Positions 1 through 64,000 of a DNA stretch of 64,000 nucleotides are shown here, one piece after another. The translations under genes and the position numbers were made by a program. The stretch comes from Candidatus Bathyarchaeia archaeon (lineage in GTDB: Archaea; Thermoproteota; Bathyarchaeia; Bathyarchaeales; Bathycorpusculaceae): contig JBEKOM010000003.1 of assembly GCA_049521795.1 (NCBI GenBank), positions 1 through 64,000 of the forward strand. The letters are read 5' to 3'. The first letter of the stretch is position 1. Every line of letters begins with the position of its first letter. The notes under the pieces are model-generated. The model was not told the DNA's origin and did not search any database. It saw only the letters and a program-made list of their open reading frames with translations.

Positions 1-305
1 AGAACCTTCTCAATTATCGGTAGATCGCCGATCTCCGCTCTGAACCAAGCAGTATTCCCGATCCTCTTGCCTTCAGGAACTCTACCGATAACAGCCAAGG
101 CACTTTCTGCATGATCAATTCGCAGCTGTGAGTTTATCAGTGTCGCTACGAAAAAATCAATGTCTTCTTCTGGTACCTGCCACTTATTTGAGTTGACGCT
201 CGTGTCTATCGCTATGCCTTCAATGTTTACGAGCTTTTCTCGCAGCGCAAACTCGGCGCTTACGCCTTCTTGCGCCTTGAATGGAACGAAGTACTTTAGC
301 TGCAT
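1..305 (-). CDS. HK97-type prohead maturation protease (3'-partial, runs off window edge; not in ORF track)
   Basis: Manual translation from ATG at 305: MQLKYFVPFKAQEGVSAEFALREKLVNIEGIAIDTSVNSNKWQVPEEDIDFFVATLINSQLRIDHAESALAVIGRVPEG..., with no stop to base 1. The IEGxA / LxxDH / VIGxV pattern is typical of prohead proteases. The ATG abuts the TAG of the upstream ORF and lies downstream of TerL-portal. Confidence 0.7.
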   Translation of the reverse strand, partial: MQLKYFVPFKAQEGVSAEFALREKLVNIEGIAIDTSVNSNKWQVPEEDIDFFVATLINSQLRIDHAESALAVIGRVPEGKRIGNTAWFRAEIGDLPIIEKV

Positions 306-716
306 CTATGGCACCACTACTAAAACGCCTGCTCTCCGACGTGCTTCTGCTTGAAACGCAAGAAAGCTGGCTGCATCTTCGAGGAAGCTCTTTTTCGCTG
401 GACTGTAACCCTTGCAACCTGGGAAGCTGCATGGCTTGTGCTCTTTCCCAAGCTTCCTGCAAGCATTCACTAAGGTCTGGTGTATGTGTTTCTTCGCAAC
501 CGCTGGCAGCTTCGCTTTACTGAGATATGAAAACCCTGCGTTTATGTGCGCTTCATCAATCCTTCCGTTCTTGTCTTTGAATGGGAAATGCCTTAGGCTT
601 CTCGGCGTCGTCTTACCTTCGCTATCCTTCTTGCCTCCAGGCTCGATATACGCGAAGGAGCAGTCTGGCAAATCGTTCTGCTCTTTTGTATTCCAAACTC
701 TTCCTTGAAAACTCAT
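306..716 (-). CDS. Virus-associated hypothetical protein (LPDxxFAYIEPGG...LRHFP motif, head-module accessory)
   Basis: 136-aa ORF with SD GAGGTG upstream. The motif resembles small domains seen next to or fused to phage head proteases. Its stop abuts the protease ATG. Confidence 0.6.
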   Translation of the reverse strand: MSFQGRVWNTKEQNDLPDCSFAYIEPGGKKDSEGKTTPRSLRHFPFKDKNGRIDEAHINAGFSYLSKAKLPAVAKKHIHQTLVNACRKLGKEHKPCSFPGCKGYSPAKKSFLEDAASFLAFQAEARRRAGVLVVVP

Positions 717-745
717 TTTGTTTACACCTCAAAACTATCTGGACC

Positions 746-1201
746 CTAACCAGAGCCTGTTACGTCGATGTTGAAGCTGAAAGACGTGAACCCTGCCACA
801 GAAGAGCTAACGGTCAAGGTCAGCGTGACTGGTAACGAAGCATTCGGCTGAATCACTGTTCCCGCTGCATAGCTCCAAGTAAGCGTTATGTAAGTTGCTG
901 CGGCCGCTGGGTTCCATGAGTCTGTGCCTAAACTAAGGGTGATCGGCACGTTGCTTGTGCTCTTGATATACATCTGATAGTTCGCTAAGCTCCCTGGCGT
1001 CAAGACTCCCCAGTTTACGCTTGTTAAGTTCTGGGTGCAAGCAGCGTCGCTGAAGACGTTTACGCCAACTGCAGTGATTGTGCCAGTGCTCGGTATTTGC
1101 CGCGTGTAAGATTGCATGGAGAGAGCGACGACAAATGATGTCGCAAGGATAGCGAAGAATAGTCCTATTGCACGACTATAGTTCATATTTTCTGTCTCCA
1201 A
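746..1201 (-). CDS. Secreted/surface beta-rich protein (IPSTGTI...VNWG type)
   Basis: 151-aa ORF with an N-terminal hydrophobic signal and a Thr/Ser-rich beta-sandwich-like body. Confidence 0.7.
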   Translation of the reverse strand: METENMNYSRAIGLFFAILATSFVVALSMQSYTRQIPSTGTITAVGVNVFSDAACTQNLTSVNWGVLTPGSLANYQMYIKSTSNVPITLSLGTDSWNPAAAATYITLTWSYAAGTVIQPNASLPVTLTLTVSSSVAGFTSFSFNIDVTGSG

Positions 1202-1213
1202 AGTTTTTGATTT

Positions 1214-1297
1214 GTTACTGCTTGAAGTCGCACCAGAACCGCTATGGAGAAAGGAGAAGGCTTCGAGAACGGAAAAAGTGCGGCTTCAAGCAGTAAC
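1214..1297. repeat. 84-bp element with 20-bp inverted repeats (MITE-like or RNA stem-loop)
   Basis: GTTACTGCTTGAAGTCGCAC (1214-1233) and GTGCGGCTTCAAGCAGTAAC (1278-1297) are 19/20 complementary, with a 44-bp spacer. Confidence 0.8.
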
Positions 1298-1312
1298 TAG
1301 GATGGCTGAAAT

Positions 1313-1627
1313 TCAGCCTTCGACTTTGCTAATCTGCATGTAGGCGTTGACGAACCGCCGACGCCACTCATCCCATGCCTTATGGTCAAGGAGAGTCTGA
1401 ATCTTCCCCTTCAAGTAAGAGTCAAGCCACACCATAACTTCTTGTGAAGACTTGAAATGAGCCTTGTCGAAAAGGTAACTCTGAATCTCCCAGCGCTCAG
1501 TGCCCCTAACTCGACCCGACGCTGTCTTCACGCCCTGCGCTATTGGGTCAACCCGCATTTTGTCAAACTTGTTCGGATCGTGGACCAGATAACGCCAGAC
1601 TGTTTTGTCTTCTCCTAATCTGGGCAT
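1313..1627 (-). CDS. Virus-associated hypothetical protein
   Basis: 104-aa ORF co-oriented with portal/TerL. Its ATG abuts the upstream TAG. Confidence 0.65.
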   Translation of the reverse strand: MPRLGEDKTVWRYLVHDPNKFDKMRVDPIAQGVKTASGRVRGTERWEIQSYLFDKAHFKSSQEVMVWLDSYLKGKIQTLLDHKAWDEWRRRFVNAYMQISKVEG

Positions 1628-1921
1628 CTAGTTCGCCAGCCACTCAGCCAACTCAAGACAAGCCTTAAGCAGAATTGATTTGACTTTGGCGTTTCTGCGC
1701 CTATCATCGATGAAAAGAACATAAGTCGTCTGGTCAGCAGGCACTACTAGACGCATTAAACTGTTGTAATGGTATATCTTCGGGTCCATCTTTCCGTAAA
1801 AAAACCGCCGGACACGACAGTACATGCAGCTCCAATGGTAACGCTGAAGAGGATGCCCGCAGAGCGTACGACACGGCATCTTTGGCAATAGGTCACTCAA
1901 CTTTCGCATTGAACGCGCCAA
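1628..1921 (-). CDS. Hypothetical protein with Cys motifs (CRTLC, CMYC)
   Basis: 97-aa ORF in the viral module, translationally coupled to 1313-1627. Confidence 0.55.
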   Translation of the reverse strand: MARSMRKLSDLLPKMPCRTLCGHPLQRYHWSCMYCRVRRFFYGKMDPKIYHYNSLMRLVVPADQTTYVLFIDDRRRNAKVKSILLKACLELAEWLAN

Positions 1922-2070
1922 CTTTTCAAATCATGTTCTAATGCAAATTTGCTATAACGAGAATGACGAATTCCTCCGCACCCAACATTACTTTAACTCC
2001 ACTCTCTCCACTCTTCCAGAATGTCGCATCGACAAACGCCTTTTAACTCTGAAACTCCGAGCTTTCAACC

Positions 2071-2277
2071 GTGGCCGATCATGCCTTCACCAAGGCGAAC
2101 CTAGTGTCTAATGATTGCTTGACCAAACCCTGCAGCGTGTGCGGCAACCGCATTCAAGGCGGCAACTACTACTGCCCAACGTGCAAGATCTGCATCTGCT
2201 TCGGCTGCGCGCTAAGAATGATCAGCAAAGACAACTATCCCCTAAGATGCCCAAGGTGCAGCACAAAACTCCAGTAA
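2071..2277 (+). CDS. Small Zn-finger protein (four CxxC, RING/PHD-like)
   Basis: CSVC...CPTC..C..C...CPRC in 68 aa. TATA-like TTTTAA near 2041. Confidence 0.65.
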   Translation: MADHAFTKANLVSNDCLTKPCSVCGNRIQGGNYYCPTCKICICFGCALRMISKDNYPLRCPRCSTKLQ

Positions 2278-2525
2278 GCGCGCACGTATCTCATTTTTTC
2301 CGTTGATTTCACGCGCGCGCTAGTTTCAGAATCGACCTATGCCCATCGCAATTCTGGTATTTCTCGCATACAACTTCAAAGCCAAGCGCGCGCTAGTTTT
2401 AGCTCTGTCCATAGACCGAAAAGCCAGGGTTGACCTTGAGGATTGGTACGTAAAGTTCGACAACAGTTATTGCAAGCTTGCAAAGATATATATGCAAGTC
2501 CTACAAAACCACTAATTGAATCGCA

Positions 2526-4028
2526 GTGAAAATATTTAGGTTATTACCGTCGCTTCTTCTATTTTATTGTATGATTATTTTACCCTTTTCATTATGTGTT
2601 CACAGTGTTAATGCACAGAATAATAATATGGAGGTAACGATCAACGCCGACGGTAGCATAAGTCCGCCAGCAGCACCGATCTCCAGTCTTGATAACTTCA
2701 CGTATAAACTGACTGGGAACATCACGGACGAGGGAGGAGAGTGGTCAGGCTCGAATGCGATCACAATCGATCGAAATAATATCATACTTGATGGGGCAGG
2801 GTTCGCGATTCAAGGTTATCCAACTGGACACTTAATGTATTCTTGCGGCATATATGCGGGCAAAATACAAAATGTGACTGTTAAGAACACGATAATTAGT
2901 AACTTTAATAGAGGCGTTGAAACCGATGACCCTCGCAACATCACAGTTATCGGGAATGCGATATCTGGCTGCGGCGACGGAGTACTTCTTTATGGCTATA
3001 ATACATATTATGTATCGTCGAACAATACCATAACTCAAAACCATTTCATTGACAACGACGAAGCAGTACAGATTTATTCTGTTTCGTTGAATGCTATCAC
3101 AGATAACAATATGTCCAACAATGAAATTGGAATTGAAATTAAGTCTTACATATATGGCAACAGCTACGGCAATATAGCTTCTGGAAATCGCATATTTGGT
3201 TACGAAGAAGTTTCTTCAAATGCGGTCGGCATCTCTCTCTCTAGCACCTTTAGTAACCTAATAAGCGACAATGATGTTGAAGATGGCGGTACAGGAATTC
3301 TGCTAAGCAGTTCAAACCTGAACAACATAACAGGGAATTTGATTTCAGGGAACGCGTGGCATGGGATAGTGTTGACTTCCTCAGTTAGCAATCTCTTATT
3401 TGATAATAGTATCACAGGCATTTCCTTGAGTGGTTCAAGCAGCAACTTCTTCTACCATAATGCTTTCGTGTCCCCATTCACTCTTGATAACAACTACAAC
3501 ACTTGGGACAACGGATATCCTTCAGGAGGAAACTACTGGAGCGACTATAATGGCACAGACTTATCTAGCGGGCCTTATCAGAATATTAGCGGCTCAGACG
3601 GAATTGGTGACACGCCCTATGTTTTGAACGTAAATAACACAGACCATTATCCCTTGATGGGCAGCTTTTCAAGTTTCACCCTGACTCCGAACGAATACGT
3701 CGAGACAATAAGCAACTCCACGATATCGGCTTTGACGTTCGACAATTCAACTATTCATTTAACCGTTCAGAGTCCATCAGGCAATGTTGGCTTCTGCAGG
3801 ATATGTATCCCAACAGCTTTGATTAGTGCACCAATTAACGTGTATATTAACGGGTCGGAAACTGCGTACACGTTGCTGTCATGTTCCGACGTGAACTCAA
3901 GCTATCTCTATGTAAACTACGCGACAGTGGCGGAATTTCCATCGTTTGAGTTTCTGCCGCTGTGCATGGTTTCGGCTTTAGCTGTATTAGGGTTCTGCAA
4001 GAAGAAAAGAATACTACTACGCAAGTAG
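2526..4028 (+). CDS. NosD/right-handed beta-helix surface protein with PEF-CTERM-like sorting signal
   Basis: Signal peptide, Asn-rich parallel beta-helix repeats, NTWDNGYPSGGNYWSDY...DGIGDTPY motif, and C-terminal VAEFP + TM + KKKR. Confidence 0.85.
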   Translation: MKIFRLLPSLLLFYCMIILPFSLCVHSVNAQNNNMEVTINADGSISPPAAPISSLDNFTYKLTGNITDEGGEWSGSNAITIDRNNIILDGAGFAIQGYPTGHLMYSCGIYAGKIQNVTVKNTIISNFNRGVETDDPRNITVIGNAISGCGDGVLLYGYNTYYVSSNNTITQNHFIDNDEAVQIYSVSLNAITDNNMSNNEIGIEIKSYIYGNSYGNIASGNRIFGYEEVSSNAVGISLSSTFSNLISDNDVEDGGTGILLSSSNLNNITGNLISGNAWHGIVLTSSVSNLLFDNSITGISLSGSSSNFFYHNAFVSPFTLDNNYNTWDNGYPSGGNYWSDYNGTDLSSGPYQNISGSDGIGDTPYVLNVNNTDHYPLMGSFSSFTLTPNEYVETISNSTISALTFDNSTIHLTVQSPSGNVGFCRICIPTALISAPINVYINGSETAYTLLSCSDVNSSYLYVNYATVAEFPSFEFLPLCMVSALAVLGFCKKKRILLRK

Positions 4029-4064
4029 CCGCGCGCGAATCAAAGAAGTAACCGAATTTCGTCC

Positions 4065-5459
4065 TCAGGCAGATTCTTTCTGCTGAAGAGGCAACGAAAT
4101 AGGCTTCGCTTGCTCAGGTTTCGTGGCAAGTGCTGTTCCGGCGCTTGTCTGCTCTTGTCCTTCTTCAGGTTCAGATGGTAGGCCTAGAGCTACTCTTGCT
4201 TCAGATATCGTTGCAATTCCGTTCTGCACCAGTGCGACATAGTAAGCAGCTTTCTCCTGAATCGTCGGCTCCCAGATCGGACGCCACTTAACATGCGGAA
4301 TCTCGACGCCGTCGCCAAACTGGCTTTCGATCAGCTGTTTAAACAGGTCTGTTTCTAATGTGTCTCCCATGAGTTCCTGAATCATTCGTAGCCTGGTGAT
4401 GTATTCCTGCATGACTATCTCTGCAGTCGCACGGTTTGTCCCTTCACTTTCCCCGAGAAAAATCTTCGGAACTCCCAAGACAGCTTCGCGCTGCCTGTGA
4501 AGATAATCAAGCCACCACTGAACGTTGATCTCCCTTGTCATGCTCTGAATAACCTTGACGTTGACGTCGCCTCGCACGAACACGTCCGTAGCAGGCTGAC
4601 GGTCTTGAAAAGCCTGGACGAGACCGGCTAATTGCTGGTCGCCCCAAGGTATCTCCGGCGTTCCTGCTTGAACAACGAGCATCGGCTTAGTGTAGACCTT
4701 CATGATCGTTGCCATGTCCGTCTGGAAGTCATCTATCAACGCTTGAACCAACAAGAGGGGCCTTAACTGGCTCGTGCCATAGCTGTACTCGTACCACCAG
4801 CTCTTTGCACCCCAGCGGAAGTGCACAATCTCCTGCGCCGTGAAGGCGACCGGTGGAAAAGTGAGCAGTTGAACGTAGCCGAAGACGTTGCCGTAAGCAT
4901 CGCGACGGACACGCATGTGCACCGGGTCTAGCGGCTTGAGCCACTCTATTGTACCATCTTCGTGACGGCAAAGTTCCAAGTAAGCGTTCCCTGAAATCAG
5001 CATGTCTGTTGCGATAATCCTCAGCGTTTGAAGGATGTTCTGCTCGTCAAGCCAGTTCGTGAGCCATTCTCGAACAGCGTCATCCCCGCCTTCGAGTTCA
5101 AATCCGTTGCTCAAAGCCAAGTTAATAGTCACGTCGATTGAAGCCTTGATGTACGGCGTGAACGTGTACATGTCCTTATATTTTGGTAAATCTTCAACCG
5201 GAGTTGCTCCCCAGATGCGCTCCCAGTAGGCCATGTAGGGCGGAGTGACGAAGCCGACGCCTGAGGCTTTCAGCATGTACTTTGTAACGTAACCCCATAG
5301 AGCCTGATCCTGCTTCCAAGTGACCGGGATCTCCTCTTCGATCTGTTTCCTGCTAATGTCTTGGGGAACCTGTCGTTGAGCCTGAAACCTGCTCGTGAAC
5401 TCGCGAATCGCTTTAAGGCCCTTTTTGACTGTTTTCGCCACGAAACTCACGTTGAACAC
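4065..5459 (-). CDS. Phage portal protein
   Basis: 464 aa directly downstream of TerL, with GNAYLEL, EIVHFR, YGTSQL, LGVPKIFLG and TISEARVALGL portal-like motifs. Confidence 0.9.
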   Translation of the reverse strand: MFNVSFVAKTVKKGLKAIREFTSRFQAQRQVPQDISRKQIEEEIPVTWKQDQALWGYVTKYMLKASGVGFVTPPYMAYWERIWGATPVEDLPKYKDMYTFTPYIKASIDVTINLALSNGFELEGGDDAVREWLTNWLDEQNILQTLRIIATDMLISGNAYLELCRHEDGTIEWLKPLDPVHMRVRRDAYGNVFGYVQLLTFPPVAFTAQEIVHFRWGAKSWWYEYSYGTSQLRPLLLVQALIDDFQTDMATIMKVYTKPMLVVQAGTPEIPWGDQQLAGLVQAFQDRQPATDVFVRGDVNVKVIQSMTREINVQWWLDYLHRQREAVLGVPKIFLGESEGTNRATAEIVMQEYITRLRMIQELMGDTLETDLFKQLIESQFGDGVEIPHVKWRPIWEPTIQEKAAYYVALVQNGIATISEARVALGLPSEPEEGQEQTSAGTALATKPEQAKPISLPLQQKESA

Positions 5460-6842
5460 CTATCTGTGCGGAAGCATGAACGCGCCTCTTCCTGGCAGCG
5501 GCGCTTTGACAGAAGCGTAAATAGCCAAGGCTGCGGACCAGAAGACATCATCGTGACCGCCCTCCGGATGGCTAAACCTGAGGTGCCCAGTCTTCATCAG
5601 CTCGTATTTCTCAATGTTTAATTCGGCTGTCAGGTCGATATCTTCAAGCCTTCGCGAAGGAACGTAAGGAATCTTGACCTCAGCGGTCCGCATCTTTTCC
5701 CGCATAATCGTGGCCATTTCTTCCTTCGACTGAACAGTGAAGGTAACGCCGGTCACGCCTTGGATCCCACTGCGAACCATGTCCTCGACGATGTAGCCTC
5801 CAACGCCAGTAACATCAGCATACACTGCCCGGACAGATCGCCACCGGTCTTGGAGACTTTTCACGTAGCCGATCACGCTTGCGTATTCCGTCCTCAGCGG
5901 GAACCTGTGCACATGAATTATTCGCATTGTACGTCCAGGCTTTTCAGCTACCAGGACTACGCTGAAGTCCTGTTCTTTCCCGAAGTCGATGCCAACGTAA
6001 AACTCGCCCTTCGGCTGGTCCTGAAAATCGTAAGGCTGCAATTGACTGTCAATGCAGCTTACGATCAAGCTCTGGGTAAGCCAAGTGTCGATATCTTCAA
6101 TGAATTCTGCCTTGAATTCTCTTTGGAAACGTTCGTACGGAAGCTCATCACGCATCTGGTCGATGAATTCTTGTTTGATTGTGCCGGCCTTTACGACGTC
6201 GTCGCACGTTGCAACATGCTTGCTGAACTCGTTGCTTTGGCACATGCGGTAGAAGATGCTGTCTTTATTCCAAGGAGTACTCGCAGCGATGAGCGCACCG
6301 TCAGTCGTGGCAAGCATTGGGTAGATGACACTCTGGACTAGCAGTTCGTCTGCGGGGAAAAAGTTGCACTCTTCCAGAACGACTTTATGAGCTGTGTAAC
6401 CTCGCAGAAGCTGAGGTGAATTTGGCAGGATCACGATCCTGCTGCCGTTCTTGAACCGCGTGACAGTTCGCTGCTGCCTGTCTATGAGCGCCTCCTGAAG
6501 GTTTTTGGGCAGACTGCTAAGGAAGTCCTGAACACGGTCGCCCATTATCATGCTTTGCCTCAAGCTTGGCGCCACGATGAGCGTCAAGGTTTTCGGACAG
6601 GTCAAGCCGAACCAGATTGCTCCAAGCGCTATAGTCGTTGTTTTTCCGGCTTGACGGCACCATCGCACGACTATTCGCTTGCTCTCGTCTCTGAGAAGAC
6701 GCTCCTGATAGTCCGTAGGGTTAAAATTGAAAACGGCCTTCACAAATTCAACAGGGTCTCTTGGAAGAGCGACATCCTCAGGCCTGAACAACTCGCGCTT
6801 AAGCCTTTCAAACCTTCGCTTTTGCTCTGGCTTCACTGACAA
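5460..6842 (-). CDS. terL: Terminase large subunit (Terminase_6-like)
   Basis: Walker A RQAGKTT, LRG motif, Walker B-like VVLEE, ASTP coupling motif, and RNase H-like nuclease motifs VGIDFG and HDDVFWS. Confidence 0.92.
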   Translation of the reverse strand: MSVKPEQKRRFERLKRELFRPEDVALPRDPVEFVKAVFNFNPTDYQERLLRDESKRIVVRWCRQAGKTTTIALGAIWFGLTCPKTLTLIVAPSLRQSMIMGDRVQDFLSSLPKNLQEALIDRQQRTVTRFKNGSRIVILPNSPQLLRGYTAHKVVLEECNFFPADELLVQSVIYPMLATTDGALIAASTPWNKDSIFYRMCQSNEFSKHVATCDDVVKAGTIKQEFIDQMRDELPYERFQREFKAEFIEDIDTWLTQSLIVSCIDSQLQPYDFQDQPKGEFYVGIDFGKEQDFSVVLVAEKPGRTMRIIHVHRFPLRTEYASVIGYVKSLQDRWRSVRAVYADVTGVGGYIVEDMVRSGIQGVTGVTFTVQSKEEMATIMREKMRTAEVKIPYVPSRRLEDIDLTAELNIEKYELMKTGHLRFSHPEGGHDDVFWSAALAIYASVKAPLPGRGAFMLPHR

Positions 6843-7119
6843 GGTGCTCTAACTCGTCAAGGTCACGATTGACTTTCTGTTCGTCGAATCCTGCTGAAAC
6901 GCTGTTAATCGTTTGAGCGATGCTGGCCGCGACTCTTGCCCACTTCTCCCGTTCGCGAAGACGCAGGCCAGTGTTCTGACTTAATGCATGAGCGCAGTCA
7001 AACATTTCCTCAAGCTTTGTGATCACCTTGAAGCGAATCTGTTGAGTGTCAATCTGAAGAATTCGCCTGCACTTTTGTAGGCGGTCACAAACCATTCTTT
7101 TCATGCGTACAGGGGTCAA
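6808..7119 (-). CDS. Putative terminase small subunit / helical viral protein
   Basis: About 100-aa helical ORF immediately upstream of and overlapping terL. Assigned by position only. Confidence 0.5.
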   Translation of the reverse strand: MTPVRMKRMVCDRLQKCRRILQIDTQQIRFKVITKLEEMFDCAHALSQNTGLRLREREKWARVAASIAQTINSVSAGFDEQKVNRDLDELEHLVSEARAKAKV

Positions 7120-7157
7120 ACGGGCCTATCATCCTCTTCGGTCTTAGCGGGAATTAT

Positions 7158-7364
7158 CTAACGCATTCTTTGAAAGGAGCCGTCGCCGCGAGCGTCTAGG
7201 AGAACCTCGCCTTTTTCCACTTCTGGAACTTGGTCCAGTTGGACGGGATGACTAAGCAATGTTAAGAGTTCCGTTCGCGACAACTTACTTACGGTTTCGC
7301 AGCGCACACGGTCATAGAAGCTGTTAGAAACTGTTAGCCGACGAATCTGTCTTCTTAATGACAT
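7158..7364 (-). CDS. Hypothetical protein (first gene of viral operon)
   Basis: 68 aa from ATG 7364 (MSLRRQIRRL...), within track ORF 7158-7538. Confidence 0.4.
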   Translation of the reverse strand: MSLRRQIRRLTVSNSFYDRVRCETVSKLSRTELLTLLSHPVQLDQVPEVEKGEVLLDARGDGSFQRMR

Positions 7365-7512
7365 CTCTTTACTTCTTTTATGTGTCAAAAATATCAACTC
7401 GAACGCCACTCGAAGGCGGCGAGACTGTTGTCTTTGCAATGTCTTAAGGATTAGAAATACCAGACGGTACGCAAGAGGACATTGTGCGAGACGACGGGCA
7501 AGGGTCCTCTGA

Positions 7513-7538
7513 CGGTACACGGTACACTTGGTATACAC
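7513..7538. promoter_or_regulatory. Tandem GGTACAC repeats, candidate operator in a divergent promoter
   Basis: CGGTACACGGTACACTTGGTATACAC next to the AT-rich TTAATAAA box, between the viral operon and the divergent regulator. Confidence 0.35.
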
Positions 7539-7614
7539 GGAAGAATTAATAAACCTAATGCTACTAAGTATTCTTGTGGTGCTCTGATAACATATGAACT
7601 AGGATGGAAACGTC

Positions 7615-8034
7615 ATGAAAACCCTCAAAATATCGGATGACATCCATCAGAAGCTTACATCGCTACTAGGTGAGTTGATGGCTCAGACAAGCAAAATGCA
7701 AACCTACCAAGATGCGATAAACGCGCTCATCAATGAGTCCGTCATGCTTCCACCTGAACTCCTCGCGCAAACGCAGAATTTCATTGAAGAAAACAAGGAC
7801 ATGGGTTTCACTACTAAGGAAGAGTTAGTTCGCGACGCTATACGTTTTAGGCTAACCTGGTTGAAAGGAGAAAATGAGTGCGTGGAAATCCCTAGAGAAC
7901 AGTATGAAAAACTGAATGATGCGGTAAAGGAAATGAGCACACCTTACCAAAGTGCAGAGGACTTCATAACCCGACAAGTCAATGAGACTTTGGATAAGTA
8001 TGAAGAGTGGAAACGTGCACACAAGAAACGCTAG
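7615..8034 (+). CDS. Ribbon-helix-helix/CopG-like transcriptional regulator (multi-RHH)
   Basis: MKTLKISDDIHQKL strand-helix start, plus repeated VxLP/IP..E...FTTKEELVRDAIR / YQSAEDFI RHH-like units. Divergent from the viral operon. Confidence 0.65.
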   Translation: MKTLKISDDIHQKLTSLLGELMAQTSKMQTYQDAINALINESVMLPPELLAQTQNFIEENKDMGFTTKEELVRDAIRFRLTWLKGENECVEIPREQYEKLNDAVKEMSTPYQSAEDFITRQVNETLDKYEEWKRAHKKR

Positions 8035-8320
8035 ATCAAGTATTCTGGTTGCTCTCCTTGCCCATTCAATCTTCTCATTCGAAAAGACTCTCTAGCTTAC
8101 GCTAGGTATCGAGCAGCTTCCGCCTGAAGTTGGCGGCTGAATGGTTGCCGATACAATGGTACGACTGTTTGGTCAATTGATGTGCGTGATCGTGCGTTCA
8201 GCGGCGCGCACGTGTGTTCCTAAATTTCCTTTGTGGCTGCGCAAGATCCGGGCTGCGTCCTCTGACGGTGTCGCGCCGCTGGCGAACGTGTAATCACGGT
8301 GAAAAAAAGGAATTCTTTTT

Positions 8321-9919
8321 TTATAGCGTGCGCTCGTCGTGTTTGGTGCGGGTTCTTAGGGGTTTTTCGATGATGGCGAGTGGGATTTCCAGTAGTTTGG
8401 ACAGTGGACCTAGGCCTGAGAACATGGTTCGCAGGGTGTTGATGTCTGTTTGGTTGATGGCGCCGACGAGGGGGGCGGCTACAAGGTACGTTATGAGGAA
8501 TAGCGTTGCGCCGCTTACGAGTTGTATCCAGCTGGCCGTGTGCAAAGTGTTCAGTGTGAGGTAGGTGATTGTCGCGGCGATTGCTGAGGCGATGAGGATT
8601 TTTGTGGTCGATTTCAGGTCTGCTATGGTTTCGTAGCGTTTCCATGATATGTACACGCTTATGAGCAGGCTGGGTATCCCGTCGACTATGGAGACGATTA
8701 TGAGACCGGTGATTCCTAACGGTGGGATGAGGAGAAAACACAGTGGGATGCCTAACGCGAGGGTTAGCAGGTTCAGTTTCATCAGCAGTTTTGTTTCTCC
8801 TAATGCGGTGAGTAAGCTTGTTACGCTCAAGTTTCCGAAGATGATTAGCAGGGTGCCTGCGGCGAACAGGGCGAGGAAGGGTGGAGCGAAGGGCCATTTG
8901 TTTCCGTAGAGTGTTTCGATGATGGGTTTGGACAGAAGCATGAGAGCCATCGATGCGGGCACGAGCAGAAGCGCGGCGTATTTGGCTGAGGACGCGAAGA
9001 CCGATTTGAGGAGCTGCTTTTCTTTGTTTGGATGTATTTTTGAGAAGACTGGAAACAGGACGGTTGAAATGGGAACTGAGAAGAAGGCCAGCAAAACGGT
9101 GAAGTTGACTGCGACTTTGTAGTTGCCTATCGTTTCGGTGCCGACGTAGGACGCCATCATGAAAGAATAAAACTGGCCTAGCACTCCGGCCAGGATGGAG
9201 CCGACGGCCAAGGGAACCCCGTACTTCAGCAGCGGCCTCAGCACTTGCGCTAGATTAGGGCTGCTTGACGAGTCTGGATCGAGTTTGTTGAATATAGCAA
9301 AGTAGAGTAGGCAGGCTGAAACAGCGCCTGCTATCGCAGATCCAATGGTTAAGCCGAGCGCGGCGCCCAGCGCGCCATACCCCAGATAAACCAGCAACAC
9401 CGACACTATGCCTTGCGCGGCGGCTTGGCAGATCATCGTGACGCTGCTGAGTTTCATCCGCTCGAAGCCTATGAAGATGCTCTGGGCTGTGGCTAGCACG
9501 GCCGTTGACAGAATGGAAACTGATATGAGGGCTATGAGAAGGGCTGATTCTGGCTTGGCGAAAACAATGGAAGCCAAGAACGGAGCCATCAGCAAGGACG
9601 CGAAAGTGAGCAGGAGGCCTGTCGCAACCTCGAAGATTAATCCGGCCTTTATTATTCTGCGCAGCTCGGCTTCGCTGTTTGCGGCTCTGCACTGAGCAAC
9701 GCCGCGTGTTAGGGCTGCGCCTACGCCCCAGTCCTGAAACAAGAGCACTGCTGAAGCTGGAATCAGCGCGATGGTGTAGAGGCCGTATTCTGTTGGAAGT
9801 ATGAAGAGGCCCAAGATTATGGTTCCAACGGCCGTTACCGCGGTGGCTACTGTCTTGCCGAGGAACAGTTGTACGCTGCCAACGGCTGAAGACTGGCCTA
9901 TTTTCGACGCATTATCCAT
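8321..9919 (-). CDS. Oligosaccharide flippase (Wzx/MOP superfamily)
   Basis: About 14 TM segments with the PTEYGLY...DWGV motif. Terminal gene of the glycan locus. Confidence 0.9.
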   Translation of the reverse strand: MDNASKIGQSSAVGSVQLFLGKTVATAVTAVGTIILGLFILPTEYGLYTIALIPASAVLLFQDWGVGAALTRGVAQCRAANSEAELRRIIKAGLIFEVATGLLLTFASLLMAPFLASIVFAKPESALLIALISVSILSTAVLATAQSIFIGFERMKLSSVTMICQAAAQGIVSVLLVYLGYGALGAALGLTIGSAIAGAVSACLLYFAIFNKLDPDSSSSPNLAQVLRPLLKYGVPLAVGSILAGVLGQFYSFMMASYVGTETIGNYKVAVNFTVLLAFFSVPISTVLFPVFSKIHPNKEKQLLKSVFASSAKYAALLLVPASMALMLLSKPIIETLYGNKWPFAPPFLALFAAGTLLIIFGNLSVTSLLTALGETKLLMKLNLLTLALGIPLCFLLIPPLGITGLIIVSIVDGIPSLLISVYISWKRYETIADLKSTTKILIASAIAATITYLTLNTLHTASWIQLVSGATLFLITYLVAAPLVGAINQTDINTLRTMFSGLGPLSKLLEIPLAIIEKPLRTRTKHDERTL

Positions 9920-10009
9920 GTCTTTCTCGCCCACAACACACTGCATATGAAGACTTGAACGCGTCGGTTTTAGGATGTGAGTAGTTCGTTTTCTGTTGGT
10001 TTGTTGGTT

Positions 10010-11989
10010 CTAGTAGGGTTTCCATTCGAGGTACAGTTCATCGTTTTTAGCGGAGATTTTTTCGTGCAGTATTCCTTTCTGGCGGAATTCCTCCATCTTC
10101 TCTGCGGGGATGTTTTTGGGCTCTTGTTGCTGGTTGGTTGAGTCTTTGAATTTTAGGCGTTTCAGTTCTTCCAGCAGAGTCTTATCTGGTTCGGGGAGTT
10201 CTGCTATTTTTCTTCGGGCTCTCGTTCGCGTCAGAAATTGCTTGGCTATGAGACTTGTTGCCGATAGGATTAGTAGGGCTGTGACTGTTATGGTGAATGC
10301 TTCTTGGTTTTTGTATATGTCGACGACGAAGGTGTTGTTGGGGTTCTTGTATTGGCTCCATGTTTTTTCGAGGTCTTGGCCGAGGGATAGCAGCTGGCTT
10401 GTTGCTTTTTGAATGTTTGTTGTTTGTGTGGTTTGGTTGTTTGAGTTGTCGACGTATTCTAGGAGTGTGACTTTGATGTTGGAGATGGGTGTTGTCTGGT
10501 TTGTTCTTAGGTTGAGGTAGTCGAACCAGTAAAGTAATGTGATTGTTTTGTTGAGGGTTGGAGCGTTCGCGATTATTGTTTCTCCGTTTACGATGTTGTT
10601 GTTTTGGTCGTAGAGGACTACATACGCTGTTTTTTGGATGTTTATTGGGTATGCTTGATAGTTTAGGCATCCTTCCCATGTGTGGAATCTCGATTGGAGA
10701 TCCGAAACCTCGAAAATTAGAAAAACCGGATTGGAGTCATTACCCTTGAGAAGTGCGTAGTCTCCTACAAACTTTAGGCCCAGGGTTGTTTCAGCCTGAG
10801 GCTCTCTGCCCAGAAAAGTGGGTGACCAGCCTGTCAGGTTCGATAATGTGGCCAATTGGCCAGTGGTGGGGTTGAAGTCTATGGCTGTTTTTTCTCCGTT
10901 TATCACTGCGTTGTAGTTTATTGCAGATGCTTGGACGATGAGGTCTGCGCAGAGCACGATGAAGAGCAGAACTATGGCTAGTCGTTTCCAGTTTATGTTG
11001 GTTTTGGGCCACTGGAGAACGTGTCCACACTTACCGCATATTGTTTCTGATTCTCTACAGGCGTCGCATTTAATGTTGGTCTTGTTCTTTGCAAAAGAGA
11101 GCTTGAGTAATTTGGTGCCGAGGTATAGCACGATCATTGTCCCGATGAATGCAAGTAATGTTCCTTCAGTTGCGTGGAAGAATTCAAGTGCCAAGCCTGT
11201 TCCGTAGAAGTGTCCCAAGACAACCATTGTTGATATCCTGAACACGTTGAGAAAATAAGCGGCAGCAACGGAAATCACAGCAAAAAGTGCTTTCTTGATC
11301 AGGGAGCCGGTGGCCAGGTAGCCGAAGACTGCGGCGCAGAACAGGAAAGCTGTCAGGGAGTATATTCCTGAGCAGGCCGCGTTCAGAGAAAACTGTATCG
11401 GCTGTCCCGTGGTTGTGAAAGTGCTCATCACTACGATTGGTTGAGAGGAGATTTCGATTGGAAGAAAAGGTCTGAGAATAAAAGCAACAGAAGTAGCGTC
11501 TGACGCGATTAGGTTTCCTCCGTAGGAATCCATGAAAAGCAGCGGGAACGGACTTAAGAAGGCTGTGAGAGTCACTGGGAAAATCAAGAGCCTGAGCACG
11601 TCAGCGCCCAGGACAAGCATGATTAGGCCCGCGATAAAAATGGGAAGCGAAAGAAGGTGAAGTTGGAGCGGATAGAAGGAGTAGGAACCCGAAACATACA
11701 CAAGAAGCGCAAGCAAACAAAGTGAAACGCCTATCAAATCGTGAAAAAGCGAGTTCTTGCGGGAGATCAAGAATGCTTTTCTGCGTTTGTAGAGGAAGTA
11801 AGCAACGACCAGAGGCACGATGAGAACGTACTGAGTGTCAGGATCCGTTAAGGCAAGGCTGAACACCTGAACGAAGTCCTGAAAGTATGCGACAACTGGA
11901 AACGTGACGAGCAAGAAGAATTTAACGCTGAAAGACAGGATCTCCGGCGACTTTAACAGTGTCTTCCAGTCGTGGTGCATCGTCTTCAT
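10010..11989 (-). CDS. Exosortase/archaeosortase family protein fused to a Zn-ribbon and an EpsI-like extracellular domain
   Basis: Multi-TM N-half with catalytic triad motifs AACSG (Cys), NVFRI (Arg) and EFFH (His). CDAC...CGKC insert. FHTWEGC motif in the C-terminal soluble domain. Confidence 0.85.
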   Translation of the reverse strand: MKTMHHDWKTLLKSPEILSFSVKFFLLVTFPVVAYFQDFVQVFSLALTDPDTQYVLIVPLVVAYFLYKRRKAFLISRKNSLFHDLIGVSLCLLALLVYVSGSYSFYPLQLHLLSLPIFIAGLIMLVLGADVLRLLIFPVTLTAFLSPFPLLFMDSYGGNLIASDATSVAFILRPFLPIEISSQPIVVMSTFTTTGQPIQFSLNAACSGIYSLTAFLFCAAVFGYLATGSLIKKALFAVISVAAAYFLNVFRISTMVVLGHFYGTGLALEFFHATEGTLLAFIGTMIVLYLGTKLLKLSFAKNKTNIKCDACRESETICGKCGHVLQWPKTNINWKRLAIVLLFIVLCADLIVQASAINYNAVINGEKTAIDFNPTTGQLATLSNLTGWSPTFLGREPQAETTLGLKFVGDYALLKGNDSNPVFLIFEVSDLQSRFHTWEGCLNYQAYPINIQKTAYVVLYDQNNNIVNGETIIANAPTLNKTITLLYWFDYLNLRTNQTTPISNIKVTLLEYVDNSNNQTTQTTNIQKATSQLLSLGQDLEKTWSQYKNPNNTFVVDIYKNQEAFTITVTALLILSATSLIAKQFLTRTRARRKIAELPEPDKTLLEELKRLKFKDSTNQQQEPKNIPAEKMEEFRQKGILHEKISAKNDELYLEWKPY

Positions 11990-12139
11990 CTTTTTTTCCC
12001 TTGACCATCGAACTTTACTTGATTCACCCTGAGAGCGAGTGCTTTCTTGGACGCTCAGTTAACAATATTTATTAAGTCTTGCTATATCATAAATGGGCAA
12101 AGCTTGTTAAGCCTTGACATGTCATAAAGGGAAAATACC

Positions 12140-14980
12140 GTGCCAAGTCCACTCTTTTCGGCTATTCTGGCGCTAAGCATTTTGACATTATCCATCCTTG
12201 CGAATGTGTATGCAAATTCTCAGCAGACACCTCTAGCCGTTCCCTCAAATGGAATGATTACACATGCGAACCCTATCTCGCTCACGGTGATTCTCAGACA
12301 ATTATGGACTGCTGACATTGGGACCCACAACATCAATGGGTGGGTCGACAGCTACGTTTTGAATCACGGCTATGCCACAGCGGTCTGTCTTGTTGACATG
12401 CATCAGTATGGAATCTGGTGGTACGGATACAGCTTCAGCAAAACCAATGGAACATGGATGGGCTTGACTTTTGCTCAGTTAAAGAGTGTGATTGACCGTT
12501 TCCATTATCATGGATGGAAAGTTGGATTAAGCAGCACAGCCATTGCCTGGACTGGTCAAGAAGAGTACAATTACATAACAACTCTGCATCCGGAACTCGC
12601 CTTCACAGATGCTAATGGAATGCGGGCTTGTGGAGTTAGTAATGCAACACTTATGGAGAAGAATCCGGGATACAACTGTGTCATTCCCGATCCTTTTGCA
12701 GAATTTACGACGCCTGACCCAGTCAATAACATAACTGCTGGAACACGTCTAGTAGACCTTTATACGGCGCGCTTAACCCAGATGATCAAAGATGGGCTTC
12801 AATGGGATTTCTGGTTCGGAACTGACGGCTGGAACGGGTACAATGTCCAAGGCTATTCGTGGGAAAACTCCAATCCTTCCTATTGTTACAGCTTTAGCCC
12901 TAACGAAATAGACGCTTTTGCGAGCGCAACAAATCTTAATCCAACCTACGCAGTTTTAGGAGAAAATCAGGGTGGACTGGGCAATCTTAACTACATTTTT
13001 GGTAGCGGCGAACTGGCAACACATTGGACTGCCTATGCTAATGGCTCTATAAACAGTCTTGAAGGGTATCTAGAAAACAACGGTGGGACAACGACTGTTA
13101 GGTTGGCGATTTATGATGGAACAAGCACGCAGGCGGCCAGCTTACTGGGTGTGAGCAATCCAGTTCAAGTCAATGCGACGGCAGAATGGCGCACGTGGAC
13201 GTTCAACTCAAGCATAGCAATAACGGCGGGTGAAGATTATTGGTTTGCAGTTCTCAGCAGTGGCAACCTTGGAGTATATAACCGATACACCCAGAATACT
13301 TTGGGTGGTAGTAGCACCTTTGTCAGTGGTTTTTCCACACTTTTTGGTCCTATGAATTCTCTTGCCACTTTTGCAGGTAAGGCCATGGAGATTTATGCAA
13401 ACTACACTATAGTGCCATCGTTATGGAACAGTTGGACAAGCCAGCAGAAGGCTGCGTACATCTTGTCTGCTTGTTTGCCTCAATGGGATTTCTACTGGCA
13501 GAACCGATTCGCTCAGATGTACGCACAGATAAAGCATGCTTTCATTGAGGCTGGTGAATCCCCTAACGTGTTTCATCTTATAGGCTCAGCGGATGACTCT
13601 TCTGAACCAAATGGGGGCGGAAACCTTGCCGCTGCGGGAATGTATAACATGTCATTGCTGGCGCAGTACAAAGCAGTAGATTATGTTTACGTTGACCAGG
13701 AATTTCCATCTAACATAGGGGCGACCTATGGTTTGGCACGGGAACAAGCTTACGTTGGCGCGCTGGTTAAGATGCAAGATCCGAGCTTAGATCCTATCAT
13801 AGGTTTGCAACCTGTTGATTACTTAGGGAATTCATATCCGTTATGGGAGGTCGAGCAGTCTTATTTGGCTCAGGCAGTGAATTACGTGTGGTATGGCGGA
13901 GTGCGGCACAGAGTTTCGGCTCCAAACGTGATAATGCTCCAGTATCCAAATGCCACTGGGTGGGCAGGATGGACACAGCAAGAAATGACCGAGTTGATCG
14001 GTTTTATCAACACCACGTCAGCTTTGCTTTCTGATGCTCAGCCTGTTTGGCTGGGTCCAACGTATGCATTGCCCAGCAGTTATTCGCCAATGGCTTGGTA
14101 TGGTCTAAATTACACCATTGCTCAATGGGCGTGGACGGCGAACCTTGCAAATAGCCCTCAAAACGTTAACCAAGCCATGGGAACGATTTTGATAGATCAA
14201 ATGCTGTACAGGAACGGACCTCAACTGACGGGGTTATACGATACAGTGGTCAATCATTTATGGGCTAATGGCAAACTTAACTTATGGTTCTATGAGGATG
14301 TCCAAGGCGTAGGAATATCCGCAGTTTTGGGAGGAAACGAGTTACAAGCTGAAAGCACTTTCCATATATACTCATCAGCTGGAGGCTCAACAAGTTTCAC
14401 CGTGCTTAGCAGCGTAGACTCAACTGCTGAATGGATCGCTTCCGGATATGCAGGACAAAGCTACACCGTTCCCAGCGGATACAAAGGCGTTTATGCACCT
14501 AGCCTTGGCTTCACGTCTATCGCAGGTTTCACTTCGGATACGCCAAATACGATTGCTGCGGGTTACTACAAAAACTCAGCAACAGGCAACTTCCTACTCA
14601 CGGATATTCCAAGTGGCTCGTACTGCAACACACTGCTTTTGCCAAGAGACATGATCAACAAAATGCTCTACTGGGTCTCTGCCTGCCCAATAAACAGCTC
14701 ACAATCGTTATTAGACCTAAAAATTCTCGAACTCAGCAATGGAACAATTATTATTCCAATGACTAACCAAAGAGATGTTGGCAACACTGCAGGACCAGAT
14801 ACAGGTTGGAGCATCACCGCAACGCTGAACATTAATGCTCGTGCACTCGGCTTAGGCAGTCCTTCAAACTACAAAGTTTACTGGGATTCCTCAGGCAACC
14901 ATGTGATAGTGACAAACTGGGATAGTGTTCCCATAACGCTTAACGGGATGTCTGATTCGCTAGTGATTGTGCCTTCATAG
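12140..14980 (+). CDS. Large secreted protein, possible glycoside hydrolase-like catalytic domain with inserted beta-sandwich
   Basis: 946 aa with signal peptide, Trp/Tyr-rich, internal VRLAIYD...W..TF...GEDYWFAV module. Located in the glycan locus. Confidence 0.6.
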   Translation: MPSPLFSAILALSILTLSILANVYANSQQTPLAVPSNGMITHANPISLTVILRQLWTADIGTHNINGWVDSYVLNHGYATAVCLVDMHQYGIWWYGYSFSKTNGTWMGLTFAQLKSVIDRFHYHGWKVGLSSTAIAWTGQEEYNYITTLHPELAFTDANGMRACGVSNATLMEKNPGYNCVIPDPFAEFTTPDPVNNITAGTRLVDLYTARLTQMIKDGLQWDFWFGTDGWNGYNVQGYSWENSNPSYCYSFSPNEIDAFASATNLNPTYAVLGENQGGLGNLNYIFGSGELATHWTAYANGSINSLEGYLENNGGTTTVRLAIYDGTSTQAASLLGVSNPVQVNATAEWRTWTFNSSIAITAGEDYWFAVLSSGNLGVYNRYTQNTLGGSSTFVSGFSTLFGPMNSLATFAGKAMEIYANYTIVPSLWNSWTSQQKAAYILSACLPQWDFYWQNRFAQMYAQIKHAFIEAGESPNVFHLIGSADDSSEPNGGGNLAAAGMYNMSLLAQYKAVDYVYVDQEFPSNIGATYGLAREQAYVGALVKMQDPSLDPIIGLQPVDYLGNSYPLWEVEQSYLAQAVNYVWYGGVRHRVSAPNVIMLQYPNATGWAGWTQQEMTELIGFINTTSALLSDAQPVWLGPTYALPSSYSPMAWYGLNYTIAQWAWTANLANSPQNVNQAMGTILIDQMLYRNGPQLTGLYDTVVNHLWANGKLNLWFYEDVQGVGISAVLGGNELQAESTFHIYSSAGGSTSFTVLSSVDSTAEWIASGYAGQSYTVPSGYKGVYAPSLGFTSIAGFTSDTPNTIAAGYYKNSATGNFLLTDIPSGSYCNTLLLPRDMINKMLYWVSACPINSSQSLLDLKILELSNGTIIIPMTNQRDVGNTAGPDTGWSITATLNINARALGLGSPSNYKVYWDSSGNHVIVTNWDSVPITLNGMSDSLVIVPS

Positions 14981-15024
14981 CAATTCGCGTGCTAACTTCT
15001 CAGCTAAGTCATCATGTAAAGGGA

Positions 15025-15648
15025 TCAAGCCCCAACTGGTTTGTTTTTGTGAGCAACTAGAAACTTTGCTAGCTGAGGTAGAAACCATGCAGGGAAAAGC
15101 AAAAAGTCAACGGCACCCATAACATTCCAAAGTCCAAGCGTTGATGGCAATTTGAAACCTATCCCATTGACCTCGTAGCCTCTTTTTCTAAAATCTTTTA
15201 CATTCCACTTTGAATGATGAGTTTCCCACTTGTTCTTTTGATGATTTTCATATTCGATTGGATTATCGAAATAAACGTTGGGAGTGGTTACGATGATTCT
15301 GCCACTGCAGGCTCTCTCCAATTCGTCGAGAAAATCTTCCCCGTCCTCTTTATTCATGTGTTCAATGATTTCGCATGCAAGAATCAGTTCGAGACCGTTA
15401 TTCTTGAAAGGCAACTTACTAGCGTCTGCAAGTATGAGATCATCATACGCGCCGTACTTTTTGCAATATTTCAAGTTTGGGAGGAAAATGTCCAAACCAA
15501 CCAAATATGCATTTTTCATTTCTCTTCGGTGACAACGGATAATACCTCCCCACTTTCCAATGCCACACCCACAATCCAAAGTAGCTTGAGGTGTAGCATA
15601 AGGAATATTGGACGTAACAAGTGGAATAAGCTGAGTGGGCGATGACAA
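15025..15648 (-). CDS. Class I SAM-dependent methyltransferase
   Basis: LDCGCGIG motif I, ADASKLPF, EIIEH. Confidence 0.85.
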   Translation of the reverse strand: MSSPTQLIPLVTSNIPYATPQATLDCGCGIGKWGGIIRCHRREMKNAYLVGLDIFLPNLKYCKKYGAYDDLILADASKLPFKNNGLELILACEIIEHMNKEDGEDFLDELERACSGRIIVTTPNVYFDNPIEYENHQKNKWETHHSKWNVKDFRKRGYEVNGIGFKLPSTLGLWNVMGAVDFLLFPAWFLPQLAKFLVAHKNKPVGA

Positions 15649-15746
15649 ACGAATCTTCTCCTCATATTTGGAAGAATTTTCAAGTTCAAAGGACGTGCAC
15701 TTACAATTAATAAGAGTGGAAGGTCGTCGATCTAGCCATCGCGCGT

Positions 15747-17210
15747 CTAGCCGAGCACACGTCTTTGAATTTGCGAATCGTATCTGTAGATCCCGGTTGT
15801 GACAACAACAAGCACGATGATAAGCATGAGTATCATCTTCTTTCTCGAAGGATTGCCTCTGCTGACCTTTATGAGTGTTTGACTCGCGATGGGATACAGG
15901 CCGACGCAGAGTATTTCAAGAATTCTAGGGGCCTGAATCACTGGAGCAGCAAACCCCGCCAGAAAAAGGATGGACACAAAGACAAAACCCACAGAATATA
16001 CAAATGGCATGCTAGCAGATTCTGTTGCTCGCGTCTCTCTGAACTTCTTCCGTAGCTTTGTTAAATCCCATGGATTCTGAATCTGCATCGTCCTTAGGAA
16101 ACTGTATATGAAGAGAGCCAAAATGAAGATTGGGTAGATGACAAAGGTCACGTTGTTCAGTAGGCCTGCTCCTTGCGACAGTCCAGTGACACTTGAGAAA
16201 CCACTGAAGTAGACATAAACATTGAAGAAAGATGGGTACACAAGCGTGCCGTACGCAAACCAGAGACTGTAGGTGCAGATTGCCAACAGAAACAGCGAAA
16301 GAGCCTTACCTTTGATTTGAGGTGGTTTGAAGTACCAGACGGAAAAGGAAAGTCCGAACAAGGTCATGATGAGATACAAGGTACTCAAATGATGAGAAAG
16401 GATCAGAACAAAGATACTTAGCAAAACAGGTGACAAAGCTTTAACGCTCCATTCACCCTTCTTGGCGAACCCGACAGAAAGATACAGAGATACAAAATAG
16501 AAAAGGGACCCAACCAAATCAGGACTATAGTGCACAGTTACCCAATAGCCCAAAGACGAAAAAGAGAACAAAAAAGTCGACGCAGCGGCATATCTCTTGT
16601 CTTCAGGAATGAGTTCCTTTACCAACAGGTACAAAACTACAATTTCAAATGCGTAGATGAAAAATGGCGCAATTCTGAAGAATGTGTCTACCGGAACTCC
16701 GAGTTTCACGATAGTAAAGGCGATCAGAAAAGACATTGGAAAGTTGTGCTGATATTGACCTTGTACACCGAAGTTTACTCCAGAAGTAACCCATGCATTG
16801 ACTACATTCATGTAATTTGTAGCATCCGGCTCGTAAGCGGGAATAGAAGTGAAAGTTACAGGGAAGACCATTCTAAAACCAATTATGAGCAATATCGACG
16901 AAAAGACCAGCAACACCCTGAACCGGTAGTCTTCTAAGTATCGAATTATGAAAACCATAATACCAGCAAGAGTCATGATTCCAATCCAGTATGGCCACGG
17001 AATTATGGTAAAAACAAAAAATGCTCCTGATCCCATCTGTTGAATTTTGATAGGCAGAATTGAGGCGAACGCTATGACAAGCGCGAGAATAGCAATCAAT
17101 CCGATGAAAATCGGACTGCATACGATCTTCCTCACAGAAAAGTCCAAGTAAACGTCGCTTCCTATCCATTCACAATTCCAGTATTGAATATTTCTAGATC
17201 GCATTGTCAA
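15747..17210 (-). CDS. Polytopic membrane protein (Wzy-like or GT-C-like)
   Basis: About 12 TM segments, YEPDA loop and SHHLS motif, inside the glycosyltransferase operon. Confidence 0.6.
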   Translation of the reverse strand: MTMRSRNIQYWNCEWIGSDVYLDFSVRKIVCSPIFIGLIAILALVIAFASILPIKIQQMGSGAFFVFTIIPWPYWIGIMTLAGIMVFIIRYLEDYRFRVLLVFSSILLIIGFRMVFPVTFTSIPAYEPDATNYMNVVNAWVTSGVNFGVQGQYQHNFPMSFLIAFTIVKLGVPVDTFFRIAPFFIYAFEIVVLYLLVKELIPEDKRYAAASTFLFSFSSLGYWVTVHYSPDLVGSLFYFVSLYLSVGFAKKGEWSVKALSPVLLSIFVLILSHHLSTLYLIMTLFGLSFSVWYFKPPQIKGKALSLFLLAICTYSLWFAYGTLVYPSFFNVYVYFSGFSSVTGLSQGAGLLNNVTFVIYPIFILALFIYSFLRTMQIQNPWDLTKLRKKFRETRATESASMPFVYSVGFVFVSILFLAGFAAPVIQAPRILEILCVGLYPIASQTLIKVSRGNPSRKKMILMLIIVLVVVTTGIYRYDSQIQRRVLG

Positions 17211-17238
17211 CGTGCCATGAAGTTGCGCACGTTAAAAA

Positions 17239-18339
17239 TTAGCGATTCTGCAAAGTTCGCTTGTAAATTTGGAGAGTCAGTTCTACGGTCTTGTCCCAAC
17301 TGAAATTCTCTGTTACAAATTTCCTGAGCCCACTGAACTTAGGTCTGTCCAGCGCATATTTTATTGCAATGGCTAAACTTGAAGGAGTAAAATCATCGAC
17401 TACGACTCCTAGGTCGTTTTTCTTTACGACTTCGGATATGCCTGTAGGAGTCATTATAACTGGCTTTTCGCAGGCTAATGCTTCTAAAACTGTCATGCCA
17501 AATCCTTCTTTGTACGAGGGCTGAACGACATAGTCTGCCATGTTGTAAAGTTCAAGTAAACGTTCACGTGAAACGCTCCCCATAAAAGTTACGTATTCTT
17601 TAAGGTTCAAATTCGCCGTAAGTTCTTGCAAGTGGTTTTTCTCACTACCAACTCCAACGATTAAGAGATGCACATCAGCTCTCTCGTTCACGACTAGTTT
17701 CAGCGCCCGAATCAAGGAACTGACGTTCTTTCTTTTTATTAATCCCCCGACATATAGCAGATAGATTTCGCCGTTCCGTTGGAAATAGCTACTTACTTCT
17801 CCGAGCGGCAATGGCCTAAAGAAATCCACGTCCACTCCGTGAGGTATAACCTCGATCACTGAACTTGGGATCGAATATGTGCGGATCAACTCCTCTTTTG
17901 CAACAGAACTTACCGCGATTATAGAATCAGCTTTCCTTATTCCTTTAAGAGTTAGCAGTTCTCTATAAAATGATAAGTAATATTGCGAAGCGCGCATATA
18001 TTTGCGGTCGTCAATGTTGGCGTGGTGCCAAGTTTCGATGAACGGCGAGAAATTGGTAAAGCCTAGAACTCCGTTGTCGTGAATTAGATCTGCGTTGAGT
18101 CTTCCTACAGTCGAACTAGCTCTGAGAGCAAATAGGCAAACTCTCACAATCGGAATGTCTATCGAGCCGATTTTTCGAACGACTAATCCTGTCTTGTCCT
18201 TGACTGTTGCCGTGCTCGGTACGATAAGCACCACGTCGATGTACTTCGAAATCCGCTCAACAAGCTCCTTGATGTAGTAAGCTGGACCATTATAGGTCGG
18301 GGGGGCTTCCCACGTCCCTATAGCAACCTTCATGTCCAT
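17239..18339 (-). CDS. Glycosyltransferase family 4
   Basis: IPHGVD, YVGGLIKRKN, EGFGMTVLEA (EX7E). Confidence 0.93.
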   Translation of the reverse strand: MDMKVAIGTWEAPPTYNGPAYYIKELVERISKYIDVVLIVPSTATVKDKTGLVVRKIGSIDIPIVRVCLFALRASSTVGRLNADLIHDNGVLGFTNFSPFIETWHHANIDDRKYMRASQYYLSFYRELLTLKGIRKADSIIAVSSVAKEELIRTYSIPSSVIEVIPHGVDVDFFRPLPLGEVSSYFQRNGEIYLLYVGGLIKRKNVSSLIRALKLVVNERADVHLLIVGVGSEKNHLQELTANLNLKEYVTFMGSVSRERLLELYNMADYVVQPSYKEGFGMTVLEALACEKPVIMTPTGISEVVKKNDLGVVVDDFTPSSLAIAIKYALDRPKFSGLRKFVTENFSWDKTVELTLQIYKRTLQNR

Positions 18340-18523
18340 TGATAATCAACCTCAGTAGCGCGCGCTCTAATTTGTCCGTATAAGTTCAAAATTGTCACTT
18401 AGCAGTTCCATTAAGTTAGCGGATATCCGCGCAGCAAAGCCTAACTGAAACAGGCAAAGGCACCATCTTCTCTTTTGAAGGATTACCACTACCGACATGT
18501 TTGCCACGCGCTTCTTGCCAAAA

Positions 18524-19168
18524 TCATAAGTTGTCAATCGATCGTTTTGGTCTTAACAGGAATAATCTACTCCAATAATTTTCAAGAATAGTATAGGAAG
18601 ACATAACCTGAAAATATTGGTTCAATCCCTCAAGGACTCTTTTGAGTGCGTATCCCTTCATGCCAATCTCCCAGTAATGCTCATTACTTATGCGTACTGA
18701 AGAGCTTGGGTATCCAGTACTAATGAATAGGTCGAACCTATTTAAAAGAGGCAACTTAACTGACAGATTCACACAAGCAATTTGCTGAGGCAAAGTTAAA
18801 ACGGCCCAGTTTCCGCAAACGTTACGGATCTGCTTCAGTGCCTCATGAAAATCTTCGAACTTCAAGTGTTCCAAAACCTCAGCGCACAACACAGTATCAA
18901 AAACCTTGCCACAACAAACTTGCGTTAACGCGGTTACGGAGCTTACATAATCGGGCATGAGATCTGGATCAATATCAACAGTGGTGACATTGATTCCCCT
19001 TTTCTTCAGGTATACGCTAACTGTACCGTTTCCAATTCCAACTTCCAGAACGGTTCTGGGGTTTGTTTTCAAAACCTCTTGAATTTGATACCAATAATTC
19101 ATCCATCTGCCCTTATAATCGTATCCTTCATAATAATGTCCCTTGGGAACTTGAGGTTCATACTTCAA
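18524..19168 (-). CDS. Class I SAM-dependent methyltransferase
   Basis: VLEVGIGNG, FDTVLCAEVLEH, EHYWEIG. Confidence 0.88.
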   Translation of the reverse strand: MKYEPQVPKGHYYEGYDYKGRWMNYWYQIQEVLKTNPRTVLEVGIGNGTVSVYLKKRGINVTTVDIDPDLMPDYVSSVTALTQVCCGKVFDTVLCAEVLEHLKFEDFHEALKQIRNVCGNWAVLTLPQQIACVNLSVKLPLLNRFDLFISTGYPSSSVRISNEHYWEIGMKGYALKRVLEGLNQYFQVMSSYTILENYWSRLFLLRPKRSIDNL

Positions 19169-19192
19169 AGATGCTCACCGAAATGCAGTTTA

Positions 19193-20365
19193 TTAGTTGG
19201 CGCGCACCATACGCGCCGAATCGCCAATTCCTTTGTATATCTGAAGACAACGCCTAGCAACAACTTCGTAGGAAAAGTTTTGCCTAACTGTCTCCCGGCC
19301 ATTTTTCCCTAGATACGCAGCCAGATTCTTATCCAATAGCAATCGTCTCACTCCATTTGTGAGCTCCGCAGGGTCATTAGGAGGAACGAGCAGGCCATTG
19401 TACCCATCTTCTATGATTTCTGGCACACCACCGACGTTAGTTGCTACTGCAGGCTTCTCAAAAGCCAATGCTTCAACAAGCGAAAGGCCAAAGGGTTCCT
19501 GCCAAACTGAGGGAAAAACGAAAACATCCGCTGCGTCATAATAAAGCTTTAACAAGCCATCAGGAACGTATCCTTCAAAGATAACGTGGTTGTCAACATT
19601 CAGCCTCTTGGCTTTTGACTTCAAATAGCCTGTGTAAGTGTTTAGATCTGATCCAAAGGAATAGTCCGGTCCAACAAGAACGGCAGTCAGATTAGGGAAT
19701 TCCTGAATCAATGGCTGGAGGCTTTCAATCAACACTTGGGGGCCTTTGTCAGGGCACTTACGGCCAGTGAACAAAACTATTCTATGCCTTTGTAATCCGA
19801 GTCGATTCTTGGCTTGATCTGAGGTGAGGACGGGCTCAAATGATTTTGTGTCCACTGCAGGTGTCAGAATCTGGATTTTGGATGACTTGACACCGCCTTT
19901 TGCCGCAATGTCATTTTTCAGATACTCACTCACTGTTAATACTCTGTCAAATGCCCTTAGAGGCCAGGTAGTTCGTACACTATTATGCAGGCTTATTACG
20001 GTGGGAATGTTCAATATTTGTTTGCAGGTGATTGCAACGATGGATGCGTAGAGATCATGAACATGGAGGATGTCTATGGGGTAGCGTCGATGTATGTTCA
20101 ACGTGGCTTTAAGGAAATGCGCATTAGACAATAAATGATGTGCGACACCATCATTTGCGATTATTCTGAGCAGATTGAAAAGGTACCTATTATATTCAAA
20201 GGTTTGTACGTGCAACCTAGATGTATATTCTTCATTTGCTCCCAACGCAACTATATCAACATCGTTTCCAGTTGCCAGCTCTCTTGACAATCCATAAACA
20301 TATGGAGCAATAGCACCTTTCCTCTCTGGAAGCATTTTTTCTGCATATGCCATGCAAACATGCAT
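19193..20365 (-). CDS. Glycosyltransferase family 4
   Basis: FTGRKCPDKG, EPFGLSLVEA, GGVPEII. Confidence 0.93.
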   Translation of the reverse strand: MHVCMAYAEKMLPERKGAIAPYVYGLSRELATGNDVDIVALGANEEYTSRLHVQTFEYNRYLFNLLRIIANDGVAHHLLSNAHFLKATLNIHRRYPIDILHVHDLYASIVAITCKQILNIPTVISLHNSVRTTWPLRAFDRVLTVSEYLKNDIAAKGGVKSSKIQILTPAVDTKSFEPVLTSDQAKNRLGLQRHRIVLFTGRKCPDKGPQVLIESLQPLIQEFPNLTAVLVGPDYSFGSDLNTYTGYLKSKAKRLNVDNHVIFEGYVPDGLLKLYYDAADVFVFPSVWQEPFGLSLVEALAFEKPAVATNVGGVPEIIEDGYNGLLVPPNDPAELTNGVRRLLLDKNLAAYLGKNGRETVRQNFSYEVVARRCLQIYKGIGDSARMVRAN

Positions 20366-20412
20366 GTTCTTTCGTTCCTACAGTCTTACAATCTTAAGCC
20401 TTGATTGTATGA

Positions 20413-21165
20413 TTAATTCGGATCCTTGCCATTCCATCGCGCGTGAAGATATCCCATCATGCCGTCAAAATCCAAATAGACAATAGTACGTGCTAAAGCC
20501 TTCCACATGGGGTTTCTGTTTTCCTGCCAACGTGCTTTTCCTTCGCTATATTTTCTTGCTTTTGTCAAAACAGGTTTCAAGTGAACACAACTAACTTCTT
20601 TGAACAATATCTTGTGTTTCTTTGAAATAGCGTGGTGTAAGTGGGCATCTTCATTTGTTTCAAGTTTTCTAAGCGATTCAAAGTCCTCAGTTCCAAACCA
20701 AGCTTGCCTTTGAAAAGCGTAAATGGGGCTAAAAGGCTCTTCCAAATGTAGGAGTATGAGAAGACCCCGAACGAAGAATGAGAAAGACAACGGAAATTCC
20801 AATCTTCTGAAGCTAATCAGAGCTATGCCATCTCGTCCTATCAAATCCAAGTATTCCTTAATTTTCGGGTCCAAAATCGTGTCTGCATCTGTGTTTAGTA
20901 TGACTTCGTTCTTGGCTGCCAAGAACCCTGCTCTTCTGACGAAGGCTATTCTGAACTTCCAATCAGGCGAGTTACCAACCTCTATTAGTCTTGTCACATT
21001 TCCATAAGGGCTTTTTTTGATTAGGGCTTTGGTAGCTTCGATATCCTTGTCTCCTTCGTCAAAGACAAGAATTATCTCGTTCGGCTCAACACGCCAAACA
21101 CTGGGCAAGGTTGAAGACAAGAATTCTTCATCATTGTGAATTGGCATTACAATGCTGAATTTCAT
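20413..21165 (-). CDS. Glycosyltransferase family 2
   Basis: FSIVMPIHN N-terminus, DAD (DXD) motif and ED motif. Confidence 0.85.
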   Translation of the reverse strand: MKFSIVMPIHNDEEFLSSTLPSVWRVEPNEIILVFDEGDKDIEATKALIKKSPYGNVTRLIEVGNSPDWKFRIAFVRRAGFLAAKNEVILNTDADTILDPKIKEYLDLIGRDGIALISFRRLEFPLSFSFFVRGLLILLHLEEPFSPIYAFQRQAWFGTEDFESLRKLETNEDAHLHHAISKKHKILFKEVSCVHLKPVLTKARKYSEGKARWQENRNPMWKALARTIVYLDFDGMMGYLHARWNGKDPN

Positions 21166-21228
21166 CTGTGTTCACTCAGCTAAGGCAGGTTTTAAGAGAG
21201 CGCGCGCTCAAGACTAAACAAACAGTTG

Positions 21229-22275
21229 CTAAATAATTTCACCATATAGTAATTTGCTTTTAGCAATCTTTGACAGTGTTTTTCTGTACAATCCATCGTT
21301 ATCCTTAACCTGTTCTGTAAAGCGGCCTTCAAAAATCTCAAAACGTTTCTTGTATTCTTCGTTCGATTTATGCAAGAGATAAACTATGAACAATAAACGT
21401 GCCATTTCTGTGTCGATCTCGAATTCGGAAAAGTATCTCTTCTGGCATCTATACACTAAATTTGAAAACCAGTTGTCTCGGAAGTATATGTTTTCTAAAG
21501 CATTAATTTTATACTCGTCATTGCTTACGATTCCTTCCTTTGTCAATTCGAAACCATACCATAATGGGAAATGAAAAATGTCAATGGATGAGATGTGAGA
21601 AACTGAGTCTTCCCAATCAATTACTTTCATGGTTTGGTCTAAAAGGAGAATGTTGTGGGACCAAAAGTCTCCATGCTGCACTGAAATGGAAACCTTTTTT
21701 CCTTTCAACTGTTCTAATTCCTTTAGAACCCAATCGAATAGTTGCTTTTCGTCCCTATTAATTGTGAAGAATCTGCGATGTTGATTAATCAGGAACCTGA
21801 CGTATTCACTTTCAATTCGATCAGTACAAATACAACAACTTCGAGTTGCTTTATGAAAGTTTATTAGCCAATCTGTTGCCAACTGAAAATGCTTCTCAGC
21901 ATTCTTTTCGCTTGCGATCATTGGGAAACCACTAATCCCTGACTCTATCAAAAAGTTCAAACCGTTTATGCGACCTAAAAACAATGGTTTAGGAATCGTT
22001 TCAGTCATAGGCCTTCTGATTTTTTCATATATTCTCCGAAGATTTTCATACTCATTCTTAAGTCTATAATCGAACTTCGACTCGCGATATAATTTGGCGA
22101 CCATAACAGGGGTCTCATTGTTCTTGGCAAAAAGCAGAAAAGAAATCTTCCCTCGTTCATTTGAGCAAATCTCAAGTACATAGATGTCTCTAACATCTTT
22201 TGGCATCTCCTCAGGGAGTTCAGTCGTCAATTTATTCCAGTTTTTCTTGACGAAGCTTTTGAGAAATTCTGTCAT
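21229..22275 (-). CDS. Aminoglycoside phosphotransferase/choline kinase-like protein (probable glycan kinase)
   Basis: VAK, HGDFWSHN (Brenner motif) and VIDWE. The ATG at 22275 overlaps the upstream stop (ATGA). Confidence 0.85.
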   Translation of the reverse strand: MTEFLKSFVKKNWNKLTTELPEEMPKDVRDIYVLEICSNERGKISFLLFAKNNETPVMVAKLYRESKFDYRLKNEYENLRRIYEKIRRPMTETIPKPLFLGRINGLNFLIESGISGFPMIASEKNAEKHFQLATDWLINFHKATRSCCICTDRIESEYVRFLINQHRRFFTINRDEKQLFDWVLKELEQLKGKKVSISVQHGDFWSHNILLLDQTMKVIDWEDSVSHISSIDIFHFPLWYGFELTKEGIVSNDEYKINALENIYFRDNWFSNLVYRCQKRYFSEFEIDTEMARLLFIVYLLHKSNEEYKKRFEIFEGRFTEQVKDNDGLYRKTLSKIAKSKLLYGEII

Positions 22276-23417
22276 TTTATGTTTCTCTTCTTGCACACAA
22301 TACTGAAGGATGGAACGAAGTGTTTCACTATCCGCATTGGAACTTTGTGCAACCGGCACAATTTACTAAGGTACATGAATTTTGCCCAGTTCTTAGATTT
22401 CACATACCTTTCATTTACTAATCGTTTCATAAGATATTGGAACTGGGGAGAACCATCAAGCGAAAAAATAAACTTAAACTCGCGATAGTCTGGAATTGGA
22501 CAATAGAATTCAATTGTGGAAAAACCAACTTTTGACAGAAGTTTTATGTATTCATTGTACGAATATGTGTATGCAGTATAGCTTTCACCTTTTGAGATTT
22601 GCGAGTATAAATCTGCTAGTTTTCTGGGTAGGAGAGTAATGAACGGTAAGTTGCTGTGGGGGTCCTTCTCCCCTAAGAGATAGTTCAATCCAAATCTATT
22701 TTCGATTCCGATGTAAAGATTCCCGTTCTCTTTAAGCCCATCGAATATTTTCTGAAGTGCTTTTTCTTGAGCCCTTCGCGGATTGGATTGATTGTCTGAC
22801 CATCCTATCCACTCCAGCACGCCGTTTAATATTATTGTGTCAAAGTAGTTTTCTGGAAAGGGAAAGTCTAAGACATCTGCGCATGCACAACAAATATTGG
22901 TCATTTTTTCTTGTTTCTTACGAATATCAAGGAATTTGACTCTCTCGAAGACCGGGTCGATTGCTACTACCAAGCCTGCTGTTTGAGCGAGTGAAAAGGT
23001 TATGTTGCCCCAACCGCACCCAACGTCCAATACTATATCCTTTTTCGTCATCGGAAGCAGGAATCGCCAGTCGGCTCTGCTTGGGTCTGCCGCGTACTTG
23101 TACACCCATGGATGTATCCTTCCTGCAGATTTGAGCGCCGTTCTCCACCCATACTTTTCAGCCGTACTGATACACTCGTGCATTTGCTTTTGCGGGATTT
23201 CCCCGAAGTACCGATTTGTTTTTGAAAACTTGGGGATGCCATCTACAATATCCCATTGGCTTGAACAGCTTGTGCAGACTAATGTGTTCGTGTTTGCTAT
23301 TAAATTGCCTTTGCATGATGGGCATCGAAATTCCAAACCATTATTATATTCACCTTGATCATTTTTGCGAATCTCTGATTCACCATTTAAGCATGGGAAA
23401 CCGCGTGAGTTCAACAT
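22272..23417 (-). CDS. SAM-dependent methyltransferase with N-terminal Trm112-like Zn-finger
   Basis: CPSC...CTSC...IVDGIP, VLDVGCGWG, LNGVLEW, IGIENR. SD GGAGG before ATG 23417. Confidence 0.85.
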   Translation of the reverse strand: MLNSRGFPCLNGESEIRKNDQGEYNNGLEFRCPSCKGNLIANTNTLVCTSCSSQWDIVDGIPKFSKTNRYFGEIPQKQMHECISTAEKYGWRTALKSAGRIHPWVYKYAADPSRADWRFLLPMTKKDIVLDVGCGWGNITFSLAQTAGLVVAIDPVFERVKFLDIRKKQEKMTNICCACADVLDFPFPENYFDTIILNGVLEWIGWSDNQSNPRRAQEKALQKIFDGLKENGNLYIGIENRFGLNYLLGEKDPHSNLPFITLLPRKLADLYSQISKGESYTAYTYSYNEYIKLLSKVGFSTIEFYCPIPDYREFKFIFSLDGSPQFQYLMKRLVNERYVKSKNWAKFMYLSKLCRLHKVPMRIVKHFVPSFSIVCKKRNIK

Positions 23418-23560
23418 TTTGAATCCTCCAGTTTTCCAGATTGCTTTGCAGGTTTTTGCAAGCATTGAGGAGACTTGATGGAAAGCGCAAACTCCATTCT
23501 TAACAGGCGTAAATTCAAGAGACAACCTTTAATGAAACAAGCACGCATGTTTGTTTCCCT

Positions 23561-24700
23561 TCATTGCATATTTAGGCACTTTTTGTAGGTTACTTCGTAC
23601 TTATCTAGAGCAGTTTCCCACGAGTATTCTTTGGTCACTAGTTCGGCAGCTTGCCAGCCCATCTTTTTTCTCAGATCGCCATCTGACAATAGATAATTTA
23701 TTGACTTGGCAAGATGCGCGGGTTTTTCATTCTCCACCAAGCACGCAACTTTCCTGATCACGTCTTCGACGGCGCCCGCATAGGTGCTCACAACAGGGGT
23801 TCCGCAGGCTGAGGCTTCGATTGGGACCATACCGAAACTTTCGTATCTGCTCGGAAAAACAAGGAGGTCAGCGGTCTTGTAGTATCTTGCCAGAAGGTCT
23901 CGGGGGACAGTTCCTAAAAGTTTAACATGGCTTTTTACATTTCTCAGTTGGAACCGTATTTTTCTCATGAACGCTGGTTGATCGCAAAGTCCGATGACCG
24001 CCAATAGCGTGTCTGGATGTTTCCTCAGTATCTCAGGATAAGCTTCCAGCATCAAATCTAGTCCTTTTTGGCTGCTGATTCGCCCAACATACAAAAGGAG
24101 AAATTCATAATCCTCTTTCAGGTCAATGGACGACACTTTGGGGTTAAACAGTTCCGTGTCGACTCCGCACGGTATGACTTCTATTTTTTCCTGAGGCAGC
24201 CCTTTGTTGACAAGATGTCGTTTGTAATTTTCAGAGGGGACTATGATCGCTCTGGCTTTGTTGAACACCCTGTTTCCATAAAAACTGAAGTAGGAATCTG
24301 TGAGAAACTTCGTCAGCATGTTCCCTCTGTACGCGGGAGCATCTCTAGGATCAACAACCCATTCCAGAACCAGGGGCAGTTTTTTGGAGGCAACATGAGC
24401 TGATATGTCTGTGAAGAAAACTGGATAACCGTAAGCGTGCAGCAGATCTGAATCCTGAGCTAGTCTGCTGATTAGACCGTATGCTTTCACGGAAACTGGT
24501 GTGTTATAAACTCTGAAAGTGATTGGAACTCTGTAAAGATCTGGGTCCTCTTCGTCTTCTTGTTGATCCTTTGATGTTCGAGTTGTAACCACTTTGACCT
24601 TGTGCCCTCGCTTTCTCAAACCAGAAGTTGTGCGATATGCGGTGATTTCCATGCCTCCCCAGTGTGGAGGGTAATAGGGAACCGCTTTCAAGATCTTCAA
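23561..24700 (-). CDS. Glycosyltransferase family 4
   Basis: YYPPHWGG, YVGRISSQKG, ESFGMVPIEA. Confidence 0.93.
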   Translation of the reverse strand: MKILKAVPYYPPHWGGMEITAYRTTSGLRKRGHKVKVVTTRTSKDQQEDEEDPDLYRVPITFRVYNTPVSVKAYGLISRLAQDSDLLHAYGYPVFFTDISAHVASKKLPLVLEWVVDPRDAPAYRGNMLTKFLTDSYFSFYGNRVFNKARAIIVPSENYKRHLVNKGLPQEKIEVIPCGVDTELFNPKVSSIDLKEDYEFLLLYVGRISSQKGLDLMLEAYPEILRKHPDTLLAVIGLCDQPAFMRKIRFQLRNVKSHVKLLGTVPRDLLARYYKTADLLVFPSRYESFGMVPIEASACGTPVVSTYAGAVEDVIRKVACLVENEKPAHLAKSINYLLSDGDLRKKMGWQAAELVTKEYSWETALDKYEVTYKKCLNMQ

Positions 24701-24730
24701 GGGTGAAACCTTTTGAATTCTGTAGAATGC

Positions 24731-25828
24731 TCAGGCACCGGTAACTTCGTAGTACAGTCTCTCTATTTTCGCAGAAACTGTGGCCCAACCATATTCGTTC
24801 TCGGCGAGTTTCCTGGCCTTTCGTCCAATTTCTGCAATTTTTTCGTCTGCGAAGATTCTGGTCGCTGCCTTAGCGATGGCTTCAGAATCTCTTTTGGGCA
24901 CAACGATTCCGCATTCGTTCGCAACGAGAGAAGATGGACCTGCAAGATCCGTGACTATGGCAGGCTTGCCACATGCAAACCCTTCTAGAACGACCAGGCC
25001 AAAGGCTTCAAGCCTGGTGGTTGAAGGCAAAACCACGACGCCGGCGTCTTGATAGTATTTTGGAAGCTCATCCGCGGGAACGAATCCCGTAAAGTGCACT
25101 CGGGAAGTGAGATGTAATTGCTTGGTCAAGTTCACTAAGTGATCGTAGTAGGATTTGCTGACCTTTTTCCCCAATATTACCAGGTCTAGATCGACGAATT
25201 CCAGAGACCTGATCAAATATTCAAGTCCTTTCTCCGGGATTATTCTCCCCACAAACAACATTCTCCTCGGATATTCATAGTTGGGTCTGAAACGATCCAC
25301 ATCCACGCCTCCGGGAATTATCTCGACCTTTTCAGAGAATCGCTTCAGAATCTGCGAGGTTTCAAAGAAGGGTTTGGTCGTTACGATTATTCGATCAACT
25401 TCTCGCAAGGCGTTTGAAAGCAGAAAATCATCATGAAAGATTTTCAAGCCCCTGTACAGAACATTCGAACCGTTCTGTCCATCCAGGTCTATCTCGCAAT
25501 GATAAGTGGCTACCACCGCACATTTCTTAGCCCTTGCCAGGAAACACGCTATGTCCGAGGCTAAGGGAAAAGGAAAATGCACGTGAACAACGTCCAAATC
25601 GCTCTGCAAAATCTTCGCGTACAACGAAGGAATGTAGGGTGTTCGAAACAAAGTCAAAAAAGGGTAGCACTCGCAATACTTCACGTTTTGCACTCTTTCG
25701 ATATCCGGACTCTTTGACGTAAAGACCGTTACACTGTGCTTCTTGCTCTGTTCTCTAGCCAAGTTCGAAACGTACTCTTGGATGCCTCCGTGGTAGGGGT
25801 AGGAAAGAACGTGTCCGATTTTCAACAC
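24731..25828 (-). CDS. Glycosyltransferase family 4
   Basis: FVGRIIPEKG, EAFGLVVLEG. Confidence 0.93.
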   Translation of the reverse strand: MLKIGHVLSYPYHGGIQEYVSNLAREQSKKHSVTVFTSKSPDIERVQNVKYCECYPFLTLFRTPYIPSLYAKILQSDLDVVHVHFPFPLASDIACFLARAKKCAVVATYHCEIDLDGQNGSNVLYRGLKIFHDDFLLSNALREVDRIIVTTKPFFETSQILKRFSEKVEIIPGGVDVDRFRPNYEYPRRMLFVGRIIPEKGLEYLIRSLEFVDLDLVILGKKVSKSYYDHLVNLTKQLHLTSRVHFTGFVPADELPKYYQDAGVVVLPSTTRLEAFGLVVLEGFACGKPAIVTDLAGPSSLVANECGIVVPKRDSEAIAKAATRIFADEKIAEIGRKARKLAENEYGWATVSAKIERLYYEVTGA

Positions 25829-25997
25829 AATTTCTCCTTTACCGTATCTTCAAAATGCGAGCGCGTGGTCCGCGTGAGAAGTTACGAACGAAGATTCGTT
25901 TCCTGCCAAAGCCTCGCTCGCGGGTTGCATAAGTCAACCAAAAACGAACAAATCTGAAGTGAAACATGCGCACGCGACGACAAACTCGCCTTCAAAC

Positions 25998-26366
25998 TCA
26001 CTTTGCACCTGATCGCTTGGTGCAGTCGCGACCATTGCGGTTCTGACACATCTTTTCCAGCTCCTCCCTCTCAGCTACGAGACTGTTAAGCATCCTGTCG
26101 ACGTCCTGATGCTTGCTTGAAAAACTGTTGTACTTCCCAAGGAACTCCTCGCCCCTCTCAGTGAGCCTGTAACTCGTATCCACGAAGCTGACGAAGCCAA
26201 TCTCAACGGCCTCCCGAAGATACTTCTCCAACAGCACGTGGCTGAGATTCGCATAGTACATTATTCGAGTCTTCTTCCCATTCTTCAAGGCAGCATCCAG
26301 AACATCCGCTATGATTTCTAACCGATGCCTATGCTTACCCGTACAGACACTTCCTCTGTCACTCAA
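25998..26366 (-). CDS. Archaeal winged-helix regulator (HTH_45-like)
   Basis: RxRLEIIADVL...KTRIMYYANLS...YRLTERGEEFL. Confidence 0.85.
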   Translation of the reverse strand: MSDRGSVCTGKHRHRLEIIADVLDAALKNGKKTRIMYYANLSHVLLEKYLREAVEIGFVSFVDTSYRLTERGEEFLGKYNSFSSKHQDVDRMLNSLVAEREELEKMCQNRNGRDCTKRSGAK

Positions 26367-26549
26367 GAAAACGAGGGTTGCTGAAAAAAATCGCGCAACC
26401 TACCGTATCTAATCCCTCCCTGACAGGAGCGGATCGGAAAAAACGGCTCGGTCACTCTTTCAAGACGGCTCTTCTCACAATCCCTCTGCAGAATACACCG
26501 TCGAACCTCTTTTTAACCAGATATGTAAAGAAAAACCAGTACATTTTTC

Positions 26550-26564
26550 TAGAACAATGTTCTA
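26550..26564. promoter_or_regulatory. Palindrome TAGAACA-A-TGTTCTA adjacent to a TTTAAA box; candidate operator
   Basis: Perfect 7-1-7 inverted repeat upstream of the wHTH/GT operon. Confidence 0.45.
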
Positions 26565-26705
26565 TTTAAACACAAAAAGGTCTATTTCCCGCATGTTTTC
26601 TATAAACCTTTTCAGCACCAAAGAATAACTGAAAAGTGGCAAAGAGAATGAGCTAGACCAAACAAAACTCATCGCGCTTGGTAGCGCGCGCTAGGCCCGT
26701 GCGCG

Positions 26706-27404
26706 TTAATAGGCTGTTTCCAACATGATCCGTTTCAGGATTGTGAAGCCGTGTTTGATCTTCAGCTTTTTCTCTCCCAACCGCTCGCGGTATTCTATGT
26801 CTATTTCCCGGATGGTGAAGCCTCTGCGTTCCACATGATGGTTCATTTCAACTTCTAAGTCGAAGCCTCTGGATCTGACCTTCCAGTCGCGCAGTATCCC
26901 TGAACGGATCACTCGCAGACCGGTCAATGGGTCGCGCAGTTGTACGCCGTTGAGCATGTTGTGAGCCCAAGCTAGAAGCCTGTTGCCAAAAATGTAGACG
27001 TCCTCTAAGGCTTTGGCTTCCAAGTGGCCGTTGAACCTGTTGCCACACACCATGCCCACGTGCGGGTTCTCCTCCAAAATCCTAATCATTCTCGGAACGT
27101 ACTCGGCGGGATAAGTGTAGTCTGCATCGGTAAGCACGACGTAATCTGCGCTGAGGTCGGCGTGTTTAAGCGCCTTTGCCATGGCGTCACCCTTGCCTTT
27201 TCCATCTTGAAAAAGAATGTCGGCACCGGTGTTCTTTGCCTTCTCAACTGTCCTGTCTTGGCTGTTACCGTCAACCACCAGAAAGTGCGGATTGCGAAGG
27301 TAGCCCTTCAACTCATCAATCGTCGGTCCGATTCCTTGTTCCTCGTTCAGCGCTGCAATTATAACTTCTGTTGAGCGCCAACGCCTATCTTCTTCCTCAG
27401 TCAA
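26706..27404 (-). CDS. GT2 polyprenol-phosphate glycosyltransferase (DPM1-like)
   Basis: IIAALNEE, VVDGNSQDRT, GKGDA, DAD, ERLGEKKL. Confidence 0.9.
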   Translation of the reverse strand: MTEEEDRRWRSTEVIIAALNEEQGIGPTIDELKGYLRNPHFLVVDGNSQDRTVEKAKNTGADILFQDGKGKGDAMAKALKHADLSADYVVLTDADYTYPAEYVPRMIRILEENPHVGMVCGNRFNGHLEAKALEDVYIFGNRLLAWAHNMLNGVQLRDPLTGLRVIRSGILRDWKVRSRGFDLEVEMNHHVERRGFTIREIDIEYRERLGEKKLKIKHGFTILKRIMLETAY

Positions 27405-27420
27405 ACAAGGAACCCCCTCA

Positions 27421-30400
27421 TCATGATGAACTCCCCCGCTGTGCTTGCTTCACCCTCAACGAGATGTTTTTCTTCAGTTTTCGGAGATTTTCTCGTTCGT
27501 AGAACACTCCGAATCCTGCAAAGCACGCTGCGAAAGCGAGGAGCGCGCTGACAGTGTTTTCCGGCACTACATATACGGCTGGTCCGAAGTTAGCGGTGAC
27601 AGCCATGTCCCCAGTCACGGTTACCGTCCTAGTGGTGCCCGTGCCGGAGCCGTCGCCCATCCAGCTTAAGAACGAGAAACCAACAGCCGGACTCTCAGTC
27701 AATTTGACCACGTCGCCGTAATGGTAAGGTCCAGGCTTGTTAGCATTCACGGAACCTGCTGCAGTCGGAAACACAGTCACCGAAATCGTATATGTCTGCT
27801 GAGTGAATGTCGCCGTTATTGTTCCTGTCCCGTCTATGGTGGCTGTTGCACTGCTCAAGGACGGATAGTCCACGGTTATAGATCCGCTTGTGCCCCAAGA
27901 CGTGAAAGAGTAGCCAGGATCGGGCGTGGCCGTTATTCCGAGTGGTCCAGCGTCTTCCCAAACGTTGGTGCCTGACGGGCCCGTGCTTCCTCCAGTGGCC
28001 GCAAAAGTCACGTGGTACTGAGTCTTATAATTCTCAGTAATCGAGTCAGAAGAGTGAACTGGCGAGGTTAAACCGCCAGACGCGCCAGTGGCGACATACT
28101 GCTTACCAGACCCAGCTGCAACGGTACCGGCAAATGAGAAGGTTGTTCCGTCATCAACCCAAATGCTGGTTTGAGGAAGTGAATCCTGACCATAATCTGT
28201 CGACCCTAATGTGAGAACCGTGTTTGAACCAGCATCACTGCCTACGCCTGTCTGCTCGAAAGTAACTTGCCACTGAGTCTTGTAACTGCCACTCTCAGAA
28301 CCAGACGCGCTAATCGGACTGTCCAGACCGCCGGAAGTGCCAGTCAAAGCATACTGCTTGCCTGAGCCAGCGGAAACTGTGCTCGAATACGAGTAGGCGG
28401 TGCCATCGTCAACCCAGATAGCCGATGACGGAAACATGCTGTACGTGTATGTTGTAGAGCCAACCGTGAGAATCGTACTGGAACCAGCATCACTGTCCAC
28501 ACCACTCTTAGAGAAAGCTACCTGCCACTGAGTCTTGTATTGGCCAGTGACCGTTCCAGCCGCATGAACAGGCGAAGTTAACCCACCAGTGTTACTCGTC
28601 CAAGCATACTGCTTAGTACCGCCTGAAACAGCAACCGTGCTGGCATACGAGAAAGTCGTACCATCATCAACCCAAACACTCGACAAAGGAAGCGAACCCT
28701 GACCATAATCAGTCGTTCCAACGGTGAGAACCGTGTTTGAGCCAGCGTCACTACTCACACCGCTCTGATCAAAAGTCACACTCCACTGAGTCTTATAGCT
28801 CCCACTCTCAGAGCCAGATGCCGTAATCGGAGTGGCCAAACCGCCAGAAGTACCGGTCAAAGCATACTGCTTAGTACCGCCACTCACTGAAACCGTACTG
28901 GCAAAAGAGTAGGCCGAGCTATCGTCAACCCAGATAGCACCAGACGGAAAAGTACTGTACGTGTACTGCGTAGAGCCAACCGTGAGAATCGTACTGGAAC
29001 CAGCATCACTGTCCACACCACTCTTAGAGAAAGTCACCTGCCACTGAGTCTTGTAAGTAGCGCTCACTGACCCAGTCCCATGAACAGGCGAAGCAACGCC
29101 AGTGGGAGTCCCAGTCAAAGCATACTGCTTACCGCTACCTGCGCCAATTGGGTCGGTGAAAGTGTAAGTAGCGCCGTCATCAACCCAAACAGCAGAACTT
29201 GGGAAAGTGCTGTAAGTATAGCTGTTGCTTGGGCTACTCACCGAAAGAACCGTGCCAGAAGCATCACTACCCAAACCACTCTTAGAGAAAGTCACACTCC
29301 ACTGAGTCTTATAGGCCCCATTGACGGTGCCAGAAGCCACTATGGGCGACGCTGGGCCTGTGACACCCGTCCTCAAATACTGCTTGTCAGCACCAGCCGA
29401 AACGATGCTCTCGTAAGAATAGGTTGTTCCACTGTCAAGCCACATGTCGGTCACGGGTAGGTCAATGTAAGTCTTAGCGTTTTCGCCGATCGTGACAACC
29501 GTTCCAGAAGCGTCAGAATCCAACCCGGTCTCTGTGAAGCTGACTTTGAACTGAGTCTTGTACTCAACTGTTAAGGTCACAGGGCCGGTCAACGCTAACG
29601 TCGCATGTGGATTGACATCAGGTCCATCGGTCCAATCGTTGAAAGCGTACCGTGTTCCAGTTGCTCCCGCGACAGGCGAGTCCACGCCTATAGAGCCTGT
29701 GCTGGAAGGTGAAGCGTCAAACCATTTTCGCCAGCCGTCAGATGAAGCGTCATTTATGGTTGAAACCCCATAGTCGTCCTCCACAGGGCTACCGTCAACA
29801 GAGACTGACGTACTGTAAGGCGACGGAAGACCACTGGTCTTGACCGTCAACAAATACTGAGTCTTCCAAGCAGCCGTCTCTGTTATCGGGTTGTTCATCG
29901 TGACCGAATGTGAGGCCTCTGAACCTGTGTACCCGCCGCTGTCGATGCTTGACCATCCCGTGAAGACACTTCGGGTTCCAGCTTCGCTCGAATCAGGAGT
30001 AGTCACACCAAAGTTGGCCGATGAGCCCCCATCGTACCAGCCCTCGCCAGTCGGGTTTCCATACGTGGAACTAACAGTCAGGTAATACTGAGTTGCGGAC
30101 GCAAAAGCGACCGTATGATGAGCGGACATCGTAACTGAGGACGTGGTTAAGGTGCCCGCGTATTCCCTCGTTGGACCTTGGTCGATGCTGTCAAGGGCGT
30201 AGTTTGTGATGGCGCTTCGGCTTTCAGACGGCACGGTGTTCCAAACCCAGTCCGAAGATACGGTGGTTGATGTGCCAGTGTCGTACCATTGGTCACTTGT
30301 GGGTGATGCTGTTCCGAAGCCTATGGAGTTGCCGCCTGTTACTGTGAGATAGTACTGGACCGTGTCGCCGAAGTTCACTGTGTGGTAAGTGGACATGGTG

Positions 30401-33400
30401 ATTGAAGGCGTTGTGTAGGTTCCTGTGTTGGCTCTGGTGATGGTGTTCCAGGAGCCGCCGTCGAGATTGTAGCGGTACAGGTTGTTGCGAGACTGGCCGT
30501 TCGAGTTCCAAACGTAGTTGCTTGTTGCCGTGCCAGAAGTCCCGCTGTCAAACCACTGATCGCCTGTCTGCGAACCGGAAACTGAAATGCCATTACCACC
30601 ATTAACAGTGAGATAGTACTGCGTCACAGTGACAAAGTTCACCGTGTGAGCAGCGGACATACTCACGCTTGAAGTGGTCAATGCACCCGTGCTCTGTCTC
30701 GTTGGGTTCTGATTGGCTCCTCCATCGAGGTTCCAATTAGAAACAGCCGACCGAGTTCCTCCTGATGTACCCCAAACCCAACTAGAAGAAACCGTTGTCG
30801 ATTGCGTACTGTCATACCAGTTATCGTTCGTGGGACTAGCAGTCCCGTAGGTTACGCCGTTACCGCCGTTTACCGTCAAAAGATACTGTGTCCTGCTGGC
30901 GTCGGTTACCGAGTGGGCGGCACTCATTGTGATGCTCACTAAAACAGTGCCGCTTGCAGCCCTCGTAACGGTCGTGGTTGAAGAATCAACCGTGTAACTG
31001 TACAGGTTGGTCCTTGTAGTGGAAGAAGCACCCCAAACATTGTTCAGCACGACGGATACAGCTGTGCCACTGTCGTACCAACCGTCACTGGTCTGACTGG
31101 GCGTTACCGAGCTTTCAGAATCAGCGATCGTAGTGTCCGTCAGTTGATATTGATCCGTGGAAACAAATGTAACCGTGTGGTCAGCTGACATGGCCACACT
31201 GGCAGTTGTCAAAGTTCCCGTGTTCGAACGAGAAGGATCTTTGTCTATTCCGTCTAGTTGCCAATTGGTCAAGGCAAAGCGAGAGCCACCACTGGCGCCC
31301 CAAACCCAACTGGATGAAACTGTCGTGCTCGTTCCTGAATCGTACCAGCCGGTATCTCCACCGATGGTTGATGGGGTTCCGTATGAAACACTGTCGCCGC
31401 CATTCACTGTGAGGAAATATTGAGTTGCAGAAGTTGCAGTCACAAACTCGTGACTCGAGATTGCTCCGGAGACCACAGTCACTGTTCCTATTGTGGAAGT
31501 TGGGTTGGCGCCTCCGCCATTCAAAGAGTAGCTGGTTAGCCTGTTCCCAGTGCCGCTGCCTCTGTTCCACACGCCGTTCAAACTTACACTCACAGATGAG
31601 CCTGTGTCGTACCAATAATCGTCTGAACTGACTGTGGGGCTGGTTATGGAGTTTAATGCAGACGTCGAGGTTGAGTCAAGCGTGACTTGATACTGCGTGA
31701 CGGTTGTTGTCGTGATCGCTTGCGAGGAAGAGATTGAAATGGCGCTCAGAACTGTGAAGGTTCCCGTCGTTGACTCGGCATTGTTGGAGCCGCCGTTAAT
31801 CTTGTATCCAGTTACTCTGGTCCCGGATCCTCCAGACCTTCCGTAGACTCCGTGAAGCGTTAGAGTAACCGCTGTGCCTGAATCGTACCAGTAGGTGTCT
31901 CCGCTTACGGTTGAACTTGTGATCGTGTTCAGAGCGGCCGTGGCACCTGAGTCCAAAGTGACCTGATACTGAGACACCGTTGTCACGTGTATCGTATGCG
32001 GCGCGCCCATAGACATAGCGGAGGAGCTGAACGGGCTAACAGTAGATAACGACGTAGCCGTGTTGGAATCCCAGTACCACGAAGTGGAACGCATCGCCGC
32101 GCTGGGCCTGCCAAAAACCCCTAATCCAGTGTACGTTACTGATGTTGCACTATCGTACCAGCCCGTATCTCCCGAGACCGTGGGAGCGGTGATGGAAGAA
32201 AGAGCCGCCGTAGCACCAGAATCCAAAGTAACCTGGTACTGGGTTACAGTCGTTACGTGTATCGTGTGCGAGGCGCTCATGGACATGGCAGAGGAGCTGA
32301 ACGTGCTAACAGTAGATACAGGGGTAGCTGTGTTAGAATCCCAATACCATGAGGTAGAGCGCGTTCCCGTACCAGACGATCTGCTAAACACCCCTAATCC
32401 AGTGTAGGTGACTGATGTGCCGCTATCGTACCAGCCCGTATCTCCCGAAACAGTCGGAGCCGTAATAGAAGAAAGCGCTGCCGTAGCACCGCTGTCAAGG
32501 CTCACCAGGTACTGAGACACCGTGGTTGTTGTTATCGACTGGGCTGAACTTATGCTCAGAGCATTTAACACCGTAAACGTTCCAGCTGTGGTTTCTGAAT
32601 TGCTAGACCCGCTGTTAATCTGGTACCCAGTCACTCTTGTTCCTGTTCCACTGCCTCGGCCATACACTCCGTTAAGAATCAATGTCACACTTGTCCCGCT
32701 GTCGTACCAATAGTTGTCTCCAGATATCGTTGGTGAAGTAAGGCTGGATAATGCGGAAGTGGCTCCTGAATCTAAGTTAACTTGGTATTGTGTGACCGAA
32801 TTGAAGTTGACAGTATGGTAGTTTGTCATTGAAACAGAAGATGTGGTAACTGTTCCTGTTGTGGCTACGGCTGTGTTTGATCCACCGTCCAAGTTCCAAG
32901 AAGACAACCTTATCCCTGAACCGCCAGTTCTGCTCCAAACACCGTTAGAGCTTACAGTCGTCGAAGAGCCTGAGTCGTACCATCCTGTATCGTCGCTGAT
33001 GGTTGATGATGTTCCGTAAGTGACCCCGTAGCCCCCAGACACTGTCAAGAAATATTGAGTCACGGACGTTGAAGTCACAAATTCATGATTTGAAATCGTC
33101 CCAAAAAACACCGTCACGGTTCCAGTGGTAGAAGTCGGATTGTTGCTTCCACCGTTCAAAACGTAGCCCATCAGTCTGTTCCCACTGCCTCCACTTCTGC
33201 CCCATACGCCGTTCAGGACCACGGTCACAGACGTAGTACTGTCATACCAGTAATTGTCAGAGCTGACTGTAGGACTTGTTATGGAGTTTAGTGCAGAAGC
33301 TGCTGTTGAGTCAAGCGTAACTTGGTATTGTGTGGCAATCGTAGTTGTGATTGCTTGCACACCACTGATGGATATGGCGTTCAACACCGTGAAAGTGCCA

Positions 33401-35925
33401 GTTGTCGATTCAGGATTGTTTGTACCGGCGTTGATTTTGTATCCTGTTACCCTGGACCCGGACCCGCCTGAACGACCGTAAACTCCATTCAAGACAAGAG
33501 TAACTGAAGTACTTGAGTCGTACCAGTAGTTGTCGCCAGAAATCGTTGGAGAAGTTATTGAATAGAGGGCAGAAGTTGCTCCTGAGTCCAGTGTGACTTG
33601 GTACTGAGTGGCCGTTGACGTTGTGACGTATTCATGGTTTGAGATGGCAGCATTGAAAACTGTGACCGTGCTGGTTGTGGACACTGGATTGGCTGATCCA
33701 CCGTTAAGGTAGTAGTTGGTCAACCGAGTTCCAGTTCCTGACCCTCGCCCGTAGACTCCGTTCAGAACGATACTAACGGTTGTTCCAGTGTCGTACCAAT
33801 AATTGTCACTAGTAATTGTTGGCAAAGTTATAGATGAAAGTGCATTGGTTGCACCAGTATCCAGTGTAACCTGATATTGTGTTACTATTGTGGTTGTGAC
33901 ATATTCGTGGTTGCTTATCGCACTGTTGAAAGCGTTAAAGGTTCCAGTAGTAGATTCTGGATTATTACTTCCACCGTTTAATTGATAACCTGATATTCTA
34001 ATTCCTGATCCACCACTACGACTGTAGACACCGTTCAAAGTGACGGTTACTGTTGTCCCTGAGTCATACCAATAGTAGTCTGATGAGACAGCCGGAGAAG
34101 TTATAGATGAAAGTGCATTGGTTGCACCAGTATCCAGTGTAACCTGATATTGAGTCACAGCATTAAAGTTCACAGTATGGTAAGTCGTCATTGAAACAGA
34201 AGATGTTGCCACTGTACCTGTACTAGATAAGGCTGTGTTACTGCCACCGTCAAGATTCCACGATTTCGCTCTCTGCCCTGAACCTCCAGAACGACTCCAA
34301 ACACCATAACTACTAACTGTTGTTGAACCTCCTGAATCATACCATTGATCACTTGTTGGCGAAGCGGTGCCAAAAGTAATACTATTCCCTCCTGCTACAT
34401 TCAAGTAGTATTGAGTTGTCGAAACAAAATTGACTGTGTGATAAGTGCTCATTGTTATTGTTGATGTAGTTAGGTTTCCAGTGTTACTTCTTGATGGATT
34501 TTGATTTACAGTGTCAAGTTGCCAGTTTGTTAACGCAGTACGAGTCGAACCTGAAGTGCCATAAATCCAATTTGACGATGCTGTAGTTGTTCCTCCACTA
34601 TCGTACCATCCTTGTCCAGAAGGTGCATTGCCTCCAGATACAGTTAGATAGTATTGCGTCTTGTACGTACCAGTTACGGTCATGCTGCTTGAAATGGTGC
34701 TCAACGGCGAAGTTGCGTTGACGCCGGTCAAAACGTACTGCTTACCTTGAGTGCTTGAGACGGTTGCAGCGTAGCTGAAGGTCAAAGAGTCGCCGCTGGT
34801 AACTGTGGTGATGTTTGGAAGCAGGCTGTAGGTTTTAGTGGTGCTGTTAATGGTGACAACAGTTCCGGAAGCGTCAGAACCTAAACCCGACTGGTTGAAA
34901 GTCACGGAATACGAGGGGGGACCATTAAAGGCATCTGTTACGGCGATCCAGTAGTCGCTTGAATCCAAAGAGAAAGTCGTGGCATAGGTGCCTGAGGATA
35001 AGGTTTGTTTTTCGGCCGCGCATGATGGTGTTTGACTATTGATGCTGCCGATGAGTGTGCCGCTTACCTGAGTAATCGTGTGGCTAGACGCGATTGTTGT
35101 TGCAAAGCTGAGTACCAAGTCGTTTGAACCTGATATTGATGTGGAAACTGTGGGGGTACTTGTGGGGGCGGATGAAGTATCTACATTCTTCGCGTTGCAT
35201 GCCGCGTTCGAATCAAAAGGCGAACTCGGGTTAGCAACTCCAGATACCGCGATGACCGCCATTGCCCAATTGGAGTACCAACTGCCGCTTACGCGAACAT
35301 AATCGTTTGTAAGCTTGCCACTAGAATACGCCCAGTAGCAATATATTTGAGCGAATTGTGACATGTCCCAAAAATAACCCGCCCAAGACTGCCTGAGGTT
35401 CCATGACAAACCAGCGCCGTCAGATATAGTTGGCGAATAATAGTCGCTAACGGCAAAAACATACAATACGTCGCTAGTGCTTTGAGTTGTAATATAGGAT
35501 GTACAGGACATGAGGTGTCCGGCTGCCATGCCGTAGCCGTCAACTCCGAGTGTGCTGTCTGTGAACTTTGTTCTTGCCGTGTTGGTGCCGTCGGTAGCTG
35601 TTACGTTATAAGTTATCTTCTGGACACCTATAGTATGTGTAGCATTGAAGTTCCCGTTGCTATCAGTCCAGATATTGTTCAGAATATGTAAGCTGCCATC
35701 GGGCCAAGTAACATTAACGGTAACTGCTGTGTTGGGCAGGAAGTTGTTGCCATATATGGTCACGATTGACATAGGGGGATAGTCTGACCTGTCTGTCCAG
35801 ATCTTGGGGGCTGCGGAGTTGCCGGGCACTAGAAACACGACGCTGACCGCTGCTGAAGCAACAGTTAATAGAATAGCCAGCACGATCAGTTTGTTGAGTC
35901 TTTTCAATTTCTCTTTAACCCTCAC
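27421..35925 (-). CDS. Giant repeat-containing surface adhesin (2834 aa) with PEF-like C-terminal sorting signal
   Basis: Signal peptide, then about 30 Ser/Thr-rich 80-90-aa repeats starting TQY/KTQW and containing WYD(S/T)G or WVDD. C-terminal InlB-B-like repeats (PGYSFTSW, GFSFLSW) and VVPEN + TM + basic tail. Confidence 0.9.
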   Translation of the reverse strand: MRVKEKLKRLNKLIVLAILLTVASAAVSVVFLVPGNSAAPKIWTDRSDYPPMSIVTIYGNNFLPNTAVTVNVTWPDGSLHILNNIWTDSNGNFNATHTIGVQKITYNVTATDGTNTARTKFTDSTLGVDGYGMAAGHLMSCTSYITTQSTSDVLYVFAVSDYYSPTISDGAGLSWNLRQSWAGYFWDMSQFAQIYCYWAYSSGKLTNDYVRVSGSWYSNWAMAVIAVSGVANPSSPFDSNAACNAKNVDTSSAPTSTPTVSTSISGSNDLVLSFATTIASSHTITQVSGTLIGSINSQTPSCAAEKQTLSSGTYATTFSLDSSDYWIAVTDAFNGPPSYSVTFNQSGLGSDASGTVVTINSTTKTYSLLPNITTVTSGDSLTFSYAATVSSTQGKQYVLTGVNATSPLSTISSSMTVTGTYKTQYYLTVSGGNAPSGQGWYDSGGTTTASSNWIYGTSGSTRTALTNWQLDTVNQNPSRSNTGNLTTSTITMSTYHTVNFVSTTQYYLNVAGGNSITFGTASPTSDQWYDSGGSTTVSSYGVWSRSGGSGQRAKSWNLDGGSNTALSSTGTVATSSVSMTTYHTVNFNAVTQYQVTLDTGATNALSSITSPAVSSDYYWYDSGTTVTVTLNGVYSRSGGSGIRISGYQLNGGSNNPESTTGTFNAFNSAISNHEYVTTTIVTQYQVTLDTGATNALSSITLPTITSDNYWYDTGTTVSIVLNGVYGRGSGTGTRLTNYYLNGGSANPVSTTSTVTVFNAAISNHEYVTTSTATQYQVTLDSGATSALYSITSPTISGDNYWYDSSTSVTLVLNGVYGRSGGSGSRVTGYKINAGTNNPESTTGTFTVLNAISISGVQAITTTIATQYQVTLDSTAASALNSITSPTVSSDNYWYDSTTSVTVVLNGVWGRSGGSGNRLMGYVLNGGSNNPTSTTGTVTVFFGTISNHEFVTSTSVTQYFLTVSGGYGVTYGTSSTISDDTGWYDSGSSTTVSSNGVWSRTGGSGIRLSSWNLDGGSNTAVATTGTVTTSSVSMTNYHTVNFNSVTQYQVNLDSGATSALSSLTSPTISGDNYWYDSGTSVTLILNGVYGRGSGTGTRVTGYQINSGSSNSETTAGTFTVLNALSISSAQSITTTTVSQYLVSLDSGATAALSSITAPTVSGDTGWYDSGTSVTYTGLGVFSRSSGTGTRSTSWYWDSNTATPVSTVSTFSSSAMSMSASHTIHVTTVTQYQVTLDSGATAALSSITAPTVSGDTGWYDSATSVTYTGLGVFGRPSAAMRSTSWYWDSNTATSLSTVSPFSSSAMSMGAPHTIHVTTVSQYQVTLDSGATAALNTITSSTVSGDTYWYDSGTAVTLTLHGVYGRSGGSGTRVTGYKINGGSNNAESTTGTFTVLSAISISSSQAITTTTVTQYQVTLDSTSTSALNSITSPTVSSDDYWYDTGSSVSVSLNGVWNRGSGTGNRLTSYSLNGGGANPTSTIGTVTVVSGAISSHEFVTATSATQYFLTVNGGDSVSYGTPSTIGGDTGWYDSGTSTTVSSSWVWGASGGSRFALTNWQLDGIDKDPSRSNTGTLTTASVAMSADHTVTFVSTDQYQLTDTTIADSESSVTPSQTSDGWYDSGTAVSVVLNNVWGASSTTRTNLYSYTVDSSTTTVTRAASGTVLVSITMSAAHSVTDASRTQYLLTVNGGNGVTYGTASPTNDNWYDSTQSTTVSSSWVWGTSGGTRSAVSNWNLDGGANQNPTRQSTGALTTSSVSMSAAHTVNFVTVTQYYLTVNGGNGISVSGSQTGDQWFDSGTSGTATSNYVWNSNGQSRNNLYRYNLDGGSWNTITRANTGTYTTPSITMSTYHTVNFGDTVQYYLTVTGGNSIGFGTASPTSDQWYDTGTSTTVSSDWVWNTVPSESRSAITNYALDSIDQGPTREYAGTLTTSSVTMSAHHTVAFASATQYYLTVSSTYGNPTGEGWYDGGSSANFGVTTPDSSEAGTRSVFTGWSSIDSGGYTGSEASHSVTMNNPITETAAWKTQYLLTVKTSGLPSPYSTSVSVDGSPVEDDYGVSTINDASSDGWRKWFDASPSSTGSIGVDSPVAGATGTRYAFNDWTDGPDVNPHATLALTGPVTLTVEYKTQFKVSFTETGLDSDASGTVVTIGENAKTYIDLPVTDMWLDSGTTYSYESIVSAGADKQYLRTGVTGPASPIVASGTVNGAYKTQWSVTFSKSGLGSDASGTVLSVSSPSNSYTYSTFPSSAVWVDDGATYTFTDPIGAGSGKQYALTGTPTGVASPVHGTGSVSATYKTQWQVTFSKSGVDSDAGSSTILTVGSTQYTYSTFPSGAIWVDDSSAYSFASTVSVSGGTKQYALTGTSGGLATPITASGSESGSYKTQWSVTFDQSGVSSDAGSNTVLTVGTTDYGQGSLPLSSVWVDDGTTFSYASTVAVSGGTKQYAWTSNTGGLTSPVHAAGTVTGQYKTQWQVAFSKSGVDSDAGSSTILTVGSTTYTYSMFPSSAIWVDDGTAYSYSSTVSAGSGKQYALTGTSGGLDSPISASGSESGSYKTQWQVTFEQTGVGSDAGSNTVLTLGSTDYGQDSLPQTSIWVDDGTTFSFAGTVAAGSGKQYVATGASGGLTSPVHSSDSITENYKTQYHVTFAATGGSTGPSGTNVWEDAGPLGITATPDPGYSFTSWGTSGSITVDYPSLSSATATIDGTGTITATFTQQTYTISVTVFPTAAGSVNANKPGPYHYGDVVKLTESPAVGFSFLSWMGDGSGTGTTRTVTVTGDMAVTANFGPAVYVVPENTVSALLAFAACFAGFGVFYERENLRKLKKNISLRVKQAQRGSSS

Positions 35926-36539
35926 TTCCGTATTGCTTTGATTGTGCCTTCGCGCCCTGACCCTTCGTGATATCGTATCGTGTTGGTTTGACAGCAGCGG
36001 AGAACGTGTTCAACGTTCGAATAGAGTCAACCCTCTCAAGAGCTAGAACATGCAGTCCTTTTTCTCTCCTCATCTCTTCTCTCTCCTTTTCTCCTGTACG
36101 TTTTCCCTGCTTGAAAGGGCGGCCCAGCCGATTGCTAATGTTCGAAGCATGGCGCATTACTTAAAGGCCCATGGAAAAACGTTCTGAAAATTGGCCCCTG
36201 ATCTTCTATAGTAATCTTCCAGCTTTTGCGGTGCTAAGAACCACTTTTCAGCTTAGGCGCAATCTTTCCTTCAAGCACAAGGCCTGGGCTGGTTTCCTAG
36301 CGTACTCGCCTTTTCTCGATTTGGCCGAGCTTTCTGCTGCCGATGAACGTGTCATTTCGGCCTTGTGGAAAAGGAGAGTTTTCTTCTCGGCTCTGCAGGT
36401 CTCCTTCAGCCATAGCACTGATGAAATAATCAATGTTTTGACTCTTTGCTGCTTAACCTCGAGCCGTCTTCTTTGCTTCGCGCGCCTTCTTGCACACAAA
36501 ATGATTTAAACGGTTTGGAAAGACGAAAAAAAGGGATGT

Positions 36540-37634
36540 TTAGGAGCTGAGCTGTTTTGGTCTTCGGAATCTGGGAACCAACAGGTATGAGCCTAAGGCT
36601 GCTATCATCGCAGTTGCCGCAATTATCGTGCCCCATGGAACCTCCGGCACGACGAAATTAGGTAAACTCGATGGTCCAAACGTGCCTATGTACGCTGTGC
36701 GTGAGATCTGGCTGCCACCCTTGCTTATCGTGGCTGGGTTCCAGTAGTAGACAACTGCGCTGTCGCCCTCAGGGTATGTTGTTGTTAGATCTTGACCTAT
36801 GGTTGGTGTGTAACCGTAGGCGGTGCCTTGCACTCCGTACCAGTTTACGTACATCAGTTTGTCTGGTGGTGTTGTCGGCGTTGAGACGCCAAGAGGCCAG
36901 GATGAGCTGACGGAGCCGTACATTGAGTAGGATGGTGGTTTTTGCGGGTTGGTGATTTCCCAGAATTGGAATGTTGGCGAATCCCATTCTGTTTCGAAGT
37001 GGGTCCAGCTTTGAGGAGTCATTGGATCTGTCCAAGGCCTGATGTATGGGCAGTCGTAGCCTGTGTCTGTTATGTAGCCGATTGCAACGTCCCAAAGTTG
37101 TCTGATTCCAACGCTGTGATCGTTGTACGGGTCGTTGTTTTGCACGGTTACCGTGATTTGCACCAGAGAGTCCGCTATCGTTGTGCCTTGAATATTTATG
37201 TACAGGGTTACGAGGAGATTTTCATCGGTTGTCCAGGACACTGTCTCCCAGGTGGGGCCGGAGGCCGTCACATAGCTGTAGTCGTCCAAGTTCTTCACCG
37301 TGTACCCTGGGTCGCCATTTTTGCTGTTGGACGATGTTACGTACTCTGTCTGTGTGTCTGTAACTTGTATCGAAGTGAACGTGGTTCCTGTCTGACCAAC
37401 ATGCCCACCGTAGAGAACATCGTCGTTGGGTGCAGGCGTGTAAGCCCAAAAAGTTCCTATAGTGTAGGTTCCTACGCCGGCAAAGCCTGTATTGTCTTGG
37501 ACTTCGCCCTGCAATATTTCAGCATTGCTGGGGCTCTGAAACCCCGTGGCTTTGACGGGTTTCAGCATGGTTGCAGACATGCCTAAGATTAGTATCAGTA
37601 TCGTGGAAATTAACACTGTTTTTTTGAGAATCAC
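36540..37634 (-). CDS. Secreted surface protein with PEF-CTERM-like signal (VVPEVP)
   Basis: Signal peptide, GIRQLWD and GDSAVVYYWNP motifs, VVPEVPWG + TM + RFRRPK. Confidence 0.85.
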   Translation of the reverse strand: MILKKTVLISTILILILGMSATMLKPVKATGFQSPSNAEILQGEVQDNTGFAGVGTYTIGTFWAYTPAPNDDVLYGGHVGQTGTTFTSIQVTDTQTEYVTSSNSKNGDPGYTVKNLDDYSYVTASGPTWETVSWTTDENLLVTLYINIQGTTIADSLVQITVTVQNNDPYNDHSVGIRQLWDVAIGYITDTGYDCPYIRPWTDPMTPQSWTHFETEWDSPTFQFWEITNPQKPPSYSMYGSVSSSWPLGVSTPTTPPDKLMYVNWYGVQGTAYGYTPTIGQDLTTTYPEGDSAVVYYWNPATISKGGSQISRTAYIGTFGPSSLPNFVVPEVPWGTIIAATAMIAALGSYLLVPRFRRPKQLSS

Positions 37635-37870
37635 GCATTCATTCTCCTTTCTCGCTTATCGGTTGACTTACTAAGAGGTTTAACGATGTTTCCCTCGTAT
37701 AAGGGTTGTGAAACGCAATTATAGAAAAACCAGCACAGTTTTCCATTCCCAGACACATTGACAAAGACAATTCGGGACATACTAGGAGCGCGTTCGCTCG
37801 CAAGAACAGTCAACGCGAAGATATTGGCCGAAGACCCTCACTTCGCGCGCGTGAGGCAGGTTGCAACGCG

Positions 37871-39133
37871 TCAAGAATGAATCAAGGGCACAAAACCGTC
37901 TGTAATCATAATCCAATAACAGCCAGTGGACTGATAATCAAAAGCCGCAGTAGCACCGGAAGGTGCAATTCCCACCGTCTGATACTCGTCTGCTCCCGCG
38001 TCGATGCTATCAAGCTGAGCCCAACCATAGCTAGTCATAGCAGACGGACTATACCCACCGTAGGCGCTTGCTACGATGCCCACTACGGTCTCGTTATTTC
38101 TTGATGTTGTGTAAGAATTGCCAACTGGATATCTGCTTCCGTATCCATTTGAGGTGAACGCGGCTCCGTTGGGTTCTAAAGGTTGGGCAGTTATGTCAGC
38201 GCCGCCGATGGTAAAGGCCAGTATGACCATTCCATAGTTTGAATATGTGCGATAGTCGTTGCTTGAGGTGAAGGTGATCGTTAGAGAAGGAATGTCTACG
38301 GTGGCGATGGCGTACCAGGAGTAGATTTCCGCATCATGACCAGTCCAATGGGCACTGGGATTGTCGCCTGAGATCCTCTTTGTCCAGCTCAGGCGGGGTG
38401 AAAGATTGTCTGAAGGTGTAAGTTGGTTGTTGGCCGCAAGGTTAGGGTAGGGCAGATTAGTTCCCTTGAGAGCTGCTGCGGCGTAGATCACATCGTAAGC
38501 TCTAATGTGTGAAATGGTAACGCTAACCGACGTTGCAGTTGTAGTTTGGTTGACGGCGTGGCTGTCGGAATACGGGTTTGGCGTTTGTGGATTGGCAATT
38601 GCCCATGGTGGGCGGTAGGTTGAAACGCCGGAAGTTGTTCCGCTTGTCGAGTTTGTTATCGAAACTAGGTTGCCTCTGGCGGTCACAAACCAAGCCGTGA
38701 CCTGTGTATCAGTCACTTTTGCGCCGTTGACAACCAAAATCTTGTCAATCTGCGTGCCATTCCAGGGTTGAAGGGCAGTCGACGACAAGACAACGCGATT
38801 GTAACTGTTAGCATTTGCATCATTAGCCCACAGACTTACTATCTGAACAGCGATCGGACCCGTATTGTTAAAAGTACAATTAACTTCAATTTGATTCGCT
38901 CCTGGCTTAATGTAGGCGGTTGAGGTTGCCACTTGTTCCTCGCTGCGGTCAACGTCCATCTGCGCGACTTGGCTCGCGGTGTCTTGAAAAGCAGTGTTCC
39001 GGTCCAGGATAAACATGAAAACGTTGAAGTACAGGAAAAGAACCACGAGAACCATGAATATGGCTGCGATTATGCCCGAATAGCCCCTCCGATTCTTAAA
39101 GAATCGCCTACGGTATCGAGAACGAACCATCAT
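37871..39133 (-). CDS. Type IV pilin-like protein with large C-terminal adhesin domain (minor pilin)
   Basis: Class III signal peptide KNRRG/YSGIIAAIF, NTGP motif and FVTARGN pilin end, followed by an extra ~230-aa domain. Confidence 0.8.
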   Translation of the reverse strand: MMVRSRYRRRFFKNRRGYSGIIAAIFMVLVVLFLYFNVFMFILDRNTAFQDTASQVAQMDVDRSEEQVATSTAYIKPGANQIEVNCTFNNTGPIAVQIVSLWANDANANSYNRVVLSSTALQPWNGTQIDKILVVNGAKVTDTQVTAWFVTARGNLVSITNSTSGTTSGVSTYRPPWAIANPQTPNPYSDSHAVNQTTTATSVSVTISHIRAYDVIYAAAALKGTNLPYPNLAANNQLTPSDNLSPRLSWTKRISGDNPSAHWTGHDAEIYSWYAIATVDIPSLTITFTSSNDYRTYSNYGMVILAFTIGGADITAQPLEPNGAAFTSNGYGSRYPVGNSYTTSRNNETVVGIVASAYGGYSPSAMTSYGWAQLDSIDAGADEYQTVGIAPSGATAAFDYQSTGCYWIMITDGFVPLIHS

Positions 39134-39671
39134 AGTTTCTCCCGCTTGCAGTTACCACACGAACAATGTAAAACGAACCGCTGGAAGTGGAAAACAAGCC
39201 ACTAGGACCAGGCGAAGCCATTGTGACGTTGAAGTACCCATCATTTCCGACGCTGAGCCCCTGACTGTTTGGGATCGCCGAATTGCTCGTTATGTTATAC
39301 AGAGTTAAGCTTGTTTGTGGCGAAACTGGAAAAGTTCCAATAGGCACAGACTGGCTGTTCCAGATGTACATGCGAGCGATGCTCACGTTATTGCTTAACC
39401 CACAGTTAATTATGTAGACACTAAGAGTGCCTAGAGTGCTGTTGAACTTCGAATAGGCTATGTACTCGAAAGCAATCCTCTCGCTTATTGCAGCCTGACT
39501 CTGCGCCACGCTGTTGCTGTACTGCTGGTCGGCTATGGCGCCCCAGGAGCGGGCCCAGTACAACACGGCGATACCGGCCGCGACGACTCCGGCGCTTATT
39601 ATGAGAGTGCTGAGAGCAACGCTAACTGCACGCTTGTCAAACAGGAAACTCCTCAGCTTCTTCGCTCTCAT
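39108..39671 (-). CDS. Archaeal type IV pilin-like protein
   Basis: Class III signal DKRA/VSVALSTL, ERIAFE, YIINCG, VVTASGR. Confidence 0.8.
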   Translation of the reverse strand: MRAKKLRSFLFDKRAVSVALSTLIISAGVVAAGIAVLYWARSWGAIADQQYSNSVAQSQAAISERIAFEYIAYSKFNSTLGTLSVYIINCGLSNNVSIARMYIWNSQSVPIGTFPVSPQTSLTLYNITSNSAIPNSQGLSVGNDGYFNVTMASPGPSGLFSTSSGSFYIVRVVTASGRNYDGSFSIP

Positions 39672-39974
39672 GTTGACACTTCTTTTCTTAGACCTTCTAG
39701 CGCTCAAAGCCTGCAAACGTCTCAAGAACTCAACCCTCCTGCAAGAGACACCTCAACGAGTTTTCCCCTTTCTCTCCTCATCATCGTTCCTACGTCGGCT
39801 GACAACATGCCGGTTGCAAGCCACACATGATTTCGCGCTCTCGCGCCTGCCTTCTCTTCTGTAACTTGTATGGACTGAGACGCTGATTTAAACGGTATGG
39901 AAATAGGGCACAGGTCTTCTATAACATCGTTCTCAATGTTTGGTTCCAACTTCATGTCCTTTTCTCCTCAGCTG

Positions 39975-40370
39975 TCAACGGCCAATACGCTTCTTCAGCC
40001 TCGGGTTGGCACGGACTTTCTTTTCCAGAGCTATCCACTTTGCCTGAGCGAGCTGCACGCCACCGTTAGTCGGCGGCATCGACGCGCGTTCCAAGGCTTG
40101 CCAGTCGGAGATGCAGCTGTCAAGCAATTTGCGCGCTTGCGAGTGCCTGGTGTTTAGCTCATTGTACTGCTCCAGAAACGTCTGGCCTTTCTCGGTGATC
40201 TCATAACCGAAGTGGTTCGGCCTCAGGAACCCGAGGTTCAAGCTCTCCCTCAAGTATTTCTCCAGAAGCGCGAAGCTCAGGTTTGCGTTCTGCATTATCC
40301 GAGTCTTCCTCGCACCCTTGCCCGCCGCGTTCAAAACGTCCGCTAAAATGTTCAACCTTCGACGCTTCAC
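39975..40370 (-). CDS. Archaeal winged-helix regulator (HTH_45-like), paralog of 25998-26366
   Basis: RRRLNILADVL...KTRIMQNANLS...YEITEKGQTFL. Confidence 0.85.
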   Translation of the reverse strand: MKRRRLNILADVLNAAGKGARKTRIMQNANLSFALLEKYLRESLNLGFLRPNHFGYEITEKGQTFLEQYNELNTRHSQARKLLDSCISDWQALERASMPPTNGGVQLAQAKWIALEKKVRANPRLKKRIGR

Positions 40371-40734
40371 CTGAAACCACTCCCCGAAAGAGAAGCCTCA
40401 ATCAGACTCGACATAAACTCCGCTCTAAACTCCCCCTCTGACGAAAGCGGAACTGAAAGGTTGCAAATCAACTTGCGATCTCCCGACTCTCTCCCTACCA
40501 TTGTCCGCGGCCGCATGGCTATTAAACATTCCTCGATGCAACTTCTAGTACAAACTTCTAGAAGAAAGCTCCAGAAATTCAACGGTCGATCTTCTATAGA
40601 AGCGGTTCGGAAGAAGACTGTAGACTTTCTATAGGAACATTCCTTGTATGCTTATATGAAGCGGAAAAAAGGGATTACATAACGCTCCTAGAATCAATCA
40701 AGTGAGAAAGGGGAGAGGAGGAGGTGAGACACAG

Positions 40735-41229
40735 ATGAAGAAAAAGCTTCGCATGAACCGGAAGGGCATAAGCACCGTAATCGCCACGATCATCATCGTT
40801 GCCATAGCCATCGTCATGTCCATAGCCGTAGCCTACTGGGTAATGGGCATAGGCGGATCATTCACAAGATTCGAAAAACTGCAATTCACAAGTGCATGGG
40901 CCAACACGAACTCCAGCAGCGGCTGGGCAATTTACATGATGATAAACAACACCGGGTCTGCCCCAGCCACAATAATTGCTTCGAACATTCTGTACAACGG
41001 AAAACCAGCGAGTGCATATGCTACACCATATAGTGACCAGCCAAAAGTATACTTGAATGGCACTCTTAATGCGGATGTTTCATTGAATCCTGGTCAAGGA
41101 CTCGGCAACGCAATAGTCAGTCTTCCAAGTGGCACAGGTGGCTCAGACTGGTCATCTGGCATGACCGTTGAAATCACTATTCAGACAGCTGCTGGCAACC
41201 AGTATCCAAAGACTATACAATTGCCATAA
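40735..41229 (+). CDS. Archaeal type IV pilin (probable major pilin)
   Basis: SD GGAGGTGA, class III signal NRKG/ISTVIATIIIVAI, INNTG and QTAAGNQYP end. Confidence 0.88.
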   Translation: MKKKLRMNRKGISTVIATIIIVAIAIVMSIAVAYWVMGIGGSFTRFEKLQFTSAWANTNSSSGWAIYMMINNTGSAPATIIASNILYNGKPASAYATPYSDQPKVYLNGTLNADVSLNPGQGLGNAIVSLPSGTGGSDWSSGMTVEITIQTAAGNQYPKTIQLP

Positions 41230-41290
41230 CTTCCATAATCTAGCAATCTCTTTTTTTTCAGTATCGAGCGTAGCTGATATCGGAGAAACA

Positions 41291-42991
41291 ATGAAAATGG
41301 GAGAGAAGAAGAAAACAGAGACTCGCAACCTTGGGTTGACAGAGCGCATAATCAGGTTTGGCCGTAGACTCCGGCTCGCTAGGATTCACGTAGAACTGCG
41401 CAGACCTAGAAGAAGCCAACAGCCCAGAAAGTCTTTCGCGGACGTGCTCGCCAAGAAGCCGCAGCCTCAGCCTTCTACCGTCATCTTCAAGAAGCTTCCA
41501 CAGAACACTCAGATAACAGAAACTTACGCGACGCAATCTCCCTACTCAAGGGTCGCAATAGCATCACTTCCTGAACTAGGCGGTGGCAAAGCCTACTACA
41601 TTGAAGAGGTCGAACTCACACAAAACGAAAAAGAAACCCTGCAGAAACTCATGGACGTAACAAGCAAGGAATTGGAACCTCCCAAGACAGACATGAACCC
41701 AAAACTCCACGTTGCAAACGAGGCACGCAGACTGGCCAAGAAATACGCTCTGGCAAAGAAACTCAGTGAAGACTCATGGTCGAAAGTCCAGTACTACCTT
41801 CAAAGGAACCTCGTCGGCTTCGGAGACATCGACGTCATCATGAACGACCCCATGATCGAAGACCTGTCAGTGAACGGTGTCGGACTACCGGTTTACGTGT
41901 GGCACAGAAAATACGAAAGCATGCCCACAAACCTCACATTCACCGATGAAACTGCCCTCGACAACCTAATTGTGAAGCTTACCCACCTGGCCAGCAAACA
42001 CATCTCAACAGCCTTCCCCATCCTCGATGCCATGCTGCCCGGAAAAGACAGACTCGCAGCTACCTTCAGACGGGAAGTCTCGCCGAAAGGCGGCTCCTTC
42101 AGCATAAGAAGGTTCAGAGAAGAACCCTTCTCCATAATCGACCTAGTCGAACTGGGCACCCTGAACGAGGAGATCGCAGCCTACTTCTGGCTCCTCATAG
42201 AGAACAGAATGACAATCGCCGTCATAGGCGGCACGGGCGCCGGGAAAACGAGCACCTTGAACGCTCTGGCAAGCTTAGTCAAACCGTCGATGAAAATAGT
42301 GACGGTCGAAGAGATCCCCGAGCTCAACATACCTCACGAGAACTGGGTTCAACTGGTAAGCCGCGAAAGCTACGGGCTCGGCATCATGAAAACCGGCGAA
42401 GTCACCCTCTTCGATCTGGTGAAAACTTCTCTGCGGTACAGGCCGGACTACATTGTTTTGGGCGAAGTCCGCGGTGAAGAGGCGTTCGTGCTCTTCCAAG
42501 CTTTGGCCACCGGCCACGGAGGTCTAACGACGCTTCATGCTGATAGTTTGGACTACGCGGTTAAGAGGTTGACTAGCCCCCCGATGAACGTGGCTGAACC
42601 TTACATTCGGCTGATCAACGTGGCCGCTCTCGTAGAGCGAGTTCAACTGCCCAACGCGGCTACGGGCATAACGTTTGGAAGAAGGATCAAATCGATTGTT
42701 GAAGTCCTCGATTATGAGAAATACAAGACAGTCAGCTCATGGAATCCGGTGAAGGACAGCTTTAAGGTGGACTTCGCGGACAGCGAGCATCTCAGAAACG
42801 TCGCCTCAAGGCAAGGTTTACAACTAGAGGACGTTTTGGAAGAGTTGGCAGCGCGGGCCCTCTTTCTCCATGAACTCAAAGCTAAGGGCGTGAGAAAGAA
42901 CGTTGATCTTGCAAAACAAATCACAGGTTACTACGCAGAAGCAAAGCTGCCGCGTGCTGAGACGATCAAAAAGGGTGTGGCACAGAGATGA
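41291..42991 (+). CDS. Type IV pilus/type II secretion ATPase (VirB11/TadA/ArlI family)
   Basis: Walker A GGTGAGKT, Asp box TVEEIPE, Walker B RPDYIVLGEVRG, His box TGHGG..TLHA. Confidence 0.95.
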   Translation: MKMGEKKKTETRNLGLTERIIRFGRRLRLARIHVELRRPRRSQQPRKSFADVLAKKPQPQPSTVIFKKLPQNTQITETYATQSPYSRVAIASLPELGGGKAYYIEEVELTQNEKETLQKLMDVTSKELEPPKTDMNPKLHVANEARRLAKKYALAKKLSEDSWSKVQYYLQRNLVGFGDIDVIMNDPMIEDLSVNGVGLPVYVWHRKYESMPTNLTFTDETALDNLIVKLTHLASKHISTAFPILDAMLPGKDRLAATFRREVSPKGGSFSIRRFREEPFSIIDLVELGTLNEEIAAYFWLLIENRMTIAVIGGTGAGKTSTLNALASLVKPSMKIVTVEEIPELNIPHENWVQLVSRESYGLGIMKTGEVTLFDLVKTSLRYRPDYIVLGEVRGEEAFVLFQALATGHGGLTTLHADSLDYAVKRLTSPPMNVAEPYIRLINVAALVERVQLPNAATGITFGRRIKSIVEVLDYEKYKTVSSWNPVKDSFKVDFADSEHLRNVASRQGLQLEDVLEELAARALFLHELKAKGVRKNVDLAKQITGYYAEAKLPRAETIKKGVAQR

Positions 42992-44757
42992 AAACAGCGA
43001 AAACCAAGTTCTCCTTCGCAAGCTTCAGTTATCGGCATTTCGGCTGGATGGGCCAGATAATGGGAAGAGCATTCTACTCAAACGGTCACGTCAAACTTGA
43101 AGACTCCTTGAAAGACACCGGGCTTAGAATATACCCTGAAGCCTACTTCTCCATGATCGGTTTCCTCTTCCTGCTCTCCATAGCCTTGACGGCCGTTGCA
43201 GTGATCTTGACTGGTTTCATCTTTCTCGTTCCAGCTCCACTATTGATCATACTGTTCGGCTACGCCGTCCCGAAGATAATCGCCAAGGATCGAGCTCAAA
43301 AACTCGACCTGGAAGTTCCTTTCGCAGGAACGTACATTAGCGTGATGGCAACAGGCGGATTGTCGCCCTACGCTAGTCTGAGAAGGCTTAAGAACTGCGA
43401 CCTGCTCCCCCACATTTCCAAAGTCACCCAGGACATAGAAATCGACGTTCGCATAAAGGGAGTAGACCCGGTCTCTGCCATGGAAAAGTCTGCCAAGAAT
43501 CTTCCCTCCAAAGACTACAAGGAGCTGATGCTCGGATACGCGTCTTCGCTGAGAACAGGCGGAGACGTGATTCACTACCTTCTCGTCCGCACAGAAACGA
43601 TGTTTAATGATTTGGCCGTGAAAGTTAAGTCCTTCGGCGAAAGAGCCGGCATGCTCATGGAATCTTACATAACCGTTAGCATTCTTATGACGCTAGTCCT
43701 CACCATAATGTTTATGACAACTATGTCTCTTCAGCAGTTCTGGCAAGGCTCCGTGTCCGCAAGTTCATTCCTGATGTACGGCTACCTAATAGTGCCGGTG
43801 GTCTCCATGTTGTTCATCTACCTTTCAGACTCGCAGCAGATAAGCCAGCCCGTCAGCGACTGGGCACCCTACAAAGTCTTTCTCGCAACGCTGCCGATCA
43901 TGTTTTTCCTGATCTTAACAATGTTTCTTCCTTTTGCAATTCAGATAACGCTGCCCTTCGCTCCGCCGTTCGCGGGATTTGTGACGTGGCTCAGATCCGC
44001 CTTCGGTCTGCAACAGGGTTACGAAGCGGCCATCGGCATGGGAATCGCACTTCTTGCGGGGTCAATCCCGGCGGCTGTTGCTCACAGCTACTACGGGAGA
44101 AGGGGGAAAGGAGTGGAACACGACGTTACCAACTTCATGAGAGACCTGACCGAGACTCGCAAGACAGGAGCGTCGCCAGAAAGCTGCATAGAAAACCTAT
44201 CTGAAAGGAACTACGGCAAGTTCACACCGATTCTCAAGGAAGCTTCACGACAGATCCAATGGGGACTGCCATTCGGAGTGATTTACGAAACTTTTAAGAA
44301 GAAAATCAAATCGTGGCTTGCCCTCATCAACATTTACCTCCTAGTCGACGCCATCGACGTCGGCGGAGGAACCCCCGAAACCCTGGAAACGCTCACGCAC
44401 TTTAGCGAAGCGCTCACTTCCCTGGAAAAAGAGAAAAAAGAAGCCCTTCGACCCTTGCTTCTTATGCCCTACGTGGGCGCCGGCATCCTCCTCATTTCAA
44501 CCATCGTCTTCCTGGGCTTCAGCCAGAGCATTCTCGGTTCCTTCGGCCACCAAACTATTCCCTTCGCCCAAGTGGTGACACTGATATTGCCGCCGCTCAT
44601 GGTTCAAACCTTCTTCATCGGCCTAGTCAGCGGAAAAATAAGCTCAGGAGAAACATCCGCAGGCTTCAAACACGCCGTAATCCTCATGATAGTAGCGCTG
44701 GCACTCCTACCGCTAGTCGGCTACATCACATCACCCTTACAAGGAGGATTCGGATAG
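42988..44757 (+). CDS. Type IV pilus membrane platform protein (TadC/ArlJ, T2SSF family)
   Basis: Duplicated T2SSF-like domains and multiple TMs. Overlaps the ATPase stop (ATGA). Confidence 0.92.
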   Translation: MKTAKTKFSFASFSYRHFGWMGQIMGRAFYSNGHVKLEDSLKDTGLRIYPEAYFSMIGFLFLLSIALTAVAVILTGFIFLVPAPLLIILFGYAVPKIIAKDRAQKLDLEVPFAGTYISVMATGGLSPYASLRRLKNCDLLPHISKVTQDIEIDVRIKGVDPVSAMEKSAKNLPSKDYKELMLGYASSLRTGGDVIHYLLVRTETMFNDLAVKVKSFGERAGMLMESYITVSILMTLVLTIMFMTTMSLQQFWQGSVSASSFLMYGYLIVPVVSMLFIYLSDSQQISQPVSDWAPYKVFLATLPIMFFLILTMFLPFAIQITLPFAPPFAGFVTWLRSAFGLQQGYEAAIGMGIALLAGSIPAAVAHSYYGRRGKGVEHDVTNFMRDLTETRKTGASPESCIENLSERNYGKFTPILKEASRQIQWGLPFGVIYETFKKKIKSWLALINIYLLVDAIDVGGGTPETLETLTHFSEALTSLEKEKKEALRPLLLMPYVGAGILLISTIVFLGFSQSILGSFGHQTIPFAQVVTLILPPLMVQTFFIGLVSGKISSGETSAGFKHAVILMIVALALLPLVGYITSPLQGGFG

Positions 44758-45221
44758 ACGTCAGACAGATCAGAGACGTGCGCTGCTGAAGAAAGAGCAA
44801 GAGTATAGTATAGTAAGTTGGTGAGTCGGAGTCGTAAAGTAAGGGGGTTTGGGTTTGGGGGAAGCTTTATGACCGACCGACCACGTGAGACGCCTGCCCC
44901 TGACCTGACGCTGGAAAAGGAGGGGCGCGCGCTAGGGATGCACTGTACTCGGCTGTGACAACAGTAGGGCTAGTCTTCGGAAGCATAGTTGTCCTTAAAC
45001 AGCTGACAATGCTGTGATAAGAATGAGAGACAGGCTGGAAATAACGTACGAGATACTCGATATATGCATCGACGGAGCGCGCGCCTAAACCGCTCAAACA
45101 TTGCCACTCATGAACATGACCCAGAAAAGAAAGGTCATGCGCACGCAATAGAACATTTCTTCATAAATGATATAAACAGATCATAACATCAATACCCTAA
45201 CAAAAGAGAAGGGAGAAAAGA

Positions 45222-46583
45222 ATGAAGAATACTTTAGCGAAAGTTACCTCCACACTAATGATTGTAACAACACTTCTCGGCTTCGCAGCAGTCTTCACAG
45301 TAAACGTAGCAAAAGCACAGCCACCAGCACTCCTGTTTGTCGATCCCCAGAACAACATCTTTCAACCGCCAACCATGAACGTTGGCTCAACGTTCCTAGT
45401 GAACGTCTCAGTCGCAAACATGACGAACATCGCAGGAATGCAGTTCCAGCTCAGTTGGGACCATAATCTCCTCAAGTGCAACAGCATGGCCGACGTGTTC
45501 TTCAGCGACCCACTCATAACGCTGCCCGCTGACATTCCGAGCAACATTAACGTCATCAAGAAAACCTTCAACAACACTGCAGGAACCGCAACCTACGGCA
45601 TCACGTGGACGGACGGTGGTCTGGCAGCATCAGAAGGCTACGAGCCAGCAAACATAACGACTACCGGCAGCGCAGTCGGCATACCCAGCTACTCATGGCC
45701 ACAAGGAAAGCACGGAGTTGCCGCATTCAACTTCACCGTGCTTCAAGCACCAAACTCCACGGTGCCCAGCCTCAGCAGCGCCCTCCACATAAGCAACGAC
45801 ATACTAGGTGACCTCAACGGCCTCCCGATTAGCCACACAGACGTGGACGGGCTGTACAAGAACAGCATCACCATAACAGGACCGTACTTCTCAATGGCGA
45901 CTCAGGGATCAGGCGCATCAGGATCAAACTACACTGCACACAGCGTAGGCGAGATCTTCAACGTAACCGTGAGTGTGAACAACCTGGACGCTGCCCTGAA
46001 GGCAGTCGGGTTCCAGTTCATACTGGGCTACAACAGCAGCCTGCTGCAGGTGTTGAGCGTTTCCGAAGGCCCATGGCTGCCACCATTCGGAGTTTCGCCA
46101 GACCAGGGCACAACGTTCTACCAGCGCTTAGGCTTCAACGCCACAATCAACCAAGACTTCGTAGCGGTTGGAGACCTTGTTGAGCCAGATGTCAACGCCA
46201 CGTGGCACGAGCCGTTCCCAAGCGGTACAGGAGTGATAGCGATAATCACATTCAACGCGACCCTGCAAAGTCCGCGCGGAGGCTCCGACCTAACATGTCC
46301 TCTCACACCGTTCGACACGATCATCGCCGACACGAGCGCCGCCGTCCTACCACAGAGCCAAGCTCCAGTTTCAGGCACGTACATTGTGAAGTCCAAGTCC
46401 ATTCCTGGAGATTTGGACCATGATGGCAAAGTGGACATCCTAGACGCGATAATAGCGGCTAAGGCCTTCGGTTCTCACCCTGGAAGCGCAAACTGGAACC
46501 CAGACGCTGATTTGAACGGCGACGGAACGATCAACATCCTCGACATAATACTGCTTGCTAACAACTTCGGACGCACGTCATAA
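45222..46583 (+). CDS. Secreted protein with two cohesin-like domains and C-terminal dockerin
   Basis: Signal peptide, FLVNVSV..GMQFQLSWD and FNVTVSV..GFQFILGYN cohesin-like starts, GDLDHDGKVDILD...ADLNGDGTINILD duplicated EF-hand dockerin. T-rich terminator-like tract follows. Confidence 0.85.
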   Translation: MKNTLAKVTSTLMIVTTLLGFAAVFTVNVAKAQPPALLFVDPQNNIFQPPTMNVGSTFLVNVSVANMTNIAGMQFQLSWDHNLLKCNSMADVFFSDPLITLPADIPSNINVIKKTFNNTAGTATYGITWTDGGLAASEGYEPANITTTGSAVGIPSYSWPQGKHGVAAFNFTVLQAPNSTVPSLSSALHISNDILGDLNGLPISHTDVDGLYKNSITITGPYFSMATQGSGASGSNYTAHSVGEIFNVTVSVNNLDAALKAVGFQFILGYNSSLLQVLSVSEGPWLPPFGVSPDQGTTFYQRLGFNATINQDFVAVGDLVEPDVNATWHEPFPSGTGVIAIITFNATLQSPRGGSDLTCPLTPFDTIIADTSAAVLPQSQAPVSGTYIVKSKSIPGDLDHDGKVDILDAIIAAKAFGSHPGSANWNPDADLNGDGTINILDIILLANNFGRTS

Positions 46584-46851
46584 CTCTCTCCGCTTTTTTT
46601 TGCAAATCCAGCCCGCGCGCGCTCGTGAAGAACAGCCCTCACTACGTCACTACCGAGAAAGGAAGGGAACTCAGGAACCTACTGCTCAGGGTGAAGCACT
46701 ATGATGCGTAGGCTGTTCGATAGTGTTTTGGACTTCCTTGACAGCGTAACGAACCGATGGAGGCACAGAAACAAGTGCAGCTTGGCAAGCAAATGCATAG
46801 CCTACTACGACAACTCCTTTACCTGCCGAAGCGAGTATCAGGCGCGCGCTA

Positions 46852-47490
46852 CTGATGCAAAGAGTTCAGGGAGGAGGCAAGTTTTATGGAATTGATATTT
46901 CACAGAAGATGCTTGACTTGGCAAGAGCAAGAGGTGCAGGTCTCGGCTATGCTAATGTTGAGTTCAGTAAAGGAGATGCTGAACAACTGGATTTTCCAGA
47001 ATCCAATTTTGACCTGGCAATCAGCAATCAGGCATTTTTCTTTTTTCCAGACAAGCAAAAAGCCTTGAACGAAGTGTTCAGAGTCCTTAAACCCATGGGA
47101 CAAACAGCCTTACTTTTCTTTGCTGAACCAACCTTCAGAGAGGTTAAAGAGATATATGATAGGATCAAGAATCGTCACACCGCGTCTGTCTTGCCTGAAT
47201 CTCTGAAACTCATAGGCCTCGAAGAAACTCATGAGCTTTTTGACAAAGCGGGATTCAAGAAAACCAGAATCTTCGGCATTCACCAAATTGACTATGTTGA
47301 TCCTTCCAAGTATGCACCTATGATTGAATCACCTCAATCCTTGTTTAGGATCAACCTGCCACCAGACCTCTCGCTGGAATTGGCAGAGATGGTGATCAAG
47401 AAAACAAAGGAAGAGATGACGAAAGCAAAGACAGACAAGGGCTTCAAAGTGACAATCTACAGTATACTCGCATACGCCCAGAAAGGCTGA
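46852..47490 (+). pseudogene. 5'-truncated class I SAM methyltransferase (UbiE-like)
   Basis: Has GIDISQKML, GDAEQLDFP and RVLKPMG but lacks motif I (DxGxGxG). The frame begins immediately after GCGCGCGCTA at 46842-46851. Confidence 0.65.
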
Positions 47491-47723
47491 TTCGACACCC
47501 AAGATGTAATTTGGCCTTGTTCGTCGAATTTCTTTGGGTTTGAGATAAAACCTTACCCTTTCTCTCTCTCCTTCTTTACTTCTATTACCTACTACTATCT
47601 TCTGTCAGACAGACAGGCAAACAGACAGACAAACACACATAGAACTACAGTCTGTGATTTTGCGGAAAAGTTATAGCTGAACCGAGGTAGACTACATTGT
47701 TTGGCAATTGATAGGTGTTATGG

Positions 47724-48179
47724 ATGGTTGGCATTTCAGAGATATCTACGGTAGTGGCAGCGGCAGGCGTGTTGATAGGTGTGGTTCTTACTGTCGTGGA
47801 GCTGAGAAATCTGGTCAAACAGAGAAAGACCGACCTAGTGACGAACTTGTATTCAATTTACTCCTCGGAAGGGTTTCAAAAAGAGTGGCACACGTTCATG
47901 ACAGAAGAACTTGGCAGCCTTAAGACGTATCAAGACAAGTTTGGTGTGGAGTTTCCGCCGTCCGCAGTATTCTTCAACGAAATAGGGATTCTTCTGGAAA
48001 AAGGACTGATTGATGTCAACTTGGTCAACAGTCTTTTCGGCGGCGTCATTCCGAGATATTGGAAGAAGTTCAAGCCTTTCCTCGAAACTTGCAGAAGGGA
48101 AATCAATCAACCGAAATTGGGTCGAGGACTAGAATATCTGGGCAACGAAATCCAGAAACTTCAATCCAAGAAGGGTTAG
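47724..48179 (+). CDS. DUF4760-like membrane-anchored protein (paralog 1)
   Basis: N-terminal TM (VAAAGVLIGVVLTVVELR), RKTDLV, FFNEIGILL..GLID, EYL. SD AGGTG. Confidence 0.75.
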   Translation: MVGISEISTVVAAAGVLIGVVLTVVELRNLVKQRKTDLVTNLYSIYSSEGFQKEWHTFMTEELGSLKTYQDKFGVEFPPSAVFFNEIGILLEKGLIDVNLVNSLFGGVIPRYWKKFKPFLETCRREINQPKLGRGLEYLGNEIQKLQSKKG

Positions 48180-48180
48180 A

Positions 48181-48636
48181 ATGGTTGACGTAACAGAGAT
48201 TTCAGCTATTGTTGCGGCTGCAGGTGTGTTAGTAGGTGTTGTCTTGACGGTTCTTGAGATCAGAAATCTAGTCAGGCAGAGACAGACAGACCTTATAATG
48301 AAACTCTACTCGGATTTCGACAATATCGAATTCCAGAAGGTATGGAGGGAGGTTTTGAACAGAGAGGCCAAGGATAGTCTTGATTATGAGAAAAAATATG
48401 GCTTGGCTGAATTTACCGCGGTTGGCATGTTCTTTGAAGGAATCGGTATTCTTCTTAAAAGAAAACTCATAGACATAGACCTAGTCGACGACATGTTCAC
48501 GACTCCTATCAAATGGACATGGGAAAAGATGAAAGATATAGTATTGGAAGCCAGAAAGGTCAGAAATCAACCAGAGATATTGGAGTGGTTTGAATACCTT
48601 TATAACGAAATGAAGAAAAGAGAACAACGACAGTAG
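48181..48636 (+). CDS. DUF4760-like membrane-anchored protein (paralog 2)
   Basis: Same family motifs, ending WFEYLYNEMKKREQ. Confidence 0.8.
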   Translation: MVDVTEISAIVAAAGVLVGVVLTVLEIRNLVRQRQTDLIMKLYSDFDNIEFQKVWREVLNREAKDSLDYEKKYGLAEFTAVGMFFEGIGILLKRKLIDIDLVDDMFTTPIKWTWEKMKDIVLEARKVRNQPEILEWFEYLYNEMKKREQRQ

Positions 48637-48707
48637 AGTCTTGTTCTACGGTTGAGATGAAACGCTGTCGCACTTTTGAACAAGTTAAAATAACGTTGGC
48701 AATTTGA

Positions 48708-48938
48708 ATGGGTTACAAGTGGCGTGGAACAAGTGGTCAGTTGAGACTGGTTGAATTGGAATGCAGACGTCTAGGAATACCAACTGGCGCGCGGGAAACG
48801 AGAAGGGTTTATGCTCGTGGAAGAGAGGTAGCTGCAAGTGTAGCTGTAACGTGGAGACATCAAACTGTAACTGTGAAGGGTGACTTTCAAGACCGTTACA
48901 GAGACCTTAAGACGGGTCGTTTCATCAGGGAGCCTTAG
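48708..48938 (+). CDS. Small basic hypothetical protein (ends RYRDLKTGRFI)
   Basis: 76-aa ORF with ATG about 20 bp after a TTAAAA box. Confidence 0.45.
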   Translation: MGYKWRGTSGQLRLVELECRRLGIPTGARETRRVYARGREVAASVAVTWRHQTVTVKGDFQDRYRDLKTGRFIREP

Positions 48939-49029
48939 AAAAACAGAATTCCGATGAACCGCTGACGTGTGCGATACGTTTGCTAGGCAAGTGCTGAATT
49001 TAGCGTAGCAAACGGGCGCAGACAATTTA

Positions 49030-49554
49030 TTATGGTTTCTTCTGGCTCTTTTTCACAAGGTGTTGGGCTATTGCTGACATGCTTAGGAGCCTGTAGTTTG
49101 TTTCGTCGTGCAGGTCGACTAGAAAGCTCTCAATGCTATCAACGTTGATGAAGGGAAGTTGTCTTGTCAGTCTCAAGGCTTCTACATAGGCTGAATAGTC
49201 TTCATAAAACGTTATGAAGAGCCTATTCTTGTTGCGGTTAATGCCGCTCACGGCCATTAAGGATGCGTGGGGATGCTTTTTTTCGACTTCAGCGGCCAAC
49301 TTTCTAATTTCTTTGAATCCTTCTTTGTAGGGCTGGTCACGAACTGCAATAGATGTGATCCCCATAATCTCGTAACCCAGCTTGCTGAAATCAGGTATTA
49401 TCGTGTATTCTTTAATATAGCCTTCTTTCTCCAGTTTCTTTATCGTTCTACTTATCGTGGGTTGAGAAACACCCAAGGCCTTAGCCAGTTCTCTGTCGCT
49501 TCTCCTGCAATTCTTCATAAGTTCAGATATCAATCTCAATTCGACATCTTTCAT
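49030..49554 (-). CDS. Lrp/AsnC-family transcriptional regulator
   Basis: LMKNCRRSDRELAKALGVSQPTISR...YTIIPDFSKLGYEI. Confidence 0.9.
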   Translation of the reverse strand: MKDVELRLISELMKNCRRSDRELAKALGVSQPTISRTIKKLEKEGYIKEYTIIPDFSKLGYEIMGITSIAVRDQPYKEGFKEIRKLAAEVEKKHPHASLMAVSGINRNKNRLFITFYEDYSAYVEALRLTRQLPFINVDSIESFLVDLHDETNYRLLSMSAIAQHLVKKSQKKP

Positions 49555-49797
49555 GACTCTCCTTGTTGATTGTGAAAGGATTTGAATCCATCGGTTGACG
49601 CCCGAAACTTAAGCGCGAGCTTCGGTGTTTGTGTGTGCGTGTGTGTGTTTTTTACTTGTTTGTTTTTTTAGAGAGAGTGAGTGAGAGAGTTAGAGAGAGG
49701 TAGTAGGAGAGAGAGAAAAAGATAAAACCTTACCCCAACCAACCCGATCTAAAAAGACGAGGAAAAAAGAATGGAACTGACAGAAGATGAGGTGATT

Positions 49798-50112
49798 CTA
49801 TTTGGCTTTTTTCAGCATTTTCAGAATTTCTTCGTTCTTGCTCACAATCTTTCTTTCCATTGTATTCCATGAGAGCCATGCCATAATGCACGGTTCCATT
49901 TGGAGTTTTTGCATGGCGTCAAGACTCCCTTCGAACACCATGTATATTATGTGTTCTGGGAAGTCAGTCCATGAGCCAAGTAGCTTTGTTCCATGTTTCT
50001 TCGTCAGGCTGTCCATTGTAGATAATAATTCCAAAGTGCTCTTTCGATGTTTCTCATGAAAAGCAGGGCAGTTGTCAGGAGTATGCCTACTTATCCACAT
50101 GAATACTGGCAT
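49798..50112 (-). CDS. Small ferredoxin-like-fold protein (GYD/DUF3303-like)
   Basis: MPVFMWISRHTPDNCP...LLGSW...EHIIYMVFEG. Start placed at ATG 50112. Confidence 0.65.
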   Translation of the reverse strand: MPVFMWISRHTPDNCPAFHEKHRKSTLELLSTMDSLTKKHGTKLLGSWTDFPEHIIYMVFEGSLDAMQKLQMEPCIMAWLSWNTMERKIVSKNEEILKMLKKAK

Positions 50113-50266
50113 AGTCCAACCTAATTCAGAACACTTTATAAATTTTACGGATGGTTTGGGTTCGCGCGCGCTAACCCAACGCACACTTTGCGCAGCTGGA
50201 AGAAGCTTTAGCAGATGATACAGTTAGGATTTTCTGCTTTTCATGGAAGTCTAGCGAGATTGCAAA

Positions 50267-50725
50267 GTGTTAAATGCGATATACACTGATGCTTTTCTGG
50301 GGGTGAGAAAGTTGGTTTTAGGGGAAAAACTGTGGGAGGAAAAGGGCAAAGTGGTAGCGATGTCAATCAAATCCGTAGGGCCTGAAGGTGTACACATGGA
50401 ACAGACTTTTACGAGCGTAGTGAAGGGTTTTGGCCGAGCCCCAAGCGGCACAAACATGGGAACATTAGACCTTGTCCAGGCTCCTGACGGAGGCTACAGC
50501 GGAAGCGGTCAAGGGATATTCACGTCCCAGGACGGGGATACCGTGATTTGGAAGATTCACTTCTTTGGTAAGATGGAAGCAGGCAAGAGCCGGGACTTTA
50601 ACGTCGCAAGGTTTTGGACTGCCTCTCAAAAGCTCGCTTGGATGAACGGGGCCATCGCTGCTATAGAAGGCACTGCTGACATGAAGACTATGGAGTTGAG
50701 CGGCACAGGTTACGAGTGGAAGTAG
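50267..50725 (+). CDS. Conserved archaeal hypothetical beta-barrel-like protein
   Basis: LGEKLWEEKGK...GQGIFTSQDGD...KLAWMN...YEWK. The true start is probably ~50312. Confidence 0.7.
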   Translation: MLNAIYTDAFLGVRKLVLGEKLWEEKGKVVAMSIKSVGPEGVHMEQTFTSVVKGFGRAPSGTNMGTLDLVQAPDGGYSGSGQGIFTSQDGDTVIWKIHFFGKMEAGKSRDFNVARFWTASQKLAWMNGAIAAIEGTADMKTMELSGTGYEWK

Positions 50726-51005
50726 GCGAGAATTGCGCTTGTCCACTTCCAATTGCCTTTCCTTTTTCATTTTGAGTTGTTCTAATAATTCAAGACAGAA
50801 GCGTCATGATAAATAACTTAACATCCATGGACCCTAATCGAACAGAATCACCCAACACACTCTTTTTCTTCCAGAAGAAGAGGAGGAGAAGAGGTAACGC
50901 CAAGTGTGCTCATAAGGAAGTCCAAGGGATTATTGGTAGCCGCAAAAAGACCGGAGACGCAACCTGTAAGGGTCTCGGGTTTTCAAGGGCGTGCGCACTG
51001 AGGAA

Positions 51006-51103
51006 TGGTGGGCCCGGGGCGATTTGAACACCCGACCAACAGGTCTCTCAACGCGATGAACATTTATGAGCCTGGCGCTCTAACCGGGCTGAGCTACGGG
51101 CCC
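51006..51103 (-). tRNA. tRNA-Ile2(CAT) with 20-nt intron at 37/38 (51045-51064), CCA encoded
   Basis: GGGCCCG acceptor stem (Ile-type rather than Met), CTCATA anticodon loop, canonical BHB (CTCA/TGAG helix), T-loop TTCAAAT. Confidence 0.88.
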
Positions 51104-51214
51104 AGACGTTGGTTTGATCCCTTTAGTATGCTGTTTCAGAGTCAATTTAAACGTTTTCCGCATCTGGGCCACTGTAATGAAAGCGCGGGCGTCACAGGCA
51201 GAACCAGCGTGTAA

Positions 51215-52117
51215 TCATGAATGACTGCAGGCTTTAGTGCGTTCGTAATGATACAGATACTCTTGTGCGTAACCCGCGTACTTGCCGAAGTACAGTCTTC
51301 CAAATAAGTTCAGCTGCCTGTATCCTGATTCGCTGAGGGATTTCTGACCTGAGATGGTGTCCACAAAATTGCTTGGAAAACTGCTAGCGTAATGCCTCAA
51401 AACTGCTCTTCTGATCCATACATCGACTGGAAAAGCATCGAGTTTTTCAAGGGAAAAAAGCAGGACACAGTCTGCCACCTTGGGGCCCACTCCTGGAAAT
51501 CTGAGCAATTCCTCTTTTGCTCGGTCATAAGCTGCCTTCTTTAATTGTTCCAGATCATAGGCGTTCTTGAAGATTTCCTTTGAGGTTTGTGAAACGTACT
51601 TCGCCCTGTAGCCAAGTTCACATTCTCTCAGACTATTCAGAGTTGCTTTGGCCAGTTTCATCGGGGTTGGAAACGTGAAGAAACTGTAACCGTCAAGAAC
51701 GACTTTTCTCCCGAATTTTCTGGAAAGATGCTGCAGCATCCGTTTTATTGCCGCAATATTCTTGTAGGTTGCGCAGATGTACGAGATGAGACATTCCCAT
51801 GGGTCTTGCCTGAGAATGCGAAGACCCTTGAACTCTTTAATCGCCTTCTCTATGTGCTTGTCTCTGTTGATTTGTGAAAAAATCTCTGGCAGGTCATCGT
51901 TCAACCCGAAGTATCTCTTGACGAAGGTTTCGCGTGCGTTTTCAAACTCCAGCTTGTCTCCGCTCTGTCGAACTTTGAAAACATCTTCTCCGACTGTGCC
52001 GTACCACCAAGCGCCCTGTTTTTCCCACGGGAACGTCTGTCCACAGCACAAAGTGAAGTTCAAGTCAAAAGGAAGCGGAAGATCCAGTTGAACCATGGTC
52101 GATCTCACGCTATTCAT
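51215..52117 (-). CDS. 8-oxoguanine DNA glycosylase (OGG1-like, HhH-GPD)
   Basis: GQTF.W, GLRILRQDPWECLISYI, LGYRAKY, GVGPKVADC, FPVDVW, YAGYAQEYL. Confidence 0.92.
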   Translation of the reverse strand: MNSVRSTMVQLDLPLPFDLNFTLCCGQTFPWEKQGAWWYGTVGEDVFKVRQSGDKLEFENARETFVKRYFGLNDDLPEIFSQINRDKHIEKAIKEFKGLRILRQDPWECLISYICATYKNIAAIKRMLQHLSRKFGRKVVLDGYSFFTFPTPMKLAKATLNSLRECELGYRAKYVSQTSKEIFKNAYDLEQLKKAAYDRAKEELLRFPGVGPKVADCVLLFSLEKLDAFPVDVWIRRAVLRHYASSFPSNFVDTISGQKSLSESGYRQLNLFGRLYFGKYAGYAQEYLYHYERTKACSHS

Positions 52118-52179
52118 TCTTCAAAGTAGTTTTAAACCCTTATTGATCAAGAATGCATGGAAAGCTGGCGACAGCGAGG

Positions 52180-54363
52180 TCACCTGAGGATTTCGTCCAC
52201 AAAAGCCCTCGGTTGAGGCACTTCAGCCGGCAAACCTCTTCGCACACGGAGCTGCTTGACCACTTCGGCCTCAAGCTTTTCAGACATTTTCTCCCAGTGG
52301 TTGAAGGTCAGCTGCAAAAAAACATGGCCGGAGGTTGCGGTCCGCATTTCTGCAGGGAGGCCGAAAGTCTGTGCGACTGGAACGTAGCCTGTTATGATTG
52401 CTGCCAGTCCTTTCTGCTCAGTGGCCTCTATTTTTCCGTGTCTGCGAGTTATTATCTTGGAGCACGCGCCAAGCCATTGCAACGGAACGGACACTTCGAC
52501 CTTGTAAATCGGCTCCAACAGTGTAGGGTTCCCTGTCAGCAACGAACCCAGAATCGCGCGGCTTATCGCCCGCATGACTTGGCTTGGTTCTCGATTTTCG
52601 GGATTTCTGTCAAACTTCACGTCCATAAGCTTGACTTTCACGCCTCTCAAAGGCTGTTCGCTAAGAGGCCCGGTTCTGCACGTCCAGATGAAACCTGACA
52701 CGACATCGTTCTTCACCTCCTGAAGATGCTCAGTGTGCTTGGTTGAATCTACTAGAATGTTGATGTGCTCGTCCACGGCCCAAATCTCTTCGTCCACATT
52801 TTTTGCAAGCTTGTCTTCACTGCGTGTTAGGCCCTTTTCTAGGATTGTTATCGTTTTCCTTTCAAGCGGCTCTGTCTGAACCCAGAACTCGTTAAGCTTG
52901 TTAGGACTCTTCGTCATCACGAGTGCTCCACTTTTGAGAACAGTTTCTCTGTACGCTGCAATCGGGCTGGTTGCATCAAGCTTGACGTCACCGATGTGCT
53001 TCTTCAAGAAGTTCATGGCAACGTCCAGGTGAAGCTCGCCCATTCCGCTGAGCAAGTGTTGGCCCGTTTCAGTGTCCACGGTTGCTACGAGGTTTGGGTC
53101 TTCAATCGAAAGTCTTTTCAGTCCCTCAAGAAGGCTTCCTAGGTCTTTAGGGTTCTTCGGTTCTACCGCTATGGTCATAACGGGCTCTGACTCGCGGAGG
53201 GCATTCTCAAACGGAATGCAGATGCTCTTGTGTTCAGCATCGACGACCGTTTCCCCGGCCCTTGCTGATTCAAGTCCTGTCAACGCTGCAATGTTGCCAG
53301 CAGAAATGTGGCTCACAGCTTCCCTGAAAGCACTCATGTAAAGGGAAACGCTTTGCACGCAGTGGTCTTTGCCTGCGCTAACCAAGTGAACATTGTCGCC
53401 TTTTTCCACAGATCCCGAGAAGATCCGTCCAGTGGCAACCAAACCCTCGTTCTGAACTATCTGAGCCGCAGTTATGTCTATCACCGTTGGCCCTTGGTCG
53501 TCGCAGTTCACCATTGCCTGACCGATCTCCGACGTCAAACTGCCCTTCCAGATCTTTGGAACGCGGTATCGTTGGCTTTCTACAGGGCTTGGCAGGTTCT
53601 TCACGACCATGTCAAGTATTGCGGTGTGAAGAGGAACAACCTGCGAGAGTTCCTGCCATGCTTCATGCTCATAGGCGTCCGTGAAGTCACCATCACTGAA
53701 CCTCATGCCTTTCTTCTCAGCTATTTCCAAGGTGAATCCCCACCTGTGTAGCGCTGAACCGAAGACGACGCTCTGTTTTGAAGGGTCAACTTTCCAGTTC
53801 TCCTTGAACCTTGGCTCACAATAAATCTCGATGATGTTGTTGAAATCCGTGATAATTCGGACAAACTTTTTCTGAATCGCATCGGGGGAAAGCTTCAGCT
53901 CCCTTATCAGACGGTCAACCTTATTTATGAAAAGAACAGGTCTCACCCTCTCCTCAAGAGCCTGACGCGTGACAGTTTCCGTCTGAGCCATCACCTCTTC
54001 AACGGCGTCCACAACGACGATCGCACCGTCAACCGCGCGCAAAGCCCTCGTCACTTTACCAGTGAAGTCCACGTGCCCAGGAGTGTCCACCAAGTTTATC
54101 AGATAAGGAGACCCGTCCACTTCATGCAGAAACGAAATGTTTGCCGTCTTAATCGTGATGCCGCGTCTTTGCTCTTCTTCCAAATAGTCCAGAACTCTTG
54201 CTGAACCTGCTACGCGTGACGGCAGAAGTCCCGCTTCGACCAGCAGCGAATCGGTCATCGTTGTCTTCCCATGATCGATGTGGGCCACCACGCAGACGTT
54301 GCGAATACGCTCTTTCTTGCCCATCAACCTCAGCAACTCTGCCGTCTGCCGAAACTTTGGCAC
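52180..54363 (-). CDS. Elongation factor 2 paralog (aEF-2p type, lacks diphthamide His)
   Basis: AHIDHGKTT, RGITI, DTPGHVDF, NKVD and GMGELHL present. The domain IV loop reads DRNPENREPSQV instead of HEDxxHRGPAQ. Confidence 0.88.
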   Translation of the reverse strand: MPKFRQTAELLRLMGKKERIRNVCVVAHIDHGKTTMTDSLLVEAGLLPSRVAGSARVLDYLEEEQRRGITIKTANISFLHEVDGSPYLINLVDTPGHVDFTGKVTRALRAVDGAIVVVDAVEEVMAQTETVTRQALEERVRPVLFINKVDRLIRELKLSPDAIQKKFVRIITDFNNIIEIYCEPRFKENWKVDPSKQSVVFGSALHRWGFTLEIAEKKGMRFSDGDFTDAYEHEAWQELSQVVPLHTAILDMVVKNLPSPVESQRYRVPKIWKGSLTSEIGQAMVNCDDQGPTVIDITAAQIVQNEGLVATGRIFSGSVEKGDNVHLVSAGKDHCVQSVSLYMSAFREAVSHISAGNIAALTGLESARAGETVVDAEHKSICIPFENALRESEPVMTIAVEPKNPKDLGSLLEGLKRLSIEDPNLVATVDTETGQHLLSGMGELHLDVAMNFLKKHIGDVKLDATSPIAAYRETVLKSGALVMTKSPNKLNEFWVQTEPLERKTITILEKGLTRSEDKLAKNVDEEIWAVDEHINILVDSTKHTEHLQEVKNDVVSGFIWTCRTGPLSEQPLRGVKVKLMDVKFDRNPENREPSQVMRAISRAILGSLLTGNPTLLEPIYKVEVSVPLQWLGACSKIITRRHGKIEATEQKGLAAIITGYVPVAQTFGLPAEMRTATSGHVFLQLTFNHWEKMSEKLEAEVVKQLRVRRGLPAEVPQPRAFVDEILR

Positions 54364-54680
54364 GCCTCACACCCACTTCAAGACTGATACCTTTTCTATA
54401 TTCCAATTAGAATTAGAATGTTTAGAACTTCTCCGAGATTTGCTTTATCATCCAAATGCGTGTTCCTTCCCTGATCTGAGCAGAATTCCAGAAGAGGAGG
54501 GTTTGCAGCAAAATGGGCGTGTGCAGAGGTTCTTCTTATACGAAGCCTCGTAAACGACTAAGTCCTTCTTCGCCCTTTGAACGCAGACTTCCACTCGTGC
54601 TCGTTCAAAAGCGTACTCTTGCAGCAAAGGTTTAAGGCTGTTGGAAGTAGTTGACTTGGCTTGAACAGGTGTGACGTGAC

Positions 54681-55070
54681 TTGAAAAGAACAGTAGCCCT
54701 AGTGGCTCATGACAACAAAAAGACTGATCTCGTGGAATGGGTTGAATTTAACAAGGGTACATTGGCGCTTCACAACCTTTATGCAACAGGGGGAACAGGG
54801 AAAAAGATCATAGAGAAAACAGGCCTAAACGTTGCCTTACTCAAGGACGGCTCTCAGGGAGGAGACATGGAGCTCGGCGCTTTGATAGCTAACAGAAAAT
54901 TAGATTATCTGATCTTCTTCTGGGACCCGTTGGAATCTCTTCCTCATGACGTTGACGTTAAGGCCCTTCTCAGGATAGCCGTCCTCTACAACATCCCGAC
55001 TGCCTGCAACCGAGCGACAGCGGACCTAATCATCTCGAGCCCACTGTTCTCGAGAGAATACAAACCCTAG
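54681..55070 (+). CDS. mgsA: Methylglyoxal synthase
   Basis: ALVAHDNKK, ATGGTG, GGD..LGA, FFWDPL..PHDVDVKALLR. Confidence 0.95.
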   Translation: MKRTVALVAHDNKKTDLVEWVEFNKGTLALHNLYATGGTGKKIIEKTGLNVALLKDGSQGGDMELGALIANRKLDYLIFFWDPLESLPHDVDVKALLRIAVLYNIPTACNRATADLIISSPLFSREYKP

Positions 55071-55149
55071 CCGCAACACTGCAAATTGCAAAATGGAAAT
55101 TCTAGATAGTGCGCGCTCGGCTAAAGGTTATGAAAATCTCGTAAGCACG

Positions 55150-55654
55150 TACCTACAGCGAAAGGCTTTCAGCGTGGTCGGCGTTGACAGTTCTCCCCTC
55201 GCCGTCAAAAGTCTGCAAACTGAGAGGGCTAAAGAAAGCCAGGGTGATGTCTCTTGAAAACCTACGCTTCAAACCCAACGCTTTTGGTACGGTACTCATG
55301 TTCGGCGGAAACTTCGGCTTTATGGGCAACTCTAAGAAAACGAGAAGACTGTTCAAGAAACTTCGAAGGATAACCTCCAAGAACGCTATTGTCATAGCCG
55401 AAACACGGGACCCCTACAAGACAGACAACCCGCTGCACTTGGAGTATCACAGACTAAACAGGAGCAGGGGAAAACTGGGCGGACAGACAAAGACAAGAGT
55501 GCGGTTTGAAAAAACAGTCACAAAATGGATTGAATGGTTAATCGTGTCCAAAGAAGAAATGAAACAGATCATCAACGGAACAGGATGGAAAATCAGTCGA
55601 TTCATAGACTCTGAAGACGCAGGATACGTAGCAATAATGGAAAAAGCTGCTTGA
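55150..55654 (+). pseudogene. Truncated, frameshifted class I methyltransferase
   Basis: YLQRKAFSVVGVDSSPLAVK in one frame continues as VCKLRGLKKA in another (extra A in AAAA at ~55207-55210). Motif I is absent upstream. Confidence 0.7.
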
Positions 55655-55680
55655 GTAGCAAACAGCTAGCTTGGGTTTGT

Positions 55681-55814
55681 TGGCGCCGGGAGTGGGACTT
55701 GAACCCGCGCGGCCCCAAAGGGCCACTGGCTTACTTGCTAGGAACAGATTCCCAAACATAAGCGCATTTTCTTTTGCCTCAAGGCCAGCGCATTAACCAC
55801 TCTGCCATCCCGGC
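55681..55814 (-). tRNA. tRNA-Ser(TGA) with 46-nt intron at 37/38 (55732-55777), CCA encoded
   Basis: GCCGGGA acceptor, CTGGC/GCCAG anticodon stem, long variable arm, G discriminator, BHB CTTG/CAAG. Confidence 0.92.
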
Positions 55815-55991
55815 TCGTAGCTAGTTACGTTTCTTGTTTTTTAAAACCTTTTGTGTTGGCTTTCGAATGATAGACCACCAGTCGCTCTTTTGGAGAACGG
55901 CTTTCTATTATGCGAAGGTGAGACTCCCCCAGTCCGGTCTGCCGTCTCGGCTTTCATACTAGTTACGTTTGGTGTTTCTTAGAATCTTTTC

Positions 55992-56777
55992 ATGAAGCCT
56001 ATGTATAGGCGCTGGGCTGTTCTGTTAGCATCAAGCATTAATAATACTTTAACGTCGACATTGATGGGGCCTTGTGGCTTCGTGGAGAGCTATCTCGTCT
56101 ATGCTTCAGCGACGCTTGTCGCATCGGGTTCAATAGCCTTGGCTCTCGCTGTGTTTCTGCGCCTGAGACTTAACAAGCTGAGGGGTCTTTCAAAGAACGC
56201 TGAGGCTAGCGTGTTTGACAAAACCTTTGTTGTGTTTGACCCGTACGAAAAAATCACGATTTTTCACAAATTGCTTTCCCTCTTGCCCTTCGTGCCGCTA
56301 ATCATCGGCTTCGGCGCCGGTTTGCTCTTCTTGGTGATCATCGACTCAGGTCTCTTGCTGACATCTCTCGTGTTGATTATGGCGCTGGGCCTGATCGTCT
56401 TGGAAGAGTTGCCTGAGGTGTACGCTGAGTCGAAGACCCTTATCAAGGCGATACAGGGTGGAAGCAGCCTTGGGATTGGTGATATTAGGCTCCTTCAGGT
56501 GACAAAGAAGATTCTGCCCCGCCTCAGCTTCTACTACGTTGGTCTTTCAGCTTTTCTCTTTGCTTTCGCGGCGGTCCTGCCTATCGTGTGGTCTTCAGCC
56601 CTATGGTACTTCGCACTGTCCATCGGCCTTTTCCTTCAGACGAGCAAAGCAGCCGGGCCAATAAGCTGGATGATAGTCATTGCTCTCTTTGCCTTGGCTG
56701 TTGCTGCCTTCGTTTTCTTGGCAACGATGGCCAAAAGCCGAATTTTCGGTCATAAGACGGACTTAGGAGCTGTCTAA
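55992..56777 (+). CDS. Hypothetical membrane protein
   Basis: About 6 hydrophobic segments. Start uncertain. Confidence 0.65.
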   Translation: MKPMYRRWAVLLASSINNTLTSTLMGPCGFVESYLVYASATLVASGSIALALAVFLRLRLNKLRGLSKNAEASVFDKTFVVFDPYEKITIFHKLLSLLPFVPLIIGFGAGLLFLVIIDSGLLLTSLVLIMALGLIVLEELPEVYAESKTLIKAIQGGSSLGIGDIRLLQVTKKILPRLSFYYVGLSAFLFAFAAVLPIVWSSALWYFALSIGLFLQTSKAAGPISWMIVIALFALAVAAFVFLATMAKSRIFGHKTDLGAV

Positions 56778-56960
56778 GAAACCGCTTAGAACAGGCAGCT
56801 GGGGCGTTCATGAAAAGCGCGTTGGCTTGTCCCTAAATTCGCAAAAAGCGCTTATCTGAGAGCATATACGTTTTGCATATACAGTTGACGAGCACCGTTG
56901 AAGACGGCGAGGCGCGCGCTAGGACTGATGGGAGCTCGTACAGTTGGACAGGTACACACA

Positions 56961-57467
56961 CTATTTTGCATCTGCCAGATATTTCAGGTGAAATGGTTTT
57001 CTAATAGTTCTTTGGTTAATGTCTGAAATGAAGCTTTGGCTTTCGATCAATACGTCTGAAAACTCGCTGTCGTGCTTTCTCATGAACTCTGCAAAGTCTG
57101 AATAGCTCTTGTGGAATGAAACAAAGATGCCATCCCATCCCATTCCTTGCCCTTCTATGGCTAAGATAACGTTTGGTTGTTTCATCATCCACTCTTCCAC
57201 CTTCCTGAAGGATTTATCCCTCACTTCGGGCGTGGCATACTTGATCTTGTGCTTTACAAAGCTGAACGCAACAAGTTCATAACCGGCTTTTTCCCATTTT
57301 GGTATCGCCGTATATCCATCAATGAAGTCCTTTTCAAGGGCTATCCTTCTCCTGCTGACAGTAGGTTGCGACACACCCAGAGTCCTGGCTAGCTCTCTGT
57401 CACTCCTGCGACTATTCTTCATCAGCTCATGCAGAAGTTTGTAGTCGATAGTTTTCATTTTCTCCAT
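56961..57467 (-). CDS. Lrp/AsnC-family transcriptional regulator, paralog of 49030-49554
   Basis: LMKNSRRSDRELARTLGVSQPTVSR...YTAIP...GYEL. Confidence 0.9.
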   Translation of the reverse strand: MEKMKTIDYKLLHELMKNSRRSDRELARTLGVSQPTVSRRRIALEKDFIDGYTAIPKWEKAGYELVAFSFVKHKIKYATPEVRDKSFRKVEEWMMKQPNVILAIEGQGMGWDGIFVSFHKSYSDFAEFMRKHDSEFSDVLIESQSFISDINQRTIRKPFHLKYLADAK

Positions 57468-57585
57468 ATCACATCATTGATTAGTTCTTTTTGGAGTTCT
57501 TATGACTTGTGGAAGAAATCCTATGCATACAATAGTCCAAGATACGGTGAAAAACTTCCAGAGGGTCTCTGAAATCTTTGTAGCT

Positions 57586-58077
57586 TTAGGCTTTTGATTG
57601 CTGAAGCTTCTGTTCTTTCTTCTTCATTTCATTGTATAGGTATTCAAACCACTCAAAGAATTCTGGGTTGTGATATTCCTTTCTCATACCTTCAGCGAGA
57701 GGCTTCATCTTCTCCCACATTATGTCTATGGGAAAAAGTTGACTAATCAGAGAAGCGTCTATGAGCCCATTTCTGAAGAGAACCCCAATTTGCTCAAAGA
57801 AGTTGCCCATCATCATGAACGACATGGGAACCTGGTTTCTAGACATGGGTTTTCCATACCTTTTTACAAAATCGTCGTAGTCTTTGAACTCAACTTCGAA
57901 GATATCCACAAATGCTTCTAAGAATTCTTTGTTTGTGGAGATATCATAGGAGAGTCTGGTTACAAGGTCTGTTTGTCTCTGCCTTACCAGATGTCTAAGT
58001 TCCTGAACAGTCAGAACAACACCTACCAGCACGCCTGCTGCTGCAACCATTGCTGAAATCTCTGTAATGTCAACCAT
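57586..58077 (-). CDS. DUF4760-like membrane-anchored protein (paralog 3)
   Basis: MVDITEISAMVAAAGVLVGVVLTV..RQRQTDLV...WFEYLYNEMKK. Confidence 0.8.
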   Translation of the reverse strand: MVDITEISAMVAAAGVLVGVVLTVQELRHLVRQRQTDLVTRLSYDISTNKEFLEAFVDIFEVEFKDYDDFVKRYGKPMSRNQVPMSFMMMGNFFEQIGVLFRNGLIDASLISQLFPIDIMWEKMKPLAEGMRKEYHNPEFFEWFEYLYNEMKKKEQKLQQSKA

Positions 58078-58564
58078 TCTTCACACCTTTTTGCTGGAGT
58101 CGCTGTTCTCTTTTCCTCATTTCATTGTAGAGATATTCGATGTGTTCAGCATATTGTGGATAGTTGAACTTTTTCCTAGTGTCTTCTGCTATTGGTTTCA
58201 GTTTTTCCCAGAACCATTTGCTTGGTCCAGTGAAGAGGTCGTCAACCAGCCTTATGTCTATTAGTTTATTCTTTAAGAGAACACCTAATGCTTCAAAGAG
58301 GTAAGTAGACTCAGGCGTAGGATTAGAACGAATATTATATTTCTTAACAAAGTCGTTGTAGTCTTTGTAGTCGCCCTTGATGAATTCAGTCCAATGTTCT
58401 TGGAACTCATTACTGCCAAAAGTGGCATATAACCTCAGGACAAGGTCTGTCTCTCTTGTTCTAGCTTGGTGACGAATATCTAGAATGTAGTAGACAACAC
58501 CCATAATGACGCCTGCAGAAGCAATAGCTACAGAAATAGTCTGAACATCAACCACTATTGACAC
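58070..58564 (-). CDS. DUF4760-like membrane-anchored protein (paralog 4)
   Basis: SVAIASAGV..GVVYY..RETDLVLRLY...EYLYNEMRKREQ. Overlaps the paralog 3 start. Confidence 0.8.
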   Translation of the reverse strand: MSIVVDVQTISVAIASAGVIMGVVYYILDIRHQARTRETDLVLRLYATFGSNEFQEHWTEFIKGDYKDYNDFVKKYNIRSNPTPESTYLFEALGVLLKNKLIDIRLVDDLFTGPSKWFWEKLKPIAEDTRKKFNYPQYAEHIEYLYNEMRKREQRLQQKGVKNG

Positions 58565-58697
58565 CCAGAAGACAAGATTAGCCGAGATCAGTATTAAAGA
58601 CTACATCATATAGAGAACGACATAGAAAAGAAGCTTCCAGTTGTCATTCAGAAAAGACAATAAAAGAAAGTGATGGTCTGATATGCTTTTGCTGTTC

Positions 58698-59168
58698 TTA
58701 ACTCTTCTTTGGCTTTTTCAGCATTGAGCCAGCATACAGCCCGATGAAAGTCAATACCAAGATCAGTACGACATTCAGAACGACGTAGGTCATTAGTGCC
58801 AATTGTCCATAAACGTACCAATCCGTTTTTGTCCACGCACCCGTAGCGTACATACTCTTTAGGGTTTCATCAATCCAATCTTTGTAATAGGGATTGGCAG
58901 CAGCACTTATCATCACATAAAAAGCCACGACCCATGCGGACAAAACAGATATTTTACCGACTGCTCTAATTCTGGATTCTTCTTGTATCTTTCCAGCAAG
59001 AACGTAGCCTACAACTAATGCGGCGATTAGCATGGATATGATTCCAGCAGAATTCATTCCCCAATAAGAGCTTATGGACGGAATCAAAGCTGCACCTAAG
59101 ACAAACCAAATCATAACATCAATCACATCTATAGAAGCCACAGCTAGAATTACGTCACCAAATTTCAA
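58698..59168 (-). CDS. Hypothetical membrane protein (4 TM)
   Basis: SD GGAGGTGA before TTG 59168. Hydrophobic segments. Confidence 0.7.
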   Translation of the reverse strand: MKFGDVILAVASIDVIDVMIWFVLGAALIPSISSYWGMNSAGIISMLIAALVVGYVLAGKIQEESRIRAVGKISVLSAWVVAFYVMISAAANPYYKDWIDETLKSMYATGAWTKTDWYVYGQLALMTYVVLNVVLILVLTFIGLYAGSMLKKPKKS

Positions 59169-59253
59169 CCTATCACCTCCCTTGAAGCCAAAAACACATG
59201 TGTGTTCTCGGTTCACCTATAAGGTTTACGAAAAACCTAAAAACTGATCATCT

Positions 59254-59793
59254 TCAAACGGTTCTTGTCAGTATTTGTGGTTCTTTCCATTCATCCCTGA
59301 GGATGCTGAACATGACGGTGTCTCTCCATTCTCCATTACTGAAAAATCGTTTTCGCATTATCCCTTCTTTTTGGAAACCTGAATTCTCTAGAACCTTTTG
59401 TGAGGCAACATTTCCAACATCTGTCGTGGCTTGAATGCAAGCTATGTCTTTTGAGAGAAACAAGTAATCCACCATCATCTTTGTAGCTTCGGTGCAGTAG
59501 CCTTTTCCTCTTTCGCTTGGAAGTAATGCATATCCTATTTCCTGCATTTTCGTATAGGGTGCAAGCATGTTGAAGTGTGCTATGCCACCGATTTTGGTTC
59601 CGTCTTTCTTCTCAATAATGAATTGTCTATATTCCAAGGGATTGGTTTCAAAAGTCTTCTCCATGTCTGTCTTGGTTCTCTGTATTGGAGAGAAATATTC
59701 ACCCCAGAACTCGGGGTTGTTCATCCATTCCGCAATCAGAGGCAAGTCCTCCTTTTCCACAACCCTCAGATTCACACTCTTGCCTTCAAGCAA
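59254..59793 (-). CDS. GNAT N-acetyltransferase (RimJ/RimL family)
   Basis: EIGY...ERGKGYCTEA, NVASQKVLE..GFQKEG..R, GEWRD. Confidence 0.92.
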   Translation of the reverse strand: MLEGKSVNLRVVEKEDLPLIAEWMNNPEFWGEYFSPIQRTKTDMEKTFETNPLEYRQFIIEKKDGTKIGGIAHFNMLAPYTKMQEIGYALLPSERGKGYCTEATKMMVDYLFLSKDIACIQATTDVGNVASQKVLENSGFQKEGIMRKRFFSNGEWRDTVMFSILRDEWKEPQILTRTV

Positions 59794-59887
59794 TCTGTAT
59801 CACCACATGTTTCATCGAATGTTTTCAGCTCTTATGGTTTGTGATTGACCACTCTAAGCTTAGAGCAACCGTACTACGATGAAAAAC

Positions 59888-60637
59888 CTACAGAGCCCCA
59901 GAAATCTTTGGTTGTCTCTTTTCATAGACTATGACTGCTAGTAGTGTTGCTATCATAAAGAACGGCAGAATAAGGAAAGTTGGGAATTCTGGCACAACAT
60001 TACTCCAATGAATTGTCAGTTTGGGAGAATAATCTGTAAGATTAATTGGAGCTTCTTTAGATTCGAACGAAACCAAAGAATTCTGAATAGATGGTTCCCG
60101 TAAAACTACTGTTACTGCTTCAGCATTGCTGTTCAAAGCATTCTTGACAGCATCAACTGTGCTCCAATTATACCATTGATTATTGACCGTAACCAATACT
60201 GAGTCCATTGACGTTGTGTTGTAACTGGGCATATTGGAATATGTCAATGAAGACTCAGTCCACGAATAATTAGTGCAAAAATGAGCATGAACATCGTTTG
60301 TTCCATAAACGTTAGATGGATACAACTGAAGTGTAGCCACGTCAATCACAGCCCCTTTAGGAACAGAAGACAACTCGAATTTCAGCCATACTACCTCTTC
60401 AACTTCAGAAAATTGACCTCCATAGTAATGATACTCATTTAATGTTTCAAGTATGGTTTCTCCACCAAAGGTCAATGTTTGAAAACTTGAATCAACGAAT
60501 GTATCATCTGATGGCTTGAGTGTTACCTGTCCAGCCTGAGCATTAACTGTCTCGATACTTAGAGAAAAAACCAAGACTAGACTTAAAACTAGGGCAATGA
60601 CAATTTCTCTGAAAATATCGATTCTCTTTTCACTCAT
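59888..60637 (-). CDS. DNRLRE/CBM96-like domain surface protein with PEF-CTERM signal
   Basis: Signal peptide, DDTFVD...WLKF.LS..P...I..ATLQLY...WTESSLTY...FESKE...PKLTI, then VVPEFP + TM + basic tail. Confidence 0.82.
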   Translation of the reverse strand: MSEKRIDIFREIVIALVLSLVLVFSLSIETVNAQAGQVTLKPSDDTFVDSSFQTLTFGGETILETLNEYHYYGGQFSEVEEVVWLKFELSSVPKGAVIDVATLQLYPSNVYGTNDVHAHFCTNYSWTESSLTYSNMPSYNTTSMDSVLVTVNNQWYNWSTVDAVKNALNSNAEAVTVVLREPSIQNSLVSFESKEAPINLTDYSPKLTIHWSNVVPEFPTFLILPFFMIATLLAVIVYEKRQPKISGAL

Positions 60638-60873
60638 TCTTGAACCTCTAGTTCGTCTTCTGTTGTCGTGTAGCCTTAAGATTTCTGTCTTTTGGTGTCT
60701 GGCTAGGGAATAATATTGCATTTTGTCTAATGCCTTTTCCCTTGTTTATCGAAAACTCATCTTTCTCAAGAGTGTCCTGGACACCTCTGCCAATGTAAAG
60801 AAGATTGACCCAATTGACCCAAAGAACATTGACCTAAAACTCTTAAATAACAGCTCCTCAAGTGAAAATACGA

Positions 60874-60951
60874 GGGCCGGTAGTCTAGCTCGGTTAGGAC
60901 ATCTGCTTGACGTGCAGAAGGTCGCCGGTTCGAGTCCGGTCCGGCCCACCA
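60874..60951 (+). tRNA. tRNA-Val(GAC), intronless, CCA encoded
   Basis: GGGCCGG acceptor, TCTGC-TTGACGT-GCAGA anticodon arm, TTCGAGT T-loop. TTAAATA box about 30 bp upstream. Confidence 0.95.
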
Positions 60952-61199
60952 AGAACCTTTTCTATCGAAGGAAGCTTCTAACGGGCATTTTGCATGAATT
61001 CGAACATCGTGTGCTAAGGGCAGAATTCGCGTTAAGTTCAAATATTAGCTTTCAGGTTGAATGACTGTATTCCTATCGAACGGTTGAGGGCGGCAAATAG
61101 TGATCAAGAATGGTTTGAGGGTTGATTCTTGCATTCGATTGTTTTGTTGTTTCTTGGTATTTGCCATCAAGGAGTTCCTTGCCCGCTAGGTGTTTGAAA

Positions 61200-61460
61200 A
61201 TGGCTGAAGAACGCTCGCAGGAGAGTGGAAGAACCCGAATCCGGCTTGGCTATTTGGGAACGTTGATGGTGCTTCTCATAACCGCGATGGCTGGAACTGG
61301 GTTTATGATTGGTCTGCTGCTTCTGGTGTGGGAATTGATCGGAGGCATTTTGTCTGGATTTCTATTGTTCGTCACAGGGTTCTCAGGTCTAGTGACCCTA
61401 ATAGGAATCGTCATTCTAGGACTCTCAAGAGAGCAAGTTTCCGTAGACGAATCAAACTAA
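61200..61460 (+). CDS. Small hypothetical membrane protein
   Basis: Two long hydrophobic segments. ATG at 61200. Confidence 0.55.
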   Translation: MAEERSQESGRTRIRLGYLGTLMVLLITAMAGTGFMIGLLLLVWELIGGILSGFLLFVTGFSGLVTLIGIVILGLSREQVSVDESN

Positions 61461-61578
61461 TCCTCAACGCTGACTCTGGCCAGTTTAATGTGTGTTCAAG
61501 CCTTTCTGCCAAAAAGACCTGAAGGTTGCAAGCTTAATTAACGACTTTTGCATGTCAGAATCTTGAGGGTTTGAGACT

Positions 61579-62475
61579 ATGCCTAGACTTGTGTTGGATG
61601 GGATTTTTGTGCCTCACGTGACACCTTTCAAGCGTGGAGGTCAACTCGACATCAATGCACTGAGGGAATGTGTCAGGTTTTGGATGAAAAGCGGGGTTTC
61701 AGGGTTAGTCCCTTGTGGAAGCAACGGCGAAGCTCCTTACCTTTCTAGGCAAGAAAGAAAGAAGGTCATTGAAACCGTTCTGGATGAGGTCAACGGAAAG
61801 GTTCCGGTGGTCGCGGGAACAGGTAGCATGAGCACGCAGGAAACTGTCGCGTTTACAAAGGATGCGGCTGAGTTGGGCGTGGATGCTGCTCTAATAGTGA
61901 CACCCTTCTATTTCAGACTCACAAGCAGAGAAATCTATGAACACTACAGGACAGTGTGCCAAGCCGTGGACCTTCCGATCGTTGTCTACAACGTTCCAAA
62001 GTTCACAGGCTTCTCTCTGGAACCATCTTCCATTGAGAGACTGGCGTCTGAAAATCAGAGCATAATAGGGTTGAAGGAAAGCAGCGGGAGCTTCGGTACG
62101 ATAAGCGAGGTCATAAGATTGCTTGGCAACAGGCTTTCAGTCCTGGCTGGCACAGCAGACGTTGCGCTTCCAACACTTCAAGCTGGAGGCAGAGGCGCGG
62201 TGATAGCGGTTGCGAACGTGTTCCCAACATTGTGCAGTCGTTTGTACAGGGCTTATAAAAAAGGCCAATACGAAGAGGCAAGTAGACTGCAAAACCGAAT
62301 ATCGTTTGCAAACGAGGTGCTCGTCAAAAGGTTCAATCAACTCTCAGCCATCAAAGAAGGGATGAGACTGGAAGGACTGCCAGGGGGTTACCCTCGCAAA
62401 CCAGCGTTGCCACTGGATGAAAAAGAAAGAAAAACCCTTGAAGACCTGCTGAAGAAAATAGAGGAACCTGTCTAG
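61579..62475 (+). CDS. DapA/NanA-family class I aldolase (DHDPS or HOGA-like)
   Basis: VTPF, GSNGE, VYNVP, GLKESSG (Schiff-base Lys). Confidence 0.9.
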   Translation: MPRLVLDGIFVPHVTPFKRGGQLDINALRECVRFWMKSGVSGLVPCGSNGEAPYLSRQERKKVIETVLDEVNGKVPVVAGTGSMSTQETVAFTKDAAELGVDAALIVTPFYFRLTSREIYEHYRTVCQAVDLPIVVYNVPKFTGFSLEPSSIERLASENQSIIGLKESSGSFGTISEVIRLLGNRLSVLAGTADVALPTLQAGGRGAVIAVANVFPTLCSRLYRAYKKGQYEEASRLQNRISFANEVLVKRFNQLSAIKEGMRLEGLPGGYPRKPALPLDEKERKTLEDLLKKIEEPV

Positions 62476-62548
62476 GCGACGACGTTCACCAAAACAGATA
62501 AGAACTCGTGCATGAACCAACACTGCATCAAACAGGAAGTGAACAGCG

Positions 62549-62743
62549 GTGCCTGCTGAAATCGTTGATGCCGACCGATTCGTCACTATAAGCGAGCGTG
62601 CAGACTACTGTGCCGTCAAGAGACTGAAAGAGGTTGTGAAGCTGAAGCTTCGCACGCCGAGCAGACTTTACACGTTGAAAGTTGAGCCGCTGAAAGCTGA
62701 AGAAATAATCAAGAAGCTCCAATGCGAAATCCGCGAGGTATAG
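62549..62743 (+). CDS. rpl38e: 50S ribosomal protein L38e (eL38)
   Basis: MPxEI...F...VKLKLRT.SRLYTLKV..KAEEI matches the eL38 pattern (VKFKVRCSRYLYTL). Confidence 0.8.
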   Translation: MPAEIVDADRFVTISERADYCAVKRLKEVVKLKLRTPSRLYTLKVEPLKAEEIIKKLQCEIREV

Positions 62744-63122
62744 GGACATTTTGAAGAAATTCTCATACGTTTTCTAACCCATTTCCCATGATAGACTAAT
62801 CCATCTGTGCTGTCCACCCAATCAAATTCGACTTTGGCCAGTTTCTTCAGTTCACTCCTCGACTGTGCAGCTCTGTCACAGAAAGTGACGCGCAAATCAG
62901 TACGTAGAGATAGGCTCTATGCACGCGTTGAATAGTGGATTAATCTATTTCGCTATATTAGAACCAACGTTTTCTTTTGGGTTTGGGATAAAACTTTACC
63001 CTTTTTCTTCTTCTCTCTCTACCCTCTCTCCTACTAACCCTCTCTCTACAAACACACGCACACACAAACACACACAGACAGAAACAGGGAGAAGGCACAC
63101 AGAGATAGGAAACTGCCGCGCG

Positions 63123-63296
63123 TTATTTCTTTGATTTTCTGGCTAGTTCGAATTCGCGGTCTTTCTTCAAATAGGCGATGCAGTACTCAATGGCATGGCT
63201 CATTGAGGCGAATGTTCTCTCGTCAGAATCAACTTGACGCTTCAACCAGTCGTAAAGTTCCTGATCTATGCTGATCGCAATCTTCTTTTTCGGCAT
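63123..63296 (-). CDS. Ribbon-helix-helix DNA-binding protein (57 aa; below ORF-track cutoff)
   Basis: MPKKKIAISIDQELYDWLKRQVDSDERTFASMSHAIEYCIAYLKK..., a classic RHH pattern. Confidence 0.75.
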   Translation of the reverse strand: MPKKKIAISIDQELYDWLKRQVDSDERTFASMSHAIEYCIAYLKKDREFELARKSKK

Positions 63297-63382
63297 CTAA
63301 CGGTCATTCCGCAATATCCTAGCTATGCTCACTTAAATGTTTATACTACTCAATCAGACTGTTTAGTCGAAAGAATTAAATA

Positions 63383-63402
63383 GTATGACTAGGTATGACT
63401 AG
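63383..63402. promoter_or_regulatory. Tandem GTATGACTAG x2, candidate RHH operator
   Basis: Exact 10-bp tandem repeat beside a TTAAATA box, in the region upstream of the RHH gene. Confidence 0.35.
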
Positions 63403-63829
63403 TATTGTCGCCTGTGAGTGCGCAAATCAGTATCCGCTGCAGCTCTCCCCTGAGCACAAAGACTCATCTTGTGGGCTCACAGACGATTCATACTAATCAG
63501 GTGAAAAGCATGCAAAAGGTGAAGACTGTCCCGAAGAAATGTCGCGACTGCAAGATCAGCAGCAGCCAATATTGTATCACCATGTGCCCAGAAAACAGGT
63601 GGGTACACCACATATAAACGGCGCGCCGTACTCAAATGGAGCCACACGTACCTTACAACGTCACAATGGTATCGTAGCGCGCGCTAATAGACTTCCGTTT
63701 TTTTTGTTTTTGTTTGAGTGCGTCAGTTAGAAAATGAGAGAGAGAAAGGCTAAACTTTACCCCCAAACGCAAACTTCTGCGGGCGTTTACCGAAACCCAA
63801 GATTGGGATAGTAGATTGAGAAGGGCAGA

Positions 63830-64000
63830 TCATTCTATGCTTTTTTCGTAAGCTACGTCTGTCCTAGCGACTTTGAAGCCAACCTTCTCGTATAGCCGCA
63901 TAGCTTTCGTCACGTTCCAGTCATCCACTGCCAACATCGCAACGGTCATGCCCTTAGCCTTCAACAGGTTCATGCCATGCAGCATCAGCTTGGTTCCGAT
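63830..64000 (-). CDS. GNAT acetyltransferase (5'-partial, enters from right edge)
   Basis: Manual translation ...IGTKLMLHGMNLLKAKGMTVAMLAVDDWNVTKAMRLYEKVGFKVARTDVAYEKSIE*. Confidence 0.8.
   Translation of the reverse strand: MGTKLMLHGMNLLKAKGMTVAMLAVDDWNVTKAMRLYEKVGFKVARTDVAYEKSIE

Follow-up and report, generated by a model that had tools for sequence, protein, structure and literature searches.

Two gene blocks and the sites around them

The window, a 64,000-nucleotide stretch of contig C3 from a Bathyarchaeia genome (here G000), contains two small gene blocks, each lying between two copies of a related short core with characteristic flanks (Table 1). The sites described in the initial annotation are real: A, B and D lie exactly where it had placed them, and C begins at 62986, one base before the 62987 given there. 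All four cores read on the + strand and are thus in direct orientation, with C-poor DNA to the left and G-poor DNA to the right. The flanks are of the reported types, GGGTTTG-type on the left and CCAAC/CCAAAC-type on the right, and the long inner arms run as described from CT-rich to CA-rich sequence. The 13-mer TAAAACYTTACCC matches the window three times with at most one mismatch, always on the + strand, against a shuffle expectation of 0.15; three or more matches were seen in 0 of 100 shuffles.

Table 1. Positions of sites, arms and genes in the two blocks
Feature	Position	Strand	Description
Site A, short outer (left) arm	47533..47542	+	TTTGGGTTTG type, C-free
Site A, core	47543..47558	+	AGATAAAACCTTACCC; two differences from consensus, both also in B
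Site A, long inner arm	47559..47639	+	CT-rich, then TAC-rich, then CA/GACA-rich; G-poor, low complexity
BRE/TATA-like element	47662..47687	+	GCGGAAAAGTTATAGCTGAACCGAGG; separate, directly upstream of first DUF4760 gene
A/B cargo gene 1	47724..48179	+	DUF4760 protein, 151 aa
A/B cargo gene 2	48181..48636	+	Paralogous DUF4760 protein, 151 aa
A/B cargo gene 3	49030..49554	-	Lrp/AsnC-type winged-HTH regulator, 174 aa
Site B, long inner arm	49624..49719	-	On -, CT-rich, then A-rich, then CA-rich
Site B, core	49720..49735	+	Same as A
Site B, short outer (right) arm	49736..49745	+	CAACCAACCC; G-free
Site C, short outer arm	62975..62985	+	TTTTGGGTTTG; kept in G001
Site C, core	62986..63001	+	Exact family consensus GGATAAAACTTTACCC
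Site C, long inner arm	63002..63080	+	CT-rich, then CA-rich
C/D cargo, 57-aa ORF	63123..63296	-	No known family
Site D, inner arm	63698..63747	-	On -, CT-rich, then A/C-rich
Site D, core	63748..63762	+	15-nt variant GGCTAAACTTTACCC; one-base deletion
Site D, short outer arm	63763..63774	+	CCAAACGCAAAC

The proposal that each pair has its own core variant holds for A and B, which are the same 16-mer (direct repeat D5 in the repeat listing) with the changes G1A and T10C; among the 43 genomic copies with up to two mismatches, T10C occurs in these two only. It fails for C and D: the supposed variant is the family consensus itself, and D differs from C by one missing A and an A3>C change. Likewise, the inverted inner arms are measurable for A/B (17 nt, 94% complementary), a pair that does resemble a duplicated core with inverted inner ends, but the arms of C/D are alike in composition only, and an inverted-repeat search recovered no inverted pair of 12 nt or longer between them. 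The G-poor segment at site A spans 47545-47603. The ATG of cargo gene 1 lies 165 nt past core A, and that of cargo gene 3 is 165 nt from core B. The arm of site C approaches the 57-aa ORF from its 3' side and does not lead to a gene start; this ORF matched no Pfam family at E 0.1 or less. The BRE/TATA-like element beyond arm A is found again at many loci and in many genomes, often 18-34 nt past a core, with 84-100% identity in the matching region (query 2449-2486). The long arm of site B is homologous to arms at C10:3604 and C7:71136 and at position 2261907 of G001, a relative with a complete single-contig genome.

A motif family in the genus and on viral contigs

Scanning the genome and 31 related genomes establishes that the four sites belong to a large family. 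Its core is the 16-bp near-palindrome GGATAAAACTTTACCC, in which the sequence-conserved part, as seen in the family logo, comprises 7-bp inverted halves around a 2-bp centre. It is flanked by about 11 C-poor bases on the left (positions -11 to -1 of the logo) and about 12 G-poor bases on the right, a flank sometimes extended on one or both sides by a low-complexity arm of 60-130 nt. The arms are themselves dispersed sequence families that adjoin cores. G000 has 15, 11, 17 and 27 copies at zero, one, two and three mismatches, respectively, i.e. 43 at up to two. The motif is present in all 10 other genomes of this genus of peat-dwelling archaea, with about 25-45 copies per genome; a reversed control pattern gave a single match over the 31 related genomes, as against 26 motif matches in G000 alone. 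Typical copies also occur on the viral contigs L052, L063, L070, L072, L049/L068 and L067, and the motif-bearing viral contigs encode the capsid, portal and tail-tube genes of head-tailed viruses. The 43 copies in G000, the presence in every congener and the viral copies refute a system private to the pairs.

Pairing, which had been taken as the rule, is not general: a large number of long-arm sites have no partner, and roughly half of all sites have two short arms. Sites of this short/short shape, predicted for an empty site, do exist, e.g. the G001 orthologue of C. The outer-short/inner-long geometry recurs at C7:31078/29028 in G000 and at 2258290/2261907 in G001, both arms are long at C10:3604 and C1:about 608986, and arm-only pairs of 320-470 bp without cargo are found at C1:487361/487835 and C3:185808/186128. 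The core is also seen inverted relative to the same flank. Direct orientation proves to be a regional tendency of the whole family and not a feature of pairs, as neighbouring copies share a strand in 44 of 69 cases (p 0.03). By our own count, 22 of the 25 G001 copies with at most one mismatch fit one chromosome-wide strand pattern, namely the - strand from about 2.29 Mb past position 0 up to 0.68 Mb, and the + strand between 0.86 and 2.29 Mb.

Homology junctions, turnover and promoter-likeness of the core

As had been proposed, members of the family border variable gene blocks whose cargo differs, and comparison of relatives shows that homology ends at them more often than at other intergenic gaps. 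Homology between G000 and G001 (88.7% over 1551 bp) stops at the last base of core C, and G002 lacks the entire stretch 62756-66018. Of the 31 G001 cores, eleven are no more than 25 nt away from where a homology block of at least 250 bp ends, compared with 17 of 136 core-free intergenic gaps from the same loci (Fisher p 0.006). The module from C1:552254 to C1:552663 is also present in G001, again between two cores, in an unrelated neighbourhood. Outside two cores, L063 and L070 from the viral set have 96-98% identity, and they differ only between these cores, where one has 314 nt and the other 2564 nt plus a third core; the breaks fall 1 nt past core 1 and 11 nt ahead of core 2, and L070 has two additional units behind the capsid gene. 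Among 81 metagenome cores, 16 pairs have a common left flank that reaches the core, only one of which also shares the right flank, and 3 pairs have only the right flank in common, the shared left flank being itself a repeated element of about 120 nt and hence not proof of allelic loci. Judged from these alignments, the flanks on the two sides of a core appear to assort independently. Two observations do not support the proposal of the initial annotation: homologues of the A/B cargo occur in relatives without cores within about 1.5 kb, and the cassette at 1681884 in G001 has a single core where G000 has none. Of 11 Lrp-type paralogues, 3-4 lie within 1 kb of a core, with no consistent link.

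Eleven orthologous core pairs of G000 and G001 differ on average by about 2.6 of 16 bases (our own count), two being degenerate and one inverted in place. The genes flanking them are 88-92% identical, and G000 nonetheless has 15 exact core copies. Decay of orthologues alongside persistent exact copies points to turnover, the pattern of a spreading repeat rather than of sites each held by selection.

When all 16-mers on C3 are scored with a promoter matrix trained on the upstream regions of 43 tRNA genes of this organism, five local cores come within the top 0.005-0.6% in the forward and the top 0.15-1% in the reverse direction, and the promoters of tRNA-Cys and tRNA-Gln look like core halves. 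The initial annotation had itself set ordinary promoter sequence against its proposal, and the core does fit the organism's own promoter consensus. It thus appears promoter-like, of the BRE/TATA type, in both directions, and since both orientations resemble the organism's own BRE/TATA, transcription probably also starts outward from it. At several sites a separate canonical promoter lies 18-34 nt beyond the core, so the core is not needed as the promoter of the gene. Gene orientation around cores is close to random, and about a fifth of the copies lie between convergent genes: 12 of 57 have no neighbouring gene directed away from the core (on a crude ORF map that misses small genes), the same share as that of convergent gaps (375/1813).

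Candidate explanations and comparison with known systems

At a probability of roughly 0.45 we favour a reading in which all four sites represent one lineage-wide boundary element, portable and promoter-like, where exchange of moron-like cassettes takes place. The element would mark the joint between independently assorting DNA modules. Small self-contained accessory units (here the two DUF4760 genes with the Lrp-type regulator, and the 57-aa ORF; on viral contigs Shedu-like, TIR-domain, methylase and regulator genes) would be acquired, lost and exchanged through recombination at the core or next to it, with fresh exact copies arising as old ones decay. The core would probably also start transcription outward into the G-poor arms, serving as a portable promoter-like linker. 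Recombination at the core, the enzyme responsible and transcriptional activity of the core are what we infer from these patterns. If correct, the blocks would be an archaeal counterpart of phage 'morons'. Counting against the boundary element, gene orientation around cores is near random and several genes have promoters of their own, a repeat of 16-40 bp is short for homologous recombination, the left flank shared among metagenome cores is itself repeated, the arm of site C runs into a gene 3' end, and the chromosome-wide polarity in G001 is not accounted for.

The junction and turnover data fit equally well a dedicated att/TSD mobility system that moves non-autonomous cassettes in trans, with the cores as its crossover or target sites, although we regard this as somewhat unlikely. 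The enzyme would be either a tyrosine recombinase, giving attL/attR sites with long element-side arms, or a transposase/casposase-like enzyme duplicating a 16-bp target. The identity of A and B, which share two rare changes that no other of the 43 copies combines, their inverted inner ends, and the recurrence of same-strand outer-short/inner-long pairs point this way; both-long and both-short sites are what attP-like and attB-like forms would give, and arms common to unrelated loci and species are expected of element-borne sequence. Conversely, many long arms are unpaired, the G001 cassette at 1681884 has one core, and the 7-bp halves with their 2-bp centre are smaller than the 11-bp arms and 6-bp spacer of Xer sites given in PMC2958812. 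As initially noted, the window has no recombinase (none of the genome's 10 PF00589 matches lies on C3); no tyrosine recombinase or Cas1, the candidates named there, is linked to the sites, nor is a Y1 or serine enzyme. One Xer-like gene (C1:609372-610328) ends 3 nt ahead of a core, and in G005 a gene of a second integrase type stops 58 nt short of one, but only one of nine full-length integrase genes in G000 has a core within 200 nt, and this Xer-like gene was not found in the 10 other congener genomes (E 1e-30 or better, with one of the two G000 Xer-like proteins as query). Two further integrase types, patchy and multi-copy across the order, occur in the motif-free genera g3, g5 and g6, and none was found in the motif-bearing g10. 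Cas1 is represented in G000 by just two short fragments, both outside cassettes, and searches for a Y1 (HUH) transposase in G000, and for TnpB or a serine recombinase, found none.

Quite unlikely, in our estimate, is a purely regulatory element, i.e. a core promoter working in both directions, an upstream activating site or an operator bound by a dimeric regulator, with the arms as leaders or nucleosome-free spacers and the module-edge position mirroring where gene units begin and end. BRE plus TATA have roughly the size of the core, which scores as a promoter both ways and at 7 of 81 metagenome sites precedes a canonical promoter by 18-34 nt; a canonical promoter also stands behind the long arm at site A. 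In L063 and L070 a Shine-Dalgarno sequence with an ATG comes 33 nt after a core, in G000 the left-hand gene is directed away from the core at 25 of 33 sites, and the arms A, B and E extend to where genes start, with equal spacing for A and B. However, G001 has no orientation bias (12/24 and 11/24), convergent contexts are at chance level, and orthologous sites decay about like their surroundings while exact copies remain numerous. The copying of arm sequences among unrelated loci, the enrichment of cores at homology breaks over other intergenic gaps and the inconsistent association with Lrp-type paralogues also argue against it. The G001 strand pattern could alternatively reflect a polar site linked to chromosome organisation or replication (fork-barrier-like, translocase-guiding or domain-boundary), the simple repeats and rearrangements at the flanks being side effects of stalling; this seems very improbable, and we know of no such system in archaea. 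One strand switch brackets the Orc1/Cdc6 gene at 692 kb, gene strand bias is absent or opposite in sampled regions (49% and 58% of coding bases on +), and both the strand sharing of neighbours and the inversion of the core against a constant flank are compatible with it. Yet only 11 of 13 loci agree once clusters within 50 kb are treated as single events, the choice of the second switch point followed inspection of the data, no flip accompanies the second Orc1/Cdc6 gene at 1.46 Mb, GC skew shows nothing in the sampled loci, and the element also occurs in viral genomes beside accessory genes.

Several known systems share features with the boundary element. As in integrons, small accessory genes (including defence genes on viral contigs) form blocks with a repeated site at their ends, cargo varies among close relatives and neighbouring sites are often co-oriented. 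The attC sites of integrons are structured palindromes of 55-140 nt that are recognised in folded single-stranded form and keep their shape rather than their sequence. Here, in contrast, only a 16-bp sequence is conserved and single-strand folding is weak: eight folds gave z +1.0 to -1.9 with no stable hairpin at cores, and the site B single strand gave no fold. There is also no adjacent integron integrase or attI-like platform, and the sites do not make up one array but are spread across the chromosome and viral contigs. Casposons, driven by Cas1 with a 14-15-bp target duplication and inverted ends, resemble the A/B arrangement; they are far larger than these cassettes, no Cas1 lies in or near the latter, and pairs other than A/B lack identical cores. 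REP/REPIN sequences with RAYT, and MITEs, are similarly short, dispersed, intergenic near-palindromes in tens of copies, kept by turnover and not by site-wise conservation, and the arm-only pairs recall them; unlike these, the copies here have neither a Y1 transposase in the genome nor a stable hairpin, bound gene-carrying blocks and occur in viruses too.

The pdif modules are bounded by oppositely oriented sites, whereas the pairs here are direct and the copies number 25-45. Xer/dif and pdif sites do share a near-palindrome with slightly different half-sites and an asymmetric centre, and delimit modules; Xer-like genes are present in G000, one adjoining a core, but were not found in congeners at the above threshold with the one query. 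According to PMC2958812, a chromosome has a single dif site, which consists of 11-bp arms around a 6-bp spacer and does not adjoin xerA. Reused or 'mobile' promoters and the promoter-carrying intergenic repeats of halovirus HF2 likewise place near-identical promoter-like sequence before unrelated genes (PMC3575422, PMC8707807); unlike those, as far as the available parts of these accounts describe them, the element is a near-palindrome with simple-sequence arms, lies in about a fifth of cases between convergent genes, and is found at homology breakpoints. Phage 'morons' and the linkers of mosaic phage genomes are close in that self-contained accessory units stand between conserved structural genes of head-tailed viruses, with a promoter-like element at the unit edge. 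To our knowledge bacterial morons have no shared boundary sequence, whereas here one exact 16-mer bounds units in viruses and host chromosomes across the genus.

A dispersed near-palindrome and its arms

The sites in the window belong to a family of elements that has spread into viral contigs, is placed at joints between modules and turns over. The source genome (G000; its contigs are written C1, C2 and so on) comprises 2.44 Mb in 69 contigs and is 98.75% complete; the window is C3:1-64000. Relatives recovered with its DapA carry the labels Bathyarchaeia or Bathyarchaeota, and the metagenomes with DNA matching this stretch derive from peat and soil. Each site consists of a 16-bp near-palindromic core with a left and a right arm. 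The four sites reported in the initial annotation (A-D) were recovered where it had placed them, all on the plus strand; a fifth, site E, has a long left arm that leads to the start of a 314-aa gene with its 3' end at 63830. The 13-mer form of the motif occurs three times in the window against 0.15 expected, a number reached in 0 of 100 shuffles. Read on plus, sites A-D invariably have G/T- or G/A-rich sequence on the left and C/A- or C/T-rich sequence on the right; the left arm is short and the right arm long at A and C, and the opposite holds at B and D. That each pair has its own core variant holds for A/B, where G1A and T10C occur jointly in no other of the 43 copies with at most two mismatches to the consensus core, and does not hold for C/D.

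In G000 there are 15, 11, 17 and 27 copies of the 16-mer at 0, 1, 2 and 3 mismatches, the good ones nearly all intergenic. The other 10 genomes of the genus all carry the motif, the near-complete ones at 20-40 copies, and 1-6 copies occur in a few other genera among the 31 genomes scanned, across which a reversed control pattern gave a single match. The sites thus form a family and are no private system of two pairs. Sites inside an ORF number 10 of 43 in G000 and 7 of 31 in the single-contig relative G001; some of these ORFs are spurious, being read from the arms.

A logo of 85 distinct sites shows 16 conserved positions, with sequence conservation limited to 7-bp inverted halves around a 2-bp center. 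For the 11-12 bases that follow on either side, composition alone is conserved, the left being G/T-rich (C-poor from -11 to -1) and the right C/A-rich (G-poor from +17 to +28). Among 43 G- or C-depleted segments of G000, 14 abut a core with at most two mismatches and several further ones abut degenerate cores, the remainder resembling coding or unrelated sequence. The long low-complexity arms adjoin cores and form sequence families common to unrelated loci: the arm of B resembles those at C10:3604, C7:71136 and G001:2261907, that at C1:487361 those at C3:184327 and C1:608987, and that at C9:1516 the one at C2:9485. Long arms are often closed by GCGCGC(GC), in the window for instance at 63113-63122, 63676-63685 and 56914-56921. 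This sequence is strongly concentrated between genes (of 361 octamers, 250 fall in the non-coding 14% of G000) and enriched 0-30 nt past gene ends, and it may be a 3'-end signal. A separate non-coding element, also dispersed (GCGTATACTCGATTCCGAT ... CCCTATTATGAC), precedes several cores on their left side at a distance of 150-190 nt; on the viral contig L072 the arrangement of its two parts differs.

Features of the window and of related loci (positions without contig refer to the window; C, contigs of G000; L072, viral contig; L101-L164, metagenome loci)
Feature	Position	Strand	Remarks
Site A core	47543-47558	+	16-mer identical to B
Site B core	49720-49735	+	16-mer identical to A
Site C core	62986-63001	+	GGATAAAACTTTACCC
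Site D core	63748-63762	+	one A missing, A3>C
Site E	C3:64926		just beyond the window; long left arm
DUF4760 gene 1, A/B block	47724-48179	+	
DUF4760 gene 2, A/B block	48181-48636	+	paralogous
Lrp/AsnC-type regulator, A/B block	49030-49554	-	convergent
57-aa ORF, C/D block	63123-63296	-	no known family
Lrp-type regulator, second cargo set	56961-57467	-	
DUF4760 genes, second cargo set	57586-58077, 58070-58564	-	
Cas1 fragments (PF01867)	C10:61693, C2:288413		open frames of 72 and 90 aa
GCGTATACTCGATTCCGAT ... CCCTATTATGAC element	C1:552300-552450, C3:166200-166330, C3:184400-184530, L072:2020-2100		G000 and viral
~120-nt element abutting core	L101, L102, L112, L139, L140, L164		six unrelated contexts

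The copies turn over. In 11 orthologous pairs of cores from G000 and G001 the mean difference by hand count is about 2.6 of 16 bases, and the flanking genes are 88-92% identical. Two of these pairs are barely recognizable, in one the core has the opposite orientation next to the same flank, and one has the same three departures from the consensus in both genomes. Such decay at orthologous positions indicates that single sites are not strongly conserved; about 15 exact copies are nevertheless kept per genome, and the combination is the pattern of a repeat that is still being copied or homogenized.

Cargo and module joints in hosts, metagenomes and viruses

The outer genes of the A/B block, the DNA between these two paired sites, both start 165 nt from their own core. 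A BRE/TATA-like element at 47662-47687 is the first DUF4760 gene's own promoter-like element; elements of this type (GCGGAAAAGTTATAGCTGAACCG) precede unrelated small genes at many loci, across genomes, and commonly lie 18-34 nt past a core (e.g. metagenome loci L102, L143, L148, L160, L161 and L172). In the C/D block the arm of site C leads into the 3' end of the 57-aa ORF, and the block otherwise has tiny ORFs; a first impression of this ORF as a ribbon-helix-helix protein was unsupported by Pfam. Searches of the cargo with PHROGs and PADLOC returned only generic HTH matches. The cargo set of A/B has a second copy at 56961-58564, 7 kb away, with edges free of cores. The cargo was also considered as a regulon, a reading rejected because cores are near no more than 3-4 of the 11 Lrp-type paralogues and 1 of the 4 further DUF4760 loci.

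Comparison of relatives places a share of the cores at the ends of homologous DNA. Homology between G000 and G001 (88.7% over 1551 bp) stops with the final base of core C and restarts at C3:65973, with 575 unrelated bp in between in G001, where the core at C has two short arms and other DNA past it. In a further relative, G002, all of 62756-66018 is missing and the place is without a core. Neither relative is syntenic with the window upstream of 50888, so that A/B lies in variable DNA. In G001, 11 of 31 cores lie no more than 25 nt from where a homology block of at least 250 bp with G000 ends; for the control, intergenic gaps of the same loci that lack a core, the figure is 17 of 136 (odds ratio 3.85, p 0.006). 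A 430-bp module lying between C1:552254 and C1:552663 is found again in G001, where cores at 394040 and 394455 bound it and the DNA on either side is unrelated. Elsewhere G001 contains a 305-bp unit with a core at its end; at the same place G000 is uninterrupted and without a core, and other species have still other content.

Among 81 metagenome sites with a common left arm and core, 16 pairs have the left flank in common up to the core, one of which also shares the right flank, and 3 pairs have only the right flank in common. This common flank, conserved and non-coding over about 120 nt, has no Rfam match or tRNA call and may be a small RNA gene; as the shared flank is itself an element of this kind, these pairs represent module reassortments and not proven alleles. 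Contigs of four peat runs placed on 46000-64000 break at the arms, and at their joints near cores the sides are only 20-33 nt and possibly come from other copies or organisms. One contig of run X1 is unchanged from C across D, and a 30-nt probe of the A flank plus core matched 0 metagenome contigs in a searched set that may leave out near-identical records.

Viral contigs bear the element with typical arms. The exact 16-mer occurs in 30 of them, most being chance or unrelated coding matches and about 8 having flanks of the family type. One of these contigs, L063, encodes an HK97-type capsid protein (PF25209) with homologues 83-86% identical at C6:1478 and C7:87986 of G000. Outside two cores L063 is 96-98% identical to L070; between them there are 314 nt in L063 versus 2564 nt and a third core in L070, the breaks falling 1 nt past the first core and 11 nt ahead of the second. 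The extra units of L070 encode a 188-aa protein and a MEDS/HTH regulator. In L049 a core separates a Shedu-like gene from a TIR-domain gene, in L072 a 402-aa gene lies between two cores beside a Shedu-like fragment and a DNA methylase, and in L052 a core lies past the tail-tube gene. L049 and L072 are contigs of head-tailed viruses of the Bathyarchaeia type, and their core regions (L049:8192-10681 and L072:2205-7285) hold Shedu-like (SduA_C), TIR-domain and Eco57I-type methylase genes.

Known systems and competing readings

We tentatively read the core as a portable, promoter-like element marking boundaries where moron-like accessory units are exchanged, with a probability of about 0.45. The initial annotation had proposed a dedicated system of cassettes mobilized in trans and bounded by paired direct cores of the att or target-site-duplication kind. 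Tyrosine-recombinase core sites have two inverted arms, each about 11-13 bp, that flank a 6-8-bp spacer, and the recombinase is encoded beside the site or in every site-bearing genome; their occupied and empty alleles differ by precisely the element, a single core staying behind. In G000 the end of a Xer-like gene (C1:609372-610328; NCBIfam XerA-type, below cut-off) precedes a long-armed core by 3 nt, and in another relative, G005, a different integrase ends 58 nt ahead of a core, its G000 orthologue being without one. Only 1 of 9 full-length integrase genes of G000 has a core within 200 nt, the Xer-like gene and its paralogue were not found in the other 10 genomes of the genus at E 1e-30 or better, and two integrase types are patchily distributed across the 31 genomes without tracking the motif; in these searches no recombinase co-occurred with the motif, and in this the core differs from att, dif and pdif sites. 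None of the 10 PF00589 matches of G000 is on C3, in agreement with the annotated absence of a recombinase from the window. The pdif modules have two sites in opposite orientation, whereas A/B, C/D, C7:31078/29028 and G001 2258290/2261907 are all same-strand pairs. Casposons carry a Cas1 (casposase) gene inside and have terminal inverted repeats and a target-site duplication; the blocks here lack Cas1, and Cas1, which had been suggested in solo form, is present in G000 only as two fragments, neither between paired cores. Of the inverted inner arms claimed for both pairs, those of A/B are real (17 nt, 94%) and, with the identical 16-mers, give this block casposon-like ends; C/D differs in its cores and has 0 inverted pairs of at least 12 nt, and the cores of the G001 pair differ at one base. 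Integron attC sites fold as single strands into hairpins, 55-140 nt long, in which the R''/L'' and L'/R' boxes pair. A hairpin of this kind was rejected, eight 54-nt DNA folds giving 0 to -7 kcal/mol (z +1.0 to -1.9), with none for site B and just -1.2 and -1.6 kcal/mol for site C. REP/REPIN sequences with RAYT need a Y1 HUH transposase, and IS200/IS605-type or serine-recombinase elements TnpB or a serine enzyme; G000 has 0 matches to PF01797 (Y1), PF07282 (TnpB) and PF00239 (serine resolvase/invertase). By the features testable, the element falls outside the dif/pdif, casposon, attC and REP/RAYT families, and we consider a dedicated att- or duplication-type system rather unlikely. Rather unlikely, too, is a previously undescribed cassette-exchange system common to Bathyarchaeia chromosomes and their head-tailed viruses, in which the asymmetric near-palindrome would be an enzyme's crossover or target site and the element-borne simple-sequence arms accessory DNA, the cargo would be regulators, small membrane proteins and defense genes, and insertion orientation would be tied to replication direction.

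The same core could be a purely regulatory site, and its likeness to promoters speaks to this reading as well as to that of a boundary element. A matrix trained on sequence upstream of 43 tRNA genes yields the consensus AAAAGCTTAAATAGCC, which is situated 17-45 nt ahead of the mature tRNA 5' end, in most cases 26-38 nt. Cores A-E score 2.9-7.9 forward and 2.3-4.6 reverse (mean training score ~5.8), ranking in the top 0.005-0.6% and 0.15-1%, respectively, of all C3 16-mers, and the tRNA-Cys and tRNA-Gln promoters resemble the two halves of the core. Judged by these scores, the core matches the organism's own BRE/TATA consensus; BRE plus TATA are about the same size as the core. As it is BRE/TATA-like in both readings, outward transcripts would be G-poor on either side. 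Speaking against a simple promoter role, several cores have a separate canonical promoter within 18-34 nt beyond. A BRE/TATA core promoter would also have a transcript start about 25 nt further on, or at the least the start of a gene. On a crude map of the longest non-overlapping ORFs of at least 70 aa, the left gene is directed away from the core in 25/33 cases in G000 and 12/24 in G001, and the right gene in 15/33 and 11/24. At least one neighbor is directed away in 45 of 57, which is not above chance, and neither in 12 of 57, the share of convergent gaps; the neighbors' orientation is thus close to random, and a purely regulatory site is in our view unlikely. A further reading is a replication- or chromosome-linked polar site. 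By hand count, 22 of 25 G001 copies with at most one mismatch fit a two-arm pattern, minus between ~2.29 and 0.68 Mb by way of the start and plus between 0.86 and 2.29 Mb, the first switch bracketing an Orc1/Cdc6 gene at 692 kb (692207; a second lies at 1456619). With clusters as single events the fit is 11/13, and the second switch point was picked after the fact, so that this chromosome-wide polarity is no more than suggestive. Neighboring copies within 20 kb in five genomes share a strand in 44 of 69 pairs, and neither a matching gene-strand bias in sampled G001 regions nor a GC-skew signal at 18 sampled G001 loci was found. We regard this last reading as very improbable. Given the two-arm pattern, the plus orientation of all four window sites is a regional property; cores in the syntenic G001 region are on plus as well.

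Significance and further observations

The element bears on how Bathyarchaeia and their viruses trade accessory genes. A true cassette-exchange system would parallel integrons or pdif modules in archaea and viruses and be built on sites of another architecture. A dedicated enzyme, if it exists, would define a new class of site-specific gene-shuffling system; if there is none, the element would be an unusually clean case of mosaic virus genomes arising by the long-proposed 'linker sequence' route. An exact 16-mer bounding exchanged blocks in hosts and viruses offers a concrete means of following the gain and loss of cassettes in metagenomes, a bait for the protein that reads it, be it a recombinase, a regulator or TBP/TFB, and a candidate portable promoter for later genetics in this lineage. 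Bathyarchaeia are abundant and, to our knowledge, have no cultured, genetically tractable members. Literature searches found no account of the element; the words 'promoter' and 'intergenic' have 0 occurrences in a paper on Bathyarchaeia viruses (PMC10848311), as has 'Bathyarchaeota' in an archaeal integron preprint.

Targeting of tRNA genes was rejected, only 2 of 44 sites being within 1.5 kb of one. Rfam detects three tRNAs only in the window, and one tRNA and nothing else near the cores of eight other loci. Two tRNA genes have introns, tRNA-Leu(GAG) at 51006-51103 (18 nt) and tRNA-Thr(UGU) at 55681-55814 (46 nt); Rfam detected both, and ARAGORN did so when run in intron mode but missed them in its default mode. 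Another tRNA-Leu lies 0.6 kb upstream of the Xer-like gene, and beyond the core of that gene three long arms and a degenerate two-armed core are packed within 480 bp (C1:608890-610328). Finally, 79-305 and 1706-2277 of the window match L063 (72-74% identity), contig C16 and a G001 segment beside a core; the contig probably begins at the edge of a provirus-like repeat where the assembly broke.
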